Shown here one piece after another: positions 1-64,000 of a stretch of 64,000 nucleotides of DNA. Origin of the DNA: Amoebophrya sp. A120. Lineage: Eukaryota; Protista; Dinoflagellata. The stretch is from the NCBI GenBank assembly GCA_905178155.1, contig CAJINV010000002.1:6366476-6430475 (forward strand), written 5' to 3'. Positions within the stretch are counted from its first letter, which is position 1. The number at the start of each line of letters is the position of its first letter. The notes beneath the pieces were generated by a model. That model did not search any database, was not told the DNA's origin, and worked only from the letters and a program-made list of their open reading frames with translations. Position numbers and translations under genes: made by a program.

Positions 1-240
1 GCCACTGGAAAGGAAAAAAAAATGAATCTATCGGGTGCATGGCCAGGATCCCCTCGTGCTGTCCTCCGACGACTTGCAGGGTGTTCTTTTCCGGCTCTGG
101 TTTTGTACAAAGCGTCAAAGCTTTTTAAAATCTTTTCGACAAATTATTCAGTAAGTAGACTCTTGGCTCTGGGAACTACAAGGTATTTTTCCGCAGGATA
201 AGCCTTTCGTTGGAGCCAGTTTGACGACGGGGGCGGCAAG

Positions 241-531
241 ATGGAGGTCGGGACCCAAAGCCACGACATGCCGGCCAACTTTCGCGGGGTCAATGTCCGC
301 GACATCGGCCGGGACCGCGGGTGGCGCATTCACTCCAGTCAGTGGACGGGGTGGACTCCGAAAGCCGGCAACCGCATGGATCACGACGCGCTGGCCAGGC
401 CCTCGGTTTATCGCATTCGCGGCTTCCGAGGGAGCTGGACCTGGATCGCCGGCACGAAACCCCCCAAGTGCGACGCCAACGGCAAGGTGCCGCAGCCGGG
501 CGGTGGGGCGGGTAGAAAAGTTGTGGTGTGA
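241..531 (+). CDS. Small hypothetical protein (96 aa), possibly a terminal exon
   Basis: GC-rich ATG..TGA ORF flanked by AT-richer sequence, on the same strand as all other genes; no recognisable motif. Confidence 0.3.
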   Translation: MEVGTQSHDMPANFRGVNVRDIGRDRGWRIHSSQWTGWTPKAGNRMDHDALARPSVYRIRGFRGSWTWIAGTKPPKCDANGKVPQPGGGAGRKVVV

Positions 532-1499
532 GTTGTAGCAACAAACTGCGTCATTTTGGACAAGCTTTCTACTAGCATTTGTTCATGAATAGAAATGAAT
601 GTAGTACTGGTCGTGTTTCTGCTAGGAAAAGAAGGCCGTTCACAGTAGAAGAAAGATATTCAATCTTCTTGTAACGAAATAGAACACCGATCCAAGAATT
701 CCGAGCTTCCGTACTGTCAATCCATACAGGGGCCGCCAACGGCGCGACCTCCGGTGATGCGACCGGAGTGCAACTGGGTGGTGGTGCCAGTGTTAATGGC
801 GTAGCGAATTCCGCCACTGTTTTGGGTTACCACAGGGAACAGCAAAAGCCTCCGCACTTCAGCCAATGTCTTGCTCGTTGTGCTCGCTGACTCGGCAGCG
901 CCAGGAGCGAGGCGCCTGTTTTCATCATGTAGTTTGCACCAGAGTCTTTTTCAATATCTTTGCTGGTTTTCTTCTACCCTGCATGCTCAAGTGTAAGTGC
1001 CAAGAAGTGCTGTATTAAGTTGGCGATTGCATGTCGATTTATGTTCTTGGTGGCAGCAGTATTTTCAATGATAGAGCAGGGCAATGATTATCGGGCGTGC
1101 TGTATGCGTAGGCTTTTCACTCTGATACGAATGCAACTTCGGGACAAGGCGGCGTCGCGTCTCTACAAGCAGGTGCGGGACAACAGGCCATGCTGGGTGC
1201 GTCAAACGTTGTCTTATCATCTTGAAAACAGAAATAGCAACAGCTCTACCGGCGTCCGTGCATAGTGATGTGAGTAATTTGATTGGGTTATTGCAGGAAT
1301 CAAAATGTGATACTTGCGTCACCACGAAGAGGACGAGACACGGTCGTCACCGTCCTTCTAATTCACGAGACAAAAGCAAAAGCATGCTGCAAGACTAGGA
1401 AAGTATTCGTGCCCCCAACGATGCAGTCACGCAATAAAGGTAGTGCAGATTTCTACTTCACATTTTTCCAGATGATAAGAAAACGGCGCGCAGCCTTAC

Positions 1500-1949
1500 G
1501 TGATGAACAACGGTCAATTTGCGGCCCGCCCCGCCGATGATCAATGCTGCGGTGGCAACCAAGGGCAAGCAGCGCTGCCGCCTTCCGTGGCCGCCGGTCA
1601 ACCTCTCGCTTCTTCCCTGGCCGGTCAACCTCTCGCTACATCGCAGCAAGCGGCGGTGGCTCAATCGCAGCCGGTCACTGGTACTGGTGGTCAAGGAGTC
1701 GCTGGTGTGCAGGGTGGACTCGCTGGTGCGCAAGGGGGACTCGCTGGTGTTCAAGCTGGACTCGCTGGTGGTCTGCAAGGACTCGCCGGTGCGCAAGGAA
1801 TGGGTGCGCAAGGACTCGCTGGTGCGCAAGGAATGGGTGCGCAAGGAGTGGCTGGCTCGCAAGGAATGGCTGCGCAAGGACTCGCTGGCGCTCAAGGAGT
1901 GGGTACGCAAGCGGGGCAACAAGGAGGCGCTGCACAGTTGGCAAGATAA
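1500..1949 (+). CDS. Gly/Ala/Gln-rich low-complexity repeat protein (AQGLAG/AQGMG repeats)
   Basis: 149-aa ORF whose repeat units are multiples of 3 nt and encode a coherent (A/V)QG(G)LAG peptide repeat. Confidence 0.5.
   Translation: MMNNGQFAARPADDQCCGGNQGQAALPPSVAAGQPLASSLAGQPLATSQQAAVAQSQPVTGTGGQGVAGVQGGLAGAQGGLAGVQAGLAGGLQGLAGAQGMGAQGLAGAQGMGAQGVAGSQGMAAQGLAGAQGVGTQAGQQGGAAQLAR
1695..1905 (+). repeat. Coding minisatellite (ggactcgctggtgcgcaagg-type units)
   Basis: Recurrent ggactcgctggt and gcgcaagga units visible in tandem. Confidence 0.85.
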
Positions 1950-3047
1950 ACCAACGTGATCCGTGGAGCGGGCAGGTTTGGGATGATCTCGTATGCGGGT
2001 TTTCTGTCACAACTTCTGGAATTGTGATGCTCTTGTCCTCATGCTGATCACAGACACACATCAATCATGGTTCCATTGTTTTGCTACGCGCATTTTTGGG
2101 CGCTTACATCTTTATTTGCGGTTTTTTTTAAACATTTGTTTCGCAAGACTAGTTTATCGAGTTAATTTGATTCCGTTGTACAATTTCTACTGCTGCATTT
2201 TTGCCCATGGTTCGCTCTCCCTATTAGTACAGTAACAATTTTTTTTTAAAATTTGCACTGCAAACTTCTGCGCAGAAGCTACCACGATTACCCCGCAAGC
2301 ATTCGGTAGTCCTGCACGTTCCTGCTTTTTCTTCCCCTTATGAAGAAGTTCTATTTATCGGCTCTAAATGGCAGGCGTCAACAGTACATACTTACACCCA
2401 TTTTTTGCAGAGCAAGACAATTTTAAAATCCCCTTTCGTTGATAAAGATTCCACGGAGCAGCCTACTTTCGCAACTCGGATTCGAGGTCGTGTTCCTGGT
2501 CGTGTTTTCGTCGGAATTGAGGTCGGTGCTGCAACGTGCAAAAGGATCATACATCATGAAGTTCTTTCTCTATCGTGCCGCACTAACAGTTCTGCAGCCA
2601 ATAATTCAGAAAGGTACAGACACTCAACTTCTTCATCTTTTCGGTTGATCAATAAGACCTCTATTACAGATCTGGATAATCTTAAACAGTTCCCTGCTGC
2701 TCAAGTCGATTTGTGCTTTACGGTTGCGGGCTGCTTCCTACTCTGAAGCCTGTGCCCAAGAACCCATCCGCATCGGTTTGGATCATTTGCTGGCACTTCC
2801 TCTGTATATAATTCCTCCCTGTACGTTGTGAAGCTGAGGGTTGGAGATCCTGTGTCGGCCTCGCAATGTCAACAGAAGTAATTTGCTATGGCTGGGCGAG
2901 GGATTTTGTCACGATCTTGACCACTTCTGCTGCTTGAGAATATTTACTGATTCGTGTCGTGTTTTCTGCTTGAGCAGAACAACCTGCCTCTATTGGAAGA
3001 TGCGCATGATACATTTCGATTGGTTGCAAAACTAAATACCTCCAAAA

Positions 3048-5650
3048 ATGGCTTCCTGGATCCGGCATCTTTTCAAGGGAAAACCGGCGCACATCAAGCA
3101 TGCAGCTGCAAGAACGACCTCGTCCGGTAATTATACCAATACTCAGAATTTCAATTTGCCGCGGTCCTATGCTCCGCTGATACGGTCGGCCGACCTGCCC
3201 GCTTTCATCGAGGCGCTCTCTAGGCGGCACCCCGACAAGACGGAAATCAGCAAGAGGCTGAAGATGATTGCCAACAACCGGGAGCTGAAGCTGAACGACC
3301 CGGGGTTTCCACTGTTCGAAGTGCGACACTTTTTTTATGACAGTGCACAACTCCTTCTCCCCCTCATTTGTATAGCATGAACGGCAATACAAGCATTAGG
3401 AGGAAGAGTGCCGGTTTTGCATGACAAATTTCCAGTGGAGCGTAGTGCTATTTGGGCCACCAGAACTTGTCATGCAAATAGTGCCAAGAGGCACAGCCTG
3501 GATTTGGATTTTTACATGACAAATGAGGGGAAGGGGGAGTTGTGTACTCTCACACTTTCCAGGCGGAAAAGGCGACGTTGGTCCTGAACCAGTTCGACGA
3601 TCTATTGTCGCCGCCGCACGGCGGCGCGTATTGGCTGGATAAGGAGGTTCGGAGATTATGCCTAGAGAGAAAACAACATGAAGTACAAGAGAACACAGAA
3701 CAACTCGACATTCCAGATCTGAGGTTTGACCTCCACGACAGCAGCTGGCCTCTGAACAAGGCCAGACATGAAATAAAAAACGATTTTTCACCGGTTCATT
3801 GCAACCTGTACTTCTCTCCAGTGGGGCAAGACCACCCTGCCTTCCGGTTCCACTACGACCCGTGGGACCTGGTAATCCTACAGCAAGAGGGCGAAAAGAC
3901 GTGGGAAATTGGAATGAACGGGTTGTATGACCCCAGCAGAATATTTGTATCACCTCCGTCGCATCAGGGGCGGCACAAGGGCAACGGAAACACGACCTCG
4001 GATCAGGAGAAAACCAGTCGAGAAATTCCCGATGGGCACCCTTGCTTGGAAAAAGTGACAAAAATCACCCTGCGTCCCGGGGACCTCCTGTACCTCCCGA
4101 ACGCAACGCCACACCGAGCGGTCTGTGAAGGTGGAGGTGGAGAACAAAGTACTAGTAAAAGAACGGCAAGCACAGCCGCAGTCGGCTCGCTGCACCTCAC
4201 GTTTGGCATCGAGAACAGCACGCGGTCGGTTGCCTACCTGATCCAGCAACTCGCGGTGTGTGATATTTTCGCAAAGCACGAAGAAAGTGCAATGCAAGCG
4301 GAGACGGAGTTTGATCTGCGGAACGTAGATCTCGTTGACGGAAATAGATCTTCTGCTGCTGGAACTAATTCCATTCCGAGCCTCTATACGGCTGTTTCCT
4401 CTCAGAGCTTCCTGAAAGCACTCGCCCATTTGAGAGCTGCGGTGGGAGATAATGATGGGAAGGAAAGCAAAATCAGCCTGAGCCACACCTTTGTTCGCGA
4501 CCTGCCGAAGCCGGCTTTTGTTGGCGACAGGGTCGGCGGGTTTCATGCTCCCGCAGAGAGCAATGATGATAGAAAAAGCGAGCGGAGTATAGTCGGAGGC
4601 GGTATTTCGAACGAAAGTGGTGGACTCGATTTTGATGCTGTCCTCTCGGACGGAACCATTGCATTTGCGCAGCTCAGATCTCTGATACTGGCGCAGCGGC
4701 AAGAGCTGCTTGTGGCAACTGCCAGTGGCAGCGGAGAGCAGGAGGAAGAATCTTCACAGAGCTCAATTTCAACAACTGAATCTACTTCTAAAAGCCCTGC
4801 CAACTACAGTTCTCCCCCTGTTTCGCCGCTCCGGCTGCTGGCCGAACAGGTGAAGTTTATTCAGAAAGATAGTAGTATTTCCACCTCACGGAAATTGACG
4901 GGATTGACGACCACACGGAAAAAACTGGAGGCCGGGATTGTAGTGGAACATCAAATGAAAATGAATGGAAATCACGACACGATTTCCGAAACAGCTCAGT
5001 CTCAACTACAGCAAGTCCTACAGCACGCATTGAACACACTGGACAACCCCCAGCAGCTCTCCAAGTCGCTGGGCGCGTTGGCGTACGTCGAGGCGAATAC
5101 CTTTCCGGGTCATTTTGCGGAAGCACATTTTAAGGAGGTAGACGAGATGTTATATGATTTTCGTGAAGAAACCACTGCTACTACTTCCACCGAAGAACAG
5201 ACAAGCAGCTTCTTCGATTTTTCCTTTCTCAGCGACCCGGACCCGGTGTTTAGCTCGAACACGGAGCACGCGAACGTCTTCCTCCTGACCGACCAGGCGA
5301 CGCAATCCCGGGGCGAAACTGTGGGCTTCCTCTTTGTGCGCGGACAGCGGATTCCGGTGCCGAACGCCGAAAAGCTGATCCCTGGGTTGAAGTGGTGCTT
5401 GGGTAGTTCTTCTTGTGGTGTTGCGGAAGAAGTAAAAGTAGAAGTAGATCATGCTATTGATAGTCCCGCAGCGGTGAATGGTGGTAAAAGAACGAGAAGC
5501 AGTGACATTTTTTCATCACGTTATTTTCGTGCGTCAGAAGCGCAAGAGAAGGGCTTCCTGGACAGTGTCGGATTCGCGCTGTCGCTCGGCCTGCTCAAGC
5601 ACGTGAGAGAAAAAAATGCAGAACAGCGCTCGAGGCGCAGGTATTTTTAG
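3048..5650 (+). CDS. JmjC/cupin 2-oxoglutarate oxygenase (ROXA/NO66/RIOX-like), at least 2 exons
   Basis: Motifs HYDPWDLVILQQEGEKTWEI (HxD), LRPGDLLYLPNATPHRA and SLHLTFGI. ORFs 3048 and 3542 join in frame (VRHFFQAEK) after removing the element at 3336-3554. The 5' end may extend upstream. Confidence 0.8.
3336..3554. mobile_element. Introner, family C
   Basis: TIR tatgacagtgcacaactcc / ggagttgtgtactctcaca; degenerate direct repeat (DR) ttttt/ctttc; removal restores the JmjC frame. Confidence 0.8.
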
Positions 5651-6367
5651 CAGAAGCGGTGTAGTAAAAGCTCGCCTCGTGCTGCAGTCTCGATGATGCA
5701 ACAGCAGCTACGCAAAAAAATTTTCGTGGCGCCAAAAGCCGCGTGAGTTTCGTTGTTATCTCGCCTGTGTCGAGCTCTGACATATGTCGCTGTTCGTCGT
5801 ATAAATTCAAATCCTTTTGTTCTTCACAAATAAACTTAGTCCACCGCAGGAGACACGATTTTGACAAGATTTATTGAACAACCGTTTCCTATCTCTCGGA
5901 CGCAAGAAAAGAGTGGACAGCAGGAGAGCAGAGGTTTTTGAGCCGAGGATTCTTCCTTGGCTGCTGCGGTATTTGAGAAAGTTGTTGTCCTTTTTATTTC
6001 TAGGAGGGGTCGAGCAAGAACAGCAAAGCCTTTCGATCTCGGACAGGTCCTCAGGATTTGATATTGGTGGATACAACGCGAACGCTATGTGTAGCGTTTA
6101 CCAATGTTTCAGTATTAACACCGCCACTACAAAAGGTGAATCCCTCTACTTCTTTGTGCCACGGTTTAGTATGGATGTACCTGCCCCAGTCCCAGCGGAG
6201 GGCCAAGAATTTTTTTGCAAAGCTTGATTAGTGGTTTAGACAGTGAGCTGTGGAGGTCGTATCTATGGTTCTGCAACTACATTTGCGTCCATCGGAGGCA
6301 GTACCAACTGCGGCATACCAGCAATCCTGGTAGAACTAAGAACGGATGACCCTCGGAACCTCAATGC

Positions 6368-9300
6368 ATGTCCCACCCCGAGTCTCCAGAGTTCGATCCT
6401 TTTGAGGATCGCAGGGAGAAGATATTACAAGCGGAGGATCTTCCGAGGACCGCAAGTCGGGATGTTGGAACAACAGCTAGTTCTTTCGGACCGGCAGGGA
6501 TAAGTGCCAGCGGGGACGACCACGGCCGCGACAAGGAAGCAGCTTTCAACAGCTTCTACTATCACGGCCAGCTGCGACGTGGAGGCGCGCCGGCGGACTT
6601 GTTTTCTACTTTCGGCTCAACACCAACATCTGGCTCGGCGTCGACACACGTACCCTCTTCTAGTTCTGCCGCGTCGTCCTCTTCCTGTTCTGCCGCGTCT
6701 TCGTCGACCGAAGACCACAACAGCAGCTTCGACAGAACAAGTTCTTACCACGTCGACTCCAGCAATCCAAACTACACGCTTCAGAAAAGTAATGTGCTAT
6801 CTTCATCTTCGACTTCGTCGCAGCATTATCCGAATTCCCGGGCGGCGTTTCGCGTTGTCGACGTGCAGCCGGTAGTGGAAGTGGAGCAGAAGTATCAATC
6901 GCCGATCAAAAAACTCATCGTCACACCCTCGAAAGAACAATCTTCTTCGGCGGGAAGTAGCAGCAGCTTCCACGATTTTTTCCGAAATAATTCTTCAGCG
7001 GCCGTTCCCTTCGATTTCGAAACTGTGCTGGGAGGACCAAGCGAAAGCCGCGAACGAACTGCACTTAGTCCAGCACAGTCACAGTTTCAACCTGGTGCCT
7101 CGTCCCCGGCTCTAACGATCTTCGGAACGTTGCCTAGTTCTAGTACGAGTTCTCACGTGTGTGAAGGTCGTGGACCAGACAGAACAAAAGCCGAGACCAG
7201 TTCCAGAGATCTTCAAACTCAGCAGATCAACACAAGCACGAACCCCCGCCAGGAAAGTTTCTCTACTAGTCCATCCGCAGACCACCCGTCTGCTGTTGTA
7301 AACCAGCTACGGCAGAGCGGCGCGCAGACATTTGGCAGTAGTTTTACCGGTGACGATTTGGACTTTCTGGCTTCAAGTGACGTTGCTCTACCCCCTCCAG
7401 CCGACAACACAAATAGCAGCGGCAGTTCGGTCGGGCGGGACTTTTCATTTGAAAGTAGGAGAAGACCGGTAGTAGAACAAAGTGAAACGCAAGCTACAGT
7501 AAAAAGAAGTCCGAAACTTCAAGGCCACGACGACGACGCGGATCCGCCGGTGTACAATATCTCCCGAGAGATCGTGTTTTACACGCTTCGGTCGATCCAG
7601 GATAAACTTAAGAGTAAGAGCAGCGACAGCAATATCAAATGTAAAAATGTCTGGGTCTGGAAGATTGCCAGGTTTGTCATGCACATTTTGCATGACTCCT
7701 GATATCTGTGATGCATGCCCTCGCATCACAGATTTTGTGAGGGCTTCCTGGTGCCTATACCGCATGACAAACGCTCTTTCCGTGTAGCACAACTTGGACT
7801 CTCTTTGCTGCGCATGCAATACAGATTTTTTTAGAATCCAAAATCAGCATGACAAGTTGCACTCTTCCAGACCCAGACACTTTTGCATTTGATAAGCAAG
7901 TCGACCCTACCCAACGAACCGCGGGAGCGGCCGGTGCCCTTCTCGCCAAAGTACGTGCCCAATAGCAAGGAGACTTCGCCCAACTTCTTTCGCTCGCGGA
8001 ACTACATCACCAACGGCGGCGTTTTTGGCTCCGTCGGTGCGGACGAGCGCACCTCACCGAACCAGCGCACGCAGTTTCTCTCCTCCAGCAGCAGCCCGAA
8101 GACGAGAAACAAGGACGTGGAACTGCAAGAGGTGACGTCGTCCCCCGAAGGAGCAGACCGGTCCTCGAAAAACACAAAGGCCTGGTCCCAAAAAAAAATG
8201 TCCCGTGGCGGCGGAGGTGGAAGTAACCTGGGCAGCAGCTACAGTGCGGTAGCAACGACCGTCACTGGAGGCGGAAGTTGTGGTCAACTGCAACACGGTG
8301 GGGGGACGACCGCAACGACACCGCAGACAGGCGACCTTGCGCTGCAGCCCGGGCAACAGCATTCGGGGATGATGTTGAATCCGCGGAAGAGCCTCCACTA
8401 CTACTGCTGGAAGTGCTGCACCGGGGTGGTGGCGTGCTTCGATTTCGTATTGAGAGGAAAAATCCCCCCTCTCCATATCGAAAAGGTATGTTTCCGAAAA
8501 TTTGTCTTGCTGATTTGAGACCACAGACCACGTCTCTCTTGCAAGAAGACAACTCCACAGGCTCTGCCGCATTATGCAGGCGGTTTGTGATGCTGTTGGG
8601 CCTACAGCGTGGACATTTCCCACGCTAAGCGCCTAGGTCAAAACCTCTCCACTCAGGCTTGGCAGGAGCCTGCTGGCCTCTACTGCAAGACAAACCCGAT
8701 TTGTATACGCAAATCCATAATCAGAAACTTCCTTTTTATATGGGGAGGGGGGACTTTTCTTTGTGATATTTCGTCCTCCGGCTGCTCGGGCCCATTCTGG
8801 TGCTCCTTGCGTTTGTGCTCTACGGGTTTGTCACCTACGTCTACATGCGGTTCTGCGTGCCCGTAATGGACTTCAGTTTCAATGGCGCCGCCGGGGGTTT
8901 GGGGTCATCTTCCGCATCGAACGGCAATGTTGACGTTGGCCCACATGAGGAACTGCACTCAGAAGCAAATCGCTCGACCGCAGCCGCGCAAAGCCCTACA
9001 CTGCACTACCCAAGTAGAACTTGCTCCCCTGCCCCTGCGGCCGCCCCAGAAGAACAGATACTGTTTGTACGTAGAAGTACAGATGAAGACACAAGTTCTG
9101 TTTAGTTCCGTCGACAGTGACGTGCTTTTGCAGAGGCGTCGCGGATGAAAACCCGGATTTTTTGCATATGCCATGGGAACAAAGCGCCGGAACAAGGCGG
9201 CATGGATTCTTGTAAAGGAGAACAAATGCATTTATTCATGCATCTACGCAGGACAAGCTCAGACCCGTACTGCGTAAAGATAAATTCTAGAAATTGTTAT

Positions 9301-11887
9301 TCGGGGTGGTCGCAAGGGTTATTTTCAACCGGATACGCCTTATTTGGACGTTTTTTGCGGGTTTTTCCTACTGTGGAATATCTGCTACAACCACTGGACT
9401 GCCATGCGAACAAGCCCGGGCTACCCGCCGAAGTACAGTTGTTGGACAAAGAATGTGTTTTGATACGTTGACAACGTTGCGAATCTCCCGTTCGCGAAAA
9501 CGCGTAGTTTTGTGACATCAAGTTTGCTTTGGTCGTTTATCGGATGTTTTTTTGTTTTCCTACTTTTGTAATTTGTGCTCATTCAATGTCCATGCGTGCC
9601 AAAAAATGGAAATTCCAGGTACGATGTAAACAACGACGAGCTTTTTGAGATGCTTGGCAACAGCGCGCACATAGACGTGCCCCAGGACCTGGAGTCCGGG
9701 CAGGTATGAAAGTGCACAACTCCCCGCTCCGCCGCCTCACGTCAAGGGCATGAAGAGCAATAAGACAGCCACCAGCGAGCCAGCCCGTGCATGACAACAA
9801 GCGCATGCGCCTCCAGCACTGTTCGAGCTTCCGGAGGTTGTCATGCAAACAGTGCCAGAAGGCAGCAACTGGATTCGCGATTTGCATGACGAAGCAGGAT
9901 GCGGGAGGGGAATGAGTTGCGCCCTCGGATAGCAGCCGAAGGTGTGCCACAAGTGTGACAGGATAAAACCCGCCCGGGCTCACCACTGTTCGGTCTGTCG
10001 GCAGTGTGTGTTGAAAATATCAAAAGCAAAAATCCCCCCTCCCCATATCAAAACGAAGTTTCTGATGCTGGACTTGCGTTCACAAATCAGATTTGTGTTG
10101 CTGGAGAGGACTGCAGGCCGCTACCGAGCCTGGGGAGAGATGTGTTTGCCTAGACGCTTAGCATGAAAAACGTCCGCGCTGAAGGCCCAACAGGATGACA
10201 AACCGCCCGCATAATGCGCCGGAGCCTGTGGAGTTGCCCTGTTGCAACACAGATGCGATTTGTGGTCACAAATCAGCAACACAAATTTTCGAAAACGCAC
10301 CTTGTCAATATGGGGAGGGGGGATGTTTCATTTTGATAGAAAATGGACCATCACTGTCCCTGGATCAACAACTGTGTTGGTACGCTTTGGATCATTTTTC
10401 TCCTATTTTTTTTGCGAGTTGTAGTCTTTCTCCATCTGCACCAATCTGAAACAAGTATGTAGTGGGCAAAATCCGTTTTTTCGTAGTGATTTCAGCAGCT
10501 CGAAATCATGACGTCGAAGCTGTCTCTTGTTGTTCAAACATTTGTTGAACATGATGCGCAGGAGGGGGTACTGCTGCGAAAAGAACTTAGCTCCGAAAGA
10601 ACGGAATCCATTTCATCATCATGATCGTCCACCAGGTTTTGGGAATTATCAGTACTTTGTGCTGTTTCTCTTTTGGCTCTACGTCGGCGTGGTGTTTGTT
10701 CTGATCACCTGCTACGCTCAGTTTCTGGAGATTTTCTACCACCCCTCGCGGTCACGGCACCGCGATTTCAACCACCGCGAGTACGTGGGCTTCATGTACT
10801 ATCCAAGAAAAAAAGTGTGTAAGTGTAACTTTTGTCGAGGAACAGCATCACAGATTTGTTTTGCATGACAGAGAAAACCTGCCATGCGTAGCTAGTACGC
10901 GAAAACACGTTGGAAAATTGACAGGCGTAACTGCATTGCAATATCTGCAAGACAAAGTTACACTTACACAGTTTTTTCCTTGCATATGTACATTCTCTGC
11001 GCCTCCATCTGCCTCGCCCTGTCGTTGCTCGGAGGCTTTCACCTGTACCTCCTCCTGACCAACCAAACCACGATTGAGTTCCAGCTGAACTGGATCGAAA
11101 AGCACGAGGCCAAGAAGCGCAATATGCACTGCAAATATCATGTCGCGGTCTGGAAACTTGGGATGCTGGGGGTAGACGGACGAGGGCAACGCCGCTACTA
11201 GTAGCCCAGCATAGCAAGTTCGTGAGCTGGGAGGTTTTAGCTGTGGTCTTTTTTGCATGACTTACTGCCGGTCTGCACGAGGGTAGCGTGCATCTCAGCA
11301 AGCTTGGGAGTGAGTCATGCTCGCCGGGCGTGACAAGTTCTGCTCCTGCATGCTTCCAGACCGTGACATCTTTGCAATGAATACGCGACGAGCCGTGGCG
11401 AAACGTGTACGACCTCGGACCCGCGCTGAACTACAAGCAAGTGCTATCGTAGCTGTGAGTGGGGGATTAGGTGTCGTCCCGTTTTCGATTATTTGAACGC
11501 CACGAAATAAATCCAAATTGGTTCGCAATTATATTGCAAACGCTCCTCCTGTTTCTCGGTCATGCACAACGTCATAGCATGCGGATTTCGTACCTATAGG
11601 TCGTCTCTGCTCTTCCGCGGACAAAATGGACGAGCTGGAGGGCGGGGCCGGAAGAATCTCCAATGTGACAGCGCGAATCGAGGGCTTTATCGCATGACAA
11701 GCTTCCTACAAGGCTGCTTCTTATTTTCATAATCTAGGGATGGGACGACAACTCTCTAGAAGTTTTCTCAGGTCGATAAGCAATGGGCGAATCTTTGCTA
11801 CTCGGCTGCTTCCCCTGGCTGGGCCGACCGAAGAGACGAGTTGAAGAAGGGTTGAGTTTCCCGAAAACCACCCGGTTCCACGTCTGA
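6368..11887 (+). CDS. DHHC-type protein S-acyltransferase (palmitoyltransferase) with long Ser-rich N-terminus, multi-exon
   Basis: Spliced product contains [37 protein letters not shown], TM segments, TNQTTIEF and NVYDLG. At least 7 introners plus canonical intron 10380-10635. Exon boundaries at 9.0-9.7 kb are not fully resolved. Confidence 0.9.
7633..7894. mobile_element. Introner, family A
   Basis: TIR tatcaaatgtaaaaatgtctgggtctggaaga / tcttccagacccagacacttttgcatttgata; perfect DR agcaa; join SSDS|KSTLP. Confidence 0.92.
8448..8768. mobile_element. Introner, family B
   Basis: TIR tattgagaggaaaaatcccccctctccatat / atatggggagggggga...gata; DR tttcg; join CFDFVLRLLG. Confidence 0.9.
9705..9931. 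mobile_element. Introner, family C-like (forms a GT-AG intron)
   Basis: tatgaaagtgcacaactcccc...gagttgcgccctcggata; DR gcagg/gcagc; join ESGQPKVCHKC. Confidence 0.85.
10018..10338. mobile_element. Introner, family B (opposite orientation to 8448), inside the DHHC domain
   Basis: DR gaaaa; join [10 protein letters not shown]; interior corresponds to the reverse complement of the 8448 copy. Confidence 0.93.
10800..10986. mobile_element. Introner, family D
   Basis: TIR tatccaagaaaaaaagtgtgtaagtgtaacttt / aaagttacacttacacagttttttccttgcata; DR tgtac; join GFMYILC. Confidence 0.9.
11123..11383. mobile_element. Introner, family A-like
   Basis: tatgcactgcaaata..gtctggaa / ttccagaccgtgacatctttgcaatgaata; DR cgcaa/cgcga; join KKR(N)EPWRNVYDLG. 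Confidence 0.8.
11445..11778. mobile_element. Degenerate introner
   Basis: tatcg...cgata ends; DR agtgc/agcaa; removal gives NYKQVMGES in frame to the stop at 11887. Confidence 0.6.
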
Positions 11888-14687
11888 CGGGGCGCAATAT
11901 GTTGCTTCAATAGAAGTTGATAATTTGTATCGAAATGTCCGAGATCGTTCCTAAATTTATCTTACGATGATCCTTCCAGGCCTGTTCGTGCTGTGCGACC
12001 AAAGTTGTGCAAGGCCACAAAGAACCTGTTCGGTGTGATAGTCTGTACATCGACGAAAAAGTAGACTATCAATGCACATAAGTTAGCTGCTGGCAGCGAG
12101 AGTTTGCTTTTCCTGAAGATTCAAAATCGCGAGTACTCTTTTAATTGGTTTCAGCCCCCCCAATGTATCTAACTATCAAAAATCTTGTATCATCTGTCTC
12201 TCTAACTAGAACTGAGAAGACACAAAATGACTACTCACGTATGATGATGTACATTGCAATATCGGGCAGATTGATGTTCTTTTGCGTCTTCTTGCACCTC
12301 TTTCAACTACAGCTGTATGCGAGGCAGACGCAGACCCCGAAACCGAGTGGTGCACGCAAAAAATGGCTGGAAGTGATTGCTTCTTCTAAACGCGAGCATG
12401 CGTTTGGGCCACGAAGAATGAACTAGGCGTAGCCGTAGAATGACTCTACTTCCTCTTACGCCGAAATCAAAGCAGAATGTGGAAGACTTCCTTGCAGTTC
12501 TTACCAGAGCATGATGCCTACAAGTACGGGCGGTTGTTCGGGTCAATCACTTTATCTATCATGGTCTTTTGTTTTGGTGTATGGAGTTTTGGACCGCATT
12601 CCTCTTCTTGTTTACTTTTGATTGCTCGGCGACGAGGAAGCGCAGGCTCGATCGCACGGCACCTGGAACCAGAACCTTCGGGTATGACTAGCTGCTAGTT
12701 TCGCGCAAAATTAGAACCTCCTCAAGTAGATCTTTCGTCGTTTCGGATAATTGTAATTCTGATCGGGGACATGACGGAAGTAGAAGTACAACAGGAAAAA
12801 CTCATTCACGAGAGATTCAATTTCTCGAGTGAAGCGCTGACCGGCGAGAGTGAAGTTGGTTCCTGTGGTAGTCGTCTCAGAGAGTTCTTGTTTCAGCATT
12901 TCGAGCGTAAAGCCGAAGGTGTGCAGCTTACAACTCTGACGTTTCGTTTGCGTCGTATCGCAGCGAGTGTGTGGTGGAAAAGGACAAGGATGCTAATGTT
13001 TCAAGTCTGAATTACGCTTGTGGCCTTTGGTCAGAAAGCAAATCTCTCCTACAATGCACTGTAAAAAGCGGGGACCACAAGAACCGATTTCCGCGAAGAG
13101 CTGCTTATGATAGATTTCATCCCAGCGATATATTCACGGTATTAGCAACGAGCTGGTTTCTTTTCATCTTCGTTCGCGGAAAAAACGGAAATGTACTCTG
13201 AAAAATAACAACAACAATAAAATAGTGGAGCACTATCCTCGTAAAAAATGTTTCAAAAATTTATCGCCGCGGTCGACACTTTCTACGAGTGGTTGCTGCA
13301 GCCGATGGACCAGTGGGGGAGCAAAGCAAGACGGCCTCAGTAATATCTTTTTTTTTTGTTACGGGAAATTGATAAATGAAGTTCCATTTGAAACTTAGTT
13401 TCATCTATGCAAAATTCTAAAGTCACATTCATTCTCTTAACCAGCCGAGGGAATGGCACGGCGTTTGACGAAGCAGGCGGCGGAGCAGGACCCCCTGCAG
13501 GAGAAGGCGGGGGTGGCGGCGGGTTGATGGGGCTAGGGAGATGAAAATAGGTTTCTGATTTCTTGCAGGAGTGGGAGCCGAAGTAAAGAAGAACTCAAGA
13601 GAGGATAGAACATTCATTGCTACATGTCTTTTGGCTTTCAGTAATGGATTTTTCACACACAGAGAAAGACAAAGAGAAAAAGAGCGCATACCATAGGTCG
13701 AGAAGCTCATATTACACCCTTTTTTGTCTCCTGCATAGGCGATGTGTGGCGGTTTGTGCGAAGGAGGAGCGGGCACGACGGACGCCGGTGCCGGCGGCGG
13801 TGGGAAATGAGGGACGGTGTAGGGACACGAGCGAGAAAAAGTTTCTTTCGGTGGTGCTGTGTAGCAACAATGTAGACGCTATGAAAGCACAACGAACTGT
13901 AAAAATGTTTTAGAAAATGCTCCTGCAACTGCAAACAATAGAATGAGATACTGCAAAACAAAAAGAATGCTGTTGATACTAGAAGGTTGGTTGGCCTTCG
14001 GGTGTCCACCGGACTATTTTCGCGAGCGCGATATACATAGCACGTGCTAGTACAAAAAGCCACTCGAGGACGACCAGCACCAGAACTAATATGCAAGGTT
14101 TTTTGATGTCTAATGGCATCGACGAGGATATGCTTTTCAGCAAAACGACGTAGCCGCACTTTTATTATGATATTCGTAGAGTGTTCTTGCAGCTTGAGAA
14201 TACAACAGCGTTGAAAAGATGTTTCAGTCCAGCAACTTACTGCGTCTGAAGGAACAGATTGATTCCCCGCAGCGCGGCGGCCTGGGGTGTCAGCAGCTTG
14301 CTACCACCGACCTTCCTTCCGTGCTACCACCTGCCGAGATGAAATGTTGATAATCACAATTGAAATGAAGAAATGCGATGCGACTCACCTTGCCTTCAGA
14401 GCGTAGCTGTCCCGGGAAGTGGTCACTTCCATGTTGGTGTCCTCACATAGTGTTCTCTAGAAAAGGGGCAAAGAATGTTAACCTGGTAGGTTCAACAATG
14501 AGTGTGACGCAGGATCTGTTCGGGTCGGGGAAACACTCATGTAAGTGGTCCTAGTGCTTGGTGGTGGGCATCGCCCTTTATTTCGTAGGGAAAATTAGCG
14601 CAGCTTGGGAAGACATTTTGGGAGAGTGACGGTGTAACAAATTCTGATTTTGAGATCCGGTCGTTGTCTTAAGCTTAACTTGCGAAC

Positions 14688-15023
14688 ATGATGGACAAAG
14701 TTAGGGATGATCGCGAAAAAAGTTCGCATTGTCGATATACAATCGCCTCTATCGCAGTCGCTCTTCTACTGTTGGTTCTTCGCCTATCGTGTGGTTGTCG
14801 ATGTCGAATCGCTAGCACAGATGAAATATCGTTCAGACAAGCCACAGGGCGAGCGTCGCAAGGGAGTTCGACTTCGGCTGAGAACGAAACGATTTCAGTC
14901 GCTCCAGTACGAAATAAAGTAAAAGTATCTACAGATGTTGCGCATACATTTTTCGACGAAAATTTGACATTTTCCTTGTTTGGTGCATGTGCGCTAGGGC
15001 GTCCTCGTCCAGAAGGAGATTAG
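14688..15023 (+). CDS. Possible signal-anchor first exon of the downstream acidic protein
   Basis: Hydrophobic stretch IASIAVALLLLVLRL after the Met; junction to 15282 not resolved. Confidence 0.3.
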   Translation: MMDKVRDDREKSSHCRYTIASIAVALLLLVLRLSCGCRCRIASTDEISFRQATGRASQGSSTSAENETISVAPVRNKVKVSTDVAHTFFDENLTFSLFGACALGRPRPEGD

Positions 15024-15281
15024 GAGAGAGGACATGCTTGTGGTATAAGAAGACTTTAGGTTGCTGTGGATAATGTTTATGTTTTACTTATTTTGCCAGA
15101 AAGATTATGAATGCTGGGTGGACGAATGAATGGACTTCTAGGCTTCTAGCGATCGGCCGCAGGAGACTGGAACCACCACTCCCTGTGTAGGGCAACATCA
15201 AGGTTTTCGTCTTCTTCGACGCTGGACCTGGTGCGGTGTGTTCGGATTCGGAACAACAAAAAGCGACAATAAAACGGAAAA

Positions 15282-18200
15282 ATGCCGCGTGAATCAAGCG
15301 CGCATCGCGCTACGTCTAAGCGGATCAACGCACTGTATGCGGTTCGCTGGCTGTACTCCCGCACGGGGCTAAAAATCTTCTTCCTCGTTCACCTGGCTGT
15401 CCGCCTGTTTGCGCGAAAAACGGAGGAGAAACGCACGAGCACGGAACAACACCAAATTACGACGAACCAGTTGGAGATGAAGACCGAACAAACTACAGAG
15501 GAAATGCGCCGCACCGGGGCTTCAAGACAGGAAAGCAAGACTGGAGCGGGGCTGCGGAAGCGGAAAAGAAGATTGGTCGTGCGAAAGCGAAAAAGAAAAA
15601 AAGCAGCCGATGACGATGCCGATGATGCTCTTGACTTTATGCAGCATTTGGCGCATTTGCATGATATGTCGCTGCACCCTCACGACGAATATCTCGACCC
15701 CGACCTCGGGAATCGTGATGACGACGACTTCGAACATGGTTCTTTTTGGACGAAGAGTCTAGCGGAGATTGATGACGAAACGCCACCCACGTGGAAAAGC
15801 AAATACGGGCGACCGTCTGATTGGGCTTTTACTGACGGGGTCAGCCAGCGCGACATCATCGCTTTCGCGGAAATCAAAATGGAAGATGAAGAAGGCAACG
15901 TAGTGAATGATGGTGATTGGCCAATTACTATCAACTGCAAATATGTCTAGGTCTGCAAGAGTGCAAGACTTGTAATGCTGAACTCACATCATCATCCCAA
16001 GGCCAAACTCTGTAATGCGTGTTGCGGAAGGGCGGTGTTTGTTCTGTGTCATGCAAAAACGTCGCCTGGTCGCATGCGTCTTCCGCACCACAAGACCGTT
16101 CAAAAATGTGTCATGCTCGGTTGTGTACTCTAGTCATTTCTTCATTCTTGTAGTAGCATGACAAGTTTGAGTTTCCAGTTCCAGACATATTTGCATGTGA
16201 TAATTACGAAAGAGGAATGGGAGGCCGTAGGCGGAAGAGACGAGCAGTGGGCCTGGCTCTGCTGGACAAACCCCCATGCGCCGGGGGAAGACGCTGATTG
16301 TGACGAAATAAAAGAATATTCATGGCAAATATTTTGTCTGGGTCGGGAAATAAGTTGTGAGGCTTGTCTGTGAATAAATAAGTGTTGTGCTGCCGCGCAT
16401 GACTGGTTTTTGCGCGGTGGCTATGTGTTGCCTTTTTCGCATGAGAAACTGCGTGTAGTTTGCATTACATACAAATAGAGTGGAGTTGTCGGCGGGGGAG
16501 CATGCATTACAGCAGTGCAGAGTCATGCCGCGCAAGCATGACACGTCTCGCCTTCTTCCGGACCCAGGCATAAGTATTTGCATTTGATAAAGAAGAGGAT
16601 TGGAACCTGCACCCAAATCCGGGTGCAGACACAGACGGTCCGCATACAGATATTCTGCGTAAAAACGCTCCCACACAATATTTGTCATGCGAGTCTGCAT
16701 GCCCCGAATGTCTCTCATGCGCAGTATGTAATTTGTATGTAAGGCGTTGGGTTACCAGAGCCGATCCACATAACAACAGCAGTCCGCCGAGGAGCATTTT
16801 CTGAGGGTTTTTTTAAAGTAGTCACTCTCGAATCAGGATCATGTTGCAACGCGGCTTTTATAGCCAAGCATGACTACACTGACTACATTGTCCGAAAAAT
16901 TCGGCAGCCTACGGAGTTCACAAAGCTTCTTGATTTGTCCAGCAGATTAATGCGCCAGCATGACTATGGGATGCTGGGGACGTTTTCACACAGGATACGG
17001 AAGCCGTGTGGGTGGCAATGGTCTGCAGCAAATTCCGCCACGTCAATCGCAGCCTTGTCATCGCCAAAATGGGCAGCTGAAGATGCTCAAAGCTCTGACA
17101 TAGCCGTTGACGAAAAGTACACGGCCCTGGGTTTGAGCGATAACGAGAACCGGTTTCTGCAATTACTCGACGGAAAACAGAAGGGGACTCGGTTACCGAG
17201 TCGGATGTTTCCAGCCTTTGCGGCGGTGAACATGTGCCCTGGCCGCACCTGCCCCGCCGCGCTTTCGATGTGGATCTGGCGAGCTTTCAATTGTGCGCCC
17301 AACACTACGGCATTCACCTCGACGACGGCGACGATCGATTGTTCAAAATTTTGACCAGGCACACGGACGTGGGCGAAGTCGTATCCATCAACGGGGAAAA
17401 AAAGGTCTCGGGCAGCACGGTTAGCACCGACGTGATGAGCAATGCGCAAGAGCAGGACTGGTCGCTCCAGGCTATGACGCAGTGGGCGCAACATAACCTT
17501 GACGAAGGCAGCAATAACGGCGAGGGCGATCCTGTTGACACGCCTGTTGTACGTCAGTTGTCCATAACTGACAATAACGTAGAGGCCACGGGAGTGACCT
17601 CTACCAACCCGCAGGGACACATCGAGGAGGTCTCCTACGATCTGGATGGCGACGACGGCTCAAGCACCCCCGACGAGCAGGCTCTCGAAAAACTGATGAC
17701 GACGGCTGGCGGGCAGCACTTGACGCTGACCGAGCTGCTCGCCATGTGTGAGGGCCAGCTGGACTCTGGTGCGCTGACCGCAGGCGGTTTCAAAGACTGT
17801 GCTGCGGATCCCGATAACGGCGGGGGTACGCAGCTGACGGATGATCGGCTTTGGCACGTGATCGCGGGCCAGTTTGATACCGACGGAGACGGTAGAGTCA
17901 CATCAGCGGACGGAAGAGCGGAGGGCAGCACTACGACGGTTTCCATCGCTGACATCAAAAACTCCGCACTGCAGTACGACGACCTCCATGACGAGTCGAT
18001 CTCTCATAGCGGCTCGAAGCACGTCGACGCGGACAAACTGAGAGACATCGCTGACCGGCTGGCGGCGCGCAACGGGGACGGGAGTGCCAGTGGCAGCAGC
18101 GGCGGCGAGGGAGGTGGAGCGGAAAGTGGTGAAGGCCAGGCGGTGGGGTCGACGATCACGAAAAACCAGTGGGTGCACACGCTGGGCCGCAAGGGTTCCG

Positions 18201-21200
18201 ATTTCGACTTGCTGGCCAAGCAAGGCAATGGTGGCGGAGGAAGTGCTGACCACATCCTCGATCAGAACGACATCTCGTCGATCGCAAACGATCAGGATGG
18301 ACATGACATCATCTCGGATGGGAAAAACTTTCACACCGTCAGTAGCGAGTTTCTTGATTTCCAGAGCGGAGGCCTGGGCGCAGGGGATAAGGCGATGCTG
18401 GAGGGAATGTTTGGAAAAGGAACCGGGGGCAACACACTGACCGTTGACGGCATCTTGAGTTTTTGTGGCGATGGAATGGGGCAGCTCACGCAGGACACCC
18501 TCCGCGGTTGCGCGAATACGAACGGATTTCGGTTGGCCGACGATGGAGCCGGGCTGTTTGATTTGTTGCAAAAGGCCTTGGATACGACGCCGGGAGATGA
18601 CAGCATTCAGCGGGGGAGTACGGAAGCCTACAGCCTGGAGGCCCTCCAGCAGTTTTCCGATCAGCTGTCTACGAACGACGCGGAGACGGGCCCCGGCGAC
18701 ATCCTGACCGATGTTACGACGGAAAGCGCCACCGGTGCAGAGAGGGTGGTCGACCCCGACAAAATGGAGGACATCGCAAACACATTGGGGGACGGCGAGT
18801 CCCCAATCACCCAGAATGAGTGGGTTCTCGCGGGACACGGGTCTCCTGCGGACTTTAAGAAGCTAGCGGAAGGGGGCAGCGACCCGAATCTCATTGAGGG
18901 TAGAGCGGAGCTCACCGGTCACGAGATTTTCACTGTCAACGGCGAGGACCACACGTTGCAAAAAGAGGAAGTCTCGTACGATCTGGATGGCGAAGACGGC
19001 TCAAGCACCCCCGACGAGCAGGCCCTCGAAAAACTGATGACGACGGAGGACGGGCGCCCGAAGAAGCACTTGACGCTGACCGAGCTGCTCGCCATGTGTG
19101 AGGGCCAGCTGGACTCTGGTGCGCTGACCGCAGACGGTTTCAAAGACTGTGCTGCGGATCCCGATAACGGCGGGGGTACGCAGCTGACGGATGATCGGCT
19201 TTGGCACGTGATCGCGGGCCAGTTTGATACCGACGGAGACGGTCGAGTCACATCAGCGGACGGAAGAGCGGAGGGTAGCACTACGACGGTTTCCATCGCT
19301 GACATCAAAAACTCCGCACTGCAGTACGACGACCTCCATGATGAGTCGATCTCTCGTAGCGGCTCGAAGCACGTCGACGCCGACAAACTGAGAGACATCG
19401 CTGACCGGCTGGCGCCCGGCGGGGAGAGTGGCAGCGGCAGTAGCGGCGGCGAGGGAGGTGGAGCAGAAAGTGGTGAAGGCGAGGCAGTGGGTGGATCGAC
19501 GATCACGAAAAGCCAGTGGGTGCACACGCTGGGCCGCAAGGGGTCGGATTTCGACTTGCTTGCCCAGCAGGGTCAACATGGTAGTGGGGATGATGACCGC
19601 GTGATCGATCCCGGTGACTACGCGACTTCGGCGGCGGCAGCAGACGGGGGCGACACGACCACGCCTGTTGACAACGTAGTCCGAAATAACGGCAACTTGC
19701 AGGAGATCGATAGCCAGGTCGCAAATGCGAAGTTTCCAGGGTCCGACGGCGACGAGGATCTTGGAAGTGGGGGAAAGCTGCTGTTGCAGCAGATGTTTCT
19801 CGATGATGGCGAGGCGGGAGCGGGCAGCAAGAAGTTGACCGTGGCTGGCATCTATCACACCGAAAGTTACCACTTTGGCATGTGTCAACATCTAGTGCAA
19901 CATCAAACAAGACGATCTATCGTGTGTTTTTTGTTCGACCGATATAAGAGAGAGAGTTCTTCTCATTTTTAACAAATTATTACATACTGGATGGTGCAGA
20001 TCGACGAAGCTGTAACTTTGTTCTCTGTGATATCGTCGTTAGTGTATGCGAGTTGACAGCGGGCGACCCGATCACTGCGGCTGTGCTGAGTGACTGTGCA
20101 GAGAGCAAAGGCATCAACTTGTCTGACGCGGACCGCGATAAGCTATTCCAGCTGCTCAGTCACGCTCTGGATTCGACTCCCAAGGAAGACGGAGGGAGCA
20201 CGAGCATCGAATCTGCAGCGGACGAAAACACTGCGGCCTACGACCTGACAAGCTTGCAGCACTTTGCTAGCAGCGAACACGACAACAGCATCAACGTCCT
20301 GGATGCTGTCGTCAAGAACGATGGATCCGGGCGAGAAAATGTTGTTGACCCTGGGCAAGTTAGCAAGCTCGCGGGCTCAGTTGGGGACGGAAAATTCCCA
20401 ATCACCGAAAATGAATGGCGCTTCGCAGGGGGTGGCAGCCACGAGGATTTTGTCACGCTGAGCGGCGGCGAGGACGGCGAAATTACGGAGTCGGACGTTC
20501 CGGTCGCGGGCACGGCAGGTGCCGGCTCGGAAATAGTTTCCAGTGGCGGCAAATTGCGCGAAATCAGCACCGGCGACGTCGACTTTGACAAGGCGGATCT
20601 GGATTCGGACGATAAATTGATGCTGCAGCAGTTTGTGGGCGAAGACGGCAAGGTGGACTGGAGCTTAATCACTGGCTGGTGTCGGGACCAGCTGCCGCTG
20701 ACGGACGCAAGTCTCAAGAGGTGTGCGGAGAACATTAGCTTTCACCTGTCTGATGACTCTCAGTTGTTCAAGGTGCTCAGCGCCGCATTTGACACCACGC
20801 CCGGCGACACGGAGATCAACACCACGCCCGTGGACTACGACGTGATGGCGCACGTCGACGCGGATGGGGACAAGGTGGTGGAGCCGGGGGAAGTCGACAA
20901 GGTTGCCAAGGCACTGGGGGACGGGCACTTCCCGATTACCAGACAGGAATGGGTTGACGCGGGACACGGAAATCCGGCTGATTTCGACCTCATTGCGCGC
21001 CAAGGTGGGGGCAATGACGACGAAATTACGGCATCGGACATTCCCGCTGACCCGGGTGCGGCAGCGGGGGCTGACGCCGGTGACGCTTCTGCCGCTTCCT
21101 CGGGTGCGAGCGTACTGGTCGTGAACCACGGCAAGCTGCAGGAGGTCGATGGCGAAGATGTGCTGACCGGGGAAGGTCCGCACGAGAGGTCGGAAGTGTC

Positions 21201-23525
21201 TCACGGGCCCAGCGCGGTGCGGGTTCTCGCCGACGCAGCCGAGAAACACAAGGAGCCCTTGCTCGCCGGCGGAGTCTATGCATTGCAAATATGTTCTTGT
21301 CCCCTGAGTCTGCGAAGATAGATGTAAATTTGAGATGCTAGTAGGAGCTCGTCTGGGTGACAAAAAAAAGTCTGTCTTGCATAAAAAAACCGCAAAATTG
21401 TTCTTACTTACAACGCGGACGAGAGGGTATTTATCATGTAGGATCATAGGCAGGGAACCAAAGGTCTCGCATGTTTCCTGTCATGCTAAGGCGTGCACGC
21501 AAGACCTTGATGTTGCTCACACACAAGCTGCATGACAGACATCTATCTAGCTCCAGACCCAGACGCATTTGCATTTGATAGAGTCCTGCTGGGCGGCGTT
21601 GTGGGAGGCCGTGCTGTCGCAAAGAAGGTCCAACGCCAGCGACAGGAGCACGAGGAGGCGCTGCAGCGGCAGAATATCTAGTGCAAAAGTACTAGCGCAC
21701 CCGTACGAGGAATTGCACTTGTGCATAAGCAGAACTTTATACGCTTCACCTATTCTTGAGTTTTTCTGTTTGTCCTTGAAAAAAGGTGCGATGCAACGGC
21801 AATTCGTACTAGTAAGATCATATTGAAATACTTTTGCAATGCATAGAGAAGCGGCGCAAGCAAAGGATAGCCGCGGCGACCACGACTGAGGACCGCCAGA
21901 AGCCAAATTACCATGACAGGTCGGGAGAGGATGCAGAGCTTTTGGCGACCTCCTCCGGGGCGGAGCTGGATATCCAAAACCACGGGGGGCACCTATCATA
22001 TGTAAAAACGTCCCCGCCCCATAGTCAAGTTGGGAAATTAGCAAGACAAATCCAGACGTTTTGGGAGCCACGCATCACAAGTTGCTGTCCGTAGTGTAGT
22101 GCATGTTAGCAAGGACAACCGCATCACAAATCCATCTGCTTATCCTGTTTCAAGCATTACAAATTCCAAAAAGCGATTGGAAATGCCTCTCATGGAGATG
22201 CGCATTACAAATCTTCCTGTGATCGCAAATCTGCATGACAACTATGGGGTGGGGACGTTTTTACTCAGGATAGCCCCGGGGGAGCTCGTTTCTGCAGACG
22301 GGGGACTTGCCTTCCGCCGGAAAGAAACGCCGTAGCGAGGACGAGGAAGCACTGGGAGGACAGAGGGCGAACCGCACCGACGTGCTGCAAGTGAGAGATG
22401 AAAATGGTGGACACCCGAAGAAGTTGTCTTATCAGAATGTTGCCCACGACCTGACGTCCCCATATTCAAACGGATATTTATTGCGTAGCATTTGTGATAA
22501 CGCGAAGCTGGCGAGGGAAACAAATAGCCCCGCTTAGAGCACGACAGGAAGCAGCATGACGGATTGTCCGCAAAAGAGGCCGCGTGCGCGTCTTTCCCTT
22601 CTAGCGGTTCAAGGCGACTTTGTAAATGCGAATCGAGCATTTTTGTAACGCTTCTTTTGAGTATGGGGAGGGGCGATCTTTCCGCACAACATGTCTCCGA
22701 GATCAGCGGTAACTAAGGAGCGCACTGCTGATGATGATGACGATACGCGAAAAGACAGTCCCTTATCCATTGCGAGTCTGTCTGGGTCGGGCAGTTTGTG
22801 TTGCTGATACTTGCCTTGCAGAATGGCTGCATGCACGGCATTGCAGCATCGGAAGTTTTGCGAGGCTCCTGGCAAATTCATTTGTACTCCCTGAAAAAAA
22901 CGCATGACAACAAAGTCCGTTCGAGCACTAGGAAGAAACTGGTCACTCCTATCCAAGCATCACAGATCTTGGCGTCCTGCAAATTTCGCATTGCAGATCC
23001 AGACCCAGACATATTTGCAATGCATGTCGTCGGGGCCGGTACAATTTGCGTGGAACGGCGAAGCAAGCCGGAAAGTGGAGTAGTAGCGTGTCGTCGACTA
23101 CTAGAATAGAAGACGTCGACGAGGACCAGGTGGGGCTCAGCAACAAGGGCGACGATGTCATCCCTTCGGACACGATTCACCGCAAGAAGCGTCTGCGCGG
23201 AACCGCGACCGGTGCGAAGATGGAGTGGATGAAAGAGGAGGTGCCAAACGAAAGAAGCGCTCCGGGGGCAGCTTTGAAGAGAACGGTCGATGGCTTCGTC
23301 AATGCAGGCAAAGAGGTAGCTGCGCGCTTGCGCCACTCAATTTCAAATATAATCAGAAGCTCACTCTCGAATTTTCCTGCAGAAAAATTTTTTCGTGCAG
23401 GAAACTTTTCCTTCATTGTACCAACGTCTATTTTTCTCTCGCTTGTATTGATATTTTTGTTTTTCAGTTTGATGCTAGTCCTAAAAAATCCTCACCGTGC
23501 TCACGGTGCAAAGCCCTCATCTTAG
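15282..23525 (+). CDS. Large Asp/Gly-rich repeat protein with EF-hand-like loops and hydrophobic segments (probable Ca-binding surface/secreted protein), multi-exon
   Basis: Repeated PIT(K/Q/E/R)xEW..GG and DTDGDGRVT/DADGDKVV motifs. ORFs 15282, 16158, 17234, 20053, 21834, 22307 and 23046 are linked by 9 introners. Apparent frameshifts at 17.0-17.25 kb. Confidence 0.7.
15929..16202. mobile_element. Introner, family A-like
   Basis: tatcaactgcaaatatgtct / agacatatttgcatgtgata; DR attac; join WPITKEEW. Confidence 0.88.
16317..16589. mobile_element. Introner, family A-like
   Basis: tattcatggcaaata..gtctgggtc / gacccaggc..tttgcatttgata; DR aagaa; join EIKEEDW. Confidence 0.82.
16651..16997. mobile_element. 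Introner, family E (reverse orientation, degenerate)
   Basis: tattctgcgtaaaaacg / cgttttcacacaggata; DR poorly conserved (acaga/cggaa). Confidence 0.65.
17624..19573 (+). repeat. About 600-bp near-identical intragenic duplication (17624-18225 vs 18965-19573)
   Basis: EEVSYDLDG...SDFDLLA block repeated almost verbatim at DNA level. Confidence 0.92.
19853..20032. mobile_element. Introner, family F (single copy in this window)
   Basis: tatcacaccgaaagttac / gtaactttgttctctgtgata; DR gcatc/tcgtc; join LTVAGIVSVCE matches the paralogous repeat LTVDGILSFCG. Confidence 0.75.
21277..21580. mobile_element. Introner, family A-like
   Basis: tatgcattgcaaatatg / ccagacccagacgcatttgcatttgata; DR gagtc; join GGVLLGG. 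Confidence 0.85.
21675..21845. mobile_element. Introner, family G
   Basis: tatctagtgcaaaagta / tacttttgcaatgcata; DR cagaa/gagaa; join QRQKRRK. Confidence 0.8.
21994..22272. mobile_element. Introner, family E
   Basis: tatcatatgtaaaaacgtccccgccccatag / ctatggggtggggacgtttttactcaggata; DR gcacc/gcccc. Confidence 0.88.
22430..22691. mobile_element. Degenerate introner, family B-like
   Basis: tatc start, tccccatat / gtatgggga core, DR tgtct; join KKLSPRS. Confidence 0.7.
22764..23026. mobile_element. Introner, family A-like
   Basis: tatccattgcg..gtctgggtc / gacccagacatatttgcaatgcatg; DR tccct/tcgtc; frame restored into ORF 23046. Confidence 0.7.
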
Positions 23526-24539
23526 GGATAAAAGCATGTGGCTCACGGTGCAAAGAATAAGAAAAAATGTTTCAATTTTCGTTTTCAATTGTACATACTT
23601 AAGTGGATGTGGCAGAGAAAAAAAGGAGAGGGACGCACCAAAAAACACGCTCATGCTGCGCTTGGCACACTTGTATATTCTATGAACGTCATCAAGCTGA
23701 AGAAGAACCCTTTTTCTGTCGTCCGTAGTTTGGAGCAAATGCGTAAAAACAGGTACCGAATGTTGCGGGTCGGAGCAACAGAGATTGCCCACGCTTTCTA
23801 CTGTTTTGCCTTACTGTGCCGTTCCGTGTCGTCTGAGTCGATTGTTCTCAAGTAAACCGTGCTTGCAAACTCTTTGCGTGAGTAGACCAGGCAGCACACG
23901 TACGCAGCTAGTCTCCGTGCTACGTTATGTGCCAAAGCATGCGAGCAGAGGTGCGATCTTGTGAAACAAAGAAAAAAAGCCCGAGTCGTTTTTTTTTTTC
24001 AAATAAAGCGCTTGCAGTATCTGGGCGAGAAAAAAGAAGGCCGCTGAACGGAAGCAGGTGCGTGGTAGACGCCAGCTGGAGTATACGTATCAGAATGGTG
24101 CTTTTCTGCTCGAACAGTTTCAGTGCACAAATTTGAATAAACTAGTTTTACATAGTTTTTGATTTTCTGGGAAGCGCAAAACCGGAGTGACAGTCTCTGG
24201 AGAGAGGTGGAAATGCCGCCTGCCCTGTCCGTCGAATACTCCCAAAAAAGCGCAGCAGCGGCCAAATTATAATTCAGTAAAATTTGAAAAATTTGAAATA
24301 AGTATAATTCCTTACGCAGTCGCAGCACCATGCTACAAGGAATAGAAATAGAAAAAGAAATACAATTACACCCGACAGCTCGCCGGTAAAACTGAGTGTA
24401 AAATTGAACATTGCGTTCTTTCTTTGTTCCGTCCAGAAATTCGCATTTATGAGGCGCGGACGTCGAAAGCTGCAGTTTCATTAAGAACCTGCGTGCCGGA
24501 ACGAAGGAAGACGACCCCCTAAATAAAACCGACGTGATC

Positions 24540-27500
24540 ATGGCGATTATCATGTCGACTGCCGCGCCTGCGGCTCCCACTGATGATGTGAAAGAGGGTG
24601 GTATAATGGTCAAAGGGCCAGCGGAGTCGCAGTTAGCCGCGTTCGTCGTTCCTCCATTACCCGTTCGGAAAAATCCACGCCCCCCCGTTTGATGCTCGAA
24701 TACTTGATAAATCGGAGGAAATTATACTACAGAAACTGAAACTCGTCCCCGTCGTGTCCAACGTGTACTGGCATCATTTCGCTGCATTTACTAGACCAAA
24801 GCCAAACTGTTGCCATGAAAGATAAGCTGTGACTTTGCCTCCTTCTTGCAAGACAGATTTGCAGTGGTCACAAGATAAAATCAGCAGCGTAAGACAGCGA
24901 CAGCCTCCGCCTCTTTCCAAGGCACATGTGTGTGTGGGGGGGCGGGGGTTTTTGCTGGCGATGTGCGTCCTACAATGCAAGCTCAGAAGAGCTGGAAAAA
25001 GTAGAAGAGATGAGAAAGCTGCTGGGGGCGAAACAGTTGAGGTCTCTCCCGGGTGGAGCTACGGGGGAGATGTGTGTTCGCTTCTTACGCGCACGGGCAG
25101 GGAACGTGGAAAAGGTACTACAGACTACTTATGTACTAGACATAGACTCAAATTCGCCTAGCAAGTATGGTTGTTTTTCGGTAAAATAAGTGAGTTTCAG
25201 TAAGTGTGTAGCAAGTATGGTTATGTAAGTGTGTAGCAACTAAAACTATGCTTGTTTTTCGGTAAGTTTCATGTCACATGACCCATAGAAGACGAGCATT
25301 CTGATATGATCAAAATAAGGCCACTGACATGCTCGAGAAGCACCTTGACTGGGTCGCGAAGTGGAGACCGTTGGAAATCCGGCAGAGCGAGATAGATGTG
25401 CCGTTGCAGGCGGGTTCCATGTGTATGTTCGGGGTAAACAAGTACGGAAATCCAGTGATGTACGGTGCGAGCCGAGCGCTATCCAAGAAATAAGCGCTAG
25501 CACAATCACGACATTCGCGCAATTTTTTCGCAGCACAAAAAGTATAAAGTTCTGTATACGTTGTTGCGGAAAAATGCATCACAGTGGATGAGTGACTTCT
25601 CTACTTAGTGTTTCTACAAGACAAATTACCAATTTCTGATGCAAGAATTGCAAGAGTGTCATTGTGATGAGTTTTTTCTTTCGCATAAGCGTGGAACCCG
25701 CACCAGTACTCGCTCGAGACGTGCATCAAGTTCATGTCCTACTACCTCGCGCTACGATAGTGGACAACTCCCCCTCTGCCTCTATCAATTGCTATGTAAA
25801 GCACCAGGTCCATTTGATTCGCATTTGCTAGCACCTTTTGGCAGACTGTTTGCATGACAAACTGCAAAAGTACAAACAGTACTACTGTATAGCGCTTGAA
25901 GAATTTTTTGCGATGCAGAAGCGTACAGTTCTACTGCCTTCTGTGTTGCAGGAGCTGCTCATGCCATGACAAAGAGCGGGGGAGTTGTCTACTACCATAC
26001 GTGCACACCGAACGTCTCTGCGAGCGGACCGACGCAAACCAGTTCGTGCTAGTTTTCGACGTCAGCTACTGGGCCCTCTGGCACGGCTATCGTGAGAAAA
26101 AAGTGTTACAGCTAATACACAATCTATTGCAAGACAAGCAAGATAGACAACCTCTATCATGCCGGAAATGCTTGTCAGCTTCATTTTATGCGTGTTTCCA
26201 ATTTTAATCTACGCACTTTTAGTTACTGGTTTTCTCTGCCATGCAGAGCATGTTTGTGTTGCTGAAATTCCAAGACATAATGTGTAACTGTAACAGTTTT
26301 TTCCTTTGATGACGGCAAGTATCTCAGTTACTCGACGCAGCTGGTACAAGCTACTACCTATTTTTGGAAAGTCATGGGGCGGTTCATCACGAATCTAGTT
26401 TAAATGAATGCCCATGTTTTAGTAGCAGAAGCTTCATCCATTTCTGAATTCTTCATCTCGAAGATCGCTCTATTGAGATGAAGATGCTTTTTGACAGGAT
26501 GATGAGAAAAATGTCGCAAGAAACATAGCGGGGAGCATGGTAACACTTACTACACTATGCATTGCAAATATGTCTGGGTCTCCTGGAAGAAGGCAAGATT
26601 TCCAATGCTGGGCTAGCAGAACATTGGTGTGACACATGTTGCGCGACAGTGCTGCTCGTTTCTGATGCGCAAACACGATTTCTCATGCGGAGAAGGCAAG
26701 ATAGAGCCTTTCGATAACTTGTGATGCATAGCTTCGCGATGACACGTGCGTGTGCCTGCTATCCGCATGATAGCATGGCAACTTTGCAGACCCAGACACA
26801 TCTGCAGTGGATAAGGACATACTTATTTCCAGATGAAGATCCTCCAAGACCAGTTTCCGGAGCGTATGAAACGGAAAACGCCCCCTCATCTTCCGGAAAT
26901 TGCATAAAAGAGCATTACCAACAAGCGGAGGCTCTTTCATAAGTATACTTAGCTAGCAGCTTTGTCACGACAGCTGAAACAAAAAGTGTCAAAATTTAGT
27001 TCCTGTGCGAGAGGGGGCTCGGTTTTCACGTTGATAGAGTGCTTGCGGCAGGCTTTTGTGATCAACGCGCCCGCGTTGCTATCATAAAGAAAACCCCACG
27101 GGGACTAGCGAGATGAATTAGTCACATTTGGTGCTGAAATGATAATGATTGTACGCGAACTATGGATGTCTTGTACTTGTTCCAGCAGAGCACACAAGAG
27201 GGAATCGAGATTTTGCATTTATGTAAAACCTATTTACAAATGTGATTTCTTCGTACGCTAGCTGTTCTCTGCAGGATACTTGTTCCAGGGCTTTTTTCGT
27301 CTCTGCAAATCAATGATAGACAAGAAGACCGTGGACAAAATAAAATTTCTGTCCATCCCGAAGGGCACGAACTTCGCCGCCGATATGAAAACGTCCACCA
27401 GCTCCACTGCAGACAAGAGCTCGTCCTCGTCTTCCAAGACAACATTTATGCTTCGCAAATAAAGTAGTATCGTAGTCGCGGGCGGAGTTTTGTTTTACGA

Positions 27501-28810
27501 AGTGCTGACATGTAGTTCTTGTCATGCAAAAATATTGCAATTTCAATTTGTCCGTAAAAAGTTGTACGATACAACCTTTGATGCACAAGTTCATACAGTC
27601 CGTGCCAACGTCCTCACCTTCTTCGACCGCCAGCACGAAGGCCACCAGCGGCAGCACGCCCTCGCCCCCGGCGATCGCCGCCACTACGATAGGCCTGTCT
27701 AACAGCATGGACATATGCATCGGAAATAGAGATGTCATCTGGGTGAACCGAATTTGTGGTGCGAAACTTGGCTTCGACAGAGATCTGTCATCCGGAATTT
27801 CGCAAATTCTGTTTATGGAAAGAAATGCGGTTAAACTGAAAGTTTCTGTTTATGGAAGAGAAACTTCTACATAATTTGATGCGACGAAGCTGCATGTCGT
27901 GCGAGGACTCCCTCGCTTGAAATCAGGCCTGGATTGCAAGAAGACAAATTATCATCTTTCTAGACCCAGAAGTCTATTTCCTTGCGGTTGATAGTGTAGC
28001 ACTCCGGACAACACCCCGACCACTGGCACAGACGTTGCCAGTGCCGCGAAGGGCGCCGCGACCTCTTCGGGCACGACCACAGCCTCTTCGGGCACGTCGA
28101 CTAGTACGAAGACAACAGAAAATAAAATCCCCTCACCAGAAGAACTTCCACCCGCGCGCTATTTTAGGGACCTGACGAAAGTAGCCGACTTTTCGAAGCT
28201 AGAGTTCCACCCGAAACCCAGAACCCAGCCAAACACGCCCACGGCAACGCCGAAAGTAGCGGGGGATAAGGGTAGCAAAGGACAGCAACAGACAAATTCG
28301 ACTTCTTCTACTGCAGCATCAGGGGCTGCTTTTGCGAATAGCAATACGTCAACGCCTGCCTCGGGGATGAGCGCCAAGTTTGCGCAGTTTCTGGACCTGG
28401 TGCCGATGGAAATTTTACCGGTTTACTATGTATCAAATGCAAATTCATATGTCTTGGGCTCCTGGAATAATAGCTCCATGCTTGTGATGCTGAATGCTGC
28501 GGGATTGAAGTGTGACAAAGTTATTTTTCTAGTGCGCTTTGTTCTCGCGCGTGGTGCGCTGGACAAGCCGCGACTTTTTGTAGGCGTAGGGTGCCGGACA
28601 AGCGAACATGACAAGAGAGCGGCGCTGCTGTTGCTTAGGCAATACATATTTTTAGGTATCATGCGAAATATTTCTAGAGTTCAACATATTTGCAATTCAT
28701 AGTACGGGGGCACCGTTCCAGCGGACCAGGTGTTAGTACCGAATTTGCCGGACGAAGAAAATTTGAAAAACTCCGGGCCGTGGAAGCACAGCTACAGAAA
28801 CCAGGACTAG
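24540..28810 (+). CDS. Sec14/CRAL-TRIO lipid-binding protein, multi-exon
   Basis: Reconstructed motifs VRFLRARAGNVEKATDMLEKHLDW, FVLVFDV, KILQDQFPERLRQAFVINAPALFQGFF, TVDKIKFL and ILPVYYGG. Canonical introns 25115-25319 and 26344-26832 plus 9 exon-splitting introners. Confidence 0.85.
24658..24963. mobile_element. Degenerate introner, family B-like
   Basis: ggaaaaatcc..cccccc / gggggg..ggtttt core; DR tccat/tgcgt; join VVPPSYNA. Confidence 0.6.
25480..25687. mobile_element. Introner, family D-like
   Basis: tatccaagaaa / tttctttcgcata; DR agcgc/agcgt; join SRAWNPH. Confidence 0.78.
25753..25999. mobile_element. Introner, family C-like
   Basis: tacgatagtggacaactccccc / gggggagttgtctactaccata; DR cgcgc/cgtgc; join YYLAHTERLC. 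Confidence 0.78.
26088..26311. mobile_element. Introner, family D-like
   Basis: tatcgtgagaaaaaagtgttacag / ctgtaacagttttttcctttgatg; DR acggc; join LWHGKYL. Confidence 0.8.
26556..26813. mobile_element. Family A-like element inside canonical intron 26344-26832
   Basis: tatgcattgcaaatatgtctgggtct / agacccagacacatctgcagtggata; DR decayed. Confidence 0.75.
26865..27036. mobile_element. Introner (unassigned family)
   Basis: tatgaaacggaaaacgccccctc / gagggggctcggttttcacgttgata; DR gagcg/gagtg; join FPERL. Confidence 0.82.
27080..27278. mobile_element. Degenerate introner
   Basis: tatcataaagaaaac / gttctctgcaggata; DR gttgc/cttgt; join INAPALFQG. Confidence 0.75.
27447..27595. mobile_element. 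Degenerate introner, family G-like
   Basis: tatg..gtatcgta / tacgatac..cata; DR decayed; frame restored. Confidence 0.55.
27714..27993. mobile_element. Degenerate introner, family A-like
   Basis: tatgc..ggaaataga..tctgggt / acccaga..tctatttcc..gata; join SMDSTPD. Confidence 0.65.
28431..28701. mobile_element. Introner, family A-like
   Basis: tatcaaatgcaaat / atttgcaattcata; DR ctatg/gtacg; join LPVYYGGT. Confidence 0.8.
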
Positions 28811-29990
28811 CGGTTGAAATAGAGAAAAGGCAAAACACTGCAAAAAAACATGTGTTGCGTCGGTGGCTTTATTGAAATTTTAAATTCAGCATCTTTTATT
28901 TTAGAAGCGCTGTGCAGGTGCAGCTGATTTTGGATTTGGTTTCATGACTGCTTTGAAGCACATCGAGATGACAAGAAGAACGCAAACAGCTCTCCGTTTC
29001 GACAAGTCTACGTGAAAATATGAAGCAGAAACGAATGATCACAAACCTGCAACAAGGACCAGGGCCCGCAGCGCTTCGTGGAGCCTTGAACAGGGAAACA
29101 GCACGAAATAGTTCGCTACAACAGGCTTAGGATCCCACATTCATGGTTGCGCATATTTATCAGAACCGATGAGATTTTCGCGTGTGTGTACTTAATTTCT
29201 TTTCTCCTACTACACCCCCCCCTGGGAATGGCAAAACGTGGTCGTAGTTGCGTGCAGTGCGCGTCTTGTGAGGATCCTGTTCCTGTGTAGCATTGACAGC
29301 AGGCGGCTTCTCTAAAATGTTGCGTAAGAAAGTAGTCAAAAACTTATGTGTAAAAGTCGTGGATGTCCTCATCGTTGTCGTGGGGTCAGGATGAATTCCG
29401 TTTCTGACAGCACTATCTGATCGTCGAGTTTCCAGCTTCCCGTCGCATGAAGAAACCTCATATAATCAACATCAATCGTCATCTAGTACATCATCGCACG
29501 ACGTGCATAATTTTACATTCCCTATACTCTATACTGCACTTGGCTCCTTATCGTGTCGTCGCGAGCTCACTACCCTTCCCACATGATCAAAGTAGACAAA
29601 AAACTATACCACACGGACGAGCTAATGGTTCGGAATTTTAAGATGAAGTGTACAGAAGCAACAGAAACTCCAGTCCGTCTTTACAGGGGAGGTGCAGCTT
29701 CTTTTTTTGTGCAGCTCATAATTGGAGAAAACGTCTGACTTCGTAGGAATTTTTAAAGAAAGTCCCTACATGGAGTAAAAAGCAAACCAGCCATGCCTTG
29801 GGCGAATGCTGTCTACGTTCTTCATGCAGTTGGAACCCACCTTCGCGTGCGCGTCAAAAACGAGCATCCACCGGGGACGAGTGCCTAAGAGCCACGAGAC
29901 AACCACAGTAGCGGGGGTTCTACTAGGTGGCTGTGTCTCTGTGTTTCACCAACGGTAGAAGTTCTTCGGAGCCTCGTTTTATCAACAAAG

Positions 29991-32900
29991 ATGTCCTCCG
30001 AGCTGAGCAGCAGGACACAACAAGGCCCTGGAACGGCCGAAGAGCAGGTCATCGACATGCTCGAGGAACAGGACCTGGTGTCGGAGGAAGTGAAGGCCTG
30101 CGTTTTCTGCAAAAAAGTGTTTCAGCCCGGGGAGTCCTTCTGCTCAGTACTGCACAATGGCGTCGCGCAGAATTTTCACCTTGGCTGCTTCCGCTGCTGC
30201 CGCTGCCGAGTGGGGATCGGAAGAGGTACATTGAAGGTTTAGGGTTTTGGGACGCCTATTTATGGCGCTTTGCGTTGTATTTTGTTTGTCTGAACAACAA
30301 CAAACTGAAAGATGATTGCACATGAAGATGACACAAGCCGAGCTGAAGCAGTTCGTATCGGGGAGAAGTAAATGATTGAAGATGCAGGATGCAAATATAG
30401 AACTAGAAGCAACTATGTATAATTAGAAGCACAATTTCATCTTCTCCACCCAACAGGTTCGTACCACGTACTGCCTTCCATGGACGATGCTGAGGAGAAG
30501 ATGCCATCGTCTGCCACCCCAGATGGAGCAGTTGTCAGCAAGGCTAAGGCACCCAGCGCGGCATCACAAAAAGCTTTCACGTATCCCACAGAAAAAAGCT
30601 GGCTGCAGGGCATATTTGTAATGCAAAAATAAATACACAGAAAAACCTGTCATGGGCGGCCTCATAGCATGCTGTTTAGCATACGCAATACAGATTTTTT
30701 TGTGTATTTATTTTTGCATTACAAATGTGACCTGCCAGCTTTTTTCTGTGGGATATCACAGACATGAAGTTTTTGTGCAAGTCGTGTGTGCCGCGGTGCC
30801 CGGCGTGCATGGACCCCTTGCTCGGCGCACTCACGTGCTTCACGATCAACGAGCTTCTGGGCGAAATCAAGTTGCACAGCGAGTGCTTCCGCTGTTTTCT
30901 GTGCCTGAACAAGATCGCGAAGTCGTACACCAAGGTGGACTTCGCGAAGTGCACCAACGTCGCGCGGAAACAGATCGAAGCGAATCTGCAGCAGGATATC
31001 GGCCTGGAGCGGTTGCGGGAAAAGATGTGGCGTTCGGAGTTTTTCAAGGACCAGTCCTCCTCCAACGAGGGTGGCGCCTTGGTCGCGAGCGCGAAACAGG
31101 ACGCGCGGAAGGCGATTATTTGCGAGCTGTGCGTCCCGCACGTGTACCCCAAGAAGCAGTGCTACTTTTGCCTGGAAGAAATCCTCCACGATATGACCAA
31201 GGGGGTCCGCAGCATGCGCATCGACAAGGCCATGGACTGTTTCCGCTTAGAGGATTACCACGAACAGCAGCAGCTACAGCTGCTGCAACAGAGGCGGCAA
31301 CTGTCGAGGAAAGTGGGTTTCTCAGGTCGTGGACGAGCAGGTGACCACGGAGTAGAAGCCGAAGAAGTAGGTGGAAGACCTGCAGAAGGAACAGCAGCAG
31401 GAGCAGCGGAAGAAGAGCAGGAGCTTTTGTTGTGCACGCCCACGGAGCAGCAGACAGAGACACGTCGAACAAGCCAAAATCACTTCCAAGCCGCATTAGG
31501 CGATTTAGAATCGGAATCACACTCGTTTACGGTGGTTTCGGCACGACAATCGCAGTCCCCCTTGCCGGCTTTCGGGCCAGAGTGGGAAAAGCTAGAAGTG
31601 CAAGAGCAAGTATGACATTGATGTAGCTCATCTATAGATAATTGACCTTTGTTGTTGTTTGATGTAGTCGGTTCGTTCCGGTTGTACATACTTCGCTCGC
31701 ACACGTGCAGAGTTCTGAAGCGTTTATATTGTTTCACGTCACAACATAGCACTTTTAGAAGCTAAATACCAAGAACTTTTCGTAACTTTTCAGATCACGA
31801 CACCGACGGTTCCGGCTGCGAATGTGGATGTCGATAAAGATTATGCAGCTGCTGGAACAACAAGTACAAGCACGAGCAGCAGACCGAGACTGGACGCGCA
31901 GCCCGCACATCTCACGGACGACGCGCTTCTACAAAACTTCACAATCCGACGGGAAGATCTGAAAAGCAAGCGGAAGCCTGAGATGGCGACGGTCTTTTTT
32001 CACGGACACTGCTTCAAGTGCGTCCAGTGCGACAACGAAATTGTGAATTCCAAGAAGTTTCTGCAGATGGGTCGCTACGAGTTTCTCTGTTCCGACTGCT
32101 TCCCGACCTGCGTGCGCTGTAAGGAGACGCTGGTGGGGGAAAAGAGCTGCACCATCCCGCTTGGTGTTGTTCCTACGAGCAGTTCGCTGGTGACTTCTTC
32201 TGGTCCACTGCAACAGGCTCTCGCTCTTCCCGCAGGTGGGTCGTCAGGAGAAAATGTCAACAATAAGTCTACTGCATCTGCGTCCCTTCAGCAGCACAGC
32301 ATCATTCTGCACCAGCGTTGTTTCTGCTGCGACTTGTGTCAGAAGCAGATCGACAGCGAGGAGACCTCCACAGGTAACAACATCAACTCCGGCCATTTCA
32401 CGTTCGACAGCAGTTACTTTGAGGATAGCCCCGCCGCGAGGGAGTTCTATCGGAAATGGAACATCAGCAAGCAGAGCAGGACAAAAGCAAATGATACAAG
32501 TTATCCAGCAAATAACCGTACACTTCCGGACGGGGAGACGACCGTGGCGTGTCCCAGCTGCTACAAAGGGTTGATGCAGGAGAAGGAAAAGTTCGTCTGC
32601 GATTTTCTGATGGAGGAGGAGTTCAAGAAGAGGCGGAAGCTGGAAGAGAAAAACGGCATCTTCCAGTGGGACGAAAGGTTGCTCAAGCCCGATTGCACAC
32701 ACGCCTTGCGCCAAATACTGGAGTTTGAGGAAAGCAGTGGTTCTTTTACCAAGACCAGTACGATGAAAAGCAACCAGGCTGCTCATGCATCGGTTCTTGC
32801 TGGCGTCGACGAAACAAATAATCACCTCAAGCTGCTTCTCGAACAGGTCTTTCACGACCAAGAACGGGAAGCAGAAGTGGGAAAAATGGCTCAGCCTACT

Positions 32901-35900
32901 GTGCACCAGCCGAAAAGGTTTTGCGTTTTTTACGAGGAGGCAATACCAGGAGCCCGAAAGGAAAGAATATCCCTCGTGCCGATAAAACAAAACCCACCTT
33001 TGGAGGCGCAGACGAACAGCGGAGTAAAAGATCCTGCTGACCCGTTTACTTTCTCAACATCCTCCTCCGGATCATCGGATTTGTACAGCGTGAATTTGCA
33101 GTATTTCTTCCTCTCCTTGAAGATGCTGAGGGAAAACCACGAACCCTTCTTCAGTCTGGATCCGGCCGACCCCACCGATTTGATGGGGAAACTGCAGAAA
33201 AAGCGTTTCCACCCCGAGTGGCTGGCGGACACGCTGATGGGCGAGGTTTTGTTCCAGGCCGATTACTTCCTGAAACAGTTCTCTTTCGGCGAAATCACGA
33301 ACAGCAGCACTGCCAGTGCGGAGCAGCGGAAGCACAGCTACAAAATTCCGCTCCTGCCACCGGAGCTCTTTAAGGGCAGTCCCGTCCTGAAGAGCAGAGA
33401 AATGGGAGGAACCGGAATAACAATAAACAAGAAGAGCGGAAACAATAATAGAGAAGATCCCCAGATGAAGCTGCAAGAAGATGTGAACGCCGAGGCTGCC
33501 AGCTCATCGTCCTCTACTGCGAGTCGCCAGTGGTTCGTGCTAGACGAGGCACAAGTCGTGCAGGTCGCGCGCCCAGAGGAGATCACCGAGGAAGAGGCGG
33601 AAAATATGCTGAAAGAAGCATCGAAAAGAACCAAAGAACTCTATCGAGAAAGCAACGCAGCGAATAAAACGAAGGACATATCCTAAGTAAAAATGTCCCC
33701 ACACCAGAGTCAAGATGGGAAATCCGCTAGACAAATCAGCCACTTTTGGTTGTTTCGCATGACAAGTCTGTCCTCGTATTGTAATCCTGTTTAGCTAGTT
33801 CCGAAGCATCACAGATCCAGTTTATCATGCTGATTTGAGCATAACAAATCTCACAAAACCACTAGAAAACGCTTCCGATGGGGCTCCGCATGAGAAACAA
33901 TTTCAGCAAGCAGATTTGTATTGCAACTATGGGGTGGGGACGTTTTTACATTGGATAGAACCAAGAACCTTCCGCTTCCTCCGGCTTCCTCCTCGTGCCG
34001 CGGGTGCGACTGCGCGTGGAGGCGCGACGGCTGACGCGAGACCCGGAGACCAATACGTACAAGGATGCGAAGTTCACGTCTTCGAAGGACCCGGCGGTGC
34101 TGCAGGCGAAGTTTTTCACGGAAAAGTTTCCGCAGATTGCGGCGAAGGTGCCGGTATCCTGTGCAAAAGTATCGTACTCGTATAAATGCAAGTCTTGCAT
34201 TGCAAATCTTTTTATGATAGCAAATCCGCATGACAAATTCCATTTCTCATGCTAAGGAAATTTGTATTGCAATAGCAATTTATACTAGTAGGTACGATAC
34301 TTTTGCACTTCATAGCCGGTCGTGGCGGAGTTGATCGAGGTGGCCCGGGCCCTGACGCTGGCGAAGTGGATTCTGGAGAAGAAATATGAGAGTGCACAAC
34401 TCCCCCTCCCCCTCATTTGTGTTGCATGAACAGCAACACAAGCGCTGGCAAAGATGCAGCTTTTGCATCACAAATTCTGAGAGGACTGTGGTGCTGTTTT
34501 GGATTCCAGAATTTGTCATGCAAACAGTGTTAACAGGCAAGGGGTGGATTGGGAATTTTGCATGACAAATGAGGGGGAGGGGGAGTTGTGCACTCTCATA
34601 AGAAAGAATTTCAAATCGTAAACGGCGAAAAGCTGGACCTGCTCGCGCCGCAGCGGGTGTCGACGCGGATGAAATTTCCGAAAAGTGTCGTTGTGGAGGG
34701 CAGTGCTGGTTCTTTTGTCTCGGCGGGCGGAGTTGTCGGGAGGGACGAGAACATGATGAAGTTGAAGCCTGGGAGGTCCACCTTTTCGACGCGAAACAGT
34801 AAGGGAAATCAGGCGAGGAACAAGACTAAGGCTCTGCAAGACGTCGACCGGCTCTACCTGCACAGAGAGCATGAAAAATCAAATTCTGGCGCTTTCGAAG
34901 GAAGACGTGTGGCGAACACGGTGAGAAACGATAGCTTGGTGTTCGAGGACGAAGAAGATCAGACAGGTCCACCTGAAAAAGTAACAGCCCCGGAAGATTT
35001 TGCCCTTGGACGAAAAGCAAGGAACGGCGAATCCGAGGAACAGCGACCTCCTCCTGGGGAAAAAAACAACAAGTCTGCTGCTGTGATCAGCCGAGAAAGT
35101 TTGCAACTGTTGAAAGCTACCGATCATTTGTCTAGGCCAGGAGAACAAGAACCAGTGGCGGCTGTGTCTAATAGAAGTTGTACTCAACCAGCAGGAGTGC
35201 TGGAGCAAGTCCAGGGAGATCTTTCCAAAGACGGTAGTATCATCTTCCCTCCGCCCCAGCAGCAGCGTCTATCCGCAGACCAGAGGACCGTCAATCCACC
35301 TAGCACCCCGGGCGCGGGCTCGACCACCGCTACCAACCAGGACGATGGGGGGAATACCACCAACCTGGAAGACGGAGGAGCGACCTACGAAGGCGCGACT
35401 AGCGGCACCGAGTCCACCGTGAGCGGAGTTGTCCATCATCCCAGCAGCTGCTCAACGAATGCGGATATCATGAACAAAATCAACAGCATCACAACCAACG
35501 ACTTTCGCGTCCCGCATTCTGACAATTCAGCGGCTTGTCCCTCGGCAAACAGAAGTCGAAACAAGAAATCCTCGTCCCCCACCTCAAGAAGTAGGAGAAA
35601 AGCCGCTGTTGAGAAAAAAGCGGCTTTATCCCCCGCCCGCGCGGAAATAAACAACGAGTTCCGACCCGCGACCACCATGAGTGCCGGATCCTCGAGTATC
35701 CATTCAAATAGCTCCTCAGCGCCGCAGCTACCCCCCCGGACCCTGGGCTTCACGGCGGAGAGTATGGCCAATTTGGTTTTGGGGGCGGACAGAGGAGGTG
35801 TAACAACAACGGGTGTCAACGTGACACCAGGAGGAATACTTGCGTCACCATCCTCAAATGCAATGAATTCCTCCCCTCGGAGGCGACGCGAAACGATCAG

Positions 35901-36942
35901 CAGAACCGATGTGTTGCGGAAGCAAACCGACGCGAACGCTTTGGAGGATATGATGTTGCAAACTCGGTTCCTGCATGGCGGAAGTAGGACGGATAATAAA
36001 CATAAAGCTGGTGCCAACACTTCCTCAAATTCACCCTCTCCAAGAAGAAGTCCGGTCAGAGGTGGAGTAGAGACAAATGCCATGACACGTACATCCAGAG
36101 CTGGTGCGCATTTTTTCACAGAAGGCAGTCACAACTCCCCGGAGCCGCGGAGGAGGACGGCGGAACAGGAGGACGATCACGAGAAGCTAATATCCGACAA
36201 TAGTTCAACCCCGGGCAGCATTTCTGAACAAGATGAACAAGAAAGCGACCGCCACAACTTCTACCCCATGTTTATCCCGACGCTGGCCAAGCGCACTCTG
36301 TCGTCGAAAGTCGATTACGACAACGGCGTCCTTTCCGTTGAGCACAACACGGTCCACATGTACGGCGGTGTCGATTTGGGGTCCTTCCCCGCGGCCAAGA
36401 TCGACGAGACTTTCGTCCAGGGCGTGGACTTGAGCATGCACCGCGGGAAGGAAATCGACGAAGCCGTGGTGCAGGGGGTTGATCTGTCCCTCAGTCCGGA
36501 TCGGAAGAATAATGGGACGAGGAACTTGTTGGCGAAAGAAGAAAAGGATTTGGTTTTGTCCCCAACAACATCTTCGACTTCCCGGCAAGAAGAGCAGCAG
36601 CAGAAAATTTTGCGAGAAAAAACAAGTTACCAAAATCGGAAGTCGAGGATAAGGCTCGGGTGGATCCACGGGACCACAGGGTCGTTGAGCAGGAATTTGG
36701 AGACTGCGAACAAGGACAAGAACCTACTGTCCGCGATTTTGTCGCAGAATGTGGAACAAGCGGAGAGTTTGTGGGGGAATGCACCAATTCATTTCGGGAA
36801 CGACAGTTCTTCTGGTTCAAGTTCATCTTCAGCCCTTTCAGCAGAACGCACCGCGTCTTCCTGTGAGAATAACAGGATCTCTCTGGAGCATCTGTTGGCT
36901 ACTGGAGGTCCGGGAGTCGGGGGAACAAGGAGGAGGCGGTGA
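29991..36942 (+). CDS. Multi-LIM-domain protein with a central conserved domain (DTLMGEVLFQADYFLKQ) and a long disordered C-terminus
   Basis: Several CxxC...HxxCFxCxxC...CxxC LIM zinc motifs. Canonical introns 30226-30456 and 31610-31793, plus 4 introners. DUF1598-like resemblance of the central domain is from memory and unverified. Confidence 0.8.
30582..30755. mobile_element. Introner, family H (foldback-like, arms about 57 bp)
   Basis: tatcccacagaaaaaagctggc..atttgtaatgcaaaaataaatacaca with its reverse complement at the right end; DR tcacg/tcaca; join AFTDMKFLC. Confidence 0.88.
33679..33957. mobile_element. Introner, family E
   Basis: tatcctaagtaaaaatgtccccac / gtggggacgtttttacattggata; DR ggaca/gaacc; frame restored. 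Confidence 0.85.
34155..34314. mobile_element. Introner, family G
   Basis: tatcctgtgcaaaagtatcgtac / gtacgatacttttgcacttcata; DR gccgg; join KVPVVAEL. Confidence 0.9.
34385..34600. mobile_element. Introner, family C (young copy, 36-bp perfect TIR)
   Basis: tatgagagtgcacaactccccctccccctcatttgt with its exact reverse complement; DR agaaa; join LEKKEFQ. Confidence 0.93.
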
Positions 36943-37770
36943 GCAGCAGTCTGTTTCGGGGGAAATAAATGCAATTTTTTGTTTTGGAAGTCGAAAAAAA
37001 AGTACGATTTGAAACAGAAAATATCAAGGTTTAGATGTGTTTTATGATTCCGAGAATTTTTTACTTTATGCCTTTTCTGTTCCTTACACTTACATACACT
37101 ATGTACGCGCTGCGCTGGCCTTTTCAACTGTCGCAGAATACGCACAAAAGTTTTTGAGTTTTGGTTCGCATATACGGTTCATATTGAGAAGCACTTTATT
37201 TCACTTTTAATAGGGACGCTGTACTTGTATTTCACATTCATAGTAAATCTGGTTGCATTTATTCCTATTTGCAGCCAATGTGTTTTTTCAGGTTGGAAAT
37301 GTTGCACACTCGATTTTTTTTCAGTCGCAAAAATTTTTGTATTCCTTTTGAACAATTTAGGGTTAAGCTTTAGCAACCCTGTATACCTTGAGCAGAGAGA
37401 GAGCGCCAACATGAACGTGATTCTACATGATTCGTGTATGATGCAACGATCAAAACAATTCTGTAACATACTGTCTGGTTGAAATTGTTTCTCATTGCCG
37501 TGCCTACACCTACCTTATGACCCATTCCGCAGAAGCTTGTCGGCGGTCGTTTTTTGTTCAGATGTTGTTTTCCAGGCCGTTCGGTTGGTTCAAATCGTTT
37601 TCATTTTTTGAAATGTAAAAAACCCTTAGGTGCCCTCTCCCTGGATTCGTACGAGTCACCAGCGCAGGGCCACAAACGGCCCTGCGCTTGTCCTGTAATC
37701 TTTATTCTTTTTTCATTCGATCTTATAATCGCGAGAACTTTTTACCGCGAAATAGGAAAACAAGGCGAAG

Positions 37771-40700
37771 ATGTCGCGGGCTCGTCGTTTCACCACGCTT
37801 GTACGACTTGTTGTACCAGCGACGGCACTGTTCGCCGCGCGGTTGCAGAAACTCTCGCCCCTCGCGGTCTGGTCATTTGCCACGACTACTTCTTTGCTCC
37901 TTCCCCGCGTCGCGGCAACGAAATCGAAAACACGAGCAACCGCCTCGACAACCGAGGAAGCCGAGAATTTCGACGCTCTGCTGAAGTTTCTGGATACGAT
38001 GAGCAAGGAAATCGATGCGGAGATCGACCAGACAGAGCAGCTCGTGAAGAAGAAGGAGTGCTTTTGCAAGAAAGAACAAGAGCGGCTCGGTGTGCGGTTG
38101 AAAGAAGAAAGAGACGAAAAGATTCCGGTACTGCAGGCTGAGCTGAAGGAGACGCTCGGGACGCTGGGTCAGCTCAAGATCGAGATCCCGGTATGCGAAG
38201 TGAAATACTGTCGTCCATGAGAAGTAGATGACCAGCTCTATCTGCGAATTATGTGCGTGTTCAAATAGGAGAGATTACATAGATACACCACGCGATTTGT
38301 TGTCATGTGTTTTTGTACGTGTTTTATCCACCATTCAATCATCGCAAAAGCGCCGCTGATGTTGTCATGTGACGGCGATTTGACTTCGGATACCGAGAAC
38401 TGGAAGAGAAGGTGAAAGACTTACAGACTGAGAAGAATACGACCATCACGACGCGGGAAGAGGAAAAAAAGCAATTTACCATGGACGAAAAAAATTTAAA
38501 CACCTTGATCCAGACCTGCACAGAAGCGATCAAGGTTTTGGGGAAAAAAGAAAAAGCTGAAAACAGAGCAGCGGACGACCAGAAGGAAGCGACTGGGGAA
38601 CAGGAAGTTGCGAAAAGTGCGTTATTATCAGTGCAAAAAGCGCTCTTGCAAGGTCAACATAGCGATCAAAGATTAATATTTCGGGCATCAAAAACAGCAG
38701 GGAGACCACTTTATTCAGAAGCCAGCCAGCAACTGCTGCAACAGTCCGCAACCGCTGCTGCACTGGCGAAGAACTCCGACCGAATACTGGGTATCAAATG
38801 CAAAAATGTCTGGGTCTGGAAGATTGCGAGATTTGTCATGCTTGTCTGGCATGACCAAAAAGTTTGTGATGCGTGTCCAAGAAGAGACCCTTTTGCCTGT
38901 CATGCACAAACGCAGTTTGTCATGCGAAATACGCAACACAAGGAAGCGCAGATATTTCTCATGCTTGCCTATGCATTACAGAGCATTCACTATTCCCAAC
39001 GCAGCATTACAAGTTTCCAGACCCAGACATTTTTGCATTTGATACTGGGAATGCTGAAGCAAATGCGGGACAACGCGGAGACCGAGTTGGCCGAGGCGAC
39101 GGGTATCAAATGCAAATATGTCTGGGTCTGGAAGAGTCTAAACTTGTGATGCTGTCTCTGGATTGGAAAAAGATTTCTATTGCATGACCAGGAAGAGGAG
39201 TAGATTTTGTGCTCCGCGGAGATGGCATTTGTCATGCGGAATAGGTATGAGGAAGCGCTCTAAAAATCTGTGATGCTACGGCATGCATCACAGATACATG
39301 GCCTTTTGTTCGTTCCCTTCTGCATTTTTGTCCTTGCTCCCCGAAAGGGGATTTCCTGTGGGGGGGGGTGCGGGAAGTCAGAAAACAAATGGCACGAAAG
39401 ACGCCTGCTAGCGAGCTGATCAAGATAAGTAAACTATTTGACTGTGATGCCATGGAAAGGCGTGGCATTAGTACGACGCCAGTTCCCCCTGCTAGGGGCG
39501 ATCGCAGGGTAGTTCTAATTTGTGCGGGCTGTGTGTAATGCGGTGGTGCGATACAAACTACAACAGAGAAAAAGATCAAGCTCGGGCCGCGCGCGATGCT
39601 CATCCCATTCGTTTTTTCCGACGAATCACTTCCTTCACCAGGGCCTTGCTCAACCCTGGACCAGAACGAGTAGGACAGAGGACCCCAGAGGTAGGCACTG
39701 TAGCGGAAAGTTGGAGCAAAACTAATTTTTTTTGAAAACGAACCCAATAGGAGCCGACCTGCGTGGATGGTTACAAAACAGGTAGCTTGACCCCAAATGG
39801 CAATGATCATTGGGAGCAGCAGAGCGCAGCAGGACCCCGGGACTGCAACAGCTCACCCCTGTTTTAACTTAGACATACGCAGTGCACCGAGTATGCCACT
39901 ACCTCGACCCCTCAAGAAAAGAAGTAGCCCCCCCAACTACAAACTCGCCGTCCGCGATCAGGATCCCATGCGTACTAACCAACATTGTGCGAACCGAGAT
40001 CCCGCGGGGCACAGGGTCTGGGCGGCTCGAAGCAGAACGCGCAGCACAAGCGGGAGACAACACATCCAAAGGTGGGGATGGTCTCAGGTCGTTCAGGTCC
40101 GCCAAGGGTTGCGTCTCGCTATCAGGGTTTCGCCAACTCCGCGGGGGCGTTGCGGGTATTTCCCTAAAACACCAAAACCGGCACAAATTGGGCCGGCAGT
40201 CCGGGTAATTGCTCACCAGCCGGTTTGTATGACGAAGAAGGTGCTCGACGAAGGAAGAAGTAAGCATGTAATTAGCACCTCCGGTTGGTAGAGCGATCGG
40301 CTACCGAGGCACGTCAGGGTGGCGTCGCTACTTCAATTCAATTCAATGGAAAATATGCATGACAAATCTAGAAATCTTCCAGACCCAGACATTTTTACTC
40401 TTGATAGCGGGAGCGGAGAAGCAAAAAGCTGCATCCACGGCGAAGCTCTTGAGGGCGAAGAACCAGGAACTGAACGCGCTGCAGCAGCAACTAGACGAAA
40501 AGAAGGCGAAGTTTTCGGATTTGAAGGACGACGAGGGGCAGGCGTTTGAGGAGTTGGAGAATTCGAAAAAATCAGTAGCGCTGGTGGAGGAAAATTTACT
40601 TGCAATCAAAACCGACTGCGATAGTTCCTTAACCGATTTGAACGAACAGAAGAACAATTTGTCGTCCGAGCAGGAGTCGTCTCAAGTGCAAATATGTCTG

Positions 40701-43225
40701 GGTCTGGAAGAATGCAACTTGTGACGCTGCATTTGGATTCCAAAAAAATTTGTATTGCATGAGCAGCAAAGGGAATGCAATTTTTGCTATGCGGAGAAAG
40801 CATTTGTCGTGCGGAATAGGCAGCAAGAACCCCCTCAAAAAATATGTGACGCTACGGCATGCATCACAGACATCATGGATCATGCAAAACGTGCATGACA
40901 TCTTCCAGACCCAGACATATTTGCAATTGATAAGTCGCTTTCAAACGCAGTGAAGATCCTTGAGGCGGACGAGATCGAGAAGCAACGGAAGCGCGCTTTG
41001 TTTCTCCAGAAACAGAAGAGGTTGATGGACGAGAAGGAAAGAGAACAACGAGTTATCGACGCGGAGATTGAAAAGCGGAGGAGACTGATCGTCGAAAAAG
41101 AAGAGAAGGACGACGCGGCGGCGGAAAGAGATGAGGAAAGGCGCACAGGAGATTTGAAAAAAGAGCAAGCGAGCTCGGACATCATGCTGAATGATTTCGT
41201 GGAGAGTGAGATCACGACGACTTCTGCGGCTGGAGGCGAGAGCGAAGGAAGAACAGGTAGAAGCAGTACTTCTAGCGATTCCTTCGTGCTGTCCGCTGCT
41301 GTGACAAAAAAGTTTGCGTCCGCCAACGCGCTGGCTGACGCCGTGGTTGCGCAAGCGGTTGCGGAAGGAGGTGCGGGAACCGGGGTCGTATTGTCGCGGA
41401 AAAATGAGAATGCGAAAGGTCTTCAGGCGTTGCAGGAGAAAGATGAGATCGACCACGACACGACCCAACTCGCCTTCAAACACGTAGATGAAACTCTTTC
41501 TGCAGGAGGGCAAAAGAACCGTTTGGGCCGGAGAGCTGTCCGGAGCGGGAATGACAAGAAGCCACTCTTGCATCACAAGAGGGGAGGTAAAAACACGCAT
41601 AAGGACCACATGCAAGCATCCTCTGGCTCAAAGAAGACAAAGAAGAATCTGCAGAAGAAGACATCACAAGGCAAAAATAAATCTGCTCCCTCTAGTAGTA
41701 TTTCTGTGAACAAGAAGATTATGAAGTACGACACGAAGAGCCACCGGTTCGTCACGTCCTTCTTGCAAACGAGACAACAAGAAGCGCAAACGAAAGCGGG
41801 AACTACAATTACCTCTTTGCACGAGATGAATGCCATGGTGGACGACATTATGAAAGTCCCCATCCAGAAGAAAAAGAAGAAGCAAAACGAGTTCCAGGAG
41901 GTGATTGCTGCGAGTGAGGTGATGGCGGAGCAGGTGAACAAAGACCAGCAGCAGCACGAGAAAGAGAAGGATAGGTGTGAAACCAGCCTGAGAAGTTTGA
42001 AGCAAGAAACGGAAAAGAAGCAACTTCTCGTGAAGAACGAATTCGAAGCGAAGATCGAGCTTTTGGGGGCGAAATTTTCCAAGTTGAAGGAGAAATCCGC
42101 CGATAAGAAGCAGGAACTAGCGGAGCTGAAAGAGGAAATCAAAGAATTGGAGGAGGACCGTCTCGCCGAAAACGAGGAGTTTCTGAACGAAGTGGCAAAA
42201 CAGGCGACCATGACGCGGGCACTTCGGAAAGCGATTGCGGCTTTAAAGCAGGCGAAAACAGGCTCGAAGAAAAATATTAAACGAAGCAAATCAAATACCA
42301 GGAGCAAAGCCACCAAACCGCTGGAAGAGCTGCTGGCAAAAACGGAAAAGAAGATCCAATCTCTGCAGGTGTTAGAGGAGGGAACCGAGAAAAAATTTTC
42401 GCACGAAAAGTCGAAGGCGGAAGAAGTTTTGAAAGAAGTGAAAAAAGTATCCAAGAAAAAAACTGTGTTAGTGTAACTTTCTTTGTCTGACAGCATCACA
42501 AATTTGCTCTACATGACAGAGAAAACCTGTCATGCGTGGCTTGTAAGGGAAAATACACATGAAAAAAGGACTTCATGGCTGTGTGGCATGACAGGTGTAA
42601 CTCTGTTGCATGTTTTGCATTAAAGAGTTACACTTACACAGTTTTTGTCTTGCATAAAAGGAGAATGCGGACCTGAAAGCGGCGAAGTCCAGGCTGGAGG
42701 AGGAGAAGGAGGCGAATATTGTGAGGAAAAATCCCCCCTCCCCATATCGAAAGCGGAATTTGTGTTGCTGTATTTGAGTACACAAATCACATCTGTCTTG
42801 CTAGAGAGGACTGCAGACCCATATCAAGCCTGAGCAGAGATGCTTTGACTTAGGCGCTTAGCATGAGAAGCGTCCGTGATGTTGGCTCAACAGCATGACA
42901 AACCGCCTCCATAATGGGACGGAAGCTGCTGCCCTTGTCTTCTTGCAACACAAACGTGATTTGTGACCTCAAATCAGCAACACAAATTTTCGAAAACCTA
43001 CCTCTTCAATATGGGGAGGGGGGATTTTTCCTTGCGATAGCGAAGGAGAAGGAATTAGAACTGGCGCAGCAAGAATTGGAAACGTTAGAAAAAGAGCTAC
43101 AGGAAACGCAGAAGTCGTGTGCGAAAATTCTGATATCCTTCGACGAGAAGACGAACGAAAGGAAAAACGAGGTGGAAGGGCTAAAAGCGGTGGGGAGGAT
43201 TCTTGCGAATGGTGGGGGAAAGTGA
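37771..43225 (+). CDS. Secreted-type coiled-coil protein, multi-exon
   Basis: N-terminal hydrophobic region, heptad-rich E/K/L sequence, RILGMLKQMRD and SFLQ motifs; 6 introners join ORFs 37771-42914 in frame. Confidence 0.8.
38192..38392. mobile_element. Introner (unassigned family)
   Basis: tatgcgaagtgaaat / atttgacttcggata; DR cccgg/ccgag; join IEIPELEEK. Confidence 0.75.
38792..39044. mobile_element. Introner, family A
   Basis: Long TIR; DR ctggg; join RILGMLKQM. Confidence 0.92.
39104..40406. mobile_element. Family A introner carrying an about 1.05-kb nested insertion
   Basis: Family A left part 39104-39301 and right part about 40347-40406; DR acggg/gcggg; join EATGAEKQ. Confidence 0.85.
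39302..40346. mobile_element. Unidentified nested insertion ending in (TTCAA)3
   Basis: Absent from other family A copies; no convincing ORF. Confidence 0.6.
40680..40932. mobile_element. Introner, family A (reverse orientation vs 7633; TCTC start)
   Basis: DR agtcg; join QESLSNAVK. Confidence 0.9.
42448..42656. mobile_element. Introner, family D
   Basis: tatccaagaaaaaaactgtg / cacagtttttgtcttgcata; DR aaaag/aaagg; join VKKENADLK. Confidence 0.88.
42717..43039. mobile_element. Introner, family B
   Basis: DR gcgaa; join KEAKEKEL. Confidence 0.92.
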
Positions 43226-44103
43226 GAGCAAATAATTTTCAACCAAATTTATTTTTCATACTGTTTCAAGCTGACTACAATTCAAGTTTCTGTTTTTTCC
43301 GATCGCGCCACGCAGCAGGGTGTTGGTGTTGCGCATGAGATGCTTTTCGTTAGTACATAAATGTTCCTAGAAGGAGGACTACACTCGCGAGAGAGTGTAG
43401 CGACCTAAACTCGTCTGTTCTGTCCTCTTGCGTGATGAAAATGAAAATTGAAAATGCCATTGAAATGCAATTGCTGTGCTCGGTATTGACATGTCTGGAA
43501 ACGACTCTACAACAGCTGTGTCGTTTACTAGACGTGATGCTCGGTTTTTGGACTCATAGGGAAATATCATTCACTTATGATCTTTTTCGGTGTGACGTGA
43601 CTTTTCACAACAAAAAAATAAATGAAATCGGTTTCATCGTGCAGACAAATTGAAGAAAAACTTGCGTCGATCCAAAAAATGAAGCCAAGAAAACTCGACT
43701 TCTTGAAGCGCAATTCCTGATAAAGGCATAATCGGTACACGCACGATGGAAAGATGAAAATGGACATTGAAGCTCGGTGTACTTCTAACTCCGTTCTTAA
43801 GATCTGCCTGATAAATTACCGTAGCGATCGTAAAGTGGAAAATTCCTAAGCCCAACCTGACGACCCGATCTCAACATTGACTTGAATGCATTACAACCCT
43901 CAGGCTTCCGGAATTTTACCAAATTTTGACGCATTGCATTACGATGTTGTTGAAATGATGCCCCTTCCTACGATGTTTTTGATTAACCGTCGCCTAAATT
44001 TCGCACCGAACTACACGCCTTCATTGACCACACTGTTATAAAAGAACAAAAGGTTGTACAGTACACTAATTCTAAATAGTACTACGACGGTTGAAATAAA
44101 AAA

Positions 44104-47100
44104 ATGGTTCTGCGCGGACGCGGTGATCCGACGCAGAAGCAGGATGTGAGCTACAAGCTCCCGCCCGCGGACAAGCGCGCGGGCGTTTTTGACAAAAATT
44201 TTCAAGTTTTGAACACGTCGATTGAAGTCTGGCTCGATGCGATCCACGAACAGGAATCGAAGGCGAAAAAAGCCGCAGCTGCTGCCGCAGAGCAGGAAGA
44301 GAAGGATAAAGAAGCTCCTGCCTCGACTACTCCGTCGTCGAAAGCGCCTTCCTCCAAGGGCCCCGGGTCCTCGAAGAAGGAACCCGGGTCCTCGAAGAAG
44401 GAACCCGGCTCGAAGAAGGAGCCAGGCTCCGCGCGATCGCAAAATAAAGCAGGTTCGGATGCTGGTGCCAGTTCAGCAGCAGACCCGCAAACGCCAGTTC
44501 TTCCCACGTTCAAGAAGGTCCAGCTCACGCAGAAAATTCAGAACTCCTACATGCAACTGCGGGATTTGTTGAACGCATGGGTGCAGGACACGAGGGACCG
44601 GGAAAATCTGCGAAAATCGTTTGTGACGGACAACAACGTGCCGCAGTTGGTGCTGTTGATCGTGCTGTGTGAGCAGGCGCCGTTGCTGGAAGCCGACATG
44701 TTCGACGCCATGAATTTGGACGTAACGAAACTTATTTCATAAATGTTTTTTCTTTCATGCGGAAGTTCAAACATAGATTCATTGTATACCGTAGCTAGCT
44801 TCTTCTGCGATACTAGTGTCTTGCCATGCGCATGCCTGGCAACTGGTCTCGATACTGATACTCGATTTAGGCCGGGGCCCTTGGAGGTCAATGATTCGAA
44901 ACATGAGAAGCTCTTTCACTTTTCTACCTTCGTGCTATCCTGGGGTCACAACATCAAAAAACTAAAATAACAGGAAGCGAGTCGCAAGAAGCAATCCGAC
45001 GATCGTTGGGCGGGGTGCAAGAAGGCCGCGGAGATCGTGATCGACGTGGTTCTGGATGTGCACCAGAGGAACCAGATGCGTTTGAAGCTTGAGGAGGAAC
45101 GGAGGCGATTAGCCGGGGAAAAGATTCCCTCGGGGCCGCCGTTTACCAACGAAGAGGAGATGAAATCTTGGCTGAGCAGCTTGAAGGAGGAGCCAGCTGT
45201 TGAAGAAGAGCCAGAACGACCACCTGTTGTGTCAGAACCCCCGCCTCCACAAATTCCAGAGCCGAAATCCGAACCGCCCCCAAAGCCGGAGAAGCCAGCG
45301 CCCCCCGTCCCACCGAGTAAACCGAAGAGCCCAGTCCCGCCGCAGGCACTGCTTTTGAAGAACCTCGTATGGAAGCGTCAGGTTTGAAATCCTCAAAGTT
45401 GAAATAATTTGTAATGCATAAAATGCGATACAAAAAGTGACTCTATTGCAGAGGACCCACGGGAGGCAGATGATAGTCCTGGTAAGGGTCAAAAATTGGA
45501 CTGCTAACTAGCATGACAGAAGGCAGCTCTTTTGCCCTAAACCGCATGACAGACTCGCTTCCAGGACCGGGAAAATTTGTCATGCACCGACTACAAACTG
45601 TAGGTCTAACTGGTATCCGTTTTATGCATGACAAACTATTTCAACTTTGACGATTTCAAACCTGACACATCCATACCTCGAGCAGCAGGAGAAATTGAAG
45701 CCGGAGGCGCACAAGAAACTGCTATCAAATGTAAAAATGTCTGGGTCTGGAAGATTGCAACTTGTCATGCTGTTTTTGGACTCTAAAAAAAATTGTATTG
45801 CATGACCAGCAAAATGGGTACGCTTTTTGCCACTTTTTGCTACACAGACAGGCCATTTCTCATGCGGAAGATGCATCAGGAAGCCCTCTAAAAGTCTGCG
45901 ATGCTAGTTCAAGCATTACAGGCATCATAGGTCATGAGAAATATGCATGACAAATCTTGCATTCTTCCAGACCCAGACATTTTTACAGTTGATAACTGCT
46001 GATGATCAACCATTTGGAAGAGGAGAACGAGAAGCAAAGAACCCTTTTGACACACGAAAAACAATTGAAACAACAGATCGAAATCATCCAGCAGGAACAA
46101 ATCGAGCAGAAGCTGCTCGTCACCAGCCGCATCGACTTGTTCAAAAAACTGATCAAGGACGCCATCAGACGGAGCGACAAATTCACCGACGAGCGGAAGT
46201 GGCTGCTGACGCAGAAGATGAATCTGACGTTCGACCAATTGCTGGCGAAGAAGGACCTGACCGTGTTGGAAAAGCACCTCTACACGTTCGGCAGCAAATC
46301 CAGAAGTTCGCAGATGGGCCGGCTGGAAAAGGAGTTGCTTGAGCACGAAGAGGACACGAAGAAGCAAGCCATCGGCGATTTGCAGCAGCGGCTGGAGGAG
46401 TTGCTTGCTTTGGCGAACTCGAAGGACAAACACAAGTTTTTGACGAAGAACGGGGAAGTGGAGAAAAAGCTAATGTCGGACTTGGAACGGGAACTCATCG
46501 AAATGGAAAACATGCCCACCACGGCGTCCAGTGGAAATGACGAGATGAATGGAAATGTTCGGAGCGAAGGAAAAAAACCGAGAAACAGCCAAACAACTAC
46601 GCGAAGGAGCAGACGGCGCACGACAGGGTCTGTGTCGTCGATGCCGGGAATAAGGCCGAACAGTTCAACAACTTCCCCGCGCGGGGGGCCACCGGTCGTG
46701 CGAAACAGCAACTGGTCGAGCCGAAGCCGGACGTCGCACACGGAGGACCGCTTCTATCTCCACCCGTTTTCCCGACAGGTCGGGTCCGTGGTCCAGGAAA
46801 TTCAAAGGCAACGCGACTACACGGTGGAGGCCCTGGTGTCCGCCAGGCGGGCATCGCGGGGGGTCAACGTGCACGAAGAAATCATGGCCGCTCAAGGTGT
46901 AGTTGATCAACAGATGCCCTCCTGGCTTCGCATGAGCAGCAAGAAATCCATGCTGTCTTCCCGGTCCTCTCTCACGGAGGCTGTCACCACCGCGGGGAGA
47001 CGCTCCGTTGGGTCGGTCGGGGGTACCATGCAGCACATCGAGTACGACACGAAAACCGGGAGGTTGATGAAGAAAAAGCTGAGCGTGCACAGCAGCAAAG

Positions 47101-47666
47101 TCGGGTCGATCACTGGCGGTGGCGGGGAAAACACCATTAAGCCGGCGGCCCAGAGGAATTCCGCCGCGGACGTGCTGCTCGCGCGGGACTTGACGGAGCA
47201 ACGGGATGTGCAAATCATGCAGAAAAAAATCAAACAAGGGAAACAACAACAAACTGCAAACAAGAAAAAAACGCAGAACCTGCACCCGGTGACAAAGAAG
47301 CCCGCCCCCGGGCAGCCGAATGCGCAGCTGACGAAGTTCTTGATGCAGAAGAATTTGGAGATTCTGCCGAAAGATTTCTCCAAGGCCAACACCGATCCAA
47401 ACAAGTCGTTGAAAGATCTCGCAGTGGATTTGAAAACCATCATCCCGAAGAACACGACCATCGAGATCCGGGTGCAAAAACTGAAGGCGAAAAAAGCGAA
47501 GCTGGAGCAAACGAACGCGCTCGTGACATCGAATTTATTGCACAAGGATTTACACCGGTACGAAACACGCATGATGAAGCTCGAGTACCAGTGGGGCAAG
47601 GAAATTGAGGACCTGCACAAAATCTTGTCAAGGCAGCAGGTCATGCACGACGGGACTGCGATTTGA
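44104..47666 (+). CDS. Hypothetical protein with KEPGSS repeats, Pro-rich linker and coiled coils
   Basis: Exons joined by canonical intron 44722-44973 and introners 45368 and 45723 (NLEQQEKLKPEAHKKLLMINH). Confidence 0.75.
45368..45675. mobile_element. Introner, family I (TIR about 55 bp)
   Basis: tatggaagcgtcaggtttgaaatc..aaagttgaaata / tatttcaacttt..gatttcaaacctgacacatccata; DR cctcg. Confidence 0.9.
45723..45994. mobile_element. Introner, family A (reverse orientation vs 7633)
   Basis: DR actgc; join KKLLMIN. Confidence 0.92.
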
Positions 47667-48923
47667 GATGGAGAAGGCTTGTGCCACTGACGACCCGGAC
47701 TTTATGTTCTTTTGACGACGCGAAGGCGAAGCAAGAGGCACTTTTTGCTAGACGCTAAAGGTGCTTAGTAGTATCGTCTCGAATTTATTGTTCCATTGCT
47801 TCGAGTTAAAAGTAATCGTAAGCAAACCGCACGAGTAGAAGGGCGCACTTGATATCCACCATTGCATTGCAAAATTTGCGACGCAGAGCTTTCATTTGTA
47901 TGATTTTCTGACTTTCTTTTCCCCCTGAAAAATCGAACGATGTTATCTTCAAGTTGAGACCCAAAGTAGTCTGACAAGTACAGTTTTCCTTTCCAACTCT
48001 CTAAATTGACGACCTAAAAAATGTTCTAGTAACGCCAAGTATATTTTTTGAAAAGGAGCAGTACCCGCGCTCGCAAATATATTGATAAGTTTGTTGTCCT
48101 CTACGAAGTCCTCCGCACTTTTCCCACTTGAAGACGGACGTGAGGTGATGTTGGCGCAACTTTCTTAGGCGTTCTTACCCTGCGCCGAAGTTGCGCTGAC
48201 CCCAGCTTTGATGAGCGAAGTGATTTCATGTGTACAATTGCGCGCGGTCAGTTATTTAAAAGAAGCGAAGAGCATGAACTTACTACTTATTTCCCGCAGC
48301 TGCAGCACGGACGGATCTAGTCATGTTCAGGTTTGCCTCGTTCATTGCATATGCTCGTCACTGGTCGGAATTTTGATTTTCGTGCTGTAGGTTGTTGACA
48401 CTGGATACATACGAGAAATGGTTCTGGCCGATATGGTTACTTCTGGATACCTGCATTTGATGAAGCTATTTTGATAGGTGCTGTGCCCTTCAGGCAACAG
48501 GATAGTCGTTTTTGTGGATCATCTGGTACTGTGAGTCGCAATCGCAAACATAGTTTGTTGTACTCGTGAAGGAAGTCGTCTGATCTGTGTCGTGAGGTCG
48601 TGATATTTTGGAAACTCATTTCGTTTTTCAATCGGTTAAAACAAAAACTAAAGCCGGGGGTCGTGGGAAGTCGCTCGTTCTTTGGTACGAGCCTCTAAAT
48701 CGTCGAATCTAAGTCGAAGAATCTTTCGTACTATCGAGCTTCGCTGTTGAAAATTCGGAAAAACGCACGCGCTTTGGAGAAAATCTCATATTTGTTCGGT
48801 CCTGCAGCTGCAGCATTCGAGTGACAGACGGCGTGCCGTTACTTTTAGCACGAAAGTTCTTGTTCTAGAAACACCAAGAGAAACGCGGTTTTTTTGGAAA
48901 AAAAAAAATTAGTAACATCTTCT

Positions 48924-51900
48924 ATGTCTTCTATCATGACGAAACCTACTAAGAAAAGAGGCAGCACGAAGGCGGCTGTTTTTCCGTGCTGGTTCTACTT
49001 TTGCTTCCGTTTCGTCACCTTCCTCCAAGGACTCCCAACCCTGATCTTCGCTGTCGACCGGCAACAGTTTAGCAATGCGGCCACGAGACGAGTAAAGGTG
49101 GCAGCGGATCATGATCAACGACCTCGTCCCGAAGCAGGTGGAGGAACTACTACACCACCAGCAGATGTTGAAAATGGCGCAACGAAATTACCACCTAGCT
49201 CTGCTGCTGCGGCAGGAGTAGGAGGTCCGCCTGGGGTAGTACCGGGAAATATTAAGGGTGAAACCCTAGACAAAAAGAACGCAGAAGAGCAAAAACCTGC
49301 CGCAAAAGACAATCCAACACAAATTGTCTTCGATGAGCGCCTGGACGAATCGGGCCTGAAGGATATAAATGGTGAGGACGAGGACGTGGACGAACTGAAG
49401 CCGAGCGACGCTTCTGCGGAGCGAAAAATCGGACGGGAGCAGGAGGATTTGGTGGACAATCTCGTAAAGGTAAATTACCCGGTCTTATCAATTGTAAAAA
49501 TGTCTGGGTCTGGAAGATTCTGACACTTGTCATGCACATTTTGCATGAGCCCTGATGTCTGTGATGCATGCCCTAGCATCACAGATTCTTCGAGAGCTTC
49601 TTGATGCCTATTCCGCATGACAAATGCCCTCTCCGTGTAGCAAAAATTGCATTCCTGATGGTACTCATGCAATACAGATTTTTCTGGAATCCAAATGCAG
49701 CATCACAGGTTGCATTCTTCCAGACCCAGACATTTTTACATTTGATAGGTCTATCAGCTCGAACTGCACGCCACCTACAACCTGTGGAAACGCGCACAGG
49801 AGTTGAAACCGGACCTGTTTTCCTACATTGTGGCCTCGCTGAACCCAATCACGGAAGTCGGGGGGCTACGGGAGGACGAGGAGAAGGTGTGGTGGCTGCG
49901 GTACATCGTCATGGCGGCGTTTTACATGCTCATTTTGTCCTTTGCCGCCAACATGATGAGCGACGGCGCAGAACTGCTCATGCTGGTGCCCGAGTATGTG
50001 GACCTGGTCGGGTCGATCGTGTTGCCGCTGTTGGGCGCGTTCCCGGACGCGCTGTTCGTTTTGTTTTCCGGCTTGGGTCCAAGCGAGTTGGTGTACCGGA
50101 GAGTCACGGCCGGGTTCGGGTTTCTGGCTGGGTCCAGCTGCTTTCTGCTCTGCATCCCCCTAGCCGGCGTGATGGCGGCGGGCCGGGTGCCGGTGAGGAA
50201 CAACCCCAACAATCCGAAACAGCTCCTCGCAGACTACACCACGGAGGGCAAGGAGAAGGGCAAGACAAGCCGGGTGTGGGATTCGGGGGCGAGTCTGAAC
50301 CGCTCCGTGTTCAACGCCCTGCTGTGGACGTTTCTGACCTCCTTCACCACGGGGTTTGGCATTTTTGCAGCCTACGACTCAAAAGACCAGATGGTCGGGA
50401 TGGCGGAAAAATGGACCAACATCACGGAGAGCTCCGACGAGTGGCGCATGGTAGCCTTGCAGGAATACGTGGCGGACTTGAAGGGGGATAGCACACCCTT
50501 CTCGCAACAGAAGCCATTCGTGAGGTACTATGAATATTCTTGATCAAAGCAAGAGCGCTTGTCCAAGCTGAGTTTCGGTTTCCCTTTTAATCCCCCGATC
50601 TTGATATTCCGGCACTTCGTGGAGATGGTGAATCCAGCTGCCCGTAAAACTAACTTGGGGTAGTGTTTCGCTTTCGCTTATAAAATCATGATGCGCATTG
50701 AGATGAGTAAGTTATGAAGAGCAAGAAGCAAATCGCCACTACGTGTCAGCACGACCGCGCTGTCAATATAATTCCGTGTCCACCGATCCACAGGACCTAC
50801 TGGTGGTGGGAAGACGAGAACGCGTACTGGCGGTCCTACAGCACCATTGCGAAGCACCAGAAATTTTGGCTCCAAATGGGTTCCGGCGTGTGCCTGGCTT
50901 TGTGCGTGATGTACTGCGTCGCCAATCTTCGCGTCGCGCATAAGAAGAACCAGGCCCGGCAGGCCGGAGAGAATGAAACAGTTTCTACTGCAGGAGGCGC
51001 GGCGGGCCACCACGGGCACGGACCACAACCAAAGCAACTGCAACTACGGCACGGCGATACCAGTATGAAACACCAGCCGCTGTTCTCTTTCACCATATCC
51101 TGAGTAAAAACGTACCCACACCATAGTCAAGATGGGAAATCGGCTAGACAAATCCACAAGTTTTGGCTGTTTTGCATGACAAATTTGGATTCGTAGTGTA
51201 GTGCTGTTTGAGCTAGCTCAGCAGCATCACAGATCTAGCATACCATGCTGATTGGAGCATGACAAATTTCAAAACACCCTTAGAAAATGCTTCTCATGGG
51301 GCTCCGCATGGCAAACATTTTAAGCATGCAGATTTGCATGACAACTATGGTGTGGGTACGTTTTCACTCAGGATACACCAACGAGTCGCATCATCAGGAC
51401 ATGGTGGCCATCCGGAGTTCGCTGCGGCGGTCAATATTGTAAGGAAAAATCCCCCCTCCCCATATCGAAAAAGTATGATTCCGAAAATTTGTGTTGCTGA
51501 TTTGAGACCACAAATCACGTCTGTCTTGCAAGAAGACAAGTGCAGAAGCTTCCGCTCCATTATGGAAGCGATTTGGCATGCTGTTGCGCCTAGGGGGCAG
51601 CCGTGTGTAATGCTAAGCAACTAGACCCAAACACCCCTACCTAGGCCGAGGATCTGGCTGCGCTGCCTCACTGCAAGACAAATCAGATTTGTGTACGCAG
51701 ATCCGGCATCAGAAACTTCGTTTTGATATGGGGAGGGGGGATTTTTCCTTTTGATAGTCAAGTATGATTGACAACAACGAGTTGACGTTCCAAGCGGCGA
51801 TGGAGGGCTTGGTGCGGAAGAAAACGCTGAGCCCGCAGGAGAAGCAGCGTTATTTCCGCGAGACGCTGCGGCCCTTCTTCGAGCGGCGCGCCCAGCGGAT

Positions 51901-54825
51901 CCCGAACCACCCACTTTCGATCCTCAACGAACGCGAATTCCTGAAACTGCTGGAGCAGGTGGTGTCTGGTGGCGGGGGGAATGCGAATGATAATTCTAGC
52001 GGTTCTTTCGCACCAGCATCAGCAGGAGCTGCTGCCAGCAGTACAACGACCATCTCTATCGAGGAAGAGGAGCTTTTGTTGGGAAGATTTAAAACCATCG
52101 CCGCCAGCGAAGCTTCGCTGGCCCCCGTCCACAACCCGGGGGTGACTCTGGAGGAGTTCGCGGACATAATGTTGTGGTTTGTCGCGTACAAAGCGGAAGT
52201 AGCCGAGAAGAAGGCGCTGTTCTTGAAGAAACGGGGTGGGTCCTCTCTGACGCGGGACGACCTTCTAGCGTCGGGGGTTCATTTTCCCAGCGCGTCGTTC
52301 CCAAGTACTGCCGACGGGGGGAAAAGCAGTGTTGACAGGAAGATGGTCGATCGGGCACTGTTGGTTGGCTCATCTGGCGATGTTGAGACGAATGCGGCGA
52401 TCGACGGCTTTGTGGCCTTTCCAGGGACATTACCCGCGGGGGCAACCCCACCCCGCGCGGAGGGCGAAGCTGCGCTGCCGGTTATTTCGGAGGGGGAAGC
52501 TGCGCCGGCCATTGCGGAAGGCGAAGATATTACCGGAGGCAGGATGAATCGCTTCCCGGTGATTCCCATCAATGAGGGGATGTCACTCCACAGCTCCGTG
52601 CATTCCGCCATGCCTTCGGAATACCCCTCGCACGCCATGGGGGCCGGCGGGAAGGAGTCCGACGACGAGGTTCCGGAGGATCTGCGTCACCTCCCCTACG
52701 CGCTGCAGCAGCGGGCGCTGAAGCAGCGCGCCGCTTGGATGATCTTGGTGGGCGTGGTGTCGATCACGATCTTTGCGGAGGGGTATCCAAGAAGAAAACA
52801 TTGTAGGTGTAACTTTTTTGGGGGAACAGCATTACAAATTTGTCTGGCATGACAGCAAAAACCTGTCATGCGCAGATAGTACGTGAAAACGCCCTTTAAT
52901 GGGCCCTGCGATGCATGCCAAGCATGACAAGGTGCAATCATCTTGCATGTTGAGCATCACAAATTTACACTAACAACGTTTTTTTCATCTTGGATAAGGG
53001 GGCGACGGAGATGATTGTGTACACGGGCGACTTGTTGCGCGTTCCCACCTTCGCCGTCGCCTTCTTTCTCGGCTATCAAGGAACAAAAGTGTGTAAGTGT
53101 AACTTTCTTGGAGGAACAGCATGACAAATTTGCTCTGCATGACAGAGCTAACCTCTCATGCGTAGCTAGCACGTGAAAACCAAAACACTTACGAGAAGAA
53201 CCCCTAATGCGTGTCCAGCATGACAAGTGTAGGCGTCTTGCATCCTGTGCAACACAAAACTTTCACTTTCACTTTACACTATCGCAGTTTTTTTCTTGCA
53301 TATCGGCCCGCTGGCGACCAATGCGGGGGAGTTTTTCGCCGCCGTGCAGATTGGGAAGCTGAAAACCGAGGTGTCCACCAGCGTTTCGGTTTGTTCCTTG
53401 CTGGGCGCGGCGGTGTTCAACAACACTTTGGTTCTCGCGGTCTTGTACTTCCTGTGCTGGCGCCAGGGGCTCATGTTTTGCTTCCTCTCCCAAACCTGCT
53501 GCCTGCTCGTGTGCACCTGGGGGGTGAGCCTCCTGTTACTGGTCTTCTCCGTTAACGGCGCCGTGCGGGAAGACGGAGATAACATTGCTGAAGCGCCCAC
53601 GACCTCCAAAGTAGATGCTGACAGAAGTGCAAGCAGTACTACGGCAAACACGACCGGGACGACGAGACGCTCCCCGCGGGCGCAGCTGCCAGCGTCGGAA
53701 AACAAAAGTCCGGCGGCTTCTCCCGACACGCCTGCGCGGGACCTCCAGTTATCCGCCAGGGCGTTCTACGATCCGGCGTCGATGAAGGAGGGCCACAGTG
53801 CGAAGTTGGAAGCGGCGGAGAAGGAAAAGAAAGACTTGTGGTGGCAAGAGCACGTGATCATCAAGACCCCTGCCGCGTACACGATTTTCTGCATCTTTTT
53901 GCTCTCGTTCTGCACCTACCTCGTCTGCCACAGGTACGTTTTCCCCTGGGAGGCGGTGTGGTCCAAGGGCTACAACTTTTTTCCCAACAGCAAAAAACTG
54001 AAAGAAATGCTGAAAAAAGAAGAAAAAGGCATGAAAAGATTCCAAGAAGATGAGAGCGGCCGGAACGACGCACGTCGACGCCAGAGGTCGGGAGCGGCAG
54101 CGAACGCGGACTTAATGGGTGCTCACGATCCTGCAGGAGCGTTTCTGGAAGGACAAGAAAACCTCCTTCGTCCACTTCCAGCAGAACAAGATACGACGAA
54201 CATCTTTTCGTTCTTTGAACAGGCGCAGACGATGCTGAAGAGCGTTTTCAGTTCGAATGGTGAGTTAGATCTACAATTACCGGACGAGTGGCAGGACAAG
54301 AAACCTTTGGACGCCGTCGAGGTCAGCACGGGAACTGATTCAAAATTTCCTGCTCACGGAGATCAATTAGAAGCAACCCGAGTACTTTCTGCCTCGCCAA
54401 GCTTTGCAAGTAGCTCCAGTCGTGGAATCATGGGAGGCCACGAAGGTACTAGAACAAGCATGACCTACTTCGACCAGATGCAGCACAATTTGATTGCTGA
54501 GCCGCTGCTGTACTTGTTCCTCGCTTTGGTCGCGTTGACAGTGATGGCACTGCCGGTGGCGATTTACTACTGGAAGTCAGGACCAAAAGTGGAGGTTTGT
54601 GTCACCGCAAAGAACTTCAGGATAGACGAGAGTTCTAACGACACCGGATCAGTAACAAACACGACTAGCGGTAGTTCTAGTTCAATGTCCACTACTAGTC
54701 CAAGATCCGCACCATCACGAGACATGACGGCTGGGCTGGAAACTAAGAAGGAGACAAAATCCAGTGGGGACGCGAATTATGCCGGGAAGAAGTTGGCAAG
54801 TAGTGTTGGGAGCTTGGCAACTTGA
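48924..54825 (+). CDS. Na+/Ca2+ exchanger-like (NCL/EFCAX-type CaCA superfamily) membrane protein, multi-exon
   Basis: Alpha-1 region SDGAELL...GSIVLPLLGAFPDALFVLFSG and alpha-2 region PLATNAGEF...GAAVFNNTL; EF-hand-like remnants (VTLEEFADIM). Junction at 50.53-50.71 kb unresolved. Confidence 0.85.
49486..49747. mobile_element. Family A element inside canonical GT-AG intron 49470-49799
   Basis: Perfect DR ggtct; flanking exons join VK|ELKPD via GT-AG. Confidence 0.88.
51096..51375. mobile_element. Introner, family E
   Basis: DR cacca; join SFTNESH. Confidence 0.92.
51435..51756. mobile_element. Introner, family B
   Basis: DR gtcaa; join RRSSMIDN. Confidence 0.92.
52784..52996. mobile_element. 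Introner, family D
   Basis: DR agggg; join FAEGATEM. Confidence 0.88.
53074..53302. mobile_element. Introner, family D
   Basis: DR tcggc; join FFLGPLATN. Confidence 0.9.
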
Positions 54826-55187
54826 TAAAGATAGTAGTACTAATACGAAATAAAACAAAAATTGATCTAGAAAGTAGCCGATTTTATCATATTTCACACT
54901 ATTGTTCTATGCTATTCATGGATATTGCAAAAGATGACCTACTATGTTCTTGAGAGAAGGGATTTTCTTGAATGCCGTGTGCGTTGCTTGGCTGTCCTTT
55001 CAGAGCTTTAGTTTTGTTTATCGAGTGTAGAAGAATTCTCTTCAGAGACAGGTTGTGAAAACTGCCGGAATTCTGTGCCCGATTCTCGTAATTCATTCAT
55101 TACCACGGAAAAACTAAAACAGTCACTGAATTATTTTGTACCGATAAAACAAAAACTGTACATACAAATGAACAATAAGAGCTCGCG

Positions 55188-56467
55188 TTAGGGAGGAAAA
55201 CCGGGCGGAACGTGGTGAATCTTTAAAATTTTTCGCGCCTTCTCATCCGCCCCGGGCCCATCCTCATTCTGGCCCCCCTCCTTTCCGAGCTGGCTACTTG
55301 CCCCTCAGATATTACAGGGCGGGCATAGTACTCTTTGCGCCGCCTCCCTTCGTCCCCCTCCCCTTCAGCAGGCGGGGCGCCCATCCTAGGAACGGCCGAG
55401 TGCAACTCCGCGGCCCGGCTTTTTTGTCCCTATGGAGGCGGCATGCACCGCGAACGCAGCGCCGGGGCGCAAGTTATGCCGCAGCCCCCAAAGCAGCACG
55501 CCACAAAATGCCTGGAATGGCCGCCCGGCCTTCCGCGCCAGTAACCGTGGGGTGGCGGGCGCGCGCAAATTCATGGGCGGCCCCCGGGGCAAGGAGCCCC
55601 AAGGGCTCGGCAGCCGTTGGCCGTGTGCCAAGGGGGCAGGCCGCCGCGCAGAAAATACCATCGTGGGCGGCCCCCATAGATGCTTGCATTGCGCGGGGCC
55701 TCCGGAGGGCCCGATGGCGGCCGGGCCGCGGAGGACTCCCGAAGGGCCCCGATCGGGGTCATTTCTGGGGCCCAATATTTTTCCCAGATTTTTCCCAGAT
55801 TTGAACCCGATGCGGCCAGATTTACAGCGGTACGACGTCAAAGATTTTCGCCAGATTTTGCCCAGATTCGCCCCCCGGATGGGGTCGAATCTGGGGCCCG
55901 ATCTGGGCGAAATCTGGACGCCGGACATTTTCGCAAGATTTGGCCCCGACGCGGCCAGATTTACAGCGGTGCGACGTCAAAGATTTGCGCCAGATTTGCC
56001 CCGGGCCCGGGGCCAACACACTCCGGCGAACCCATGTCGGGTTCGCAGGCTGGCCCGCGCTGCGCCCCCCGGGCCAATCTGTGAGTATTCGGCTTCGGCG
56101 ACGACTTGGCCGCCCCAACTCAAGGAAGCTCGCGCGAGCGGACACGCGAAATGGTTTGTCGCTCTCTCCCGCCGAGCCCGCCCCAGACCGCTCGGCCCTT
56201 TCCTCCGCTTCCAAATGAAGTAGTTGCCTGTGGGGCCCGGCGACGAGGAGGCCAGACCGGTGCCCCCCATTCATTCGCCACCGCCCCCCTGCGCCCCCTA
56301 TTACGGATCACGCGCGCCGTCAGAAAGCAAGGGCGCAGGGCGCACACGGTGTGATGCTGTGAAGCCCCGCATACTGTAAGAGCTTGCGCGGCCTGTTCGG
56401 CCGGCCGAATGAGAATTCCAGAAAAATTTTAAAGATTCACCACGTTCCGCCCGGTTTTCCTCCCTAA
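55188..56467. mobile_element. Intergenic non-autonomous TIR element, 1280 bp, 47-bp perfect TIRs, 5-bp TSD
   Basis: ttagggaggaaaaccgggcggaacgtggtgaatctttaaaatttttc (55188-55234) and its exact reverse complement (56421-56467); tcgcg on both sides; GC-rich interior. Confidence 0.88.
55806..55997 (+). repeat. Internal 53-bp direct repeat pair and multiple CCAGATT motifs
   Basis: 55806-55858 vs 55945-55997 nearly identical. Confidence 0.8.
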
Positions 56468-57171
56468 TCGCGCTCCCTACCGCTAATTGGTAACGGCAGG
56501 ACTGATGGCTCGCAAATTTTTTACAGGTCTGTAGCGGACTGTGCCTTCGTGTCTGGTGTCTATCGCTTTTCAAGCTCCAATGAATTTCTGGGTGGACGAA
56601 CATATTAGAAACGAAGGGACGAGCACGAGAGTGATTCAGTACAGAGAATGTACTATGAAGAGCGAGAGGACGCGAGCGATCAGTGAGAGAGACCAGTTCT
56701 TGAGCGCACGAACAAAAGTGACAATGAAAAGATGCTTTTGACGAGTGACAAGCAAACGAGAATAGCGAGAAAATATTTTGTTGTTGCGCAGACTTAGTGC
56801 GTTTTTTCGTCTTGAGGCAGCTGAGTTTGTCGTAGCTTATTTTCTCGTGTGAAGACAAATGACTTTCAGTTTCAAACCGAGACTCAAACTTCTGCAGCAT
56901 CGAGGAAAAATTATGGAAGCTTCGCGTCCTCGAATCAGACTCAGCCTGTGTATTCATTTTCCCATCCCCATACACCTGGAGCACGGCAACCCTCGTGCAG
57001 TTTGAATTCACTTACCCCGTTGCATTTGCATGCACATAACAACTCAATCACCGCTTTAGAAGAGAAAGAGAAGGAGGAAAACACCTGCACGTACGAAAAG
57101 TTGCATTTGAGCTTCGGGACAAGGACGGCCATGTTCACTCGCCGAAGCATCGAAGCAAGAGCAGCGAGATA

Positions 57172-60100
57172 ATGACGCAACCGCCCGGAGGAGGGGAGGA
57201 CGGCGGCGGGGGCGGGTCGAGCTTCTCGGGAGGACCGCTCACAGGAGCGTCCGCCGCCTCGTCGTCCTCGAGAGTTACGATAAACAGGACGGATCACGAT
57301 AGAGACGACTACGGCTTGAGAATTATGACGACTGGTTGCAGCAGCAGCAGCAGTCCTGGTAGAAGTGCTACTTCCTCCTCCGGCGCTTCTCATCGCAGAA
57401 GACGCGACCTTGTTTTCGGGCGGAAGAACAAAAGACCACCGACCCCGACAACATCTCGTCCAAATGCCTCTGCACTGTCGCCTTCATCCGGAACAACAGT
57501 TTTGCAACAAAATTTAGCGACCATTCATCCCAGGTGGAGAAAAACCTCACAACAGAAAACTAGTACAATAATGTCCTCGTCTGCCAAGGTGAAGCGGAAA
57601 CGGCGGCGCTTACTGGCAGTAAATCCATTATTTCGCCGACCCACTACAGCCGGCGCGTTTTTTCTTCTCGGCGCTGCTACGTCTGGTGGAGTGTATGGTT
57701 TAGATGAGAAGATGGCGAGATGGCTGGAGGATAACATCGCAACGCCGGTCTTGAATGGCGAAAAGAACGGAGACATCATTTCACCAGAGGAATTTGAAAA
57801 GAGACGAAGACTGCAAGATGAAAAAAGCGGCGATAATCTTCCGAGTACGGGCTTACTCGCATCAACTTCATCGTCATCGAAAGCGGCCAGTAGGATGTTT
57901 CGCGCCGGCGATGCAGTAGATGAACAAGATGCGGAGGAAGAAGAGCTCGAGAGGCACCAATTCCTTCCCCTCGGTATGGCTCCGGACACCCCGCCCGACC
58001 GGGTCGCTGACGCCAGGCGCTATTTAGTCATGGAAGCGGAGCGGGAGCGCACCGGTTGGAAATACGCGGAAGAGTGGAGCAAGTACAGTGGGAAGGAAAG
58101 AACGAAGGCATTGTCATCATCATTTTCGAGGACGTCCTCGCGAGCCTTAGCAGCGACCGATGATGAACATCAAATAAACGCCGAGAAGAACAACGTGATG
58201 AAACACGCCTACGGTCACTCCGCCGTGACGAAAAACGTGCAATTTTTCACCGAATCCGACCAGTGGAAGCCAGATTCGCTGCACAACCGCGCGGTGCATG
58301 CGCAGCAGCGGAATTTGCTGCACGCAGACAACCCAAACTTTCCCAAAGCGCTGACACGGGGGGAAAAACCAATGATAATAACGCCAACCACGGACTACGA
58401 GCGACTGGTTCAACACGAACAGGGCAAGAAAAAGCCGTCCAAATTTTTCCTGCACGATCACAGCGAGAAGTCGGTGGGCGCCCGGAAACTGAGGAAATTG
58501 GCGGAGCAGAGGCATCGGGAACATTTATCTTCCGTCGACAACTACTTGACGAAAGAGGATCCGAAACTGGTCAGCTTGTGGGAAAAGAAAAAGAGCAACT
58601 ACAATCCATTCACGGCGGAGGAGAGCCATTTGAGGAGAACGTCGGAGTTGGAGGCACAGTCCGTTCGGAAGAACTCCGAGCACCAGGTTGATGATCCTTG
58701 CGCAGGAGCAGCAGAGAGGGAGCAACAAGTAGATTTCGAATCCGACAAGCTCCTCCTGGATAAAAAGCACGCGGATCAGCATGCAAGGAAAAGGTTAAGG
58801 CAATTAAAAGCGTCAACCGCTTTCCTGGAAGGGGGGTACAAGGCGGTGGAAGAAGACCTGCAGTCGCTCCCGCTCGACGAGCAGGCGAATTTCCGGGCGA
58901 ACCTGCAGGAGTTGGAGGACATAGCGGAGGAGTTGGAAGAGAATAACGTGCTGCACGAGATCTCTGACAACGACGGCGAGCACAACTTCGAATCCGTTGG
59001 TCTAAACGGGAAGAACGAGCTGTCCGTCATCGAAAACAGCGAGGAGGAGCAGAAGATGCAGATTGTCCGGGATCTCCGCCGAGCTCTCAAGGACCAAAGA
59101 GCGGGCATGAAAGTAGTGGACGTCGTGGCGAGGTTGCGGAAAAAACACGAAAACCGGAGGAGAAGAAGGCTAGAGGAGATAGAGCAGAACCAAATTTTGA
59201 AAATTAATGCCGGGGACAAAAATAAATCGTCGAATGCTGGGATGAAGTGCAGTGCAGAAGGCAGCAAAGGAGCAAGCAGTTTGTCTGCAGAGAAGGACCA
59301 CATCCGCAACCTAGTGGCCGCGGCCAAGGACGCCGACTTGGCGCAGCAAGATGAATTCCACAAAAGGTCTCTCTCCTCGCACGTCACCGGCACCTTCTTT
59401 GTCGTCCAACCACGAGCGATCGCTGGGTTTTACGACGGGAGAGACGAGTATTGCAAGCAGTGGACGGAATCCCCGCCGGTCGTTTCCCGGCTGAATCCCC
59501 AGTTCCCCCGCGACGGGACGGGCATTATGGAGCAGCAGAACAAGGCGTGCGGCGTCGGCATCATCAACTACTTTTTCACCATATCAAATGCAAAAATGTC
59601 TGGGTCTGGAAACTTGTGATGCTAAAAGTGGATGATAGCCGGACTGCAATAGGCAGCAAAGCATGACAAATTTTTGAGCTGCTATGTGTTGCGTATTCCG
59701 CATGAGAAACTGCCTAGGGCCAAGACGACACCGTGAGGACGACCACAGGGGTCCGTCTCAATGAAATGAAAATGACAGATAGGAGATGCTTTTCGTGCTC
59801 ATGCATCACAGATTCTCGAGTCATGTCAGACATGCATGACAAATGTAAGAATCTTCCAGACCCAGACATTTTTGCATTTGATACACCACGTCGGACGTCG
59901 ATACCTACGCGTCGAACCCCTCGATCCAGCAAGTTGTCTCCATCACGTTAAAGTGGGCCACGTTCGTGATATCCGAGACGTGTGAGAACCTGCTCGACGC
60001 GTCTGGTGGATTGGCCATTGCCTCCTGCCGCTTCCAGGCGAACGAGGCAAAGTTCTTCTTGTCGCAGGGCTTGAAGAAGAACACGGCTTACACCCTCGCC

Positions 60101-63100
60101 GTGCGGCACTACAACCCGGAAACCATCGTGAGGGCGAACGTAGCGAATGCCGCGGGTTTGAACGCGGTGGCTGCGACGTTGGATTCGAGAGGGTTCGTGA
60201 TCAACACGGGGGCGCAGACGGAAGTGCTACGAATCGGTGAGCCGAACGACCCCGGGGCGATCAACGTCAGGCAGTACGAGCGAATCGACGTCAGGAAGGG
60301 GTCGCTAGCAGGTATGCCTAGATTGTCGCTGGTGTTGCCGTTTTTTAATGGATATAATCATATTCTCTAATGTGTTTAGTTCGTGTTTCTCTGTATGTGA
60401 ACTGATTTGGTTGGTTTTGCTAGAAAAAAACAAACCCTCTTCTTCTGCATCTTGCATAAGTAGAAAAAGACGAAAAAGCAGCAGCAACATACATTCATGA
60501 CACGTGTCAGGTGTGAACATCACGAACCCGGACATTGCGACCGCGGTTCGCGGGCTGGTGGTCCCGGCGTCTCTCCACTTCTCGCACCAGTACCTCGCCG
60601 TGGAGAACACGTTTTCGCTCATCGTGAAGTTCCACCAGGGCGACAACATCGAGCAGCCCACGCAGCCACAATATCCTGTGTAAAAACGTCCCCGCCCCAT
60701 AGTCAAGATGGCGAATCGGCTAGACAAATCCACACGTTTTGGCTGTCTTGCATGACGCCGATTATATATACCTGGTCCTAGATAGATCCGGTGCTCGCCG
60801 GGCTTGCGATCTCCCTTTCCACCCACCTGGAGCTACCTGCGACGACGCGGCTATCATGTGCATTACTCTCAATTGGACTGTGGCCTTCCGTGGCATCCTT
60901 GGGTCTGACTTCTCCCTCCTCGTCCGAATATTCACACTCGCCATGGCGTGTATGAATATGCCTGCGGTTCTGTTCCCCCTGCGCCGCTTTGCATGTTCTG
61001 GTGTGGTTTGCTGGCCTCATTGCATGTTCTTGTTTTTGTATGTTGGCCCTATGCTTGTTGCTTTGGCCGTGTGGTGGCCCCTATATCTCGTATGCCGTTG
61101 CTAATGACCGATGCCACCAGTCATAGTCCAATTGAAGCCTTTTACGCGTCTCGGGTTTTTGCCTACGCCATACCCTAAGTCGGGCGAGTCTGCGGCTGGT
61201 CGCTCCGTACCTGTCTTCAAGTCGTCCCGGGGCACGTGCTGAGACTCTCCGCTGCGTCTCACGACTGAGCCGCCCGGTCCGTAGCTGCAGAAGGACCGTT
61301 CGCACCCTCAAACCAGCCTCACCAGCGCACGATTGGAATCTGGCAGTTGCCCTTCAAGCCCTGGCGCTAGGGCGATTCCGACAGCTTGACACCCCCGACC
61401 GCCGGGAGCCAGATTTTGTGCTTGGAGAGTCAACACGCTTTTTCTACGACCACGCAGCGCTAGCACCACAGTACCACTTCCGGGCTCCCGCAGTTGTCCC
61501 TCAGCCTCCCGATGCCTGGTGGCAGAATGCGTCGCTGTGGCTACCCGGCTATGGATGCTGGTGAATTGCCTTCCTGTGTTCTGGTTCGGACTAAACGTTG
61601 CTGCTGAGGAGGGACCGGCCTGAAATTTCGCCTGCCTTGGATTCTTTGCGCGGTTCCTGTCATTGCTACTCACTAATTTGTCACAAACGAATATTCCTCT
61701 TTGCCAAATGCCACCGCCCTAAAAAAAAAAAAAAAAATAGGTGAGAAAATCAATAAAGGATATCTAGTCGAACCAGCGGGAGCGTGTCCCGGAGCTGCAG
61801 GGATGCTAACAATGACCTCGAATACAAATTCTGAGCCTGATTATACCCTCTACGGTCCGGCTTTTCCGTCGCTGTTGGTTCTTCTATGTGCCTTCAGAGG
61901 ACTGGCTGGACCTATACTACCTTACTGCAGCTTCCAGGGCCGTCCTTGTTTTTCTGTTGCGGGAGGTGCCTGGTCCAGCTGGTACAATTCGTGGGTTCAT
62001 GAGGTCGATTTGAGGTAGTTGTTACGTGTGGTTGGTCTTTCGGTTCTGCCTGAGTATTTCCTTTTCAGTCAAATATTTAGTCTTCTGAACTTCGACTTCT
62101 TATCCTTATTTCTCGCCTATTTATTGGATGAAGCTAAACAGCGCCTCTGACTTATTAATGTTTTTGGCGTATGTGACTCATCCATATATCAATGTGAAGG
62201 TCTTGTCGCAGGAGTCTGCATTTTTGTTGCTGTGCTCCTGGTTTTGGCTTTCTATATGTTTAGCGAGTTGGAATTGTTGGCTAAGGTTGGCGTAATTTGG
62301 CAAAGTGGGATATGTTGGTGTGAAGTGTGTTGGAATCGTGGCCGGGAGATGATGGTGATGGCACTTCGGTGTCCGCCTGACCTACCTTCCCTGCGTGACA
62401 GCCATCTGCGGCTGTTTACAAAGGGGGAGGCAAAGTGTGCCGCACTTCTGTTTAGCATGACAAATTTGGATTCGTAGTGTAGTGCTGTTTGAGCTAGCCC
62501 AGCAGCATCACGGATCTAGTTCATCATGCTGATTGGTGGAGGACAAATTGCAAAACGCGACGTGATCATGCTTCTCGTACGTGGGGCTCCGCATGAGAAA
62601 CATTTTCAGCATGCAGATTTGCATTACAGCTATGGGTTGGGGACGTTTTTAAATACGATGCACAACCCTTGCAGTTCATCAAGCACAACGCGAAGCACCC
62701 GGCGGCGGACACCGAAAACGCACAGCAGCAATTGAACATTCAGTGGGAATGGGACGACGTGCTCGTCAACCTCGGGTCCGGGGGGACGCCGGCCGGAAAC
62801 CGCCCCAACCAAAACATCCGCGGGTATGTGAACGGCTTTTCGTGGCGACCGTCCGCGGAGTACGATTCCCGGCAGGGAACCACGGGTATCCTGTTCACGT
62901 TCGGCTTCCGGTTCTACGGGACGCTGCGGGCGCCGCAGGGACGGGCGATCTTTTTATCGCAACCGAGTCACGTGTGGGAGGTCGCGACCTTGTCAACGGA
63001 TGGGGGCGCGACGGAGTGCGTCGGGGTGCAGTACAACCCGGGCGTGGGGCTCAAGTGCAACACGTTCAAGTACCCGGGGTACCAGGGGAATAACTTCGCC

Positions 63101-64000
63101 AACGGGATTTTCTTCTTCTACGACAGCGCCGCCACGGTTGCGATCGACACGAAGATCTCCCTAAGGCTGAACAACCCGAACGTGGCGGTCAACATGTTCT
63201 GGCTGGCGTATTCCTACCAGTACATGAACGGAATTATGCGGGCGCCGTTCACCATGGAATTAGACAAGCCGATCGCGTATCAACTGCAAATATGTCTGGG
63301 TCTGGAAAAGTTGGAATCTGTATTGCGTGTTTTGCACTCCTGTAAAATCTGCATTGCGTGACCGACAAAAGCGGGAATACTTTGTCATGCAAAAACGTAG
63401 TTTCTCATGCGCATTTCACATGAGGAAGCGTCCTGAAAATTTGTCATGCTTGGCTGCGCTCAGGAGTACGCTCAGTCATCGCAACTTAGCATCACAAGTT
63501 TCCAGACCCAGACATATATGCAATGCATATCGCGACGCAGGGGTACGGCAGTGGGGACGTGATCTCCACGACCTCCTTGGCGGTCAACGAAAAGAACAAG
63601 GTGACGCTGCTCTTCCGCCCGGGAAATACGGTGATTCCGATGTCCTCGGTTTTAATTTCAGGCTATCTCGTGATACTGCCGCCGACCGGCTTCCAAGTGG
63701 ATAGGACGGGTACGGGATTTTTTATTGTTTCATTTGCTGGAATTACAATTATGAATTAGAATTGTCGTCTTTGTTGTATGTAGTGAGGTCACCGAACGGT
63801 TCTAACCGGGGAGTTTTTTTGCCATCCAGCCAGCAAAACGCCCGGCAGTTTCCAAGCGGCCGGAGGGCTTTTTGCACAAAAAAAAATTTCAATTATCAAG
63901 CGGCTCTGGCTATGTCGGCACCGAATCGCCAGCGGATTCTATCGATCGCCGCTTGGTAAAACGACGCAGAGAAGCCAGCAAAAGGGGCGCCCTTCTGAGG
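57172..64000 (+). CDS. Large secreted/surface-type protein (RRL motifs, charged region, then beta-rich domains); 3' partial
   Basis: ORFs 57172, 59966, 62669 and 63523 join via introners 59582, 60672 and 63278 and canonical intron 60312-60510; probable further GT intron from about 63710. Confidence 0.72.
59582..59883. mobile_element. Introner, family A-like
   Basis: DR cacca; join YFFTTSDVD. Confidence 0.9.
60672..62660. mobile_element. Family E introner carrying a 1.7-kb nested insertion
   Basis: Family E halves 60672-60756 and 62455-62660; DR cacaa; join QPQPLQFIK. Confidence 0.87.
60757..62454 (-). mobile_element. Nested insertion, probable decayed retroelement fragment
   Basis: Flanked by duplicated gcatgac; minus-strand C2H2-like remnant near 62155-62260; A17 tract at 61721-61737. 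Confidence 0.55.
63278..63529. mobile_element. Introner, family A-like
   Basis: DR tcgcg; join KPIATQGY. Confidence 0.9.

What the first reader, a model, noticed from the sequence alone, without database searches (positions are those of the whole stretch)
3336..63529. One grammar for 47 transposon-like introns: 5-bp DR, TAT..TIR..ATA, 5-bp DR
Seen: 47 elements, mostly 150-350 bp, from at least 8-9 families whose TIRs are otherwise unrelated. Nearly all start TAT(C/G/T), end (G/C/A)ATA and are flanked by a 5-bp direct repeat. For the 45 that split exons, deleting the element plus one repeat restores the frame (16651 only with nearby frameshift corrections), including inside catalytic motifs. 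Known: non-canonical introners with inverted and direct repeats were reported in Amoebophrya (Farhat et al. 2021). Inference: the fixed termini and fixed 5-bp duplication point to one transposase clade plus one removal mechanism that cancels the TSD, so insertions are protein-neutral.
Basis: partly seen in the sequence, partly recalled or inferred. Interest (0 to 1): 0.9.

Follow-up and report, generated by a model that had tools for sequence, protein, structure and literature searches.

The report
One cut rule for parasite introners
These are the already published transposon-derived introns of a marine parasitic dinoflagellate, but transcript contigs show that the tested copies are cut out at one fixed position that needs neither the usual GT nor the usual AG, likely by a relaxed spliceosome reading the transposon's own ends.

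Summary
The elements are real: 46 TAT..ATA elements, 45 in exons. They match the introner elements of Amoebophrya A120 (Farhat 2021: TAT start, 3-5 nt repeats; Gozashti 2025: one family with 5-bp TSD and TA..TA ends). New: mismatched repeats pin the cut. Only one register fits all 10 direct joints and 2 piece ends: four repeat bases stay in the upstream exon, so the intron reads N-TAT...ATA-NNNN, with U at +2 and free end letters. Junctions ignore longer microhomology and persist where no terminal stem is predicted, which argues against RT artefacts and hairpin measuring. End variants are strand-biased towards the local donor GTAY (p=0.009, post hoc). In a second assembly 242 of 326 elements have perfect 5-bp repeats. 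TIRs are related across families and share an internal motif spaced 31-33 bp apart. No transposase and no empty site were found; the splicing machinery is inferred. Published annotation counts look like a mix of this register and its mirror, probably from aligner placement. Interest 0.62.

The parts
3336..3554 (+). Element, family E, ends ACA, repeat 3/5, in JmjC gene
7633..7894 (+). Element, family A, repeat 5/5
8448..8768 (+). Element, family B, repeat 5/5
9705..9931 (+). Element, family E, repeat 4/5; the fixed register here equals GT-AG
10018..10338 (+). Element, family B, repeat 5/5, in the codon before the DHHC motif
10800..10986 (+). Element, family D, repeat 5/5
11123..11383 (+). Element, singleton (A-like), repeat 4/5
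15929..16202 (+). Element, family A, repeat 5/5
16317..16589 (+). Element, family A, repeat 5/5
16651..16997 (+). Element, family C, repeat 1/5
19853..20032 (+). Element, singleton, repeat 3/5
21277..21580 (+). Element, family A, repeat 5/5
21675..21845 (+). Element, singleton, repeat 4/5
21994..22272 (+). Element, family C, repeat 4/5
22430..22691 (+). Element, singleton (B-like), ends ACA, repeat 5/5
22764..23026 (+). Element, family A, ends ATG, repeat 2/5
24658..24963 (+). Element, singleton, TAC..ATG, repeat 3/5
25480..25687 (+). Element, singleton, repeat 4/5; RNA joint allows 0-4 left bases kept
25753..25999 (+). Element, family E, starts TAC, repeat 4/5; RNA joint allows 3-5
26088..26311 (+). 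Element, singleton (D-like), ends ATG, repeat 5/5; RNA joint skips element+5
26556..26813 (+). Element, family A, inside the GT-AG intron 26344-26832, repeat 2/5
26865..27036 (+). Element, singleton, repeat 4/5; RNA joint allows 4-5
27080..27278 (+). Element, singleton, repeat 3/5; RNA joint allows 1-4
27447..27595 (+). Element, singleton, repeat 1/5, no predicted stem; RNA joint allows 3-4
27714..27993 (+). Element, singleton, repeat 2/5; RNA joint allows 4-5
28431..28701 (+). Element, singleton (A-like), repeat 3/5; RNA joint allows 4-5
30582..30755 (+). Element, near-palindromic singleton, repeat 4/5; RNA joint allows 0-4
33679..33957 (+). Element, family C, repeat 3/5; RNA joint allows 2-4
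34155..34314 (+). Element, singleton, repeat 5/5
34385..34600 (+). Element, family E, repeat 5/5
38192..38392 (+). Element, singleton, repeat 3/5; RNA piece starts at 38397 (4 or 5 kept); intact in a DNA contig
38792..39044 (+). Element, family A, repeat 5/5; stop-free in the gene's frame yet absent from the RNA contig
39104..40406 (+). Element, family A, 1303 bp, with a nested ~1.05-kb insert (about 39302-40350); removed whole, +5 nt
40680..40932 (+). Element, family A, starts TCT after a G, repeat 5/5; removed +5 nt
42448..42656 (+). Element, family D, repeat 4/5; RNA piece ends at 42446 (4 or 5 kept)
42717..43039 (+). Element, family B, repeat 5/5
45368..45675 (+). Element, singleton, repeat 5/5; removed +5 nt
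45723..45994 (+). Element, family A, repeat 5/5; removed +5 nt
49486..49747 (+). Element, family A, repeat 5/5
51096..51375 (+). Element, family C, repeat 5/5
51435..51756 (+). Element, family B, repeat 5/5
52784..52996 (+). Element, family D, repeat 5/5
53074..53302 (+). Element, family D, repeat 5/5
59582..59883 (+). Element, family A, repeat 5/5
60672..62660 (+). Element, family C, 1989 bp, ends ATG, repeat 5/5, with a nested ~1.7-kb insert (about 60757-62447)
63278..63529 (+). Element, family A, repeat 5/5

Best explanation
These are non-autonomous TIR elements of the published Amoebophrya A120 introner type; RNA contigs show the tested copies removed with exactly one 5-nt repeat at one register (intron = N-TAT...ATA-NNNN), likely by a relaxed U2-type spliceosome that reads the element's own ends, and they were likely inserted by one integrase-related transposase clade. 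Shown: exact removal, the register in 12 informative cases, fixed 5-bp duplication, both orientations of family A removed. Inferred: the element's first three bases serve as +2..+4 of the donor (the window's GT-AG introns start GTAY), G+1 and the final AG are dispensable, and the 3' cut is placed 4 nt past ATA, perhaps by distance from a branch A at -7 and the U-run that the reversed TIR supplies at about -15 to -19. Because both TIR ends carry the same signals, an insertion in either orientation at any site is spliced out without changing the protein.
For: Skip = element+5 at 10 of 10 joints in four contig sets (two LIM-gene joints not in all four) and 5 more by length. Allowed registers intersect only at 4 (chance that the 10 joints all include one given register 0.0014). 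8 of 8 discriminating cases exclude the mirror register 1. The same contigs skip GT-AG introns and one ends in poly(A). 9 of 10 confident GT-AG donors start GTAY (3 of the 10 RNA-confirmed). End variants over window plus loci: base 1 altered 2 times at the 5' end against 9 at the 3' end; base 3 altered 9 times at the 5' end (all to TAC) against 2 at the 3' end; Fisher p=0.009. No G+1 or AG excess in the duplications (GT 44, AG 9 of 140). Terminal pairing probability <=0.25 in 7 of 16 RNA-tested elements that are still cut exactly; no G-U over A-C excess in the stems. Farhat finds U2, U4, U5, U6 and most spliceosomal proteins but no U1 in A120. Shared motif GCAT(G/C/T)ACA 97 inside against 7 outside elements, spacing mostly 31-33 bp. 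Gozashti lists A120 fam38 with integrase-like homology, 5-bp TSD and TA/TA ends.
Against: No lariat, snRNA or protein evidence; the machinery is inferred. The register rests on 12 junctions from 3 plus-strand genes, 2 samples of 1 study; contigs drop rare isoforms, and the runs are only guessed to be RNA by their record. Published annotation counts for the two largest A120 families (46-47% AG/AC ends) are not given by register 4 alone (about 11%) and fit a 57:43 mix of registers 1 and 4; a motif-seeking aligner gives similar numbers, but real use of the mirror register elsewhere is not excluded. Exceptions exist: L121 would start A-AAT, L001:1359 G-CAT, and A at -7 is changed in L001:2873 and L064 (none RNA-tested, orientation partly by hand, test post hoc). 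Free first and last intron bases conflict with the terminal base pair that spliceosomes are thought to need. No transposase in the window or the loci examined; Farhat found none in A120.
Confidence: 0.6

Rival explanations
1. Euglena-like removal: the TIR stem brings the ends together and a non-spliceosomal (or separate) machinery cuts 1 nt before and 4 nt after the stem and ligates the exons.
For: Fixed asymmetric offsets around an inverted repeat resemble the Euglena code 5'-N3CDG...CH'GN5-6|R. Young copies fold strongly (z down to -14.9). Free end letters and no U1 snRNA. A short protein-held TAT:ATA contact would not show in folding.
Against: Exact cutting persists where terminal pairing is predicted at <=0.05 (25480, 26865, 27447, 27714, 28431). 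No wobble bias in stems. TAC variants that break pairing gather at the 5' end and match the local GTAC donor.
Confidence: 0.25
2. Two real registers, 4 and its mirror 1, are used across the genome (for example by element orientation), and this window samples only one.
For: Published annotation counts fit registers 1 and 4 at 57:43 with zero weight on the other four; Farhat calls splice positions variable.
Against: 8 of 8 discriminating junctions exclude register 1 (1/256 under a 50:50 mix). In perfect repeats placement is arbitrary: on average 5 equivalent placements, 32 of 45 can be slid to end AG/AC, and a motif-seeking rule gives similar counts.
Confidence: 0.09
3. The joints are reverse-transcriptase template switches or assembly artefacts across hairpins with direct repeats.
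For: Hairpin plus direct repeat is the classic substrate (recalled; listing only). No direct RNA data were available.
Against: Junctions use 1 nt of homology while ignoring 2-3 nt available (26865, 28431, 38192, 42448), occur where the repeat has decayed to 1/5 and where no stem is predicted; 42 of 45 elements would break any frame if retained.
Confidence: 0.04
4. Elements are excised from DNA in the transcribing stage, like ciliate eliminated sequences.
For: TA-bounded transposon remnants in an alveolate (analogy recalled).
Against: DNA contigs carry element 38192 intact and run from exons into element ends at single-copy depth with no differences. End variants are biased by the transcribed strand. 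The DNA run's joint table was cut at 15 of about 1,400 rows, so rare excision was not excluded.
Confidence: 0.02

Closest known systems
Amoebophrya A120 introner elements (Farhat et al. 2021, PMC7789003)
   Same: TAT start, seven variable bases, run of As; 3-5 nt direct repeats with a 5-bp example; about 240 nt; RNA-supported non-canonical introns; many families.
   Different: The text calls splice positions relative to the hairpin variable, finds no dinucleotide signature and variable repeats. Here the repeat is fixed at 5 bp and the cut at one register with U at +2; a shared internal motif is not mentioned in the sections read. I could not see Figs 3 and S19-S25, which may show part of this.
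A120 introner family 38 (Gozashti et al. 2025, PMC12130899)
   Same: [quoted passage not shown]
   Different: One family of 5 copies of about 810 bp. Other A120 families in the 40 of 58 rows read are 'Unknown', with automated TSD calls of 2-6 bp and mixed splice-site models. No sequence comparison with fam38 was possible.
IS3EU/GingerRoot, IS481EU and Ginger2/TDD transposons (PMC10045372, PMC2836005)
   Same: Integrase-related DDE elements with TA..TA, TNT..AYA or TGT ends and 4-6 bp duplications.
   Different: IS3EU/GingerRoot: usually 6 bp; IS481EU: about 4, 15 or 25 bp; Ginger2: TGTNR ends. None combines TAT..ATA with 5 bp in the passages read; no transposase here to place.
Euglena nonconventional introns (PMC12501133, PMC11282704)
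   Same: TIR- and TSD-bearing, MITE-like, cut at set spacings from a paired motif, no GT-AG.
   Different: Pairing motif starts at +4, purine preferred at the exon start, excised as circles; here the element starts at +2 and pairing looks dispensable.
Fritillaria borealis non-canonical introns (PMC13326754, PMC11282704)
   Same: MITE-derived, removed by an adapted U2 spliceosome.
   Different: Preferred ends (AG-AC, AG-AT), U1 kept, U2AF duplicated; here ends are free apart from U at +2 and U1 was not detected.

Membership tests
Amoebophrya A120 introner elements | Inverted repeat starting TAT, seven variable bases, then a run of As | tested here: met
   Terminal profile of 45 exonic elements; 301 and 292 of 326 ends TAT in loci found without using TAT in the profile.
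Amoebophrya A120 introner elements | 3-5 nt direct repeat at the exon/intron boundary | tested here: met
   5 bp: 24 of 46 perfect; 242 of 326 perfect.
Amoebophrya A120 introner elements | Removed from transcripts with non-GT-AG ends | tested here: met
   15 exact removals; 2 of 45 are GT-AG at the fixed register.
Amoebophrya A120 introner elements | Repeated in many copies and families | tested here: met
   5 multi-copy families in the window; summed DNA depth 10^4-10^5 over most element bins against about 45-75 over unique bins.
Amoebophrya A120 introner elements | Window lies in the A120 genome | not testable with these tools
   No genome held; identity rests on the match to the published description.
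Ginger / IS3EU-type integrase-related transposons | Integrase-like DDE transposase in an autonomous copy | tested here: inconclusive
   No Pfam hit in 18 ORFs of the long window elements or 3 ORFs of L067; no usable Atlas hit. Only 64 kb plus 557 kb examined.
Ginger / IS3EU-type integrase-related transposons | Termini and duplication length of the named group (TGT ends; or TA..TA with 6 bp) | tested here: not met
   TAT..ATA with 5 bp; 6-bp repeats 0 of 326.
U2 spliceosomal introns | GT (or GC) and AG terminal dinucleotides | tested here: not met
   At the fixed register GT 44 and AG 9 of 140; RNA joints with other ends.
U2 spliceosomal introns | Donor positions +2..+4 like the genome's own GT-AG introns | tested here: met
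   TAY in 44 of 45 elements and 9 of 10 GT-AG donors.
U2 spliceosomal introns | Lariat at a branch A; dependence on U2/U6 | not testable with these tools
   No lariat reads; A at -7 kept in 45 of 45 window elements but changed in 2 loci elements.
Euglena-type nonconventional introns | End pairing required for splicing | tested here: inconclusive
   Predicted pairing weak in 7 of 16 exactly cut elements; prediction only.
Euglena-type nonconventional introns | N3CDG / CH'GN5-6|R signature | tested here: not met
   Ends read N-TAT and ATA-NNNN.

The most novel reading that the evidence does not exclude
Tens of thousands of A120 introns follow one splice code with no required first or last base: a U1-less spliceosome starts at N-UAY and ends 4 nt past AUA, both signals being the transposon's own TIR, so a single transposon clade can land in any exon, either way round, at no cost to the protein. 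The published 'unprecedented variability' of splice motifs would be the host's duplicated target sequence plus aligner placement.
Probability: 0.5. Interest if true: 0.85.

Novelty: new variant of a known kind. Interest (0 to 1): 0.62.

Why it matters
The elements are published; how they are spliced is an open question that Farhat 2021 and a 2024 review leave unanswered. A single register turns it into sharp tests: where the branch is, whether U at +2 is needed, how the second step works without AG. If general, it shows a spliceosome (or a new machine) that drops both terminal dinucleotide rules, explains how introners reached about 30,000 copies in exons, and gives a rule to re-annotate the genome. 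I found no statement of this register in searches or in the sections read; figures and subscription papers (Roy 2023, Henriet 2019) were not seen.

Tried and rejected
No whole genome was held, so no genome-wide scan. No listed holder was on record as RNA; X3-X6 were judged RNA because they skip GT-AG introns. The 2026 raw RNA runs X9 and X10 covered only pieces of two elements and no exon: no evidence either way. Including a DNA run filled the joint table with repeat joints, so that lay was used through piece ends and lengths only. Empty orthologous sites: none of 134 loci overlaps the window's exons (one 77% hit at the window's end). Transposase: none among ORFs of the long elements; of 11 long TIR pairs in the loci only L067 was followed up, and its ORF has no Pfam or Atlas hit. 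RNA-level stem selection (G-U over A-C): not seen. Selection for G+1 or AG in target sites: not seen. Strict invariance of A at -7: rejected by two loci elements. Farhat Table S4 (9 of 9 top A120 motifs NT-, 9 of 9 A25 motifs TT-) agrees with U at +2 but was not counted as independent proof, since placement in perfect repeats is arbitrary. 55163-56492 and 50525-50793 rejected as members. TIR motifs were not found in the one Gozashti table searched, which holds no sequences. Three look-ups of earlier findings returned nothing.
Full report
Observation. A strict scan for TAT..ATA with a perfect 5-bp repeat gave 29 hits, 19 with a TIR score of 10 or more, against one in ten shuffled windows. With self-BLAST, a relaxed scan, reading and the RNA joints I catalogued 46 elements, 149-347 bp except two with nested inserts. 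45 split exons; one lies in a GT-AG intron. 38 have both TAT and ATA. The 5-bp repeat is perfect in 24, has one mismatch in 10 and two to four in 12; other repeat lengths are at background. Removing element+5 nt opens 7 of 9 gene models in one frame, restores the DHHC domain, and leaves one unrelated 1-nt shift near 17185. If retained, 42 of 45 would shift the frame or carry stops in all frames.

Identity. The anatomy matches the A120 introner elements of Farhat 2021 (read: abstract, sections 10, 11, 12, 16, passages, supplement legends and table rows; figures not seen): TAT start, seven variable bases, As, 3-5 nt repeats, a 5-bp example, 29,850 copies, no U1, no transposase, splice position called variable. 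Gozashti 2025 (passages; 40 of 58 A120 rows of Dataset S2) lists fam38 as Ginger-like with '5-bp TSD, TA/TA Termini' and gives mixed TSD and splice models for the rest. No genome was held, so the strain is inferred from this match.

RNA test. Contigs of four runs (2 samples, 1 study; RNA by guess, but they skip GT-AG introns and one ends in poly(A)) gave 12 joints in 25330-34120: two GT-AG introns and ten elements, each skip equal to element+5. Two contigs have exactly the length predicted by removing five more elements, including the 1303-bp one (2225 and 2684 nt). Element 38792 is stop-free in the gene's frame and is still removed. A DNA run holds element 38192 intact at single-copy depth.

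The register. Where the two repeat copies differ, the joint tells how many left-copy bases stay. Allowed values were 0-4, 3-5, 0-5, 4-5, 1-4, 3-4, 4-5, 4-5, 0-4 and 2-4; two piece ends add 4-5 twice. Only 4 fits all (0.0014 for one given register on the ten joints alone). So the intron is N-TAT...ATA-NNNN. Four junctions use 1 nt of homology where 2-3 nt were available, and one has a repeat decayed to 1/5, which template switching does not predict. Predicted pairing of the terminal three bases is 0.25 or less in 7 of 16 RNA-tested elements, and stems show no G-U excess (48 vs 43; 54 vs 62).

Second assembly. A family-A TIR pattern hit 136 stretches of one metagenome assembly (134 loci, 557 kb). 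A profile that omits TAT and the repeat found 326 elements: 242 with perfect 5-bp repeats, 285 within one mismatch (on the window it found 22, 20 exact, so it favours young copies). 140 were oriented by frame or codon model (40 of 40 agreement). Target bases are nearly free: GT 44, AT 45, CT 28, TT 23 at the start, AG 9 at the end. Among the 17 loci variants and 8 window elements with variant ends, base 1 is altered 2 times at the 5' end and 9 at the 3' end, base 3 is altered 9 times at the 5' end (all TAC) and 2 at the 3' end, base 2 once and 3 times (p=0.009; post hoc, several oriented by hand, one tentative). The window's GT-AG introns start GTAY in 9 of 10 (one doubtful 36-nt candidate and one failed look-up left out). 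Two of the three 5' exceptions outside TAY follow a G; the third (L121) does not.

Mobility. All families share the terminal profile and the internal motif GCAT(G/C/T)ACA (97 inside, 7 outside; a looser form in 38 of 46 elements). Same-direction copies lie mostly 31-33 bp apart, first copies at 33-34 or 41-43: helical phasing, as expected for DNA-binding sites (inference). TA..TA ends with short duplications point to integrase-related transposases (passages of PMC10045372 and PMC2836005), with fam38 as a lead. No transposase was found, and no empty site.

Against. Published annotation counts for fam3 and fam5 have 46-47% AG/AC ends; register 4 predicts about 11%. They fit registers 1 and 4 at 57:43, and a motif-seeking placement gives similar figures. 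Perfect repeats allow about 5 equivalent placements, and 8 of 8 discriminating junctions here exclude register 1, so I read this as aligner placement, but all 12 junctions come from three plus-strand genes. Free terminal bases sit badly with the first-last base pair of spliceosomes (section 30 of PMC13326754). A at -7 is not invariant.

Mechanism. Most likely a relaxed, U1-less U2-type spliceosome takes the element's TAT as donor +2..+4 and cuts 4 nt past ATA, perhaps by distance from a branch A and the U-run of the reversed TIR (0.6). A Euglena-like hairpin cutter is the main rival (0.25; abstract and discussion of PMC12501133, section 6 of PMC11282704). A U1-less spliceosome in Cyanidioschyzon is recalled (listing only). 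Other papers seen in passages: PMC12005148, PMC11453091, PMC12621601, PMC9860276.

Verdict. Known elements, with a splice code not found in print in searches. New variant of a known kind; interest 0.62; 0.85 if the register holds genome-wide.

Noticed in passing
window 55163-56492: Intergenic 1330-bp element with about 90-bp TIRs and GC-rich repeats, no 5-bp repeat; can be read as flanked by TA (Tc1/mariner-like, recalled). No Pfam hit in 6 ORFs.
   Followed up: partly
window 39302-40350: Insert inside element 39104 ending in three TTCAA units, like a non-LTR tail (recalled); about ten-fold DNA depth. The whole 1303-bp element is still removed exactly.
   Followed up: partly
window 60757-62447: 1.7-kb insert inside element 60672, landed in the shared internal motif with a 7-bp duplication; holds an 18-nt A-run near 61721; no Pfam hit.
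   Followed up: partly
L067 476-2934: Family-A ends and a perfect 5-bp repeat around about 2.2 kb of other sequence with a 415-codon open frame; no Pfam or Atlas hit.
   Followed up: partly
window about 17180-17190: One-base frameshift at a G-run in the large repeat-containing gene with weak EF-hand hits; assembly error or pseudogene.
   Followed up: no
window 45723-45771 and 51125-51181: Raw RNA runs X9 and X10 each hold about 90-130 reads of an unspliced related element from another locus, with no exon cover of this window: a retained copy in some transcript, or DNA.
   Followed up: no
window 1207-1485: Intergenic 22-bp inverted repeat pair without TAT ends; possibly another small element.
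   Followed up: no
window 63774-64000 and L042 155-379: 77% similar over 232 nt: probably another repeat at the window's end.
   Followed up: no
Farhat Table S4: All nine top A25 motifs start TT and A25 repeats start TTA, so U at +2 may be common to both strains with a different offset.
   Followed up: no

Follow-up and report, generated by a model that had tools for sequence, protein, structure and literature searches.

The 64,000-nt window of Amoebophrya sp. A120 DNA analysed here carries a + strand gene for a DHHC palmitoyltransferase, crowded with short insertions that interrupt its coding sequence (Table 1). Pfam domain PF01529 matches exons 9936-10016 (E 8e-7) and 10638-10796 (E 1.5e-4), and one insertion, 10018-10338, breaks the DHHC domain directly before the DHHC motif. 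A JmjC-domain gene at 3560-5647 on the + strand (PF08007, E 3e-15) is expressed in RNA-type run X3, and the element beside it at 3336-3554 is apparently spliced, as inferred from the start of a contig piece. The whole window yielded a list of 39 short elements that have TAT…ATA at their ends, carry inverted repeats some 30 nt long and are flanked by a 5-bp duplication, perfect in 23 and mismatched in 16; a further 10 decayed elements were revealed by RNA joints, contig pieces and protein records. The candidate 13234-13737 was mis-paired and is left out of these counts; contig piece lengths place its left end more likely at 13534. Both family B copies in the DHHC gene retain an intact duplication (5/5 bases). 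Families A, B, C and E conform to the end definition given for the introner elements of A120 by Farhat et al. 2021 (PMC7789003), namely TAT, seven variable bases and an A-run, with direct repeats of 3-5 nt in the accessible text, and by this motif and the names of matching protein records the window elements are those published introners. In A25 the ends begin with TTA instead.

Table 1. Elements, introns and host gene referred to in the text (window coordinates)
Feature	Position	Strand	Remarks
DHHC palmitoyltransferase host gene	6350..11850 (end approximate)	+	937-aa open frame after 10 RNA joints
Family A element, orientation 1	7633..7894	.	spliced, 267 nt
Family B element, orientation 1	8448..8768	.	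duplication 8443-8447 and 8769-8773; intron 8447-8772, GT..TC
Decayed element-type intron, CT..CC	9006..9339	+	single possible cut, fixes register
Canonical GT-AG intron	9433..9618	+	RNA joint, same transcript
Family D element	9705..9931	.	register intron GT..AG; retained form also present
Family B element, orientation 2	10018..10338	.	register intron 10017-10342, AT..AA
Canonical GT-AG intron	10380..10635	+	RNA joint; retained form also present
Family C element	10800..10986	.	spliced, 192 nt
A-like element	11123..11383	.	two possible cuts, first = register (AT..CG); retained form present
Decayed element-type intron, CT..CA	11444..11782	+	single possible cut, fixes register; retained form present
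Family E element, opposite to 51096	16651..16997	.	removal: frame evidence only
Family A element, orientation 2, nested insert ~1050 nt	39104..40406	.	one 1308-nt intron in P0001
Family A element, orientation 2	40680..40932	.	removed in P0001
Family B element, orientation 2	42717..43039	.	removed in P0001; locus L128 reversed at 99.7%
Family A element, orientation 2	45723..45994	.	frame evidence only
Family A element, orientation 1	49486..49747	.	frame evidence only
Family B element, orientation 1	51435..51756	.	frame evidence only

The elements show terminal inverted repeats, a duplication of constant length and near-identical dispersed copies (one pair at 99.7% with different flanks), and are, judged by these sequence traits, non-autonomous and transposon-like (TIR/MITE-like). 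Two are enlarged, copy 39104 extending to 40406 and copy 60672 to 62660, by nested inserts at 39295-40345 (~1050 nt, in a family A element) and 60743-62447 (~1700 nt, in a family E element); neither insert gave a Pfam match in five frames.

Elements of the same family lie in both orientations within + strand genes. Of the two B copies in the DHHC gene (321 nt each), one matches the reverse complement of the other at 80% in an alignment of 333 nt. When the inverted repeats are kept from influencing the score by trimming 40 nt off each element end, the interiors score 246 as reverse complements and 26 co-oriented, the best of 30 shuffles reaching 25. By the same measure the four B copies of the window fall into two pairs, 8448 and 51435 being co-oriented and 10018 and 42717 opposite to both, exactly the arrangement claimed in an earlier note on this DNA. 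That note also placed 8448 and 10018 in one gene, which the joined 937-aa frame with its intact DHHC domain bears out. In family A, 7633, for which opposition had been claimed, and also 49486 are opposite to 39104, 40680 and 45723 (scores 137-219 vs 20-33). The corresponding claim for family E, that 16651 is opposite to 21994, 33679, 51096 and 60672, stands directly for 51096 (52 opposite, 16 co-oriented, best shuffle 24, a weaker signal than in A and B); for the other three direct interior scores are below 50 and opposition follows by transitivity and from blastn matches of 65-80 nt on the minus strand. Pairwise alignment, the check the note had suggested, finds interiors that are reverse-complementary, not co-oriented, in families A and B and, less strongly, in E. 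The host genes are all on the + strand, as the note had it: removing the element plus one copy of the duplication gave long, uninterrupted + frames (390-1517 aa) in 6/6 tested, and a codon model called 31/39 window junctions + and none minus, an optimistic figure since it was trained on the same junctions. As a separate observation, interior transitions in the four opposite-orientation pairs favour A/C on the transcribed-sense strand (34/93 the other way, p 0.012), those in co-oriented pairs being 39/81; the skew in opposite pairs possibly reflects a transcription-linked mutation bias.

A pattern scan extended the orientation survey to at least 133 loci, all in a single second assembly, where the evidence is of sequence and not of RNA. 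Among the matches listed, the codon model called the strand of 153/233 unique elements and left 80 uncalled, and 38 of the 39 loci with at least two strand calls were internally consistent. Family B, with at least 60 strand-called copies, is found in the two orientations at 23:37 (p 0.09), or 23:30 under a stricter cut (p 0.41); the other families, again among the matches listed, stand at 3:9 (A), 7:3 (A-like) and 2:6 (E). Listed pairs at least 90% identical comprise 19 that are opposite and 13 that are co-oriented, and locus L128 matches window copy 42717 at 99.7% identity, though reversed and with different flanks. Because near-identical copies occur reversed, orientation is likely to be set at insertion.

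Removal of the elements was followed in the DHHC gene by a survey of joints over 7400-12000 in contigs of runs X3, X4 and X6 (two samples, one study); the evidence is of contigs, not stranded reads, and the RNA type of these runs is presumed. Ten joints are identical in all three covering RNA-type runs. Among them 8441->8768 and 10012->10339 each skip 326 nt, i.e. a B copy (8448-8768 and 10018-10338, respectively) plus 5 nt, in 3/3 runs, and depth within the B copies is 0-4 vs 33-66 in exons. In X6 six consecutive joints share a depth of 33.4, and a 2477-nt contig holds 298 nt beyond its listed pieces, matching in length the next four exons (93+81+81+43); from this depth and length arithmetic a single X6 contig most likely lacks both B copies. 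The earlier note had named removal of one orientation only as a result that would speak against it, and both B orientations are removed from RNA. Family B is where RNA covers both orientations; in family A the second orientation comes from a protein record and frames. Raw RNA runs X9, X10 and X11 gave 105, 4 and 0 matching reads, leave exons uncovered and stand outside the 3/3 count. The 105 reads of X9 match only element ends, mostly of family A (7632-7666, 7846-7878), with one dominant foreign flank, and do not cover exons; they are read as coming from an abundant transcript, in a different strain or sample, that carries a related element.

Run X1, by its flat depth over introns and silent genes, behaves as DNA, and X3, with zero depth over most of 14539-21208, behaves as RNA. 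X1 contigs extend from exon 24-30 nt into each element with the junction unbroken, and cover whole elements at a flat depth of 20-29 (8639-10045 and 10961-17744). Alongside spliced forms (59-111), X3 contains retained forms of 9705, 11123 and 11444 (5-28), and a canonical intron is likewise partly retained (11.8 vs 75 spliced). Such retained forms are not DNA carry-over, because depth in the RNA runs falls to 0 in the inner bin of intron 9006-9339. The last intron of the gene, 11444-11782, has the highest retained share (28 vs 59 in X3, 23 vs 61 in X4 and 6 vs 99 in X6). Since RNA-type contigs skip the B copies while the DNA-type run keeps them, removal occurs at the RNA level and is unlikely to be IES-like, and the alternative of removal from DNA raised in the earlier note is not supported. 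Features of ciliate-type IESs are likewise lacking: the elements are present in X1, and the junctions keep one 5-bp duplication and no TA of the element.

The joints share one cut register, N|TAY…ATA-NNNN|, in which the left cut precedes TAY by 1 nt and the right cut follows ATA by 4 nt, taking the element and exactly 5 nt. All eight element-type RNA joints admit this register, which a random cut would fit with a chance of 0.0018. Most joints can slide on their direct repeats and it is the unslidable ones that fix the register: 9006-9339 and 11444-11782 (2/8) allow no other cut, the 11123 joint allows the register cut or one further right, and the 9705 joint the register cut or up to 4 further left. 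Among introns implied by protein records, the register is the last of three possible cuts at 33678 and the first of three at 26864, so that mismatched duplications there too limit it from both sides. Neither B joint has an equivalent cut giving GT..AG, and both lack the GT/GC…AG borders of canonical U2 introns. Applied to the 153 strand-called copies among the matches listed, the register yields 51 end combinations with GT..AG in only 4/153, G at +1 in 54/153 and an AG end in 16/153, frequencies near the duplication's own composition; copies that read GT..AG by chance, 9705 (RNA joint) and 42448 (protein record), keep the register cut. An apparent depletion of T at duplication position 5 in the window (3/39) is absent from the larger set (28/153 of the matches listed), and the idea that selection favours GT or AG there was rejected. 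The interior is dispensable, the copy with a ~1-kb insert (39104-40406) being removed whole in P0001.

Protein records provided a test of the register at the level of annotation and at codon resolution. Three exon searches led to NCBI proteins named Amoebophrya sp. A120 (P0001, P0002 and P0005) that map exactly to the window, and together with P0006, which has no name, these records point to 28 introns, of which 4 are plain GT-AG and the other 24 element-type. Nineteen of the 24 fit the register exactly and five with a one-base variant; seven were absent from the prior list of 39 elements. The splicing predicted for 38373-43225 equals P0001 over 820/820 aa, and in this record A copies 39104-40406 and 40680, which lie opposite to the RNA-verified 7633, are taken out along with B copy 42717. 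Across the four junctions examined the restored protein is collinear with two orthologues. One exception is P0005 (PF00650/PF03765), which reads in frame through element 28431-28701, the removal of which leaves an open but shorter end; this is likely to be an annotation miss or a retained intron. In the same record an A-like element, 26556-26813, lies inside canonical GT-AG intron 26344-26832, its duplication decayed to 2/5.

The earlier note had located a symmetric removal signal in the hairpin formed by the inverted repeats. Removal of both orientations and a signal at mirrored ends agree with this, but the hairpin itself is a further step: mirrored ends do not single it out, because an inverted repeat gives the same directional motifs either way round. 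Predicted end pairing is strong in both B copies (z about -7) and runs from -0.6 to -4.2 in ten decayed introns and from -1.1 to +1.2 in seven canonical ones (decayed vs canonical p 0.0002), with the sense strand pairing better than the antisense in 8/10 decayed introns. Stems including flanks are predicted at about -90 to -155 kcal/mol. In-register terminal pairs have a predicted probability near 0 in 9006, 9705 and 13533 and a low one in 11444 and 16651. Among the matches listed, no more than 68-83 of the 153 copies have Watson-Crick pairs at arm positions 4-7; positions 1-3 and 11-13 are most constant, partly forced by the finder and the search pattern, and decay has gone about as far in the 5' A-run as in the 3' U-run (29 vs 35 of 50). 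A window hint of selection for G·U wobble (42:32, Fisher p 0.012 vs interiors) failed to replicate, the arms of the 153 listed copies showing no G·U excess (146:169, p 0.22). Ends of family B polarised to the transcript, suggested by left-arm TATTG and a native pairing better than flipped, each in 3/4 window copies, were also rejected, as the arm travels with the interior and 20/60 strand-called B copies among the matches listed carry its reverse complement 3'. The usual donor is GTRAG; the canonical introns here (9433, 10380, 13340, 25115, 26344, 30226 and 31610) instead have GTAC five times, GTAT once and GTAA once, so that 6/7 are GTAY with a pyrimidine at +4, and TAY at +2..+4 is also how the elements begin.

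These results suggest a mechanism that would run from insertion to a restored message. Insertion makes the 5-bp duplication found at the elements, in an orientation that is free, as seen directly in the window and as the codon model suggests in the second assembly. Because element ends are inverted repeats, the transcript has the same ends either way round, and the sequences show an intron that always opens N-TAY and closes with ATA, preceded by a U-run and followed by four free bases, regardless of interior or direction. Two cuts then take out the element and exactly 5 nt, as the RNA contigs show, and restore the original message. Jointly we regard these four steps as highly probable. Pairing of the arms likely juxtaposes the two ends, in place of a U1 that is reportedly lost, and the spliceosome is the likely agent of cutting, because canonical introns here also start G-TAY. 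In canonical splicing the second step relies on G+1 and on the terminal AG; both are free here, which counts against spliceosomal catalysis. The accessible text of PMC7789003 records U2, U4, U5, U6 and 83/89 spliceosomal proteins in A120 and U1 as not found. The full reading, in which elements are absent from RNA in both orientations through a modified U2-type spliceosome predicted to read the mirrored ends, we put at about an even chance.

Among explanations that dispense with splicing, excision from DNA at some life stage, ciliate-IES-like, would supply transcripts from already cleaned templates. IES ends have a consensus resembling the TAY start, and one TA is left at the junction after elimination. 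The inverted element ends beginning TAY do resemble that consensus, and only one DNA-type sample (X1) bears on the matter, with 543 more joints beyond those listed and contigs that drop rare variants. Yet that sample enters and spans the elements unbroken, the RNA runs hold 9705, 11123 and 11444 in retained form much as they do a canonical intron, which DNA carry-over does not explain, and both TA ends are removed with none kept, so this account is already largely refuted and very improbable. Strong stems and direct repeats are a classic setting for template switching by reverse transcriptase, and the predicted stability of the stems and the 5-bp direct repeats could make the joints such artefacts. 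However, two joints without a direct repeat share the register, both B copies are removed near completely, the DHHC domain and most genes are broken unless the elements are taken out, and the restored protein is collinear with orthologues; of all the readings this is the least credible.

Two further accounts accept removal from RNA and differ on what reads the ends. In one, which follows a proposal for the nonconventional introns of euglenids, a non-spliceosomal nuclease and ligase might recognise the terminal stem and cut a set distance away from it. End dinucleotides are not conserved and U1 was not found (PMC7789003, accessible text), decayed copies keep their end pairing, the geometry parallels Euglena N3CDG…CH'G N5-6, where pairing is needed in knock-ins (PMC12501133, accessible text), and euglenid introns are reported in the accessible text of PMC11282704 to exit as circles, with no lariats. 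The 5' TAY at +2..+4 is, however, the same as in canonical donors here (6/7), the GT..AG-ended copies 9705 and 42448 are cut at the same register, and none of the 10 listed joints goes back on itself, a weak test on contigs; we hold such an enzyme possible but doubtful. Alternatively the spliceosome may read mirrored motifs only, a TAY donor and a U-run with ATA as tract and branch point, the pairing being a relic of transposition. Young copies show no wobble excess (153 copies, matches listed), several spliced copies have poor predicted in-register pairing, and arm positions 1-3 and 11-13 are the most constant, in part imposed by the finder and search pattern. But end pairing outlasts the decay of the duplication in decayed introns, the motif is short and alone frequent by chance (0.0018 per cut), and the A-run and U-run decay at about the same rate, so we consider a motif-only code unlikely. 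As against these, a modified spliceosome aided by paired ends is the reading we prefer.

More tentatively, and with the odds against it, the register could belong to a second splicing code that operates without the canonical spliceosome, a paired-end ruler whose 1+4 offset equals the 5-bp duplication. If true, any element would be lost from RNA without trace, wherever it had inserted and whichever way it pointed, and the code would be a convergent alveolate partner of that in Euglena and would account for the tens of thousands of elements that interrupt coding sequence.

Non-canonical introns are described for A120 as more than 60% of its introns, and the accessible text gives splice sites as variable relative to the hairpin and borders as unknown, a supplement legend placing repeats 1-5 nt from splice sites (PMC7789003). 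Our elements share with those introners the organism, the inverted and direct repeats and the RNA-supported non-canonical removal; that accessible text is silent on orientation, and what we add is that the register is fixed at -1/+4 and that elements of both orientations are removed. A120 families are listed in the available part of PMC12130899 as TIR elements co-opting both splice sites. Elsewhere, intron creation in two orientations is on record for several classes in Polarella glacialis (bioRxiv 10.1101/2020.10.14.339549) and for Aureococcus introners (Huff 2016, via PMC10228655), and the methods of PMC9860276 allow for it, as far as the accessible parts of these sources go. Introners of Polarella and of Aureococcus/Micromonas are, like those here, inverted-repeat DNA transposons with target duplications that make introns either way round, but in the same accessible accounts they use G[T/C/A] donors, AG acceptors and particular targets and show an orientation bias, whereas in A120 neither dinucleotide is needed, targets look unselected and the bias is not significant (matches listed). 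Insertion in both orientations alone was thus already known, and the fixed cut rule free of dinucleotides is the new part.

A closer parallel in geometry is offered by introns of euglenids (PMC4770533, PMC12501133) and a hemistasiid diplonemid (PMC12621601), which according to the accessible text have no GT-AG, paired ends, a fixed spacing from motif to cut, slidable direct repeats and a proposed MITE origin, all as in A120. A120 elements have the paired intron ends of euglenids by predicted pairing; on inspection, however, they show N1-TAY … ATA-N4 in place of the euglenid N3-CDG … CH'G-N5-6 followed by a purine, and the lineages are unrelated. Introns of Fritillaria borealis (Henriet 2019, via the accessible parts of PMC11282704 and PMC12621601) also have MITE-like ends and target duplications and are reported to be removed by an adapted U2 spliceosome, but prefer the ends AG-AC and AG-AT, whereas A120 prefers none. 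The literature searched, with some key papers, figures and supplements beyond reach, holds no statement on orientation or a fixed register for A120, and neither is given in the accessible text of PMC11282704, PMC11453091, PMC12621601, PMC12005148 or PMC12787238. A register fixed at -1/+4, which needs no particular dinucleotides and serves either orientation, therefore appears undescribed for the published A120 system.

The fixed register predicts the positions of branch or circle junctions, the bases to mutate and how slidable borders should be re-annotated. It also gives a simple reason why A120 tolerates its transposon invasion: target sequence and orientation are irrelevant because the offsets sum to the length of the duplication and the ends are mirrored. 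Intron gain in A120 would then be more permissive than in Polarella and Aureococcus, where canonical sites must be recruited.

Other repeats were noted in the window. A direct duplication of 655 nt at 91% links 17624-18263 and 18965-19610, a 33-nt tandem array occupies 1737-1901, and 55184-55252 forms with 56403-56472 an inverted repeat of 70 nt (90%) that does not belong to the TAT type and has its arms ~1150 nt apart.

Follow-up and report, generated by a model that had tools for sequence, protein, structure and literature searches.

Elements of the window and their ends

The 64-kb window analyzed here, a stretch of 64,000 nucleotides from Amoebophrya sp. A120 (51% GC, with co-oriented genes), contains 44 curated elements with terminal inverted repeats (TIR) that share a short internal word. 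Is this word read in DNA by a protein that mobilizes the elements, or in RNA during their removal from transcripts? To answer this, we analyzed the window together with 609 kb of a related assembly carrying 464 further elements, i.e., a sample and not the whole genome. The 609 kb were picked by a family-0-type TIR pattern, among the matches listed.

The window elements match the published introners of Amoebophrya A120. They resemble those described by Farhat et al. 2021 (PMC7789003) in having inverted repeats made of TAT, seven variable bases and at least AAA, short direct repeats at exon borders, non-canonical junctions, and many families. In our data, the ends read TAT-N7-AAA (frequencies in 29 elements: T.97, A.96, T.97, then A.78-.91 at positions 11-15), and the elements are missing from RNA-like contigs. 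TAT is found at 348 of 363 5' ends and 342 of 363 3' ends, TGT in only two of each. Of 240 high-TIR elements, 197 have a target site duplication (TSD) of exactly 5 bp at the exon borders, and any other length is seen in 0-21 of them. Families measure 109-346 bp and reach up to 134 copies in the sample, and each large family occurs in both orientations. The elements are thus short, dispersed in many copies, bounded by TIRs and TSDs, and devoid of coding capacity, as MITEs are. The window elements are listed below, without strand except that reverse copies are indicated.

3336..3554, TIR introner of family 8 (~216 bp) within a JmjC gene; TSD 3/5; has sites
7633..7894, TIR introner of family 0 (262 bp) in a DHHC gene; TSD AGCAA 5/5; six broad sites
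8448..8768, TIR introner of family 4 (321 bp); TSD 5/5; sites mostly TGT(C/G)TTGC variants
9705..9931, older family-8-like introner immediately ahead of the DHHC domain exon; TSD 4/5
10018..10338, family 4 introner, reverse, interrupting the DHHC domain; TSD 5/5; only variant sites
10800..10986, family-3-like introner; TSD 5/5
11123..11383, single-copy introner; TSD 4/5; without intact broad site
15929..16202, introner combining a family-0-type TIR with a separate interior; TSD 5/5; five strict 8-mer sites
16317..16589, family-2-like introner; TSD 5/5
16651..16997, old family-5/6-like introner, reverse; TSD 1/5
19853..20032, old introner without site; added by eye
21277..21580, introner with family-0-type TIR; TSD 5/5
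21675..21845, old family-1-like element; TSD 4/5; without intact broad site
21994..22272, family 5 introner (279 bp); six one-direction sites with spacings 31, 49, 33, 48, 31
22764..23026, old element with family-0-type TIR; TSD 2/5
25480..25687, old introner in a presumably CRAL-TRIO-like gene; TSD 4/5
25753..25999, old family-8-like introner, reverse; TSD 4/5
26088..26311, family 3 introner, reverse; TSD 5/5
26556..26813, old introner with family-0-type TIR; TSD 2/5
26865..27036, old introner without intact broad site; reading frame restored on removal
27080..27278, old introner without site; reading frame restored on removal
27447..27595, old family-1-like introner; one site
27714..27993, old introner without intact broad site
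28431..28701, old introner; TSD 3/5; two sites
30582..30755, family 15 introner, near-palindromic; TSD 4/5
33679..33957, family 6 introner; RNA-like contig joint 33675>33960; 5' cut placed within -3..-1, as the TSD has diverged
34155..34314, family 1 introner; removed with 5 nt
34385..34600, family 8 introner; excised along with 5 nt
38192..38392, old introner without intact site or GCATG; two TTGTCATGT relics ~62 bp apart; spliced, cut -1 or 0
38792..39044, family 2 introner; eight broad sites; removed with 5 nt
39104..40406, family-0-like introner with a nested ~1 kb insert; whole 1,308 nt removed
40680..40932, reverse family 0 introner whose left end is TCT; excised along with 5 nt
42448..42656, family 3 introner; excised, with the cut at -1 or 0, as the TSD has diverged
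42717..43039, family 4 introner; removed with 5 nt
45368..45675, introner whose 57-bp TIR (TATGGA...) is distinct; six broad sites; excised along with 5 nt
45723..45994, family 0 introner, reverse; removed with 5 nt
49486..49747, family 0 introner; TSD 5/5
51096..51375, family 6 introner; TSD 5/5
51435..51756, family 4 introner; TSD 5/5
52784..52996, family 3 introner; TSD 5/5
53074..53302, family 3 introner; TSD 5/5
59582..59883, family-2-like introner; perfect 30-bp TIR; TSD 5/5
60672..62660, family-6-like introner with a nested ~1.7 kb insert; TSD 5/5
63278..63529, family 11 introner; TSD 5/5

A candidate element at 1215-1477 and an inner TAT pair at 61692-62312 were left out, as neither has a TSD.

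The earlier note on this DNA called the families unrelated. This is accurate for their interiors, which form 56 non-alignable groups and do not look like alignable descendants of one recent ancestor. It does not extend to the ends, since TIR positions 1-15 are 58% alike between groups (only 28% at positions 16-30), and some families have 45-bp internal modules in common. The common ends and 5-bp TSDs do speak for either an old shared ancestry or a shared machinery.

A short word concentrated in the elements

The note had also claimed that TTGT(C/G/A)ATGC recurs in the elements, which our counts bear out. The window has 65 matches, against ~2.1 expected (mean 2.11, maximum 5 in 100 dinucleotide shuffles). 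Fifty-nine of the 65 lie inside the 44 elements (13,697 bp) and only 6 in the remaining 50,303 bp, where 37 of the elements were also called from their ends alone and the remaining 7 come from inspection by eye, in part with motif matches as a guide. The enrichment over background is therefore strong. The two sites that had been quoted as examples, at 7674-7682 (+) and 7847-7855 (-), both exist and both read TTGTCATGC. Of the 44 elements, 29 contain the strict 9-mer, 35 the 8-mer, and 37 the broad form T[GC]T[ACG][AT]TGC. De novo motif discovery in elements versus outside, a check that had been proposed, ranked GCATGACA first among 8-mers, with 51 copies in 27 element interiors and one copy outside. 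In the second assembly, where elements were called from ends only, we found 1,307 8-mer matches in 112 kb of elements and 441 in 497 kb outside, the latter taking in truncated and uncalled elements. The motif is wider than first described, as it also includes TGT[CGA]TTGC and TCTCATGC variants. Every one of the 413 copies from families with three or more copies carries a site, and 15 of the 89 rare, older copies are without any. A search of the Amoebophrya literature for GCATGACA found one paper with the word, there inside a primer.

Sites are paired at three helical turns

The sites had been described as inverted at subterminal positions. This applies to several families but not to the 279-bp family 5 consensus, where all six sites run in one direction. 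The positional profile revealed a more general rule that the note had overlooked, namely a direct pair of sites 31-33 bp apart, as in the two ends of the family 0 element at 7633..7894:

7674..7714, forward strand, left-end pair: TTGTCATGC at 7674-7682 and CTGTGATGC at 7706-7714, 32 bp apart, inward
7816..7855, reverse strand, right-end pair: TTGTCATGC at 7847-7855 and CTGTATTGC at 7816-7824, 31 bp apart, inward

Same-direction broad-motif pairs at this distance occur in 19 of the 19 family consensuses with at least 3 copies. When one representative was taken from each of the 56 non-alignable groups, we counted 24 such pairs, against a null mean of 3.1 and a maximum of 10 in 2,000 placements. 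The intact pair is kept in just 16 of the 56 groups, most of which are single old copies. The pattern used to search for pairs has 10 matches in the window and none in shuffles. The position relative to the ends is also constrained: of 37 ends, 12 have their first inward site at 32-35 bp and 10 have it at 43-44 bp. Across 56 inward sites, which are non-independent, the best period is 10.5 bp; with first sites only the periodicity is broad (best 9 bp, range 9-12). By weight matrix only, overlapping palindromic half-sites TGTNWTGCAWNACA number 11, with 1.2 expected. A repeated word at fixed spacing and fixed distance from the ends is what subterminal arrays of transposons have. Since one word and one spacing recur in all larger families, this argues for a single mobilizing system behind their apparent diversity.

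The word is kept along transposing lineages

In 9 families with 365 copies, the mismatch is 5.9% in the motif and 22.6% in the interior, i.e., the motif is about four-fold better kept, a difference flattered by taking the motif columns from the consensus. We used a branch test instead of a singleton-rate test, which was saturated and uninformative. Changes in the motif are depleted five-fold on internal branches and 2.6-fold on terminal ones (odds ratio 2.06, p 5e-8, in a test blurred by sparse sampling), and base composition does not explain the conservation. The motif is thus conserved mostly along transposing lineages and, as shown below, regardless of transcript strand, as in subterminal arrays. 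On terminal branches, 3.0% of motif positions changed and 7.7% of interior ones, so that some selection after insertion is possible. The two copies of the TSD differ at 4.9% of positions (353 elements, after dropping 12 with at most 2 matches), and the 3.0% is within the range implied by this decay. Within young families, motif decay showed a flat relation to TSD mismatch, with no signal.

These results bear on whether the pairs are passive relics, now without function, that were inherited from a single ancestral element or a 32-bp tandem unit. All families have TAT-N7-AAA ends and 5-bp TSDs, some share the 45-bp modules, and the spacers between paired sites, although nearly unrelated, are slightly more alike than random (32% vs 26% identity), as common descent would have it. 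Yet word and spacing persist across 56 groups with non-alignable interiors, and motif changes on internal branches are some five times fewer than those of neighboring positions, irrespective of base composition. We regard such a relic as very improbable.

Removal from transcripts follows the termini

The junctions come from contigs of two runs presumed to be RNA, which cover 33500-53400 only; elsewhere, intron status was deduced from the restoration of reading frames. Among the joints listed, 11 of 15 remove one element plus 5 nt, and a GT-AG intron is also missing from the RNA-like contigs. The elements are thus removed from mRNA with non-canonical junctions, as published introners are, and frames are restored elsewhere. 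The cut register follows the termini, 1 nt before TAT and 4 nt after ATA (-1/+4), and all 16 combinations occur as the last two intron bases. The TSD bases show no drift towards GT or AG (6 vs 7, 9 vs 8, 6 vs 5). In the raw RNA runs X10 and X11 (2026), the 111 and 23 partial reads are all on element ends, with no readable junctions.

The splicing element of RBFOX is (U)GCAUG, and one orientation of the motif contains GCAUG. A splicing factor could bind it and mark non-canonical introns for removal, which was the other branch of the protein-binding site proposed earlier. The motif is almost confined to introns. In the window alone, GCAUGACA-type sites are in excess on the transcript in 21 elements and on the opposite strand in 10 (p 0.07), and families 5 and 6 (279 bp) have 18 insertions in the GCAUGACA orientation and 5 in the other. 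Novel factors would also be expected, as U1 snRNA is undetected in A120 in the text of PMC7789003. However, over the 363 strand-assigned elements of the 508, sites number 481 and 459 by transcript strand, elements 142 and 131 (121 and 121 in the second assembly), and mismatch by strand read is 6.1% vs 5.9% (p 0.71). A test of this type is able to pick up RNA-level selection, as it does at the termini, where the first T is changed in 2 of 363 5' ends and in 16 of 363 3' ends (p 0.0013). Sense-strand GCATG is missing in 77 of the 363 elements, 9 elements without sites interrupt ORFs, and the element at 38192-38392 is spliced without an intact site, in one RNA-confirmed case. The 31-33 bp rule also suits duplex DNA, and such spacing is a further difference from RBFOX. 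Hence, the motif shows no preferential presence or conservation on the transcript strand, and in this one case it was dispensable for removal. The lack of transcript-strand bias, the gaps in GCAUG, and the splicing of a motif-less element make an RNA element highly unlikely. The DNA branch of the proposal fits the spacing, conservation, and strand results, and a common site uniting families with different outer TIRs is supported.

The copies might also act as base-pairing partners that lengthen an intron hairpin, in RNA or in single-stranded DNA during transposition, without being a protein site. Hairpins were proposed in PMC7789003, and minimum-energy folding of 14 family consensuses puts 45-94% of the motif bases in pairs, frequently motif to motif (up to 75%). 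This pairing drops to just 0-8% in families 5 and 6, though, and it needs no identical word across unrelated families. The variable bases of facing left and right sites lack covariation, with 34 matches vs 34.4 in shuffles (72 family 0 copies). We consider this reading very unlikely.

A candidate mobilizing protein

Taken together, the motif pairs of these TAT-ended introners with 5-bp TSDs are, judging from sequence, probably a double-stranded DNA site for a shared mobilizing protein, likely a transposase. A sequence-specific domain would read T(G/C)T-N-W-TGC on one helix face, 31-33 bp being three turns. The protein would load 33-35 or 43-44 bp inside an end and keep the two ends joined. Cleavage at TAT and insertion with a 5-bp stagger would be the work of a DDE/integrase-type active site. 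Copies keeping the pair would stay mobile, and sites would decay once inserted. Splicing would be a separate job, set by the termini.

A host protein, such as a bending or chromatin factor or one of AP2 type, could instead bind the pairs as a helper for transposition or for escape from silencing while another enzyme cuts. TGCATG resembles apicomplexan AP2 sites, every DNA-level result fits equally well, and a single conserved host reader would go well with one word occurring across families that are unrelated at TIR positions 16-30 (28%). Moreover, no transposase was found here or, according to the text of PMC7789003, in A120. Nevertheless, the strict word is too rare outside elements (6 matches in 50 kb) for a common promoter or chromatin signal of the host in the window, and the position of the sites is tied to the element ends, like that of transposase sites. 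We thus see a host reader as unlikely, if worth keeping in mind.

Our searches for a transposase were negative within their scope. The nine ORFs of the two nested inserts of the window have no Pfam match, a crude regex screen found no integrase pattern in 170 long ORFs of the fetched loci, and nothing was found at 32 unpaired element ends. No long autonomous element was called in the 64 kb and 609 kb. The TIR and architecture patterns had 0 matches in viral contigs. Three matches in prokaryotic genomes were rejected, as they lack a partner TIR and a rough estimate gives 2 by chance. The best lead to the protein would be the published A120 family 38, with ORFs that seem similar to the Copia-type integrase region (PMC12130899). 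The pair itself supplies a 45-bp DNA bait and a search pattern for the autonomous element and its protein.

Ginger elements have TGT ends and TSDs of 4-5 bp. Like such integrase-derived DNA transposons (PMC12130899), the present elements combine TIRs with a short fixed TSD of the kind made by retroviral-type integrases, but they end in TAT..ATA and not in TGT. In the text of PMC12130899, family 38 (~808 bp, 5-bp TSD, TA/TA termini, Copia/Gypsy-like ORFs) is without Ginger homology, termini, or TSD. A wider proposal is possible, although we would sooner doubt it than accept it. Nearly all of the ~two thousand introner families of the lineage may be driven by one as yet unnamed superfamily of cut-and-paste transposons, derived from a Copia-like integrase and marked by TAT ends and 5-bp TSDs, via a single protein reading the three-turn TGTNWTGC pair and not the outer TIR. 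The host would excise each copy by measuring from its termini, with N|TAT marking the donor and ATA followed by 4 nt the acceptor. An A located seven bases upstream of the latter cut may serve as branch point, and GT and AG would both be dispensable.

Comparison with known systems

Subterminal arrays are also present in hAT, CACTA, Tn7, and Mu. Transposase binding to subterminal repeats is described for Emigrant/Lemi1 (PMC1636448) and for piggyBat (PMC11707139), where the repeats are spaced by 44 bp. The introners are similar to these arrays in their short repeated inner words, direct and inverted or palindromic, regularly spaced, and often unequal between ends. They differ in three respects: binding is proven for the Emigrant/Lemi1 and piggyBat type and only predicted here; known arrays belong to one element and its MITEs, whereas here one word and spacing cover dozens of families with unrelated outer TIRs; and the present elements are also precisely spliced introns. 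Arrays are thus of a known kind, and a version common to many families was not found in the literature text searched, figures aside (S19-S25 of PMC7789003 and S9 of PMC12130899 may show the motif).

The text of PMC7789003 gives direct repeats of 3-5 nt, variable splice positions, and no internal motif, and it argues against general mobilization by a transposase. By contrast, we find a TSD fixed at 5 bp, a fixed cut register, and a phased word inside the elements that no larger family lacks. Our elements also resemble the A120 families of Gozashti et al. 2025 (PMC12130899), which include, among 40 of the 58 A120 rows of the family table, TIR elements of ~107, 149, 209, 252-262, 279, 305, and 321 bp, mostly classed as 'TIR DNA, Unknown'. 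There, the automated TSD calls range from 2 to 6 bp, the text consulted describes no common motif, and the term 'subterminal' is absent from the main text. MITE-derived introns of Fritillaria and euglenids (PMC11282704) likewise have TIRs, TSD-like repeats, and non-GT-AG junctions, but differ from the present ones, which have no fixed acceptor dinucleotide.

The movement and splicing of A120-type introners are stated as open in the text of PMC7789003, which found no family-specific rule. The fixed -1/+4 cut register, together with the strand-specific conservation of the termini, makes the splicing question testable in minigenes. As a tool for gene tagging, too, an element is of interest that any exon tolerates in either orientation and that leaves no scar on removal.

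Enrichment of the motif

It had been proposed in an earlier note that the word TTGT(C/G/A)ATGC is common to unrelated introner families and is a common protein site, read by a transposase or a splicing factor. The motif is real. We counted 65 matches on both strands of the window, against a mean of 2.11 and a maximum of 5 in shuffled sequence, and de novo word counting ranked GCATGACA first. In the window, we curated 44 TIR elements, 37 of which were also found by a caller using only the ends, and seven of which were added by eye. These elements (13.7 kb) hold 59 of the 65 matches, and the remaining 50.3 kb hold six. The inverted subterminal placement described for the sites at 7674-7682 and 7847-7855 is found at this pair, but does not extend to family 5 of our clustering, whose six sites all have the same direction. 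A weight matrix gives the broader form (T/C)T(G/C)T(C/G/A)(A/T)TGC, which takes in the 321-bp family. With the weight matrix only, overlapping weak and strong half-sites arranged as TGTNWTGCAWNACA were found 11 times versus 1.2 expected.

The introner families carrying the motif

Introners themselves are already published. The curated elements end in TAT, seven loose bases and AAA, the signature given for Amoebophrya A120 introners in PMC7789003, and their family sizes match those of the A120 family table in PMC12130899. Together with a GC content of 51%, these features make Amoebophrya the putative host. Host genes of the 44 window elements are on the + strand in 28 cases, uncalled in 16, and never on the - strand. 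We also sampled at least 154 loci of a related assembly (records JACKZZ01...) matching one TIR pattern, which merged into 609 kb. In this sample the ends-only caller identified 464 elements, compared with zero in 400 kb of shuffled DNA. Of the 240 high-TIR elements, 197 show a 5-bp duplication without mismatch. Copies in the related assembly reach 95% similarity to those of the window, with no exons in common.

The elements of window and sample fall into 105 families, of which 19 have three or more copies. Since the interiors of 56 groups are mutually non-alignable, and TIR identity between groups is 58% at positions 1-15 versus only 28% at positions 16-30, the families are, judging from these alignments, divergent, yet their ends and TSD are common to them. 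The interiors thus do not behave as alignable descendants of one recent ancestor. Modules of 40-47 bp around a site are common to families with different TIRs, and at one related-assembly locus (L059) two families are joined in a chimera; this suggests that families swap modules. The module pairs and some possible very old elements are:

Window 3414-3457 and 51169-51213: internal module pair
Window 22202-22241 and 34197-34236: internal module pair
Window 1215-1477, 929-1127 and 11443-11770: candidates for very old elements, their ends TAT-like and lacking a TSD, outside all counts

Paired sites and their conservation

The architectural unit is two same-direction sites 31-33 bp apart. Taking one representative for each of the 56 groups, we found 24 such pairs where 3.1 were expected (maximum 10 in 2,000 placements). 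They sit in 16 groups, the others being mostly single old copies. At least one pair is present in all 19 consensuses of the families with at least three copies and is kept in 284 of their 413 copies, and the spacers between paired sites are nearly unrelated in sequence. Measured from the element end, the first inward site falls at 32-35 bp in 12 of the 37 ends and at 43-44 bp in another 10. The best period is 10.5 bp over 56 inward sites, which are non-independent, and the test on first sites only is broad.

Motif bases mismatch the consensus in 5.9% of cells, versus 22.6% for other interior bases (nine families, 365 copies). On family trees, the rate of motif change per cell is 0.0052 for internal branches (interior 0.0273) and 0.030 for terminal ones (interior 0.077), a contrast with an odds ratio of 2.06 (p 5e-8). 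The TSD copies, identical at insertion, now differ by 4.9%, so the terminal-branch rate of the motif is about that expected from post-insertion decay. A site is present in 413 of 413 copies of the larger families and absent from 15 of 89 rare, older copies. This pattern fits selection for mobility, and some later constraint may also act.

Splicing of the elements

The RNA evidence consists of contigs of two runs, RNA by guess, with 15 of 23 joints listed. Among the joints listed, 11 elements are absent from the contigs, each together with exactly 5 extra bases, as is one GT-AG intron; the contigs therefore behave as mRNA, not as empty DNA sites. Three of the 15 resemble cross-mapping between repeats. 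Excising the element plus 5 nt restores a DHHC domain and other reading frames. At three joints the TSD copies have diverged, which limits the cut, relative to TAT, to -3..-1 in one case and to -1..0 in the other two; position -1 alone is compatible with all three and is permitted by 11 of 11 joints, so that the intron reads N-TAT...ATA-NNNN. The joints at window 33500-53400 thus have a fixed register, starting 1 nt before TAT and ending 4 nt after ATA, whatever the bases. The first base and the last two bases of the intron are unconstrained, with no drift toward GT or AG. The T at intron +2 may be comparable to that of a GT donor, and a putative branch point is the A located seven bases upstream of the 3' cut. 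Over all elements, the T on the donor side is protected, and the terminal A on the acceptor side drifts.

One gene (window 25300-28800), presumably CRAL-TRIO-like by its look, has nine introners in 3.5 kb, mostly old and in successive decay stages; a 58-aa piece of it had no Pfam match.

A probable site in DNA rather than RNA

A host strand was assigned to 363 of 508 elements. Within the window, orientation is skewed 21 to 10 (p 0.07), as it is 18 to 5 in the 279-bp families, a bias that might be expected of an RNA element. However, transcripts of the 363 carry 481 GCAUGACA-type and 459 UGUCAUGC-type sites, 77 of the 363 elements lack GCAUG, conservation is independent of the strand read (p 0.71), and the element at 38192-38392 is spliced out without any intact site. 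We thus consider a role in RNA very unlikely. The termini served as a positive control and do carry RNA-level asymmetry: 2/363 transcript 5' ends have a changed first T, versus 16/363 3' ends (p 0.0013). It is extremely improbable that the copies act as base-pairing partners: predicted folds allow facing sites to pair, but the sites do not covary. Hence, of the protein site proposed earlier, the DNA branch is favored by the phased pairs and the strand-independent conservation, and the splicing branch is not.

For such a DNA site, we think it probable that a pair-binding domain gathers the ends for an integrase-type active site. A sequence-specific domain would bind pairs on one helical face, the bound protein would then bring two element ends together, and insertion would follow with a 5-bp stagger. 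Subterminal binding arrays are of an established kind (PMC1636448 and PMC11707139). The published A120 family 38 is described in PMC12130899 as TIR-flanked, with Copia/Gypsy-like ORFs, and tabulated as '5-bp TSD, TA/TA Termini', a likeness by description. No transposase was found in the window and the 609-kb sample, and PMC7789003 reported none for A120. That a host helper protein reads the sites is unlikely, and that the motif is a relic highly improbable. Literature searches turned up no account of the word, its spacing or the fixed cut register, and these are undescribed in the text passages searched of PMC7789003, PMC12130899, PMC9860276, PMC11282704, PMC11453091, PMC12005148 and PMC6482013.

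Nested inserts and other repeats

Further features of the window and the related assembly are:

Window 39295-40345 and 60757-62447; L029:710-1292, L031:10375-10556 and L060:3964-4304 (related assembly): foreign sequences inserted inside introners
Window 55184-56472: GC-rich element between genes, with an inverted repeat of 70 bp, direct repeats inside it and one 8-mer site
Window 17624-18263 and 18965-19610: exonic repeat, 655 bp, 91%

The nested inserts sit at motif sites or next to them and resemble non-LTR insertions for which introners serve as safe sites; three of them end in tails of (CAT)n/(ATG)n or (TTCAA)n, and duplications of 11-14 bp occur in two. The insert at 39295-40345 is found at the same place in a related-assembly locus (L136, 97%), so the composite of introner and insert itself moved or is shared. 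The GC-rich intergenic element is without TAT ends and has no match in the fetched related-assembly loci. The protein with the 655-bp repeat is long and acidic, with weak EF-hand matches.

Follow-up and report, generated by a model that had tools for sequence, protein, structure and literature searches.

Transposon-like introns of Amoebophrya sp. A120 are removed in a fixed register relative to their TAT...ATA ends

Transposon-derived introns in Amoebophrya and other lineages

The accessible text of Farhat 2021 (PMC7789003) reports 29,850 repeated introns in Amoebophrya sp. A120, with their borders left unknown and their splicing unexplained. The non-canonical introns were described there as lacking a clear end signature and as having variable splice sites. 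In the accessible part of Table S4 of that work (PMC7789003), the nine commonest non-canonical motifs of A120 all start N-T (GT, CT, AT or TT) and all nine motifs of A25 start TT, with varying 3' ends. Among the snRNAs, U2, U4 and U6 are reported, together with almost the full set of spliceosomal proteins; U1 went undetected. The relatives AT5 and the K. veneficum parasite, in which U1 has been found (PMC12005148), have GT-AG introns only.

The nonconventional introns of Euglena, as the accessible text of Nomura 2025 (PMC12501133) describes them, resemble the introns analysed here in their MITE-like origin, inverted terminal motif, border-hiding sliding repeats, fixed motif-to-cut spacers and occurrence alongside GT-AG introns. 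They differ in code (N3-CDG...CHG-N5-6|R, in contrast to N1-TAT...ATA-N4) and in spacing (3 and 5–6 nt versus 1 and 4 nt); Euglena is an unrelated lineage and the only one of the two with knock-in tests (PMC12501133). Its introns reportedly leave the transcript in circular form, and non-spliceosomal factors have been proposed for their removal. The non-canonical introns of Fritillaria borealis, in the accessible parts of PMC11282704 and PMC13326754, are likewise transposon-derived, with inverted repeats and target duplications, and the spliceosome that removes them recognises intron ends in an altered way. Their ends are mostly AG-AC or AG-AT and their 3' end is read by divergent U2AF copies, whereas the 3' dinucleotide is free in the A120 elements. 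Introners of Micromonas, Aureococcus and core dinoflagellates share the conversion of a transposon into an intron and the removal of one duplication copy with it, but their G[TC] and AG are either brought along or co-opted, which makes them dependent on particular targets (PMC9860276, PMC11282704, as far as accessible). In A120, G[TC]..AG could be read, in any register, in only 20/298 elements.

Elements of the window and the CRAL-TRIO gene

The window, which is the whole 64,000-nt stretch of DNA analysed, contained about 50 short TAT...ATA elements with 5-nt target duplications. They are of the introner type described for A120 (PMC7789003, accessible text), with which they share inverted-repeat ends consisting of TAT, about seven looser bases and an A run, non-GT-AG ends, and direct repeats (3–5 nt in the published description). 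They also showed the features of MITEs, namely terminal inverted repeats, a constant target duplication, short length and no coding capacity, and we regard them as short non-autonomous DNA transposons. When 318 elements were located by their inverted ends alone, with the flanking repeat not used, a perfect 5-nt repeat flanked 254 of them, a 4-nt repeat 3 and a 6-nt repeat none. Among the 298 elements that were oriented by strand, 233 had perfect repeats. Element length was approximately 140 to 330 nt (5th–95th percentile), and interiors differed between families. The families are repeated genome-wide, with at least 136 matching stretches in a public assembly. In a search of 0.9 Mb for an autonomous element or transposase, the long candidates either resolved into two separate elements or lacked a Pfam match. 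The loci held five such long candidates, and each of the three that were inspected consisted of distinct elements with host sequence between them.

The gene at 24540..28810 (plus strand) encodes a CRAL-TRIO (Sec14-like) protein of approximately 490 aa. The matching public protein P0001 hit PF00650 with E=1.9e-24, and a host-gene exon was 100% identical to a public protein labelled Amoebophrya sp. A120. The gene has 11 introns, nine of the element type and two canonical, and its frame is open when the element introns are cut after position 4 of the repeat. Its transcript has a poly(A) loose end at 29039. The canonical GT-AG introns lie at 25115..25319, supported by a contig joint, and at 26344..26832, the latter enclosing a nested element at 26556-26813, of which the decayed repeat still matches at 2/5 positions.

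Register and terminal bases of the element introns

At 18/18 distinct element junctions, all in plus-strand genes, transcript-type contigs lacked exactly 5 nt in addition to the element. The contigs came from one sample and drop minor isoforms; the junctions were drawn from the joints listed (15 of 27 in one listing, 15 of 32 in the other). A cut after repeat position 4 was compatible with all 18 junctions and any other cut with at most 11. Position 3 or earlier was ruled out by seven junctions and position 5 by eight, and position 4 was likewise the only one left for the 13 junctions in which both element ends had been called before the RNA was considered. The intron is thus confirmed as N5-TAT...ATA-N1N2N3N4, which takes in a single base upstream of the element and four downstream. 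Since the element and 5 nt are removed exactly, the coding sequence that preceded the insertion is restored at any target. The published trait of cut positions that vary around the hairpin was not seen at these junctions, where a single register sufficed. The accessible published description (PMC7789003) differs in this from the present results, with their fixed −1/+4 border, constant 5-nt duplication and invariant T at +2. The preliminary description recognised neither that the element class is already published (Farhat 2021) nor that Euglena has a known fixed-spacer code (Nomura 2025). No published statement of the −1/+4 register was found in the openly readable running text of the literature.

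Two junctions left position 4 as the sole possibility without any sliding. One was the joint 11443>11783 of the CT..CA intron at 11444..11782 (+), in a DHHC-like gene with two exons that match PF01529 weakly, below its cut-off. The other was the joint 22762>23031 of the TT..GT intron at 22763..23030 (+), whose element ends in ATG.

In the CRAL-TRIO gene, the preliminary description had argued from protein conservation across mismatched repeats that the cut falls between positions 4 and 5. The mismatches were present as described, and the transcript contigs bore out the cut. The GT..GT intron at 26864..27040 (element 26865-27036, repeats GAGCG/GAGTG; joint 26863>27041 in runs X1-X4, allowing 4–5) yields FPERL, the CT..TG intron at 27079..27282 (element 27080-27278, GTTGC/CTTGT; joint 27075>27280, allowing 1–4) yields NAPALF, and the CT..CG intron at 25479..25691 (element 25480-25687, AGCGC/AGCGT; joint 25474>25688, allowing 0–4) yields RAWNP; PECL, ALLQ and RARNP were not read. 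The remaining plus-strand element introns of the gene are TT..CG at 24657..24967 (element 24658-24963 with degenerate ends TAC/ATG; joint 24656>24968, allowing 4–5), CT..TG at 25752..26003 (element 25753-25999, starting TAC; joint 25750>26003, allowing 3–5), CT..GG at 26087..26315 (element 26088-26311, ending ATG, with a perfect repeat that is uninformative for the register), TT..GT at 27446..27599 (element 27447-27595; joint 27444>27599, allowing 3–4), AT..GT at 27713..27997 (element 27714-27993; joint 27712>27998, allowing 4–5) and GT..AC at 28430..28705 (element 28431-28701; joint 28429>28706, allowing 4–5).

Elsewhere in the window, the plus-strand element introns AT..CG at 11122..11387 (joint 11121>11388, allowing 4–5), GT..AC at 30581..30759 (joint 30576>30756, allowing 0–4) and AT..AC at 33678..33961 (joint 33675>33960, allowing 2–4) agreed with the same cut. 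For the elements 11445-11778 (AGTGC/AGCAA), which belongs to the intron at 11444..11782, and 19853-20032 (GCATC/TCGTC), upstream positions 1–4 had been thought necessary to retain KQV and AGI. The protein alone requires only positions 1–3 in both cases. RNA fixes position 4 at the former, and at the latter a contig piece starting at 20036 allows 3–5, with the intron predicted as CT..GT at 19852..20036 (+). RNA-free codon scores for 65 mismatched elements (3.6, 9.5, 13.8, 12.3, 13.8 and 17.5 for cuts 0–5) did not single out position 4, and stops occurred at cuts 0–1 only.

At the 18 RNA junctions, the 5' end of the intron had T at +2 and A at +3 in every case and a pyrimidine at +4 in 17. The five canonical GT-AG introns spliced in the same contigs, two of which end in poly(A), had the donors GTAC, GTAA, GTAC, GTAC and GTAT. 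The first T of the element was altered in 0/298 oriented exonic elements, versus 9/298 for its 3' mirror base (Fisher p=0.0037, stable across eight threshold settings). Of 154 elements that looked non-exonic and took their orientation from the locus, 5 had it altered (p=0.004). Neither a DNA transposase nor a hairpin cutter acting symmetrically would account for the asymmetry. All four starts occurred among the 298 (GT 86, AT 83, CT 73, TT 56), and so did all 16 3' dinucleotides, with AG at 22 versus 27.6 expected. The proposals that the first T always supplies +2 and that the 3' end is free of AG recognition therefore held, and positions +1, −2 and −1 showed no preference. GT..AG was combined in just 6/298 elements, and in none of the 18 RNA junctions cut at position 4. 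The AG-AC/AG-AT preference of the Fritillaria type was absent among the oriented elements. No drift to canonical ends was seen either at +1 (10 changes to G versus 5 away, p=0.30) or at the 3' end (−1 to G, 4 versus 7; −2 to A, 2 versus 3). The base that starts the following exon (A82, G81, C74, T61) was a purine in 163/298 and showed no purine preference, which together with the conserved +2 U differs from Euglena (PMC12501133, accessible text).

An A at −7, where the terminal triplet begins, was found at 18/18 RNA junctions and in 295/298 oriented elements; its 3 exceptions do not differ significantly from the 10 at the mirror base (p=0.09, exonic set). Positions 4–18 showed no further branch-site asymmetry. 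Only 1/5 canonical introns had an A at −7, so element and canonical introns share no single 3' rule.

In a sample of 40 elements, predicted arm pairing averaged 0.6–0.9 at most positions. Among the 18 spliced elements, arm pairing was predicted in 11 and in-register TAT:ATA pairing (>0.5) in just 7. Several had decayed or shifted arms and kept the register, for example the CT..CG intron at 13533..13741 (+), in which the 5' arm opens with TAG and has a length some 3 nt below that of the 3' arm. G-U pairs were not in excess over A-C among sense-strand arm mismatches (183 vs 186), and one element folded alone was no more stable than its shuffles (z=−1.29). A cut defined by structure has weak support at best, since 7/18 spliced elements lack most predicted end pairing. 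Of the earlier wording "ruler- or structure-defined", the ruler half stood, and the ruler appears to take its anchor from the sequence of the terminal triplets.

Candidate mechanisms

The register in RNA likely points to a spliceosome that measures distance and does not read AG. We lean towards removal of the transposons by a modified spliceosome, in which U2/U5/U6 would act and U1 would be missing or divergent. Relaxed for U1, it would take N-U-A-Y as the donor and place the 3' cut 4 nt beyond the terminal A-Y-R with no AG check. The A at −7 would be the candidate branch point, and arm pairing may help young copies to join their ends without being the thing measured. The donor-like 5' end, the strand asymmetry at +2, the N-T starts of Table S4, the presence of U2/U4/U6 and the A at −7 favour the spliceosome. 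This reading is weakened by the exceptions at −7, by the different 3' rule of the canonical introns and by the circles reported for Euglena introns of the same anatomy.

The same fixed register could come from a dedicated non-spliceosomal endonuclease-ligase or second machine, as proposed for Euglena, acting 1 and 4 nt from paired triplets. We judge this rather unlikely. The anatomy is shared with the Euglena introns, which need their two spacers around the inverted motif (PMC12501133, accessible text), arm pairing is predicted for the majority of young copies in the sample, and the scarcity of GT..AG leaves no hybrid signal. Against it stand the incomplete pairing of spliced elements, the equal G-U and A-C mismatches, and a conserved base that is specifically the +2 U inside a donor-like NUAY. 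A cut that varies anywhere within the repeat, as published, with the apparent register due to chance, is very improbable: the concordance of all 18 junctions has a probability of 10^-6.1 under a uniform cut. The accessible text of Farhat 2021 (PMC7789003) does describe such variability, individual A120 families have a mixture of GT/GC/GA/AT/other ends in the accessible part of a data set from 2025 (19 of 58 rows), contigs cannot show minor isoforms, and the codon scores did not point to position 4. Alignments sliding over perfect repeats would, however, produce mixed published ends.

The runs were assigned as RNA only by guess, and contigs mirroring DNA after IES-like excision or from empty alleles would also lack the elements. 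Removal from DNA is largely refuted already, and we give it hardly any credence: the same contigs omit the five canonical introns, two end in poly(A), and the DNA run X5 spans the stretch continuously with none of the joints listed. Self-splicing as ribozymes is similarly far-fetched. The elements are structured and palindromic, but an Rfam search of the window gave no match, interiors and lengths differ as given above, and splicing persists in decayed copies.

Returning to the spliceosome, a stricter form may be entertained tentatively, in which it works without U1, +1 G and 3' AG, reads only the transposon ends (+2 U as donor, terminal A as branch) and counts fixed bases to the second cut. 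The count of 1 + 4 would equal the 5-nt target duplication, so that insertion at any site and in either orientation would be erased perfectly. If true, this would account for the conversion of transposons, in their tens of thousands, into introns that do no harm. In A25, where every start is TT, a different element would be served by the same machine. Pairing of G+1 with G−1 is generally regarded as central to the second splicing step. The A120 introns would show either that this pairing is dispensable or that a Euglena-like ruler arose independently in alveolates.

The border question reported as open in A120 is now settled at a fixed −1/+4 offset, and the rule N|T...ATA-N4 would permit exact annotation of A120 genes with element introns. 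One public protein model reads through the element intron at 28430..28705, which is spliced in the RNA contigs.

Cut position in transcript contigs

Splice junctions were read from four transcript-type contig sets (X1–X4) from one sample, whose RNA status was guessed and whose genes all lay on the plus strand. For window positions 9500–29499 (X1, X4), 15 of 27 joints were listed, 13 at elements and 2 at canonical introns. For 24700–34150 (X1, X2, X3 and the DNA-like run X5), 15 of 32 were listed. Ten of these fell at elements, 5 of them new, and 3 at canonical introns; the remaining 2 occurred in X5 only and lay within elements. The same contigs skipped five GT-AG introns, two ended in poly(A) at 29039, and X5 covered 24700–34150 continuously and unspliced; the contigs therefore behave as mRNA.

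Every element joint among those listed was analysed, giving 18 distinct ones, and the element plus 5 nt was skipped at 18/18. With k as the number of repeat bases retained from the upstream copy, the junctions compatible with k = 0, 1, 2, 3, 4 and 5 numbered 5, 6, 7, 11, 18 and 10, respectively. Two junctions allowed k = 4 only, and a uniformly placed cut would give the 18/18 fit with a probability of 10^-6.1. For five of the elements, all degenerate (13534, 22430, 24658, 27447 and, at its right end, 11445), the limits were set after the joint had been seen; of the 13 called before RNA, five rule out k < 4 and five rule out k = 5. The preliminary description had named k = 4 before any RNA, and the peptides PECL, ALLQ and RARNP, which it gave as refuting readings in cDNA, all fell in excluded registers. 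The feature was confirmed as real, with a fixed register.

Conservation at the element ends

A public assembly supplied at least 133 overlapping loci, together 823,643 bases, that carry the same element families. A strand-symmetric detector for elements of 80–600 nt, which tolerated no more than one departure from TAT/ATA, had a false-call rate of 0 per 64 kb on three simulated sequences, recovered 34 of the 50 window elements and yielded 572 distinct elements from window and loci. An open, codon-like frame across the element oriented 298 of them, 153 on the plus and 145 on the minus strand, including 19 window elements, with calls agreeing within loci in 246/251 cases; 274 were set aside.

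In none of the 298 was the initial T of the 5' end altered, against nine changes at the mirror position of the 3' end (p = 0.0037), and the loci without the window also gave 0 versus 9. Among 154 set-aside elements oriented by their locus the 5' T departed five times, although some of these may be mis-oriented. The first intron base was G in 86, A in 83, C in 73 and T in 56, and all 16 end dinucleotides occurred, AG in 22 elements versus 27.6 expected. The proposed T at +2, four N-T starts and unconstrained 3' dinucleotide were thus borne out. The RNA junctions had 5' ends of the form N-T-A-Y (Y at +4 in 17/18) and 3' ends A-Y-R-N4 (18/18), and the five canonical donors in the contigs were GTA(C/A/T).

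In agreement with this, T was second at genome scale in each common motif listed in Table S4 of Farhat 2021 (PMC7789003). In the same table the nine commonest motifs of strain A25 all start TT; A25 repeats begin with TTA, suggesting that A25 follows this +2 T rule, the cut falling at the element's first base. Separately, insertion phases 0/1/2 at the true register were 137/83/78 (p = 2e-5) in the 298 oriented elements; this excess between codons may reflect target preference or selection.

Structure, a proposed relaxed spliceosome and published accounts

A ruler- or structure-defined mode had been proposed. The fixed register at 18/18 junctions agrees with a ruler; the part played by structure was not clear, as poorly paired elements kept the register. 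A folding model predicted arm pairing in young copies. In spliced elements, predicted pairing exceeded 0.5 at the termini in 7/18 and in the arms in 11/18, mean predicted arm pairing was ≤0.15 in six of 18, and at 13534 the inner stem was shifted by ~3 nt. The register was unchanged despite poor pairing or a shifted stem; 22430, a perfect repeat, tests length only. G-U and A-C arm mismatches were equally frequent (183 vs 186). Since the predictions are models that may underestimate long-range pairs, a structural role is weakened rather than dismissed.

Removal of the elements combined a fixed register and exact target restoration with an invariant T at +2 and free bases at +1, -2 and -1. In canonical splicing, U+2 contacts U6, and G+1 pairs with G-1 during the second step. 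We lean towards a relaxed spliceosome that would remove the elements, with the 3' cut set by distance from the terminal A-Y-R; for its branch point, the -7 A is the candidate. The main rival, an Euglena-like dedicated cutter, appears less likely. Nomura 2025 (PMC12501133) describes a fixed-spacer code in Euglena, defined from non-sliding introns by the same logic as used here. The relaxed spliceosome is favoured because the one invariant base is U+2 of a motif that, apart from lacking the G, equals the local canonical donor. A further reason is that U2, U4, U6 and most spliceosomal proteins are reported present, with U1 reported undetected. The -7 A departed 3 times versus 10 for its mirror base (p = 0.09; exonic set, n = 298) and 1 versus 10 in set-aside elements, weakly supporting a branch point there.

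A 2024 review repeats the published account of A120 introns, and a 2025 data set, in the 19 of its 58 rows that were examined, gives A120 families mixed ends and duplication lengths of 2–5. Amoebophrya was not mentioned in the accessible parts of Nomura 2025 or of the diplonemid and tunicate papers. The A120 register was stated nowhere in the open-access text searched. Fixing the register settles a point explicitly left open for a very large class of introns and brings their splicing mechanism within reach of tests.

Host genes and elements in the window

The window was eukaryotic DNA rich in introns, with every gene examined on the plus strand. Positions 24540–28810 formed a single gene with one exon 100% identical to P0001, a public protein with CRAL_TRIO domains labelled Amoebophrya sp. 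A120; FPERL and NAPALF lay inside the matched domain (residues 119–245). The element at 28430–28705 was read through in P0001 and spliced out in the contigs, giving a different C-terminus. Other genes encoded a JmjC-domain protein (3527–5647; PF08007, E = 3e-15), DHHC-like (10638–11800) and LIM-like (31719–33683) proteins with weak matches, and a long protein with internal repeats and weak EF-hand matches (17144–21270).

Under strict criteria, scanning picked up 27 TAT...ATA pairs flanked by 5-nt repeats; relaxed scans and reading gave the working list of 50. The ends comprised TAT, seven looser bases and an A run. A search of window and loci by inverted ends alone yielded 318 elements, of which 254 had a perfect 5-nt repeat, 3 a 4-nt repeat and none a 6-nt repeat; the target duplication is 5 nt. 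One element (26556–26813) sat inside a canonical intron with its repeat decayed to 2/5, as expected since it need not splice on its own.

Two long elements carried cargo (39104–40406, 1.3 kb; 60672–62660, 2.0 kb, with an A run near 61722); the seven ORFs tested had no Pfam match, and 39530–40408 was 95% identical over 879 nt to locus L065. A separate intergenic type (55188–56467) had 65-nt inverted arms, 91% complementary, and a GC-rich 1150-nt interior; the one ORF tested had no Pfam match. Inside elements (e.g., 38792–39044), a GCATGACAA-like motif recurred many times in both orientations and may mark sites for a transposase or a splicing factor. At ~10390–10670 of locus L048, an element carried a 5'-arm insertion right after TATG, and its start, GTATG, resembled a canonical donor.

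Follow-up and report, generated by a model that had tools for sequence, protein, structure and literature searches.

An intergenic element in the genome of Amoebophrya sp. A120 is best explained, with a probability of about 0.6, as a gene-less transposon bounded by terminal inverted repeats (TIRs) that is likely non-autonomous and moved by cut-and-paste and that has related copies elsewhere in the contigs of a public sequencing run. The element, TTAGGGAGG...CCTCCCTAA, spans 1280 bp at positions 55188-56467 of the window, the whole stretch of 64,000 nucleotides that was analysed, and TCGCG is found on either side of it. It combines TIRs, a flanking target site duplication (TSD; one insertion) and dispersed copies with the same boundary, and this copy has no transposase gene, as is the case for non-autonomous TIR transposons. 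With MITEs and other non-autonomous TIR elements it shares the TIRs, the TSD, the lack of coding capacity, the internal repeats and the hairpins, but a typical MITE is shorter and present in far more copies. The upstream open reading frame (ORF) stops at 54825 and the downstream ORF opens at 57040, both on the + strand. The window holds one copy of the element, and the TIR pattern matched only its own two ends. The features are listed in Table 1.

Table 1. Coordinates of the element, its parts and its flanking repeats in the window
Feature	Position	Strand	Basis
Inferred TSD, left copy, 5-bp direct repeat TCGCG	55183..55187	+	sequence read; chance 0.14%
Left TIR, begins TTAGG; perfect over 47 bp, 91% over 65 bp (to 55252)	55188..55234	+	arm comparison; foreign flank of another copy joins at 55188
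GC-rich interior without coding signal, about 87% collinear with the second subfamily	55235..56420	.	contig alignment, ORF searches
Stretch unaligned in sibling copies (93 bp)	55640..55732	.	contig alignment
Degenerate tandem duplication with units spaced by 126-139 bp; contains the 76-bp repeat and the CCAGATT cluster	55747..56002	+	repeat analysis
Central imperfect palindrome, predicted hairpin	55850..55919	.	folding
108-bp block, equal in length but diverged in siblings	56011..56118	.	contig alignment
Right TIR, 47 bp perfect, element terminates CCTAA	56421..56467	-	arm comparison; diverged X7 contig also terminates CCTAA
TCGCG, right copy	56468..56472	+	sequence read

The first-pass annotation had described an intergenic element of 1.28 kb with perfect TIRs of 47 bp, TTA...TAA ends and a 5-bp TSD. 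When the two arms were compared, they were identical over exactly 47 bp and, when extended to 65 bp, had 91% complementarity. The outer boundary was seen at a second locus, where in one sibling contig 131 foreign letters with the end ...GCACTTC immediately precede the position that corresponds to 55188. Since this foreign flank stops exactly there, TTA...TAA is the true end of the element, and the arms and the second boundary together confirmed the description of the element, its TIRs and its ends. The exact TCGCG on both sides is probably a TSD; an exact 5-bp direct repeat flanks a random span of 1280 bp at 0.14% of the window positions. The length of 5 bp was read at a single insertion, the 55188-56467 copy, and a second TSD was not read. 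From the perfect arms and the perfect flanking repeat we infer that the insertion was fairly recent. A transposase encoded elsewhere would bind the TTAGG ends and move the element in trans, and cut-and-paste with a 5-bp staggered cut would lead to the 5-bp duplication, the usual mechanism of TIR elements. The seven bases next to the right TCGCG (56473-56479), CTCCCTA, repeat the element's own end. The chance of such a copy was 8% in a loose test and 0.45% in a tighter test that was chosen afterwards, and the copy could reflect an insertion beside end-like sites or an older end.

Other copies were found in the contigs of public sequencing runs. In run X1, exact contigs covered this copy and both flanks at a depth of 42-46, and diverged contigs matched 55197-55484 (87%), 55802-56010 (90%) and 56119-56459 (86%) at a depth of 74-80. 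With the 80% setting, a middle contig had a depth of 64.5 and left 55640-55732 unaligned. The diverged contigs represent a second subfamily that is collinear from 55197 to 56459 at 86-90% identity, with 106 differences in 838 aligned bases. They stop at the TIRs and do not extend into the flanks of this copy. In run X7, which is one sample with X1, a diverged contig terminates CCTAA, and the outer T or A was present at 4 of the 4 readable ends. At least one further locus of the element family exists. The second subfamily has about twice the single-copy depth, which likely corresponds to two more copies and about three in total, contig depth being no copy number. The sibling copies could also come from a different organism within the sample of X1 and X7.

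The depth of the arms was then considered. The single 47-bp unit had a depth of about 79 for the two arms of this copy, and the sibling pieces had 43, 42 and 111. These pieces fit four further ends in a model that is exactly determined, so that this is one consistent solution and no proof. If the account is right, the siblings have the same changes in their left and right arms, which points to a homogenization between the two arms of a copy. A 48-bp piece at 55784-55831 that is exact in both subfamilies had an X1 depth of about 160, against about 110-125 expected, and the excess may be noise or may reflect one more copy of the CCAGATT core.

Run X8 contributed two short contigs at depth 2, which are uninformative on the habitat. 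The TIR pattern had 0 matches in viral contigs, and the element had no match in phages and plasmids. The one match in metagenome contigs (L001) was rejected as a 19-mer shared by chance, the rest being dissimilar. The TIR motif was absent from the portions at hand of the supplements of PMC12130899 and PMC7789003, which are tables and not necessarily sequences. No earlier description of the family was found in the literature searched, and it may be present, without a name, in the repeat libraries from the genome project.

That the element has no transposase-like ORF had been noted at first sight and was borne out. The Pfam search with 7 of 7 element ORFs gave zero matches, and the longest ORF (263 aa, + strand) had no relative among 1.84 billion representatives. 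One ORF of the - strand gave 0 matches to longer proteins, which is weak evidence; the frames other than these two were compared with Pfam only. Between the subfamilies, the substitutions were distributed over the three frames as 14, 13 and 13 (40 listed of 126), and since they are even across the frames there is no coding pattern. The small number of indels between the subfamilies (2 events per 106 substitutions) was considered as a sign of coding constraint and rejected, because introner pairs give 55 per 984 and the figure is therefore unremarkable. No transposase families were found among the 28 ORFs of the window. In the sibling contigs, no TIR followed by foreign inner sequence was seen among the records that passed the filter, and a coding partner may still exist. 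No autonomous partner was found in the window or in the filtered contigs of the public runs. Two other ORFs of the window were recorded separately. A JmjC-domain ORF at 3527-5647 encodes a protein with 100% identity to one that is labelled Amoebophrya sp. A120 in its sources; among the scored candidates, this record of the protein itself was the only one at E <= 0.001. A 942-codon ORF contains a direct repeat of 300 bp (17715-18014 and 19065-19364) with 98% identity.

The interior is very GC-rich, as first described, with 64% GC for the element compared to 51% for the window and 70-72% in parts of the element. The motif CCAGATT occurs nine times in the interior, seven times on the + strand and twice on the - strand, and any 7-mer of this frequency was found in only 2 of 200 shuffles. 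The repeated CCAGATT motifs of the first-pass annotation are thus present, in both orientations. The 53-bp internal repeat was also present, but it is imperfect (48/53 identical) and belongs to a longer repeat of 76 bp at 55788-55863 and 55927-56002, with 87% identity and a distance of 139 bp. Folding predicted a central hairpin, with z = -4.3 for 55735-56020. In 20 of 20 shuffles the fold was less stable than that of the interior from 55253 to 56252 (z = -5.1), which has many short palindromes. When the element was searched against Rfam, only 2 miRNA hairpin matches far below the gathering score were obtained, and a tRNA search found none.

The ends of the element were compared with those of the published Amoebophrya introners. 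According to section 11 of PMC7789003, the A120 repeats begin with TAT, seven variable bases and then three or more A's, and those of the sister strain A25 begin with TTA and two purines and end in G. The element begins TTAGG, i.e. TTA followed by two purines, which is the A25 type. In the window, TTA-R-R follows 0.5% of the T's, and among the 14 TTA...TAA pairs listed there, this element is the one in which the arms match well and the 5-bp repeat is exact. The match to A25 covers five bases and is with a text description, so that it is a lead and no proof of membership; the element probably belongs to the TTA-ended lineage of the A25 introners. As described in the available part of PMC7789003, these have the same start, a flanking direct repeat of 3-5 nt and no transposase gene, and they are from the same genus. 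However, the average non-canonical intron of A25 is 120 nt, about one tenth of the element's length, and, again by text description, the A25 introner motifs have 8-20 nt compared to the perfect arms of 47 bp. Unlike the A25 introners, the element is located in a genome labelled A120, between coding sequences and in few copies.

The first-pass annotation had taken the element for a recently active, non-autonomous relative of the introners in the window. A fairly recent non-autonomous TIR element is consistent with our results, whereas kinship with the A120 introners was supported neither by the end profile nor by shared sequence. The window is dense in TIR elements of 160-323 bp. Its TAT...ATA introners comprise at least five families with 24 elements of 160-323 bp between 7633 and 63529, and same-family pairs have 74-84% identity and few indels. 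The element at 34385-34600 is introner-like, with TAT ends, perfect 25-bp arms, an AGAAA duplication and a low GC-run pattern unlike the others, and it is without the A-run at positions 11-14 that is common to the other introner families.

An unbiased scan, in which no terminal sequence was required, yielded 31 pairs of inverted repeats that are flanked by a repeat of at least 3 bp. An exact 5-bp repeat was present in 17 of these 31 pairs, and 16 of the 17 begin with TAT, the sole exception being the 55188-56467 element. An end profile was then made from 24 elements, consisting of 3 from the unbiased scan and the 21 that remained of 25 TAT-selected candidates after 4 internal or weak pairs had been removed. 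Because the candidates were selected for TAT, its presence at all 48 profile ends is partly built in. On this profile the end of the element scored -13.5, compared to an introner median of 17.8.

That the element is a long relative of the A120 TAT introners, without its own enzyme and moved by the same one, is unlikely. It shares the 5-bp duplication, exact in 19 of the 24 window introners, and the terminal T...A, as had been noted, and its G-N-AAAA run is shifted by one base relative to the introner consensus. However, the terminal two bases are TT and not TA, and the start is therefore different from TAT. The profile score was reached by 27% of random T-starting sites without gaps and by 9% with one gap, and the gapped test does not firmly reject a kinship with the TAT ends. 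In addition, blastn of the element against the 24 introners gave nothing below E 0.27, and its GC content of 64% is above their 33-50%. The A120 introner end TAT-N7-AAA is missing from the element, and the 5-bp direct repeat is present. The A120 TAT introners, including family 38 (PMC12130899), resemble the element in the 5-bp duplication, the terminal T...A, TIRs of tens of bases and the same genome, but differ in their TA ends, in a lower GC content and, for the 24 in the window, in having no sequence in common with it. In the available table of PMC12130899, no row among the 58 for A120 combines a length of 1.28 kb with a TIR of 47 or 65 bp, many of these rows being without a length and all of them without a sequence. 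It is true that tcgcg recurs at 63278, where it is the duplication of the introner 63278-63529, but this carries no weight, as a match among 24 introners is expected at about 5%. The link to A120's own introners is weak. Since the ends differ from those of the A120 introners and yet match the A25 type, a separate enzyme likely moves the element.

Less probable still is a hAT5-like element with 5-bp duplications. From its second base, the TIR may resemble the end of maize Ac, but at every readable end the element starts one base outside this hAT-like motif, a start at 55189 gives no direct repeat, and the short repeats are central and not subterminal. A hAT5 group with 5-bp TSDs exists (PMC12730594), a TSD length that the element shares, and one A120 introner family has hAT5/hAT6 terminus matches in the portion at hand of the PMC12130899 table. 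A TA duplication with 44-bp TIRs had been offered as an alternative by the first-pass annotation; as an insertion of the Tc1/mariner type into a TTAA context, it is improbable. There is TA on both sides (55189-55190 and 56465-56466), and a TTAA preference would account for the outer T or A at all four readable ends, but the exact TCGCG would be left to chance (0.14%), which is about 700:1 against it, and the site is not palindromic around TTAA. It is very improbable that the ends were borrowed from the host telomere repeat. The element begins with TTAGGG, but this is one unit only, and the published A120 telomere is TTTAGGG/TTTGGGG in the part of PMC7789003 concerned. The telomere-like unit that had been pointed out is present but not significant; the window contains 14 instances of TTAGGG or its complement. 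PIF/Harbinger elements make a 3-bp TWA direct duplication, and this reading fails because TTA and TAA are inverted and not direct copies.

For the transposon preferred here, the odds are about even that the mover is an integrase-like DDE enzyme, as the T...A ends, the 5-bp duplication and, by analogy, a published A120 introner family would suggest. This is family 38, which in the available text of PMC12130899 has a 5-bp TSD, TA/TA ends and integrase-like homology to ORFs of LTR elements and was likened to Ginger. In the parts of PMC10045372 and PMC6839031 at hand, IS3EU/GingerRoot has TA..TA ends and 6-bp TSDs, IS481EU has TNT..AYA ends, and Ginger and Ginger2 have TG..CA ends. With IS3EU/GingerRoot, Ginger2 and IS481EU the element shares the TIRs, the T...A terminal bases and a duplication of about 4-6 bp, but this copy encodes no transposase. 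Its ends are TT..AA and not the TA..TA of IS3EU/GingerRoot, and its TSD has 5 bp and not 6 bp. It is also without the TG..CA ends of Ginger2/TDD, whose TSD of 4-5 bp would fit. Taken together, the TT..AA ends with a 5-bp duplication fit none of the integrase-like groups (TA..TA, TG..CA, TNT..AYA) exactly. No transposase was reported for A120 in the consulted part of PMC7789003, where the authors argued against a general transposase-mediated movement.

The surroundings of the element were also covered by X3 contigs, for which an RNA origin is a guess. They cover 54700-55186 and 57068-57250 and show no joint across the element, which is located outside both neighbouring coding sequences; that the element is uncovered is no evidence of silence. 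A 923-nt X3 contig stops at 55186, inside the left TCGCG, without a loose end, as seen in one run only, and this may mark the 3' end of the upstream gene. The spacing to a poly(A) signal was considered as a cause of this stop but found no support in the available part of PMC2488372.

Amoebophrya introners occur in tens of thousands, and their end types have been called strain-specific in the relevant text of PMC7789003. It is doubtful, though conceivable, that the TTA-ended lineage which made the introners of A25 is still moving in A120 at low copy, either as an ancestral lineage or passed between parasites, and that the siblings or a longer relative encode a transposase that was missed and whose TT...AA and 5-bp signature is outside the named superfamilies. 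As it stands, the element is one more gene-less transposon family, ordinary in kind and useful as a lead, and its long clean TIRs and about three copies make it a good bait for the coding partner. The presence of A25-type ends on an apparently recent A120 element would show that one genome contains both types of end, with only one of them forming introns there.

What the first reader, a model, noticed from the sequence alone, without database searches (positions are those of the whole stretch)
60672..62660. Introner as landing pad: 1.7-kb insert at the shared GCATGAC motif
Seen: compared with intact family E copy 51096, this copy is split exactly at gcatgac, which is duplicated (60750-60756 and 62455-62461). 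The insert's minus strand has a broken C2H2-like stretch (LAKHIESQ...DSCDKTFT...SHIRQKH across frameshifts), an internal A17 tract and a tatatata end. Host exons still join in frame. Inference: a decayed non-LTR retroelement, possibly targeting the abundant introner motif as a safe haven. Removal apparently tolerates a 2-kb interior.
Basis: partly seen in the sequence, partly recalled or inferred. Interest (0 to 1): 0.7.

Follow-up and report, generated by a model that had tools for sequence, protein, structure and literature searches.

The report
Two-kilobase cargo inside a hairpin intron
A 1.7-kb piece of DNA, likely a decayed retro-copy, sits inside a small transposon-derived intron that lacks the usual splice signals, and transcript contigs show the whole 2-kb block cut out exactly, so these introns are likely recognised by their paired ends whatever lies between.

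Summary
The split is real. A 280-nt terminal-inverted-repeat introner (family E) carries 1,691 extra bases between two copies of a 14-nt stretch (12/14 alike; the GCATGAC 7-mer is exact). A DNA-type contig bridges the left junction. Contigs of two probable RNA runs join 60666 to 62661 exactly: one 1,994-nt intron, no GT-AG, host frame open, ends still predicted to pair. A second introner in the window (39100-40407) holds an unrelated 1-kb insert and is also removed exactly. So 'landing pad' and 'tolerates 2 kb' hold. Targeting of GCATGAC is open: both breaks fall at CATG-core boxes (about 2% jointly, post hoc) and one other contig shows the same end followed by the box, but the boxes are common (71 in 64 kb). 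The introners match those described for Amoebophrya A120, where kilobase introners are already catalogued. New variant of a known kind.

The parts
60508..60666 (+). Host exon before the intron
   Evidence: table 8 (X3 record 9, X5 record 14)
60667..60671 (+). 5-nt direct repeat CACAA, left copy (one copy stays in the mRNA)
60667..62660 (+). Whole 1,994-nt non-canonical intron removed as one block (may slide 5 nt right; none of the 6 end pairs is GT-AG, GC-AG or AT-AC)
60672..60756 (+). Left half of family E introner, with left terminal inverted repeat starting TAT
60682..60702 (+). Left arm of terminal stem, predicted to pair with 62630-62650 (p 0.93-1.0 at 20 of 21 positions) in the folded full-length intron
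   Evidence: I1
60743..60756 (+). Left copy of the 14-nt duplication, ending in the GCATGAC box
   Evidence: D11
60757..61720 (.). Insert segment A, single-copy, 57% GC, no homolog
61721..61737 (+). A17 tract at the seam of two segments of different GC content; inferred poly(A) tail of a plus-strand RNA
   Evidence: role inferred
61738..62337 (.). Insert segment B, 45% GC; from 62004 rightwards at twice single-copy depth with no differences, plus diverged relatives
   Evidence: tables 2, 3, 4, 8
62158..62300 (-).
62338..62447 (.). High-copy end of the insert (about 120 times single-copy depth, rough); no Rfam match, no unusual fold
62448..62461 (+). Right copy of the 14-nt duplication
   Evidence: D11; table 5c (intact copies rejoin at 62448)
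62448..62660 (+). Right half of family E introner; outer 10 nt of the inverted repeat decayed, its other two GCATGAC boxes mutated
62661..63271 (+). Host exon after the intron, starting with the right CACAA copy
39100..40407 (+). Second split introner (other family), 1,308 nt, removed exactly in one probable RNA contig
39302..40345 (+). Unrelated ~1,040-nt insert in the second introner; depth rises from 68 to 300-389 towards a (TTCAA)3 tail; inferred 5'-truncated non-LTR copy

Best explanation
A 1,691-nt piece, likely a non-autonomous, composite retro-copy, sits in the middle of a family E introner between two copies of a 14-nt stretch, and the cell removes introner plus cargo as one 1,994-nt intron without GT-AG ends, likely because the predicted terminal hairpin and the 5-nt direct repeat, not the interior, set the cut. 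SHOWN: the split, the duplication, the exact in-frame join in transcript-like contigs, a second such case. INFERRED, step by step: (1) the insert is derived, since the split copy is closest to an intact copy (83%) and all four intact copies lack it; (2) it likely came by target-primed reverse transcription of a plus-strand RNA whose conserved 3' end (62338-62447) carries its own box-like letters, annealed to a nick at the GCATGAC box and left a 7- to 14-nt duplication; the enzyme likely jumped at 61737 onto a second, polyadenylated RNA (segment A); (3) it survived because an introner interior is neutral space in a gene-dense genome. Odds: real and spliced 0.9; ends-only recognition 0.75; retro origin 0.6; plus polarity 55:45 within that; active targeting of the box 0.2.
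For: Split and duplication. Left junction bridged in DNA-type contig at single-copy depth; exact join 60666|62661 in X3 and X5, the same contigs also drop a neighbouring GT-AG intron, so they are spliced; three exact low-depth pieces of the insert in X3 show those cells carry it. Open frame after splicing, stop at 60681 if retained. Terminal stem predicted in the full 2-kb fold; 2 of the 4 outer mismatches are G-U pairs on this strand. Boxes 2 and 3 of this copy are mutated and box 1 is split, yet it is spliced. Depth gradient 1x, 2x, 3-5x, ~120x from left to right is the pattern of 5' truncation, and the second insert shows the same direction ending in a microsatellite tail. One X1 contig reads the high-copy end through 62463 and then other letters, so that end meets a box at a second place (table 5c). 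Priming by target-like letters in the RNA 3' end is described for SART1Bm and R1Bm (PMC7265360, passages).
Against: No reverse transcriptase, endonuclease or any homolog. No poly(A) or microsatellite tail at the proposed 3' end. Contig depth is not copy number, and a tandem array could give the same depth. The right junction is not bridged by a listed piece. X3 and X5 are RNA by a guess and belong to one study. End pairing is a prediction; no mechanism of cutting was tested. Nine in-frame GT/GC-AG pairs exist near the ends, but the contigs do not use them.
Confidence: 0.58

Rival explanations
1. DNA-level templated insertion: a break at the box was repaired by copying 1.7 kb from a donor that ended in another box-bearing repeat; the 14-nt 'duplication' is one box from the target and one from the donor.
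For: Both mismatches lie in the outer half of the 14-mer; 15 14-mers within 2 mismatches of it occur in the window, most of them introner boxes; the high-copy end is followed by a box elsewhere; no retroelement protein.
Against: A donor for 60757-62003 is not in the genome data (single unbroken contig); intact E copies align from 62448, so the right copy fits E itself; internal A17 unexplained.
Confidence: 0.2
2. One reading: minus-strand, internally deleted zinc-finger non-LTR element (R2/CRE-like); the high-copy end is a shared 5' signature or tandem promoter unit, and its 5' end was joined by annealing at the box.
Against: C2H2 at chance level (17 of 60 shuffles); the would-be 3' end is single-copy; T17 in mid-element; no RT or endonuclease. 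This rival shares the retro step counted in the best explanation.
Confidence: 0.17
3. The long form is ancestral or another DNA element (TIR transposon, Helitron, tyrosine-recombinase circle with a 7-nt crossover core); short E copies arose by deletion between the repeats, or a circle recombined in at the box.
For: Exact 7-nt core fits recombinase overlap lengths (recalled); kilobase TIR introners with ORF remnants exist in Amoebophrya A120 (PMC12130899).
Against: Split copy nests among intact copies; no terminal inverted repeats on the insert; no Helitron TC/CTRR ends by reading; no transposase or recombinase hit.
Confidence: 0.07
4. Assembly artefact at the repeated box.
For: Right junction not bridged by a listed piece; X1 may be the source data.
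Against: Left junction bridged at single-copy depth; both halves belong to one element whose exons join in transcripts; no listed DNA piece shows the empty form at this locus.
Confidence: 0.03

Closest known systems
Introner elements / non-canonical introns of Amoebophrya A120 (Farhat et al. 2021, PMC7789003; seen: abstract, passages, sections 10, 11, 12, 16, word search of the supplement)
   Same: Inverted repeats starting TAT with an A run, 3-5-nt direct repeat over the borders, no GT-AG, predicted hairpin joining the exon ends.
   Different: That study kept introns of 40-1,000 bp (mean non-canonical intron 240 nt in A120); the passages read do not describe nested cargo or the GCATGAC box (0 hits in the supplement). 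This intron is 1,994 nt.
Amoebophrya A120 introner families with retroelement-like interiors (Gozashti et al. 2025, PMC12130899; seen: passages, 40 of 58 A120 rows of one supplementary table)
   Same: TIR introners with long interiors (family 38 about 810 bp, family 103 about 1,190 bp, family 135 about 1,180 bp, family 25 about 1,470 bp) and hits to LTR, LINE or DIRS peptides in several large families.
   Different: Read there as transposon families in their own right; here single members of short families are split by unrelated cargo with a visible junction, which may explain part of those hits (inference).
Euglenid nonconventional introns (PMC12501133, abstract and outline; other titles from listing)
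   Same: Works like them: non GT-AG introns whose ends pair.
   Different: No CAG/CDG...CTG/CHG signature was tested here; different lineage; direct repeats and TIRs of a transposon family.
Target-annealing non-LTR elements SART1Bm and R1Bm (PMC7265360, passages)
   Same: Target-like letters at one end of the insert that could prime or join at a repeated genomic motif.
   Different: No protein, no tail, no array of targeted full copies shown; membership not supported.

Membership tests
Amoebophrya-type introner element | Terminal inverted repeat | tested here: met
   30 nt, 83% complementary; stem predicted
Amoebophrya-type introner element | 3-5-nt direct repeat over the borders, one copy kept | tested here: met
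   CACAA
Amoebophrya-type introner element | Non GT-AG removal supported by transcripts | tested here: met
   2 of 2 probable RNA contig runs laid; 0 of 6 end pairs canonical; raw-read run X9 did not cover the exons
Amoebophrya-type introner element | Repeated family | tested here: met
   4 other copies in the window, 64-83% alike
Amoebophrya-type introner element | A120 repeat starts TAT, seven bases, A run | tested here: met
   left end fits; right end decayed. Organism named by resemblance only
Non-LTR retrotransposon (insert) | Reverse transcriptase / endonuclease coding remnant | tested here: not met
   0 Pfam families at cut-off in 6 of 6 frames; no hit
Non-LTR retrotransposon (insert) | Target-site duplication | tested here: inconclusive
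   7 exact, 14 with 2 mismatches; box-to-box joining gives the same picture
Non-LTR retrotransposon (insert) | Poly(A) or tandem tail next to the duplication | tested here: not met
   A17 is internal; TATATATA is 6 nt from the junction
Non-LTR retrotransposon (insert) | Dispersed family with variable 5' truncation | tested here: inconclusive
   depth gradient fits, copies not seen one by one
Site-specific zinc-finger non-LTR clades (R2/CRE/NeSL; features recalled) | N-terminal C2H2 fingers | tested here: inconclusive
   pattern present by eye, 17 of 60 shuffles score as well; the 2 hits were repeat-driven
Site-specific zinc-finger non-LTR clades (R2/CRE/NeSL; features recalled) | Many copies at one target motif | not testable with these tools
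   no genome held; one contig row only
TIR transposon / Helitron / Crypton (insert; features recalled) | Terminal inverted repeats, TC...CTRR ends, or recombinase frame | tested here: not met

The most novel reading that the evidence does not exclude
The CATG-core boxes shared by many introner families are preferred break or priming sites, and unrelated retro-RNAs land there by annealing; because removal needs only the paired ends, introners are self-healing safe harbours inside genes, and the insert may even have sent out a daughter copy (the identical 62004+ segment) from the host transcript.
Probability: 0.2. Interest if true: 0.72.

Novelty: new variant of a known kind. Interest (0 to 1): 0.46.

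Why it matters
How Amoebophrya-type introns are cut without GT-AG (and with no U1 snRNA detected, PMC7789003) is unknown. Nested insertions are natural interior-swap experiments: sevenfold and fivefold longer interiors, split or mutated boxes and a frayed outer stem are all tolerated, which narrows the signal to the terminal stem and direct repeat. Two cases among about 31 introners in 64 kb suggest hundreds genome-wide, enough for a census of what splicing needs and of whether breaks cluster at the box. It also warns that retroelement hits inside TIR introners can be cargo rather than a new transposon class.

Tried and rejected
Whole-genome search: no genome is held, so the flanks of the ~120x end were never listed; this leaves targeting open. 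Pfam on 13 ORFs and on 6 frames read through stops: nothing at cut-off. Protein search with the minus-strand finger frame: 0 of 344 candidates; representatives search: 2 hits, a repetitive adhesin-like protein at 29% and a tandem-repeat peptide, both rejected; Atlas: no usable hit. Rfam: 3 weak matches, all far below gathering score; folds of both insert ends not better than shuffles (z -0.7 to 1.4); no tRNA in the window. No other copy of any insert tile in the window. Large internal palindrome: rejected; only 61662-61720 against 62284-62336 stands out (score 39 against shuffle maximum 33 of 200, one of four comparisons), unexplained. Run X9 (raw RNA reads) laid only on one introner end and was uninformative; no run was listed as a holder on record as RNA. 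Insert pieces in X3 and their absence in X5 were not used as a measure of retention. Host protein: no Pfam family at cut-off in 4 exons, 0 of 1,676 candidates, Atlas leads under 0.9. Second insert: no Pfam, Rfam or protein hit. Look-ups of earlier scan notes by sequence and place were empty. Literature: 'introner' with 'nested insertion' gave 0 papers; 'nested' has 0 hits in PMC12130899; searches showed no description of this in their listings. Roy et al. 2023 (Curr Biol) was seen only as a reference entry, and figures, 18 of 58 A120 rows and one supplementary file of PMC12130899 were not seen; they may bear on novelty.

Full report
Setting. The window is full of 190-330-nt elements with terminal inverted repeats starting TAT and 4-6-nt direct repeats. 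This matches the description of Amoebophrya A120 introner elements (PMC7789003, section 11); the organism is named by that resemblance only. No whole genome was held, so outside evidence comes from contigs of coded public runs.

Observation. The element 60672-62660 is a family E copy in two halves: 90% and 84% identical to the intact copy at 51096. Rejoined, it is closest to that copy (83%) and 64-74% alike to three others, all four lacking the insert, so the insert is most likely derived. The overlap between the halves is 14 nt with 2 mismatches, of which GCATGAC is the exact inner half; intact copies in run X1 rejoin at 62448 (table 5c). The insert is 60757-62447.

Is it real? In DNA-type run X1 one contig covers 60702-62033 with no difference, at depth 40 against 41-44 for neighbouring unique DNA, and reaches 55 letters past the left junction. 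The right junction lies in repeats and no listed piece bridges it. X1 may be the data behind the window.

Is it spliced? In X3 (record 9) and X5 (record 14), both RNA by a guess and of one study, 60508-60666 is followed without a gap by 62661 onwards. The same contigs drop a GT-AG intron (60309-60507) and other introners, so they are spliced transcripts. The five-exon join has no stop; the removed block is 1,994 nt and none of its 6 possible end pairs is GT-AG, GC-AG or AT-AC. Retention would stop the frame at 60681. X3 also holds three exact low-depth pieces of the insert, so its cells carry it. Folding the whole intron still pairs 60682-60702 with 62630-62650, although the outer 10 nt have 4 mismatches, 2 of them G-U on this strand. 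The copy's second and third boxes are mutated. Inference: the terminal stem and direct repeat carry the signal; interior length and boxes do not.

What is the insert? No protein family or homolog was found. The insert is composite: 60757-61720 (57% GC), A17, 61739-62337 (45% GC), 62338-62447 (60% GC). Depth in X1 climbs from single copy, to twice that from 62004 (a 213-nt contig with no difference), to 3-5 times near 62230-62290, to roughly 120 times over the last 100 bases (contig depth is only a rough guide). That is the gradient of 5'-truncated retro-copies with the 3' end on the right and puts the A17 in sense as the tail of a second template. Against it, the minus strand is A-rich and the right end has no tail; a shared 5' signature would give a similar gradient. 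I put plus polarity at 55:45 and a retro origin at 0.6. One X1 contig reads the high-copy end through 62463, box included, then 26 other letters, then that end's start again: either a second landing at a box or a repeat that owns a box. In both readings box-like letters at the insert end can anneal to the target, as described for SART1Bm and R1Bm priming (PMC7265360, passages) and for LINE 5' joining (PMC4245944, abstract); this would also explain the two mismatches.

A second case. The introner 39100-40407, of another family, is split by an unrelated ~1,040-nt insert. X3 record 9 passes from 38783 over 58 letters, the length of exon 39042-39099, to 40408, with an open frame (the 58-nt piece itself is not a listed row; X5 does not cover this gene). 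This insert has depth 68 at its left and 300-389 at its right against 42 for unique DNA and ends in (TTCAA)3: a typical truncated non-LTR copy by pattern, with no protein hit.

Targeting. GCATGAC occurs 71 times in the window against about 9 expected, 54 of them in 32 delimited introner pieces covering 12.6%. A random 14-nt duplication in an E copy would contain a box 3-9% of the time, or end at one 1-2%. The second break lies 11-13 nt from an exact box, at a position where intact copies have the reverse box exactly (1 of 6) or with one mismatch (4 of 6); such sites take 13-19% of positions. Jointly about 2%, chosen after the fact, with two unrelated inserts and different junctions. That is a hint of fragile or annealing-prone boxes, not evidence of an endonuclease that targets them. 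Survival in neutral space explains the landing pad by itself.

What is known. Hairpin-ended non-canonical introners are published, analysed in a 40-1,000-bp window (PMC7789003). Kilobase TIR introners and retroelement hits in introner interiors are catalogued for A120 (PMC12130899). I found no description of nested insertions with transcript-level proof. One unchecked earlier scan note reports a 17.7-kb odd-ended intron in another dinoflagellate. Verdict: real; new variant of a known kind; interest 0.46.

Noticed in passing
window 39100-40407: Second introner split by an unrelated, multi-copy ~1-kb insert with a (TTCAA)3 tail; spliced exactly in X3. The insert family looks young (0-1 differences over 127-272 nt at about 7-9 times single-copy depth).
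   Followed up: yes
window 55184-56472: 1.28-kb element with 25 of 25 matching terminal inverted repeats starting TTA, 5-nt direct repeat, no GCATGAC box, internal 11-nt and ~140-nt repeats; upstream of the host gene, likely a separate young MITE family.
   Followed up: no
window 57571-64000: Host gene: frame open from 57403, transcript contig of 11,122 nt in X5, no Pfam family; Atlas leads (0.87-0.88) are unnamed eukaryotic clusters, some Perkinsozoa.
   Followed up: partly
whole window: GCATGAC box shared by many unrelated introner families (71 copies, about 8 times expectation); not found in the supplement text of PMC7789003; may be a transposase-binding motif (inference).
   Followed up: partly
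window 61662-61720 and 62284-62336: Weak inverted similarity (about 70-77%) between the stretch before the A17 and the stretch beside the high-copy end; unexplained.
   Followed up: partly
window 60309-60507: Canonical GT-AG intron that also has a 5-nt direct repeat (CAGGT) over its borders.
   Followed up: no
window 16651-16997: Minus-strand family E copy about 60-70 nt longer than the others, with extra internal segments not at a box.
   Followed up: no
window 17624-18263 and 18965-19610: 640-nt direct repeat at 91% identity.
   Followed up: no
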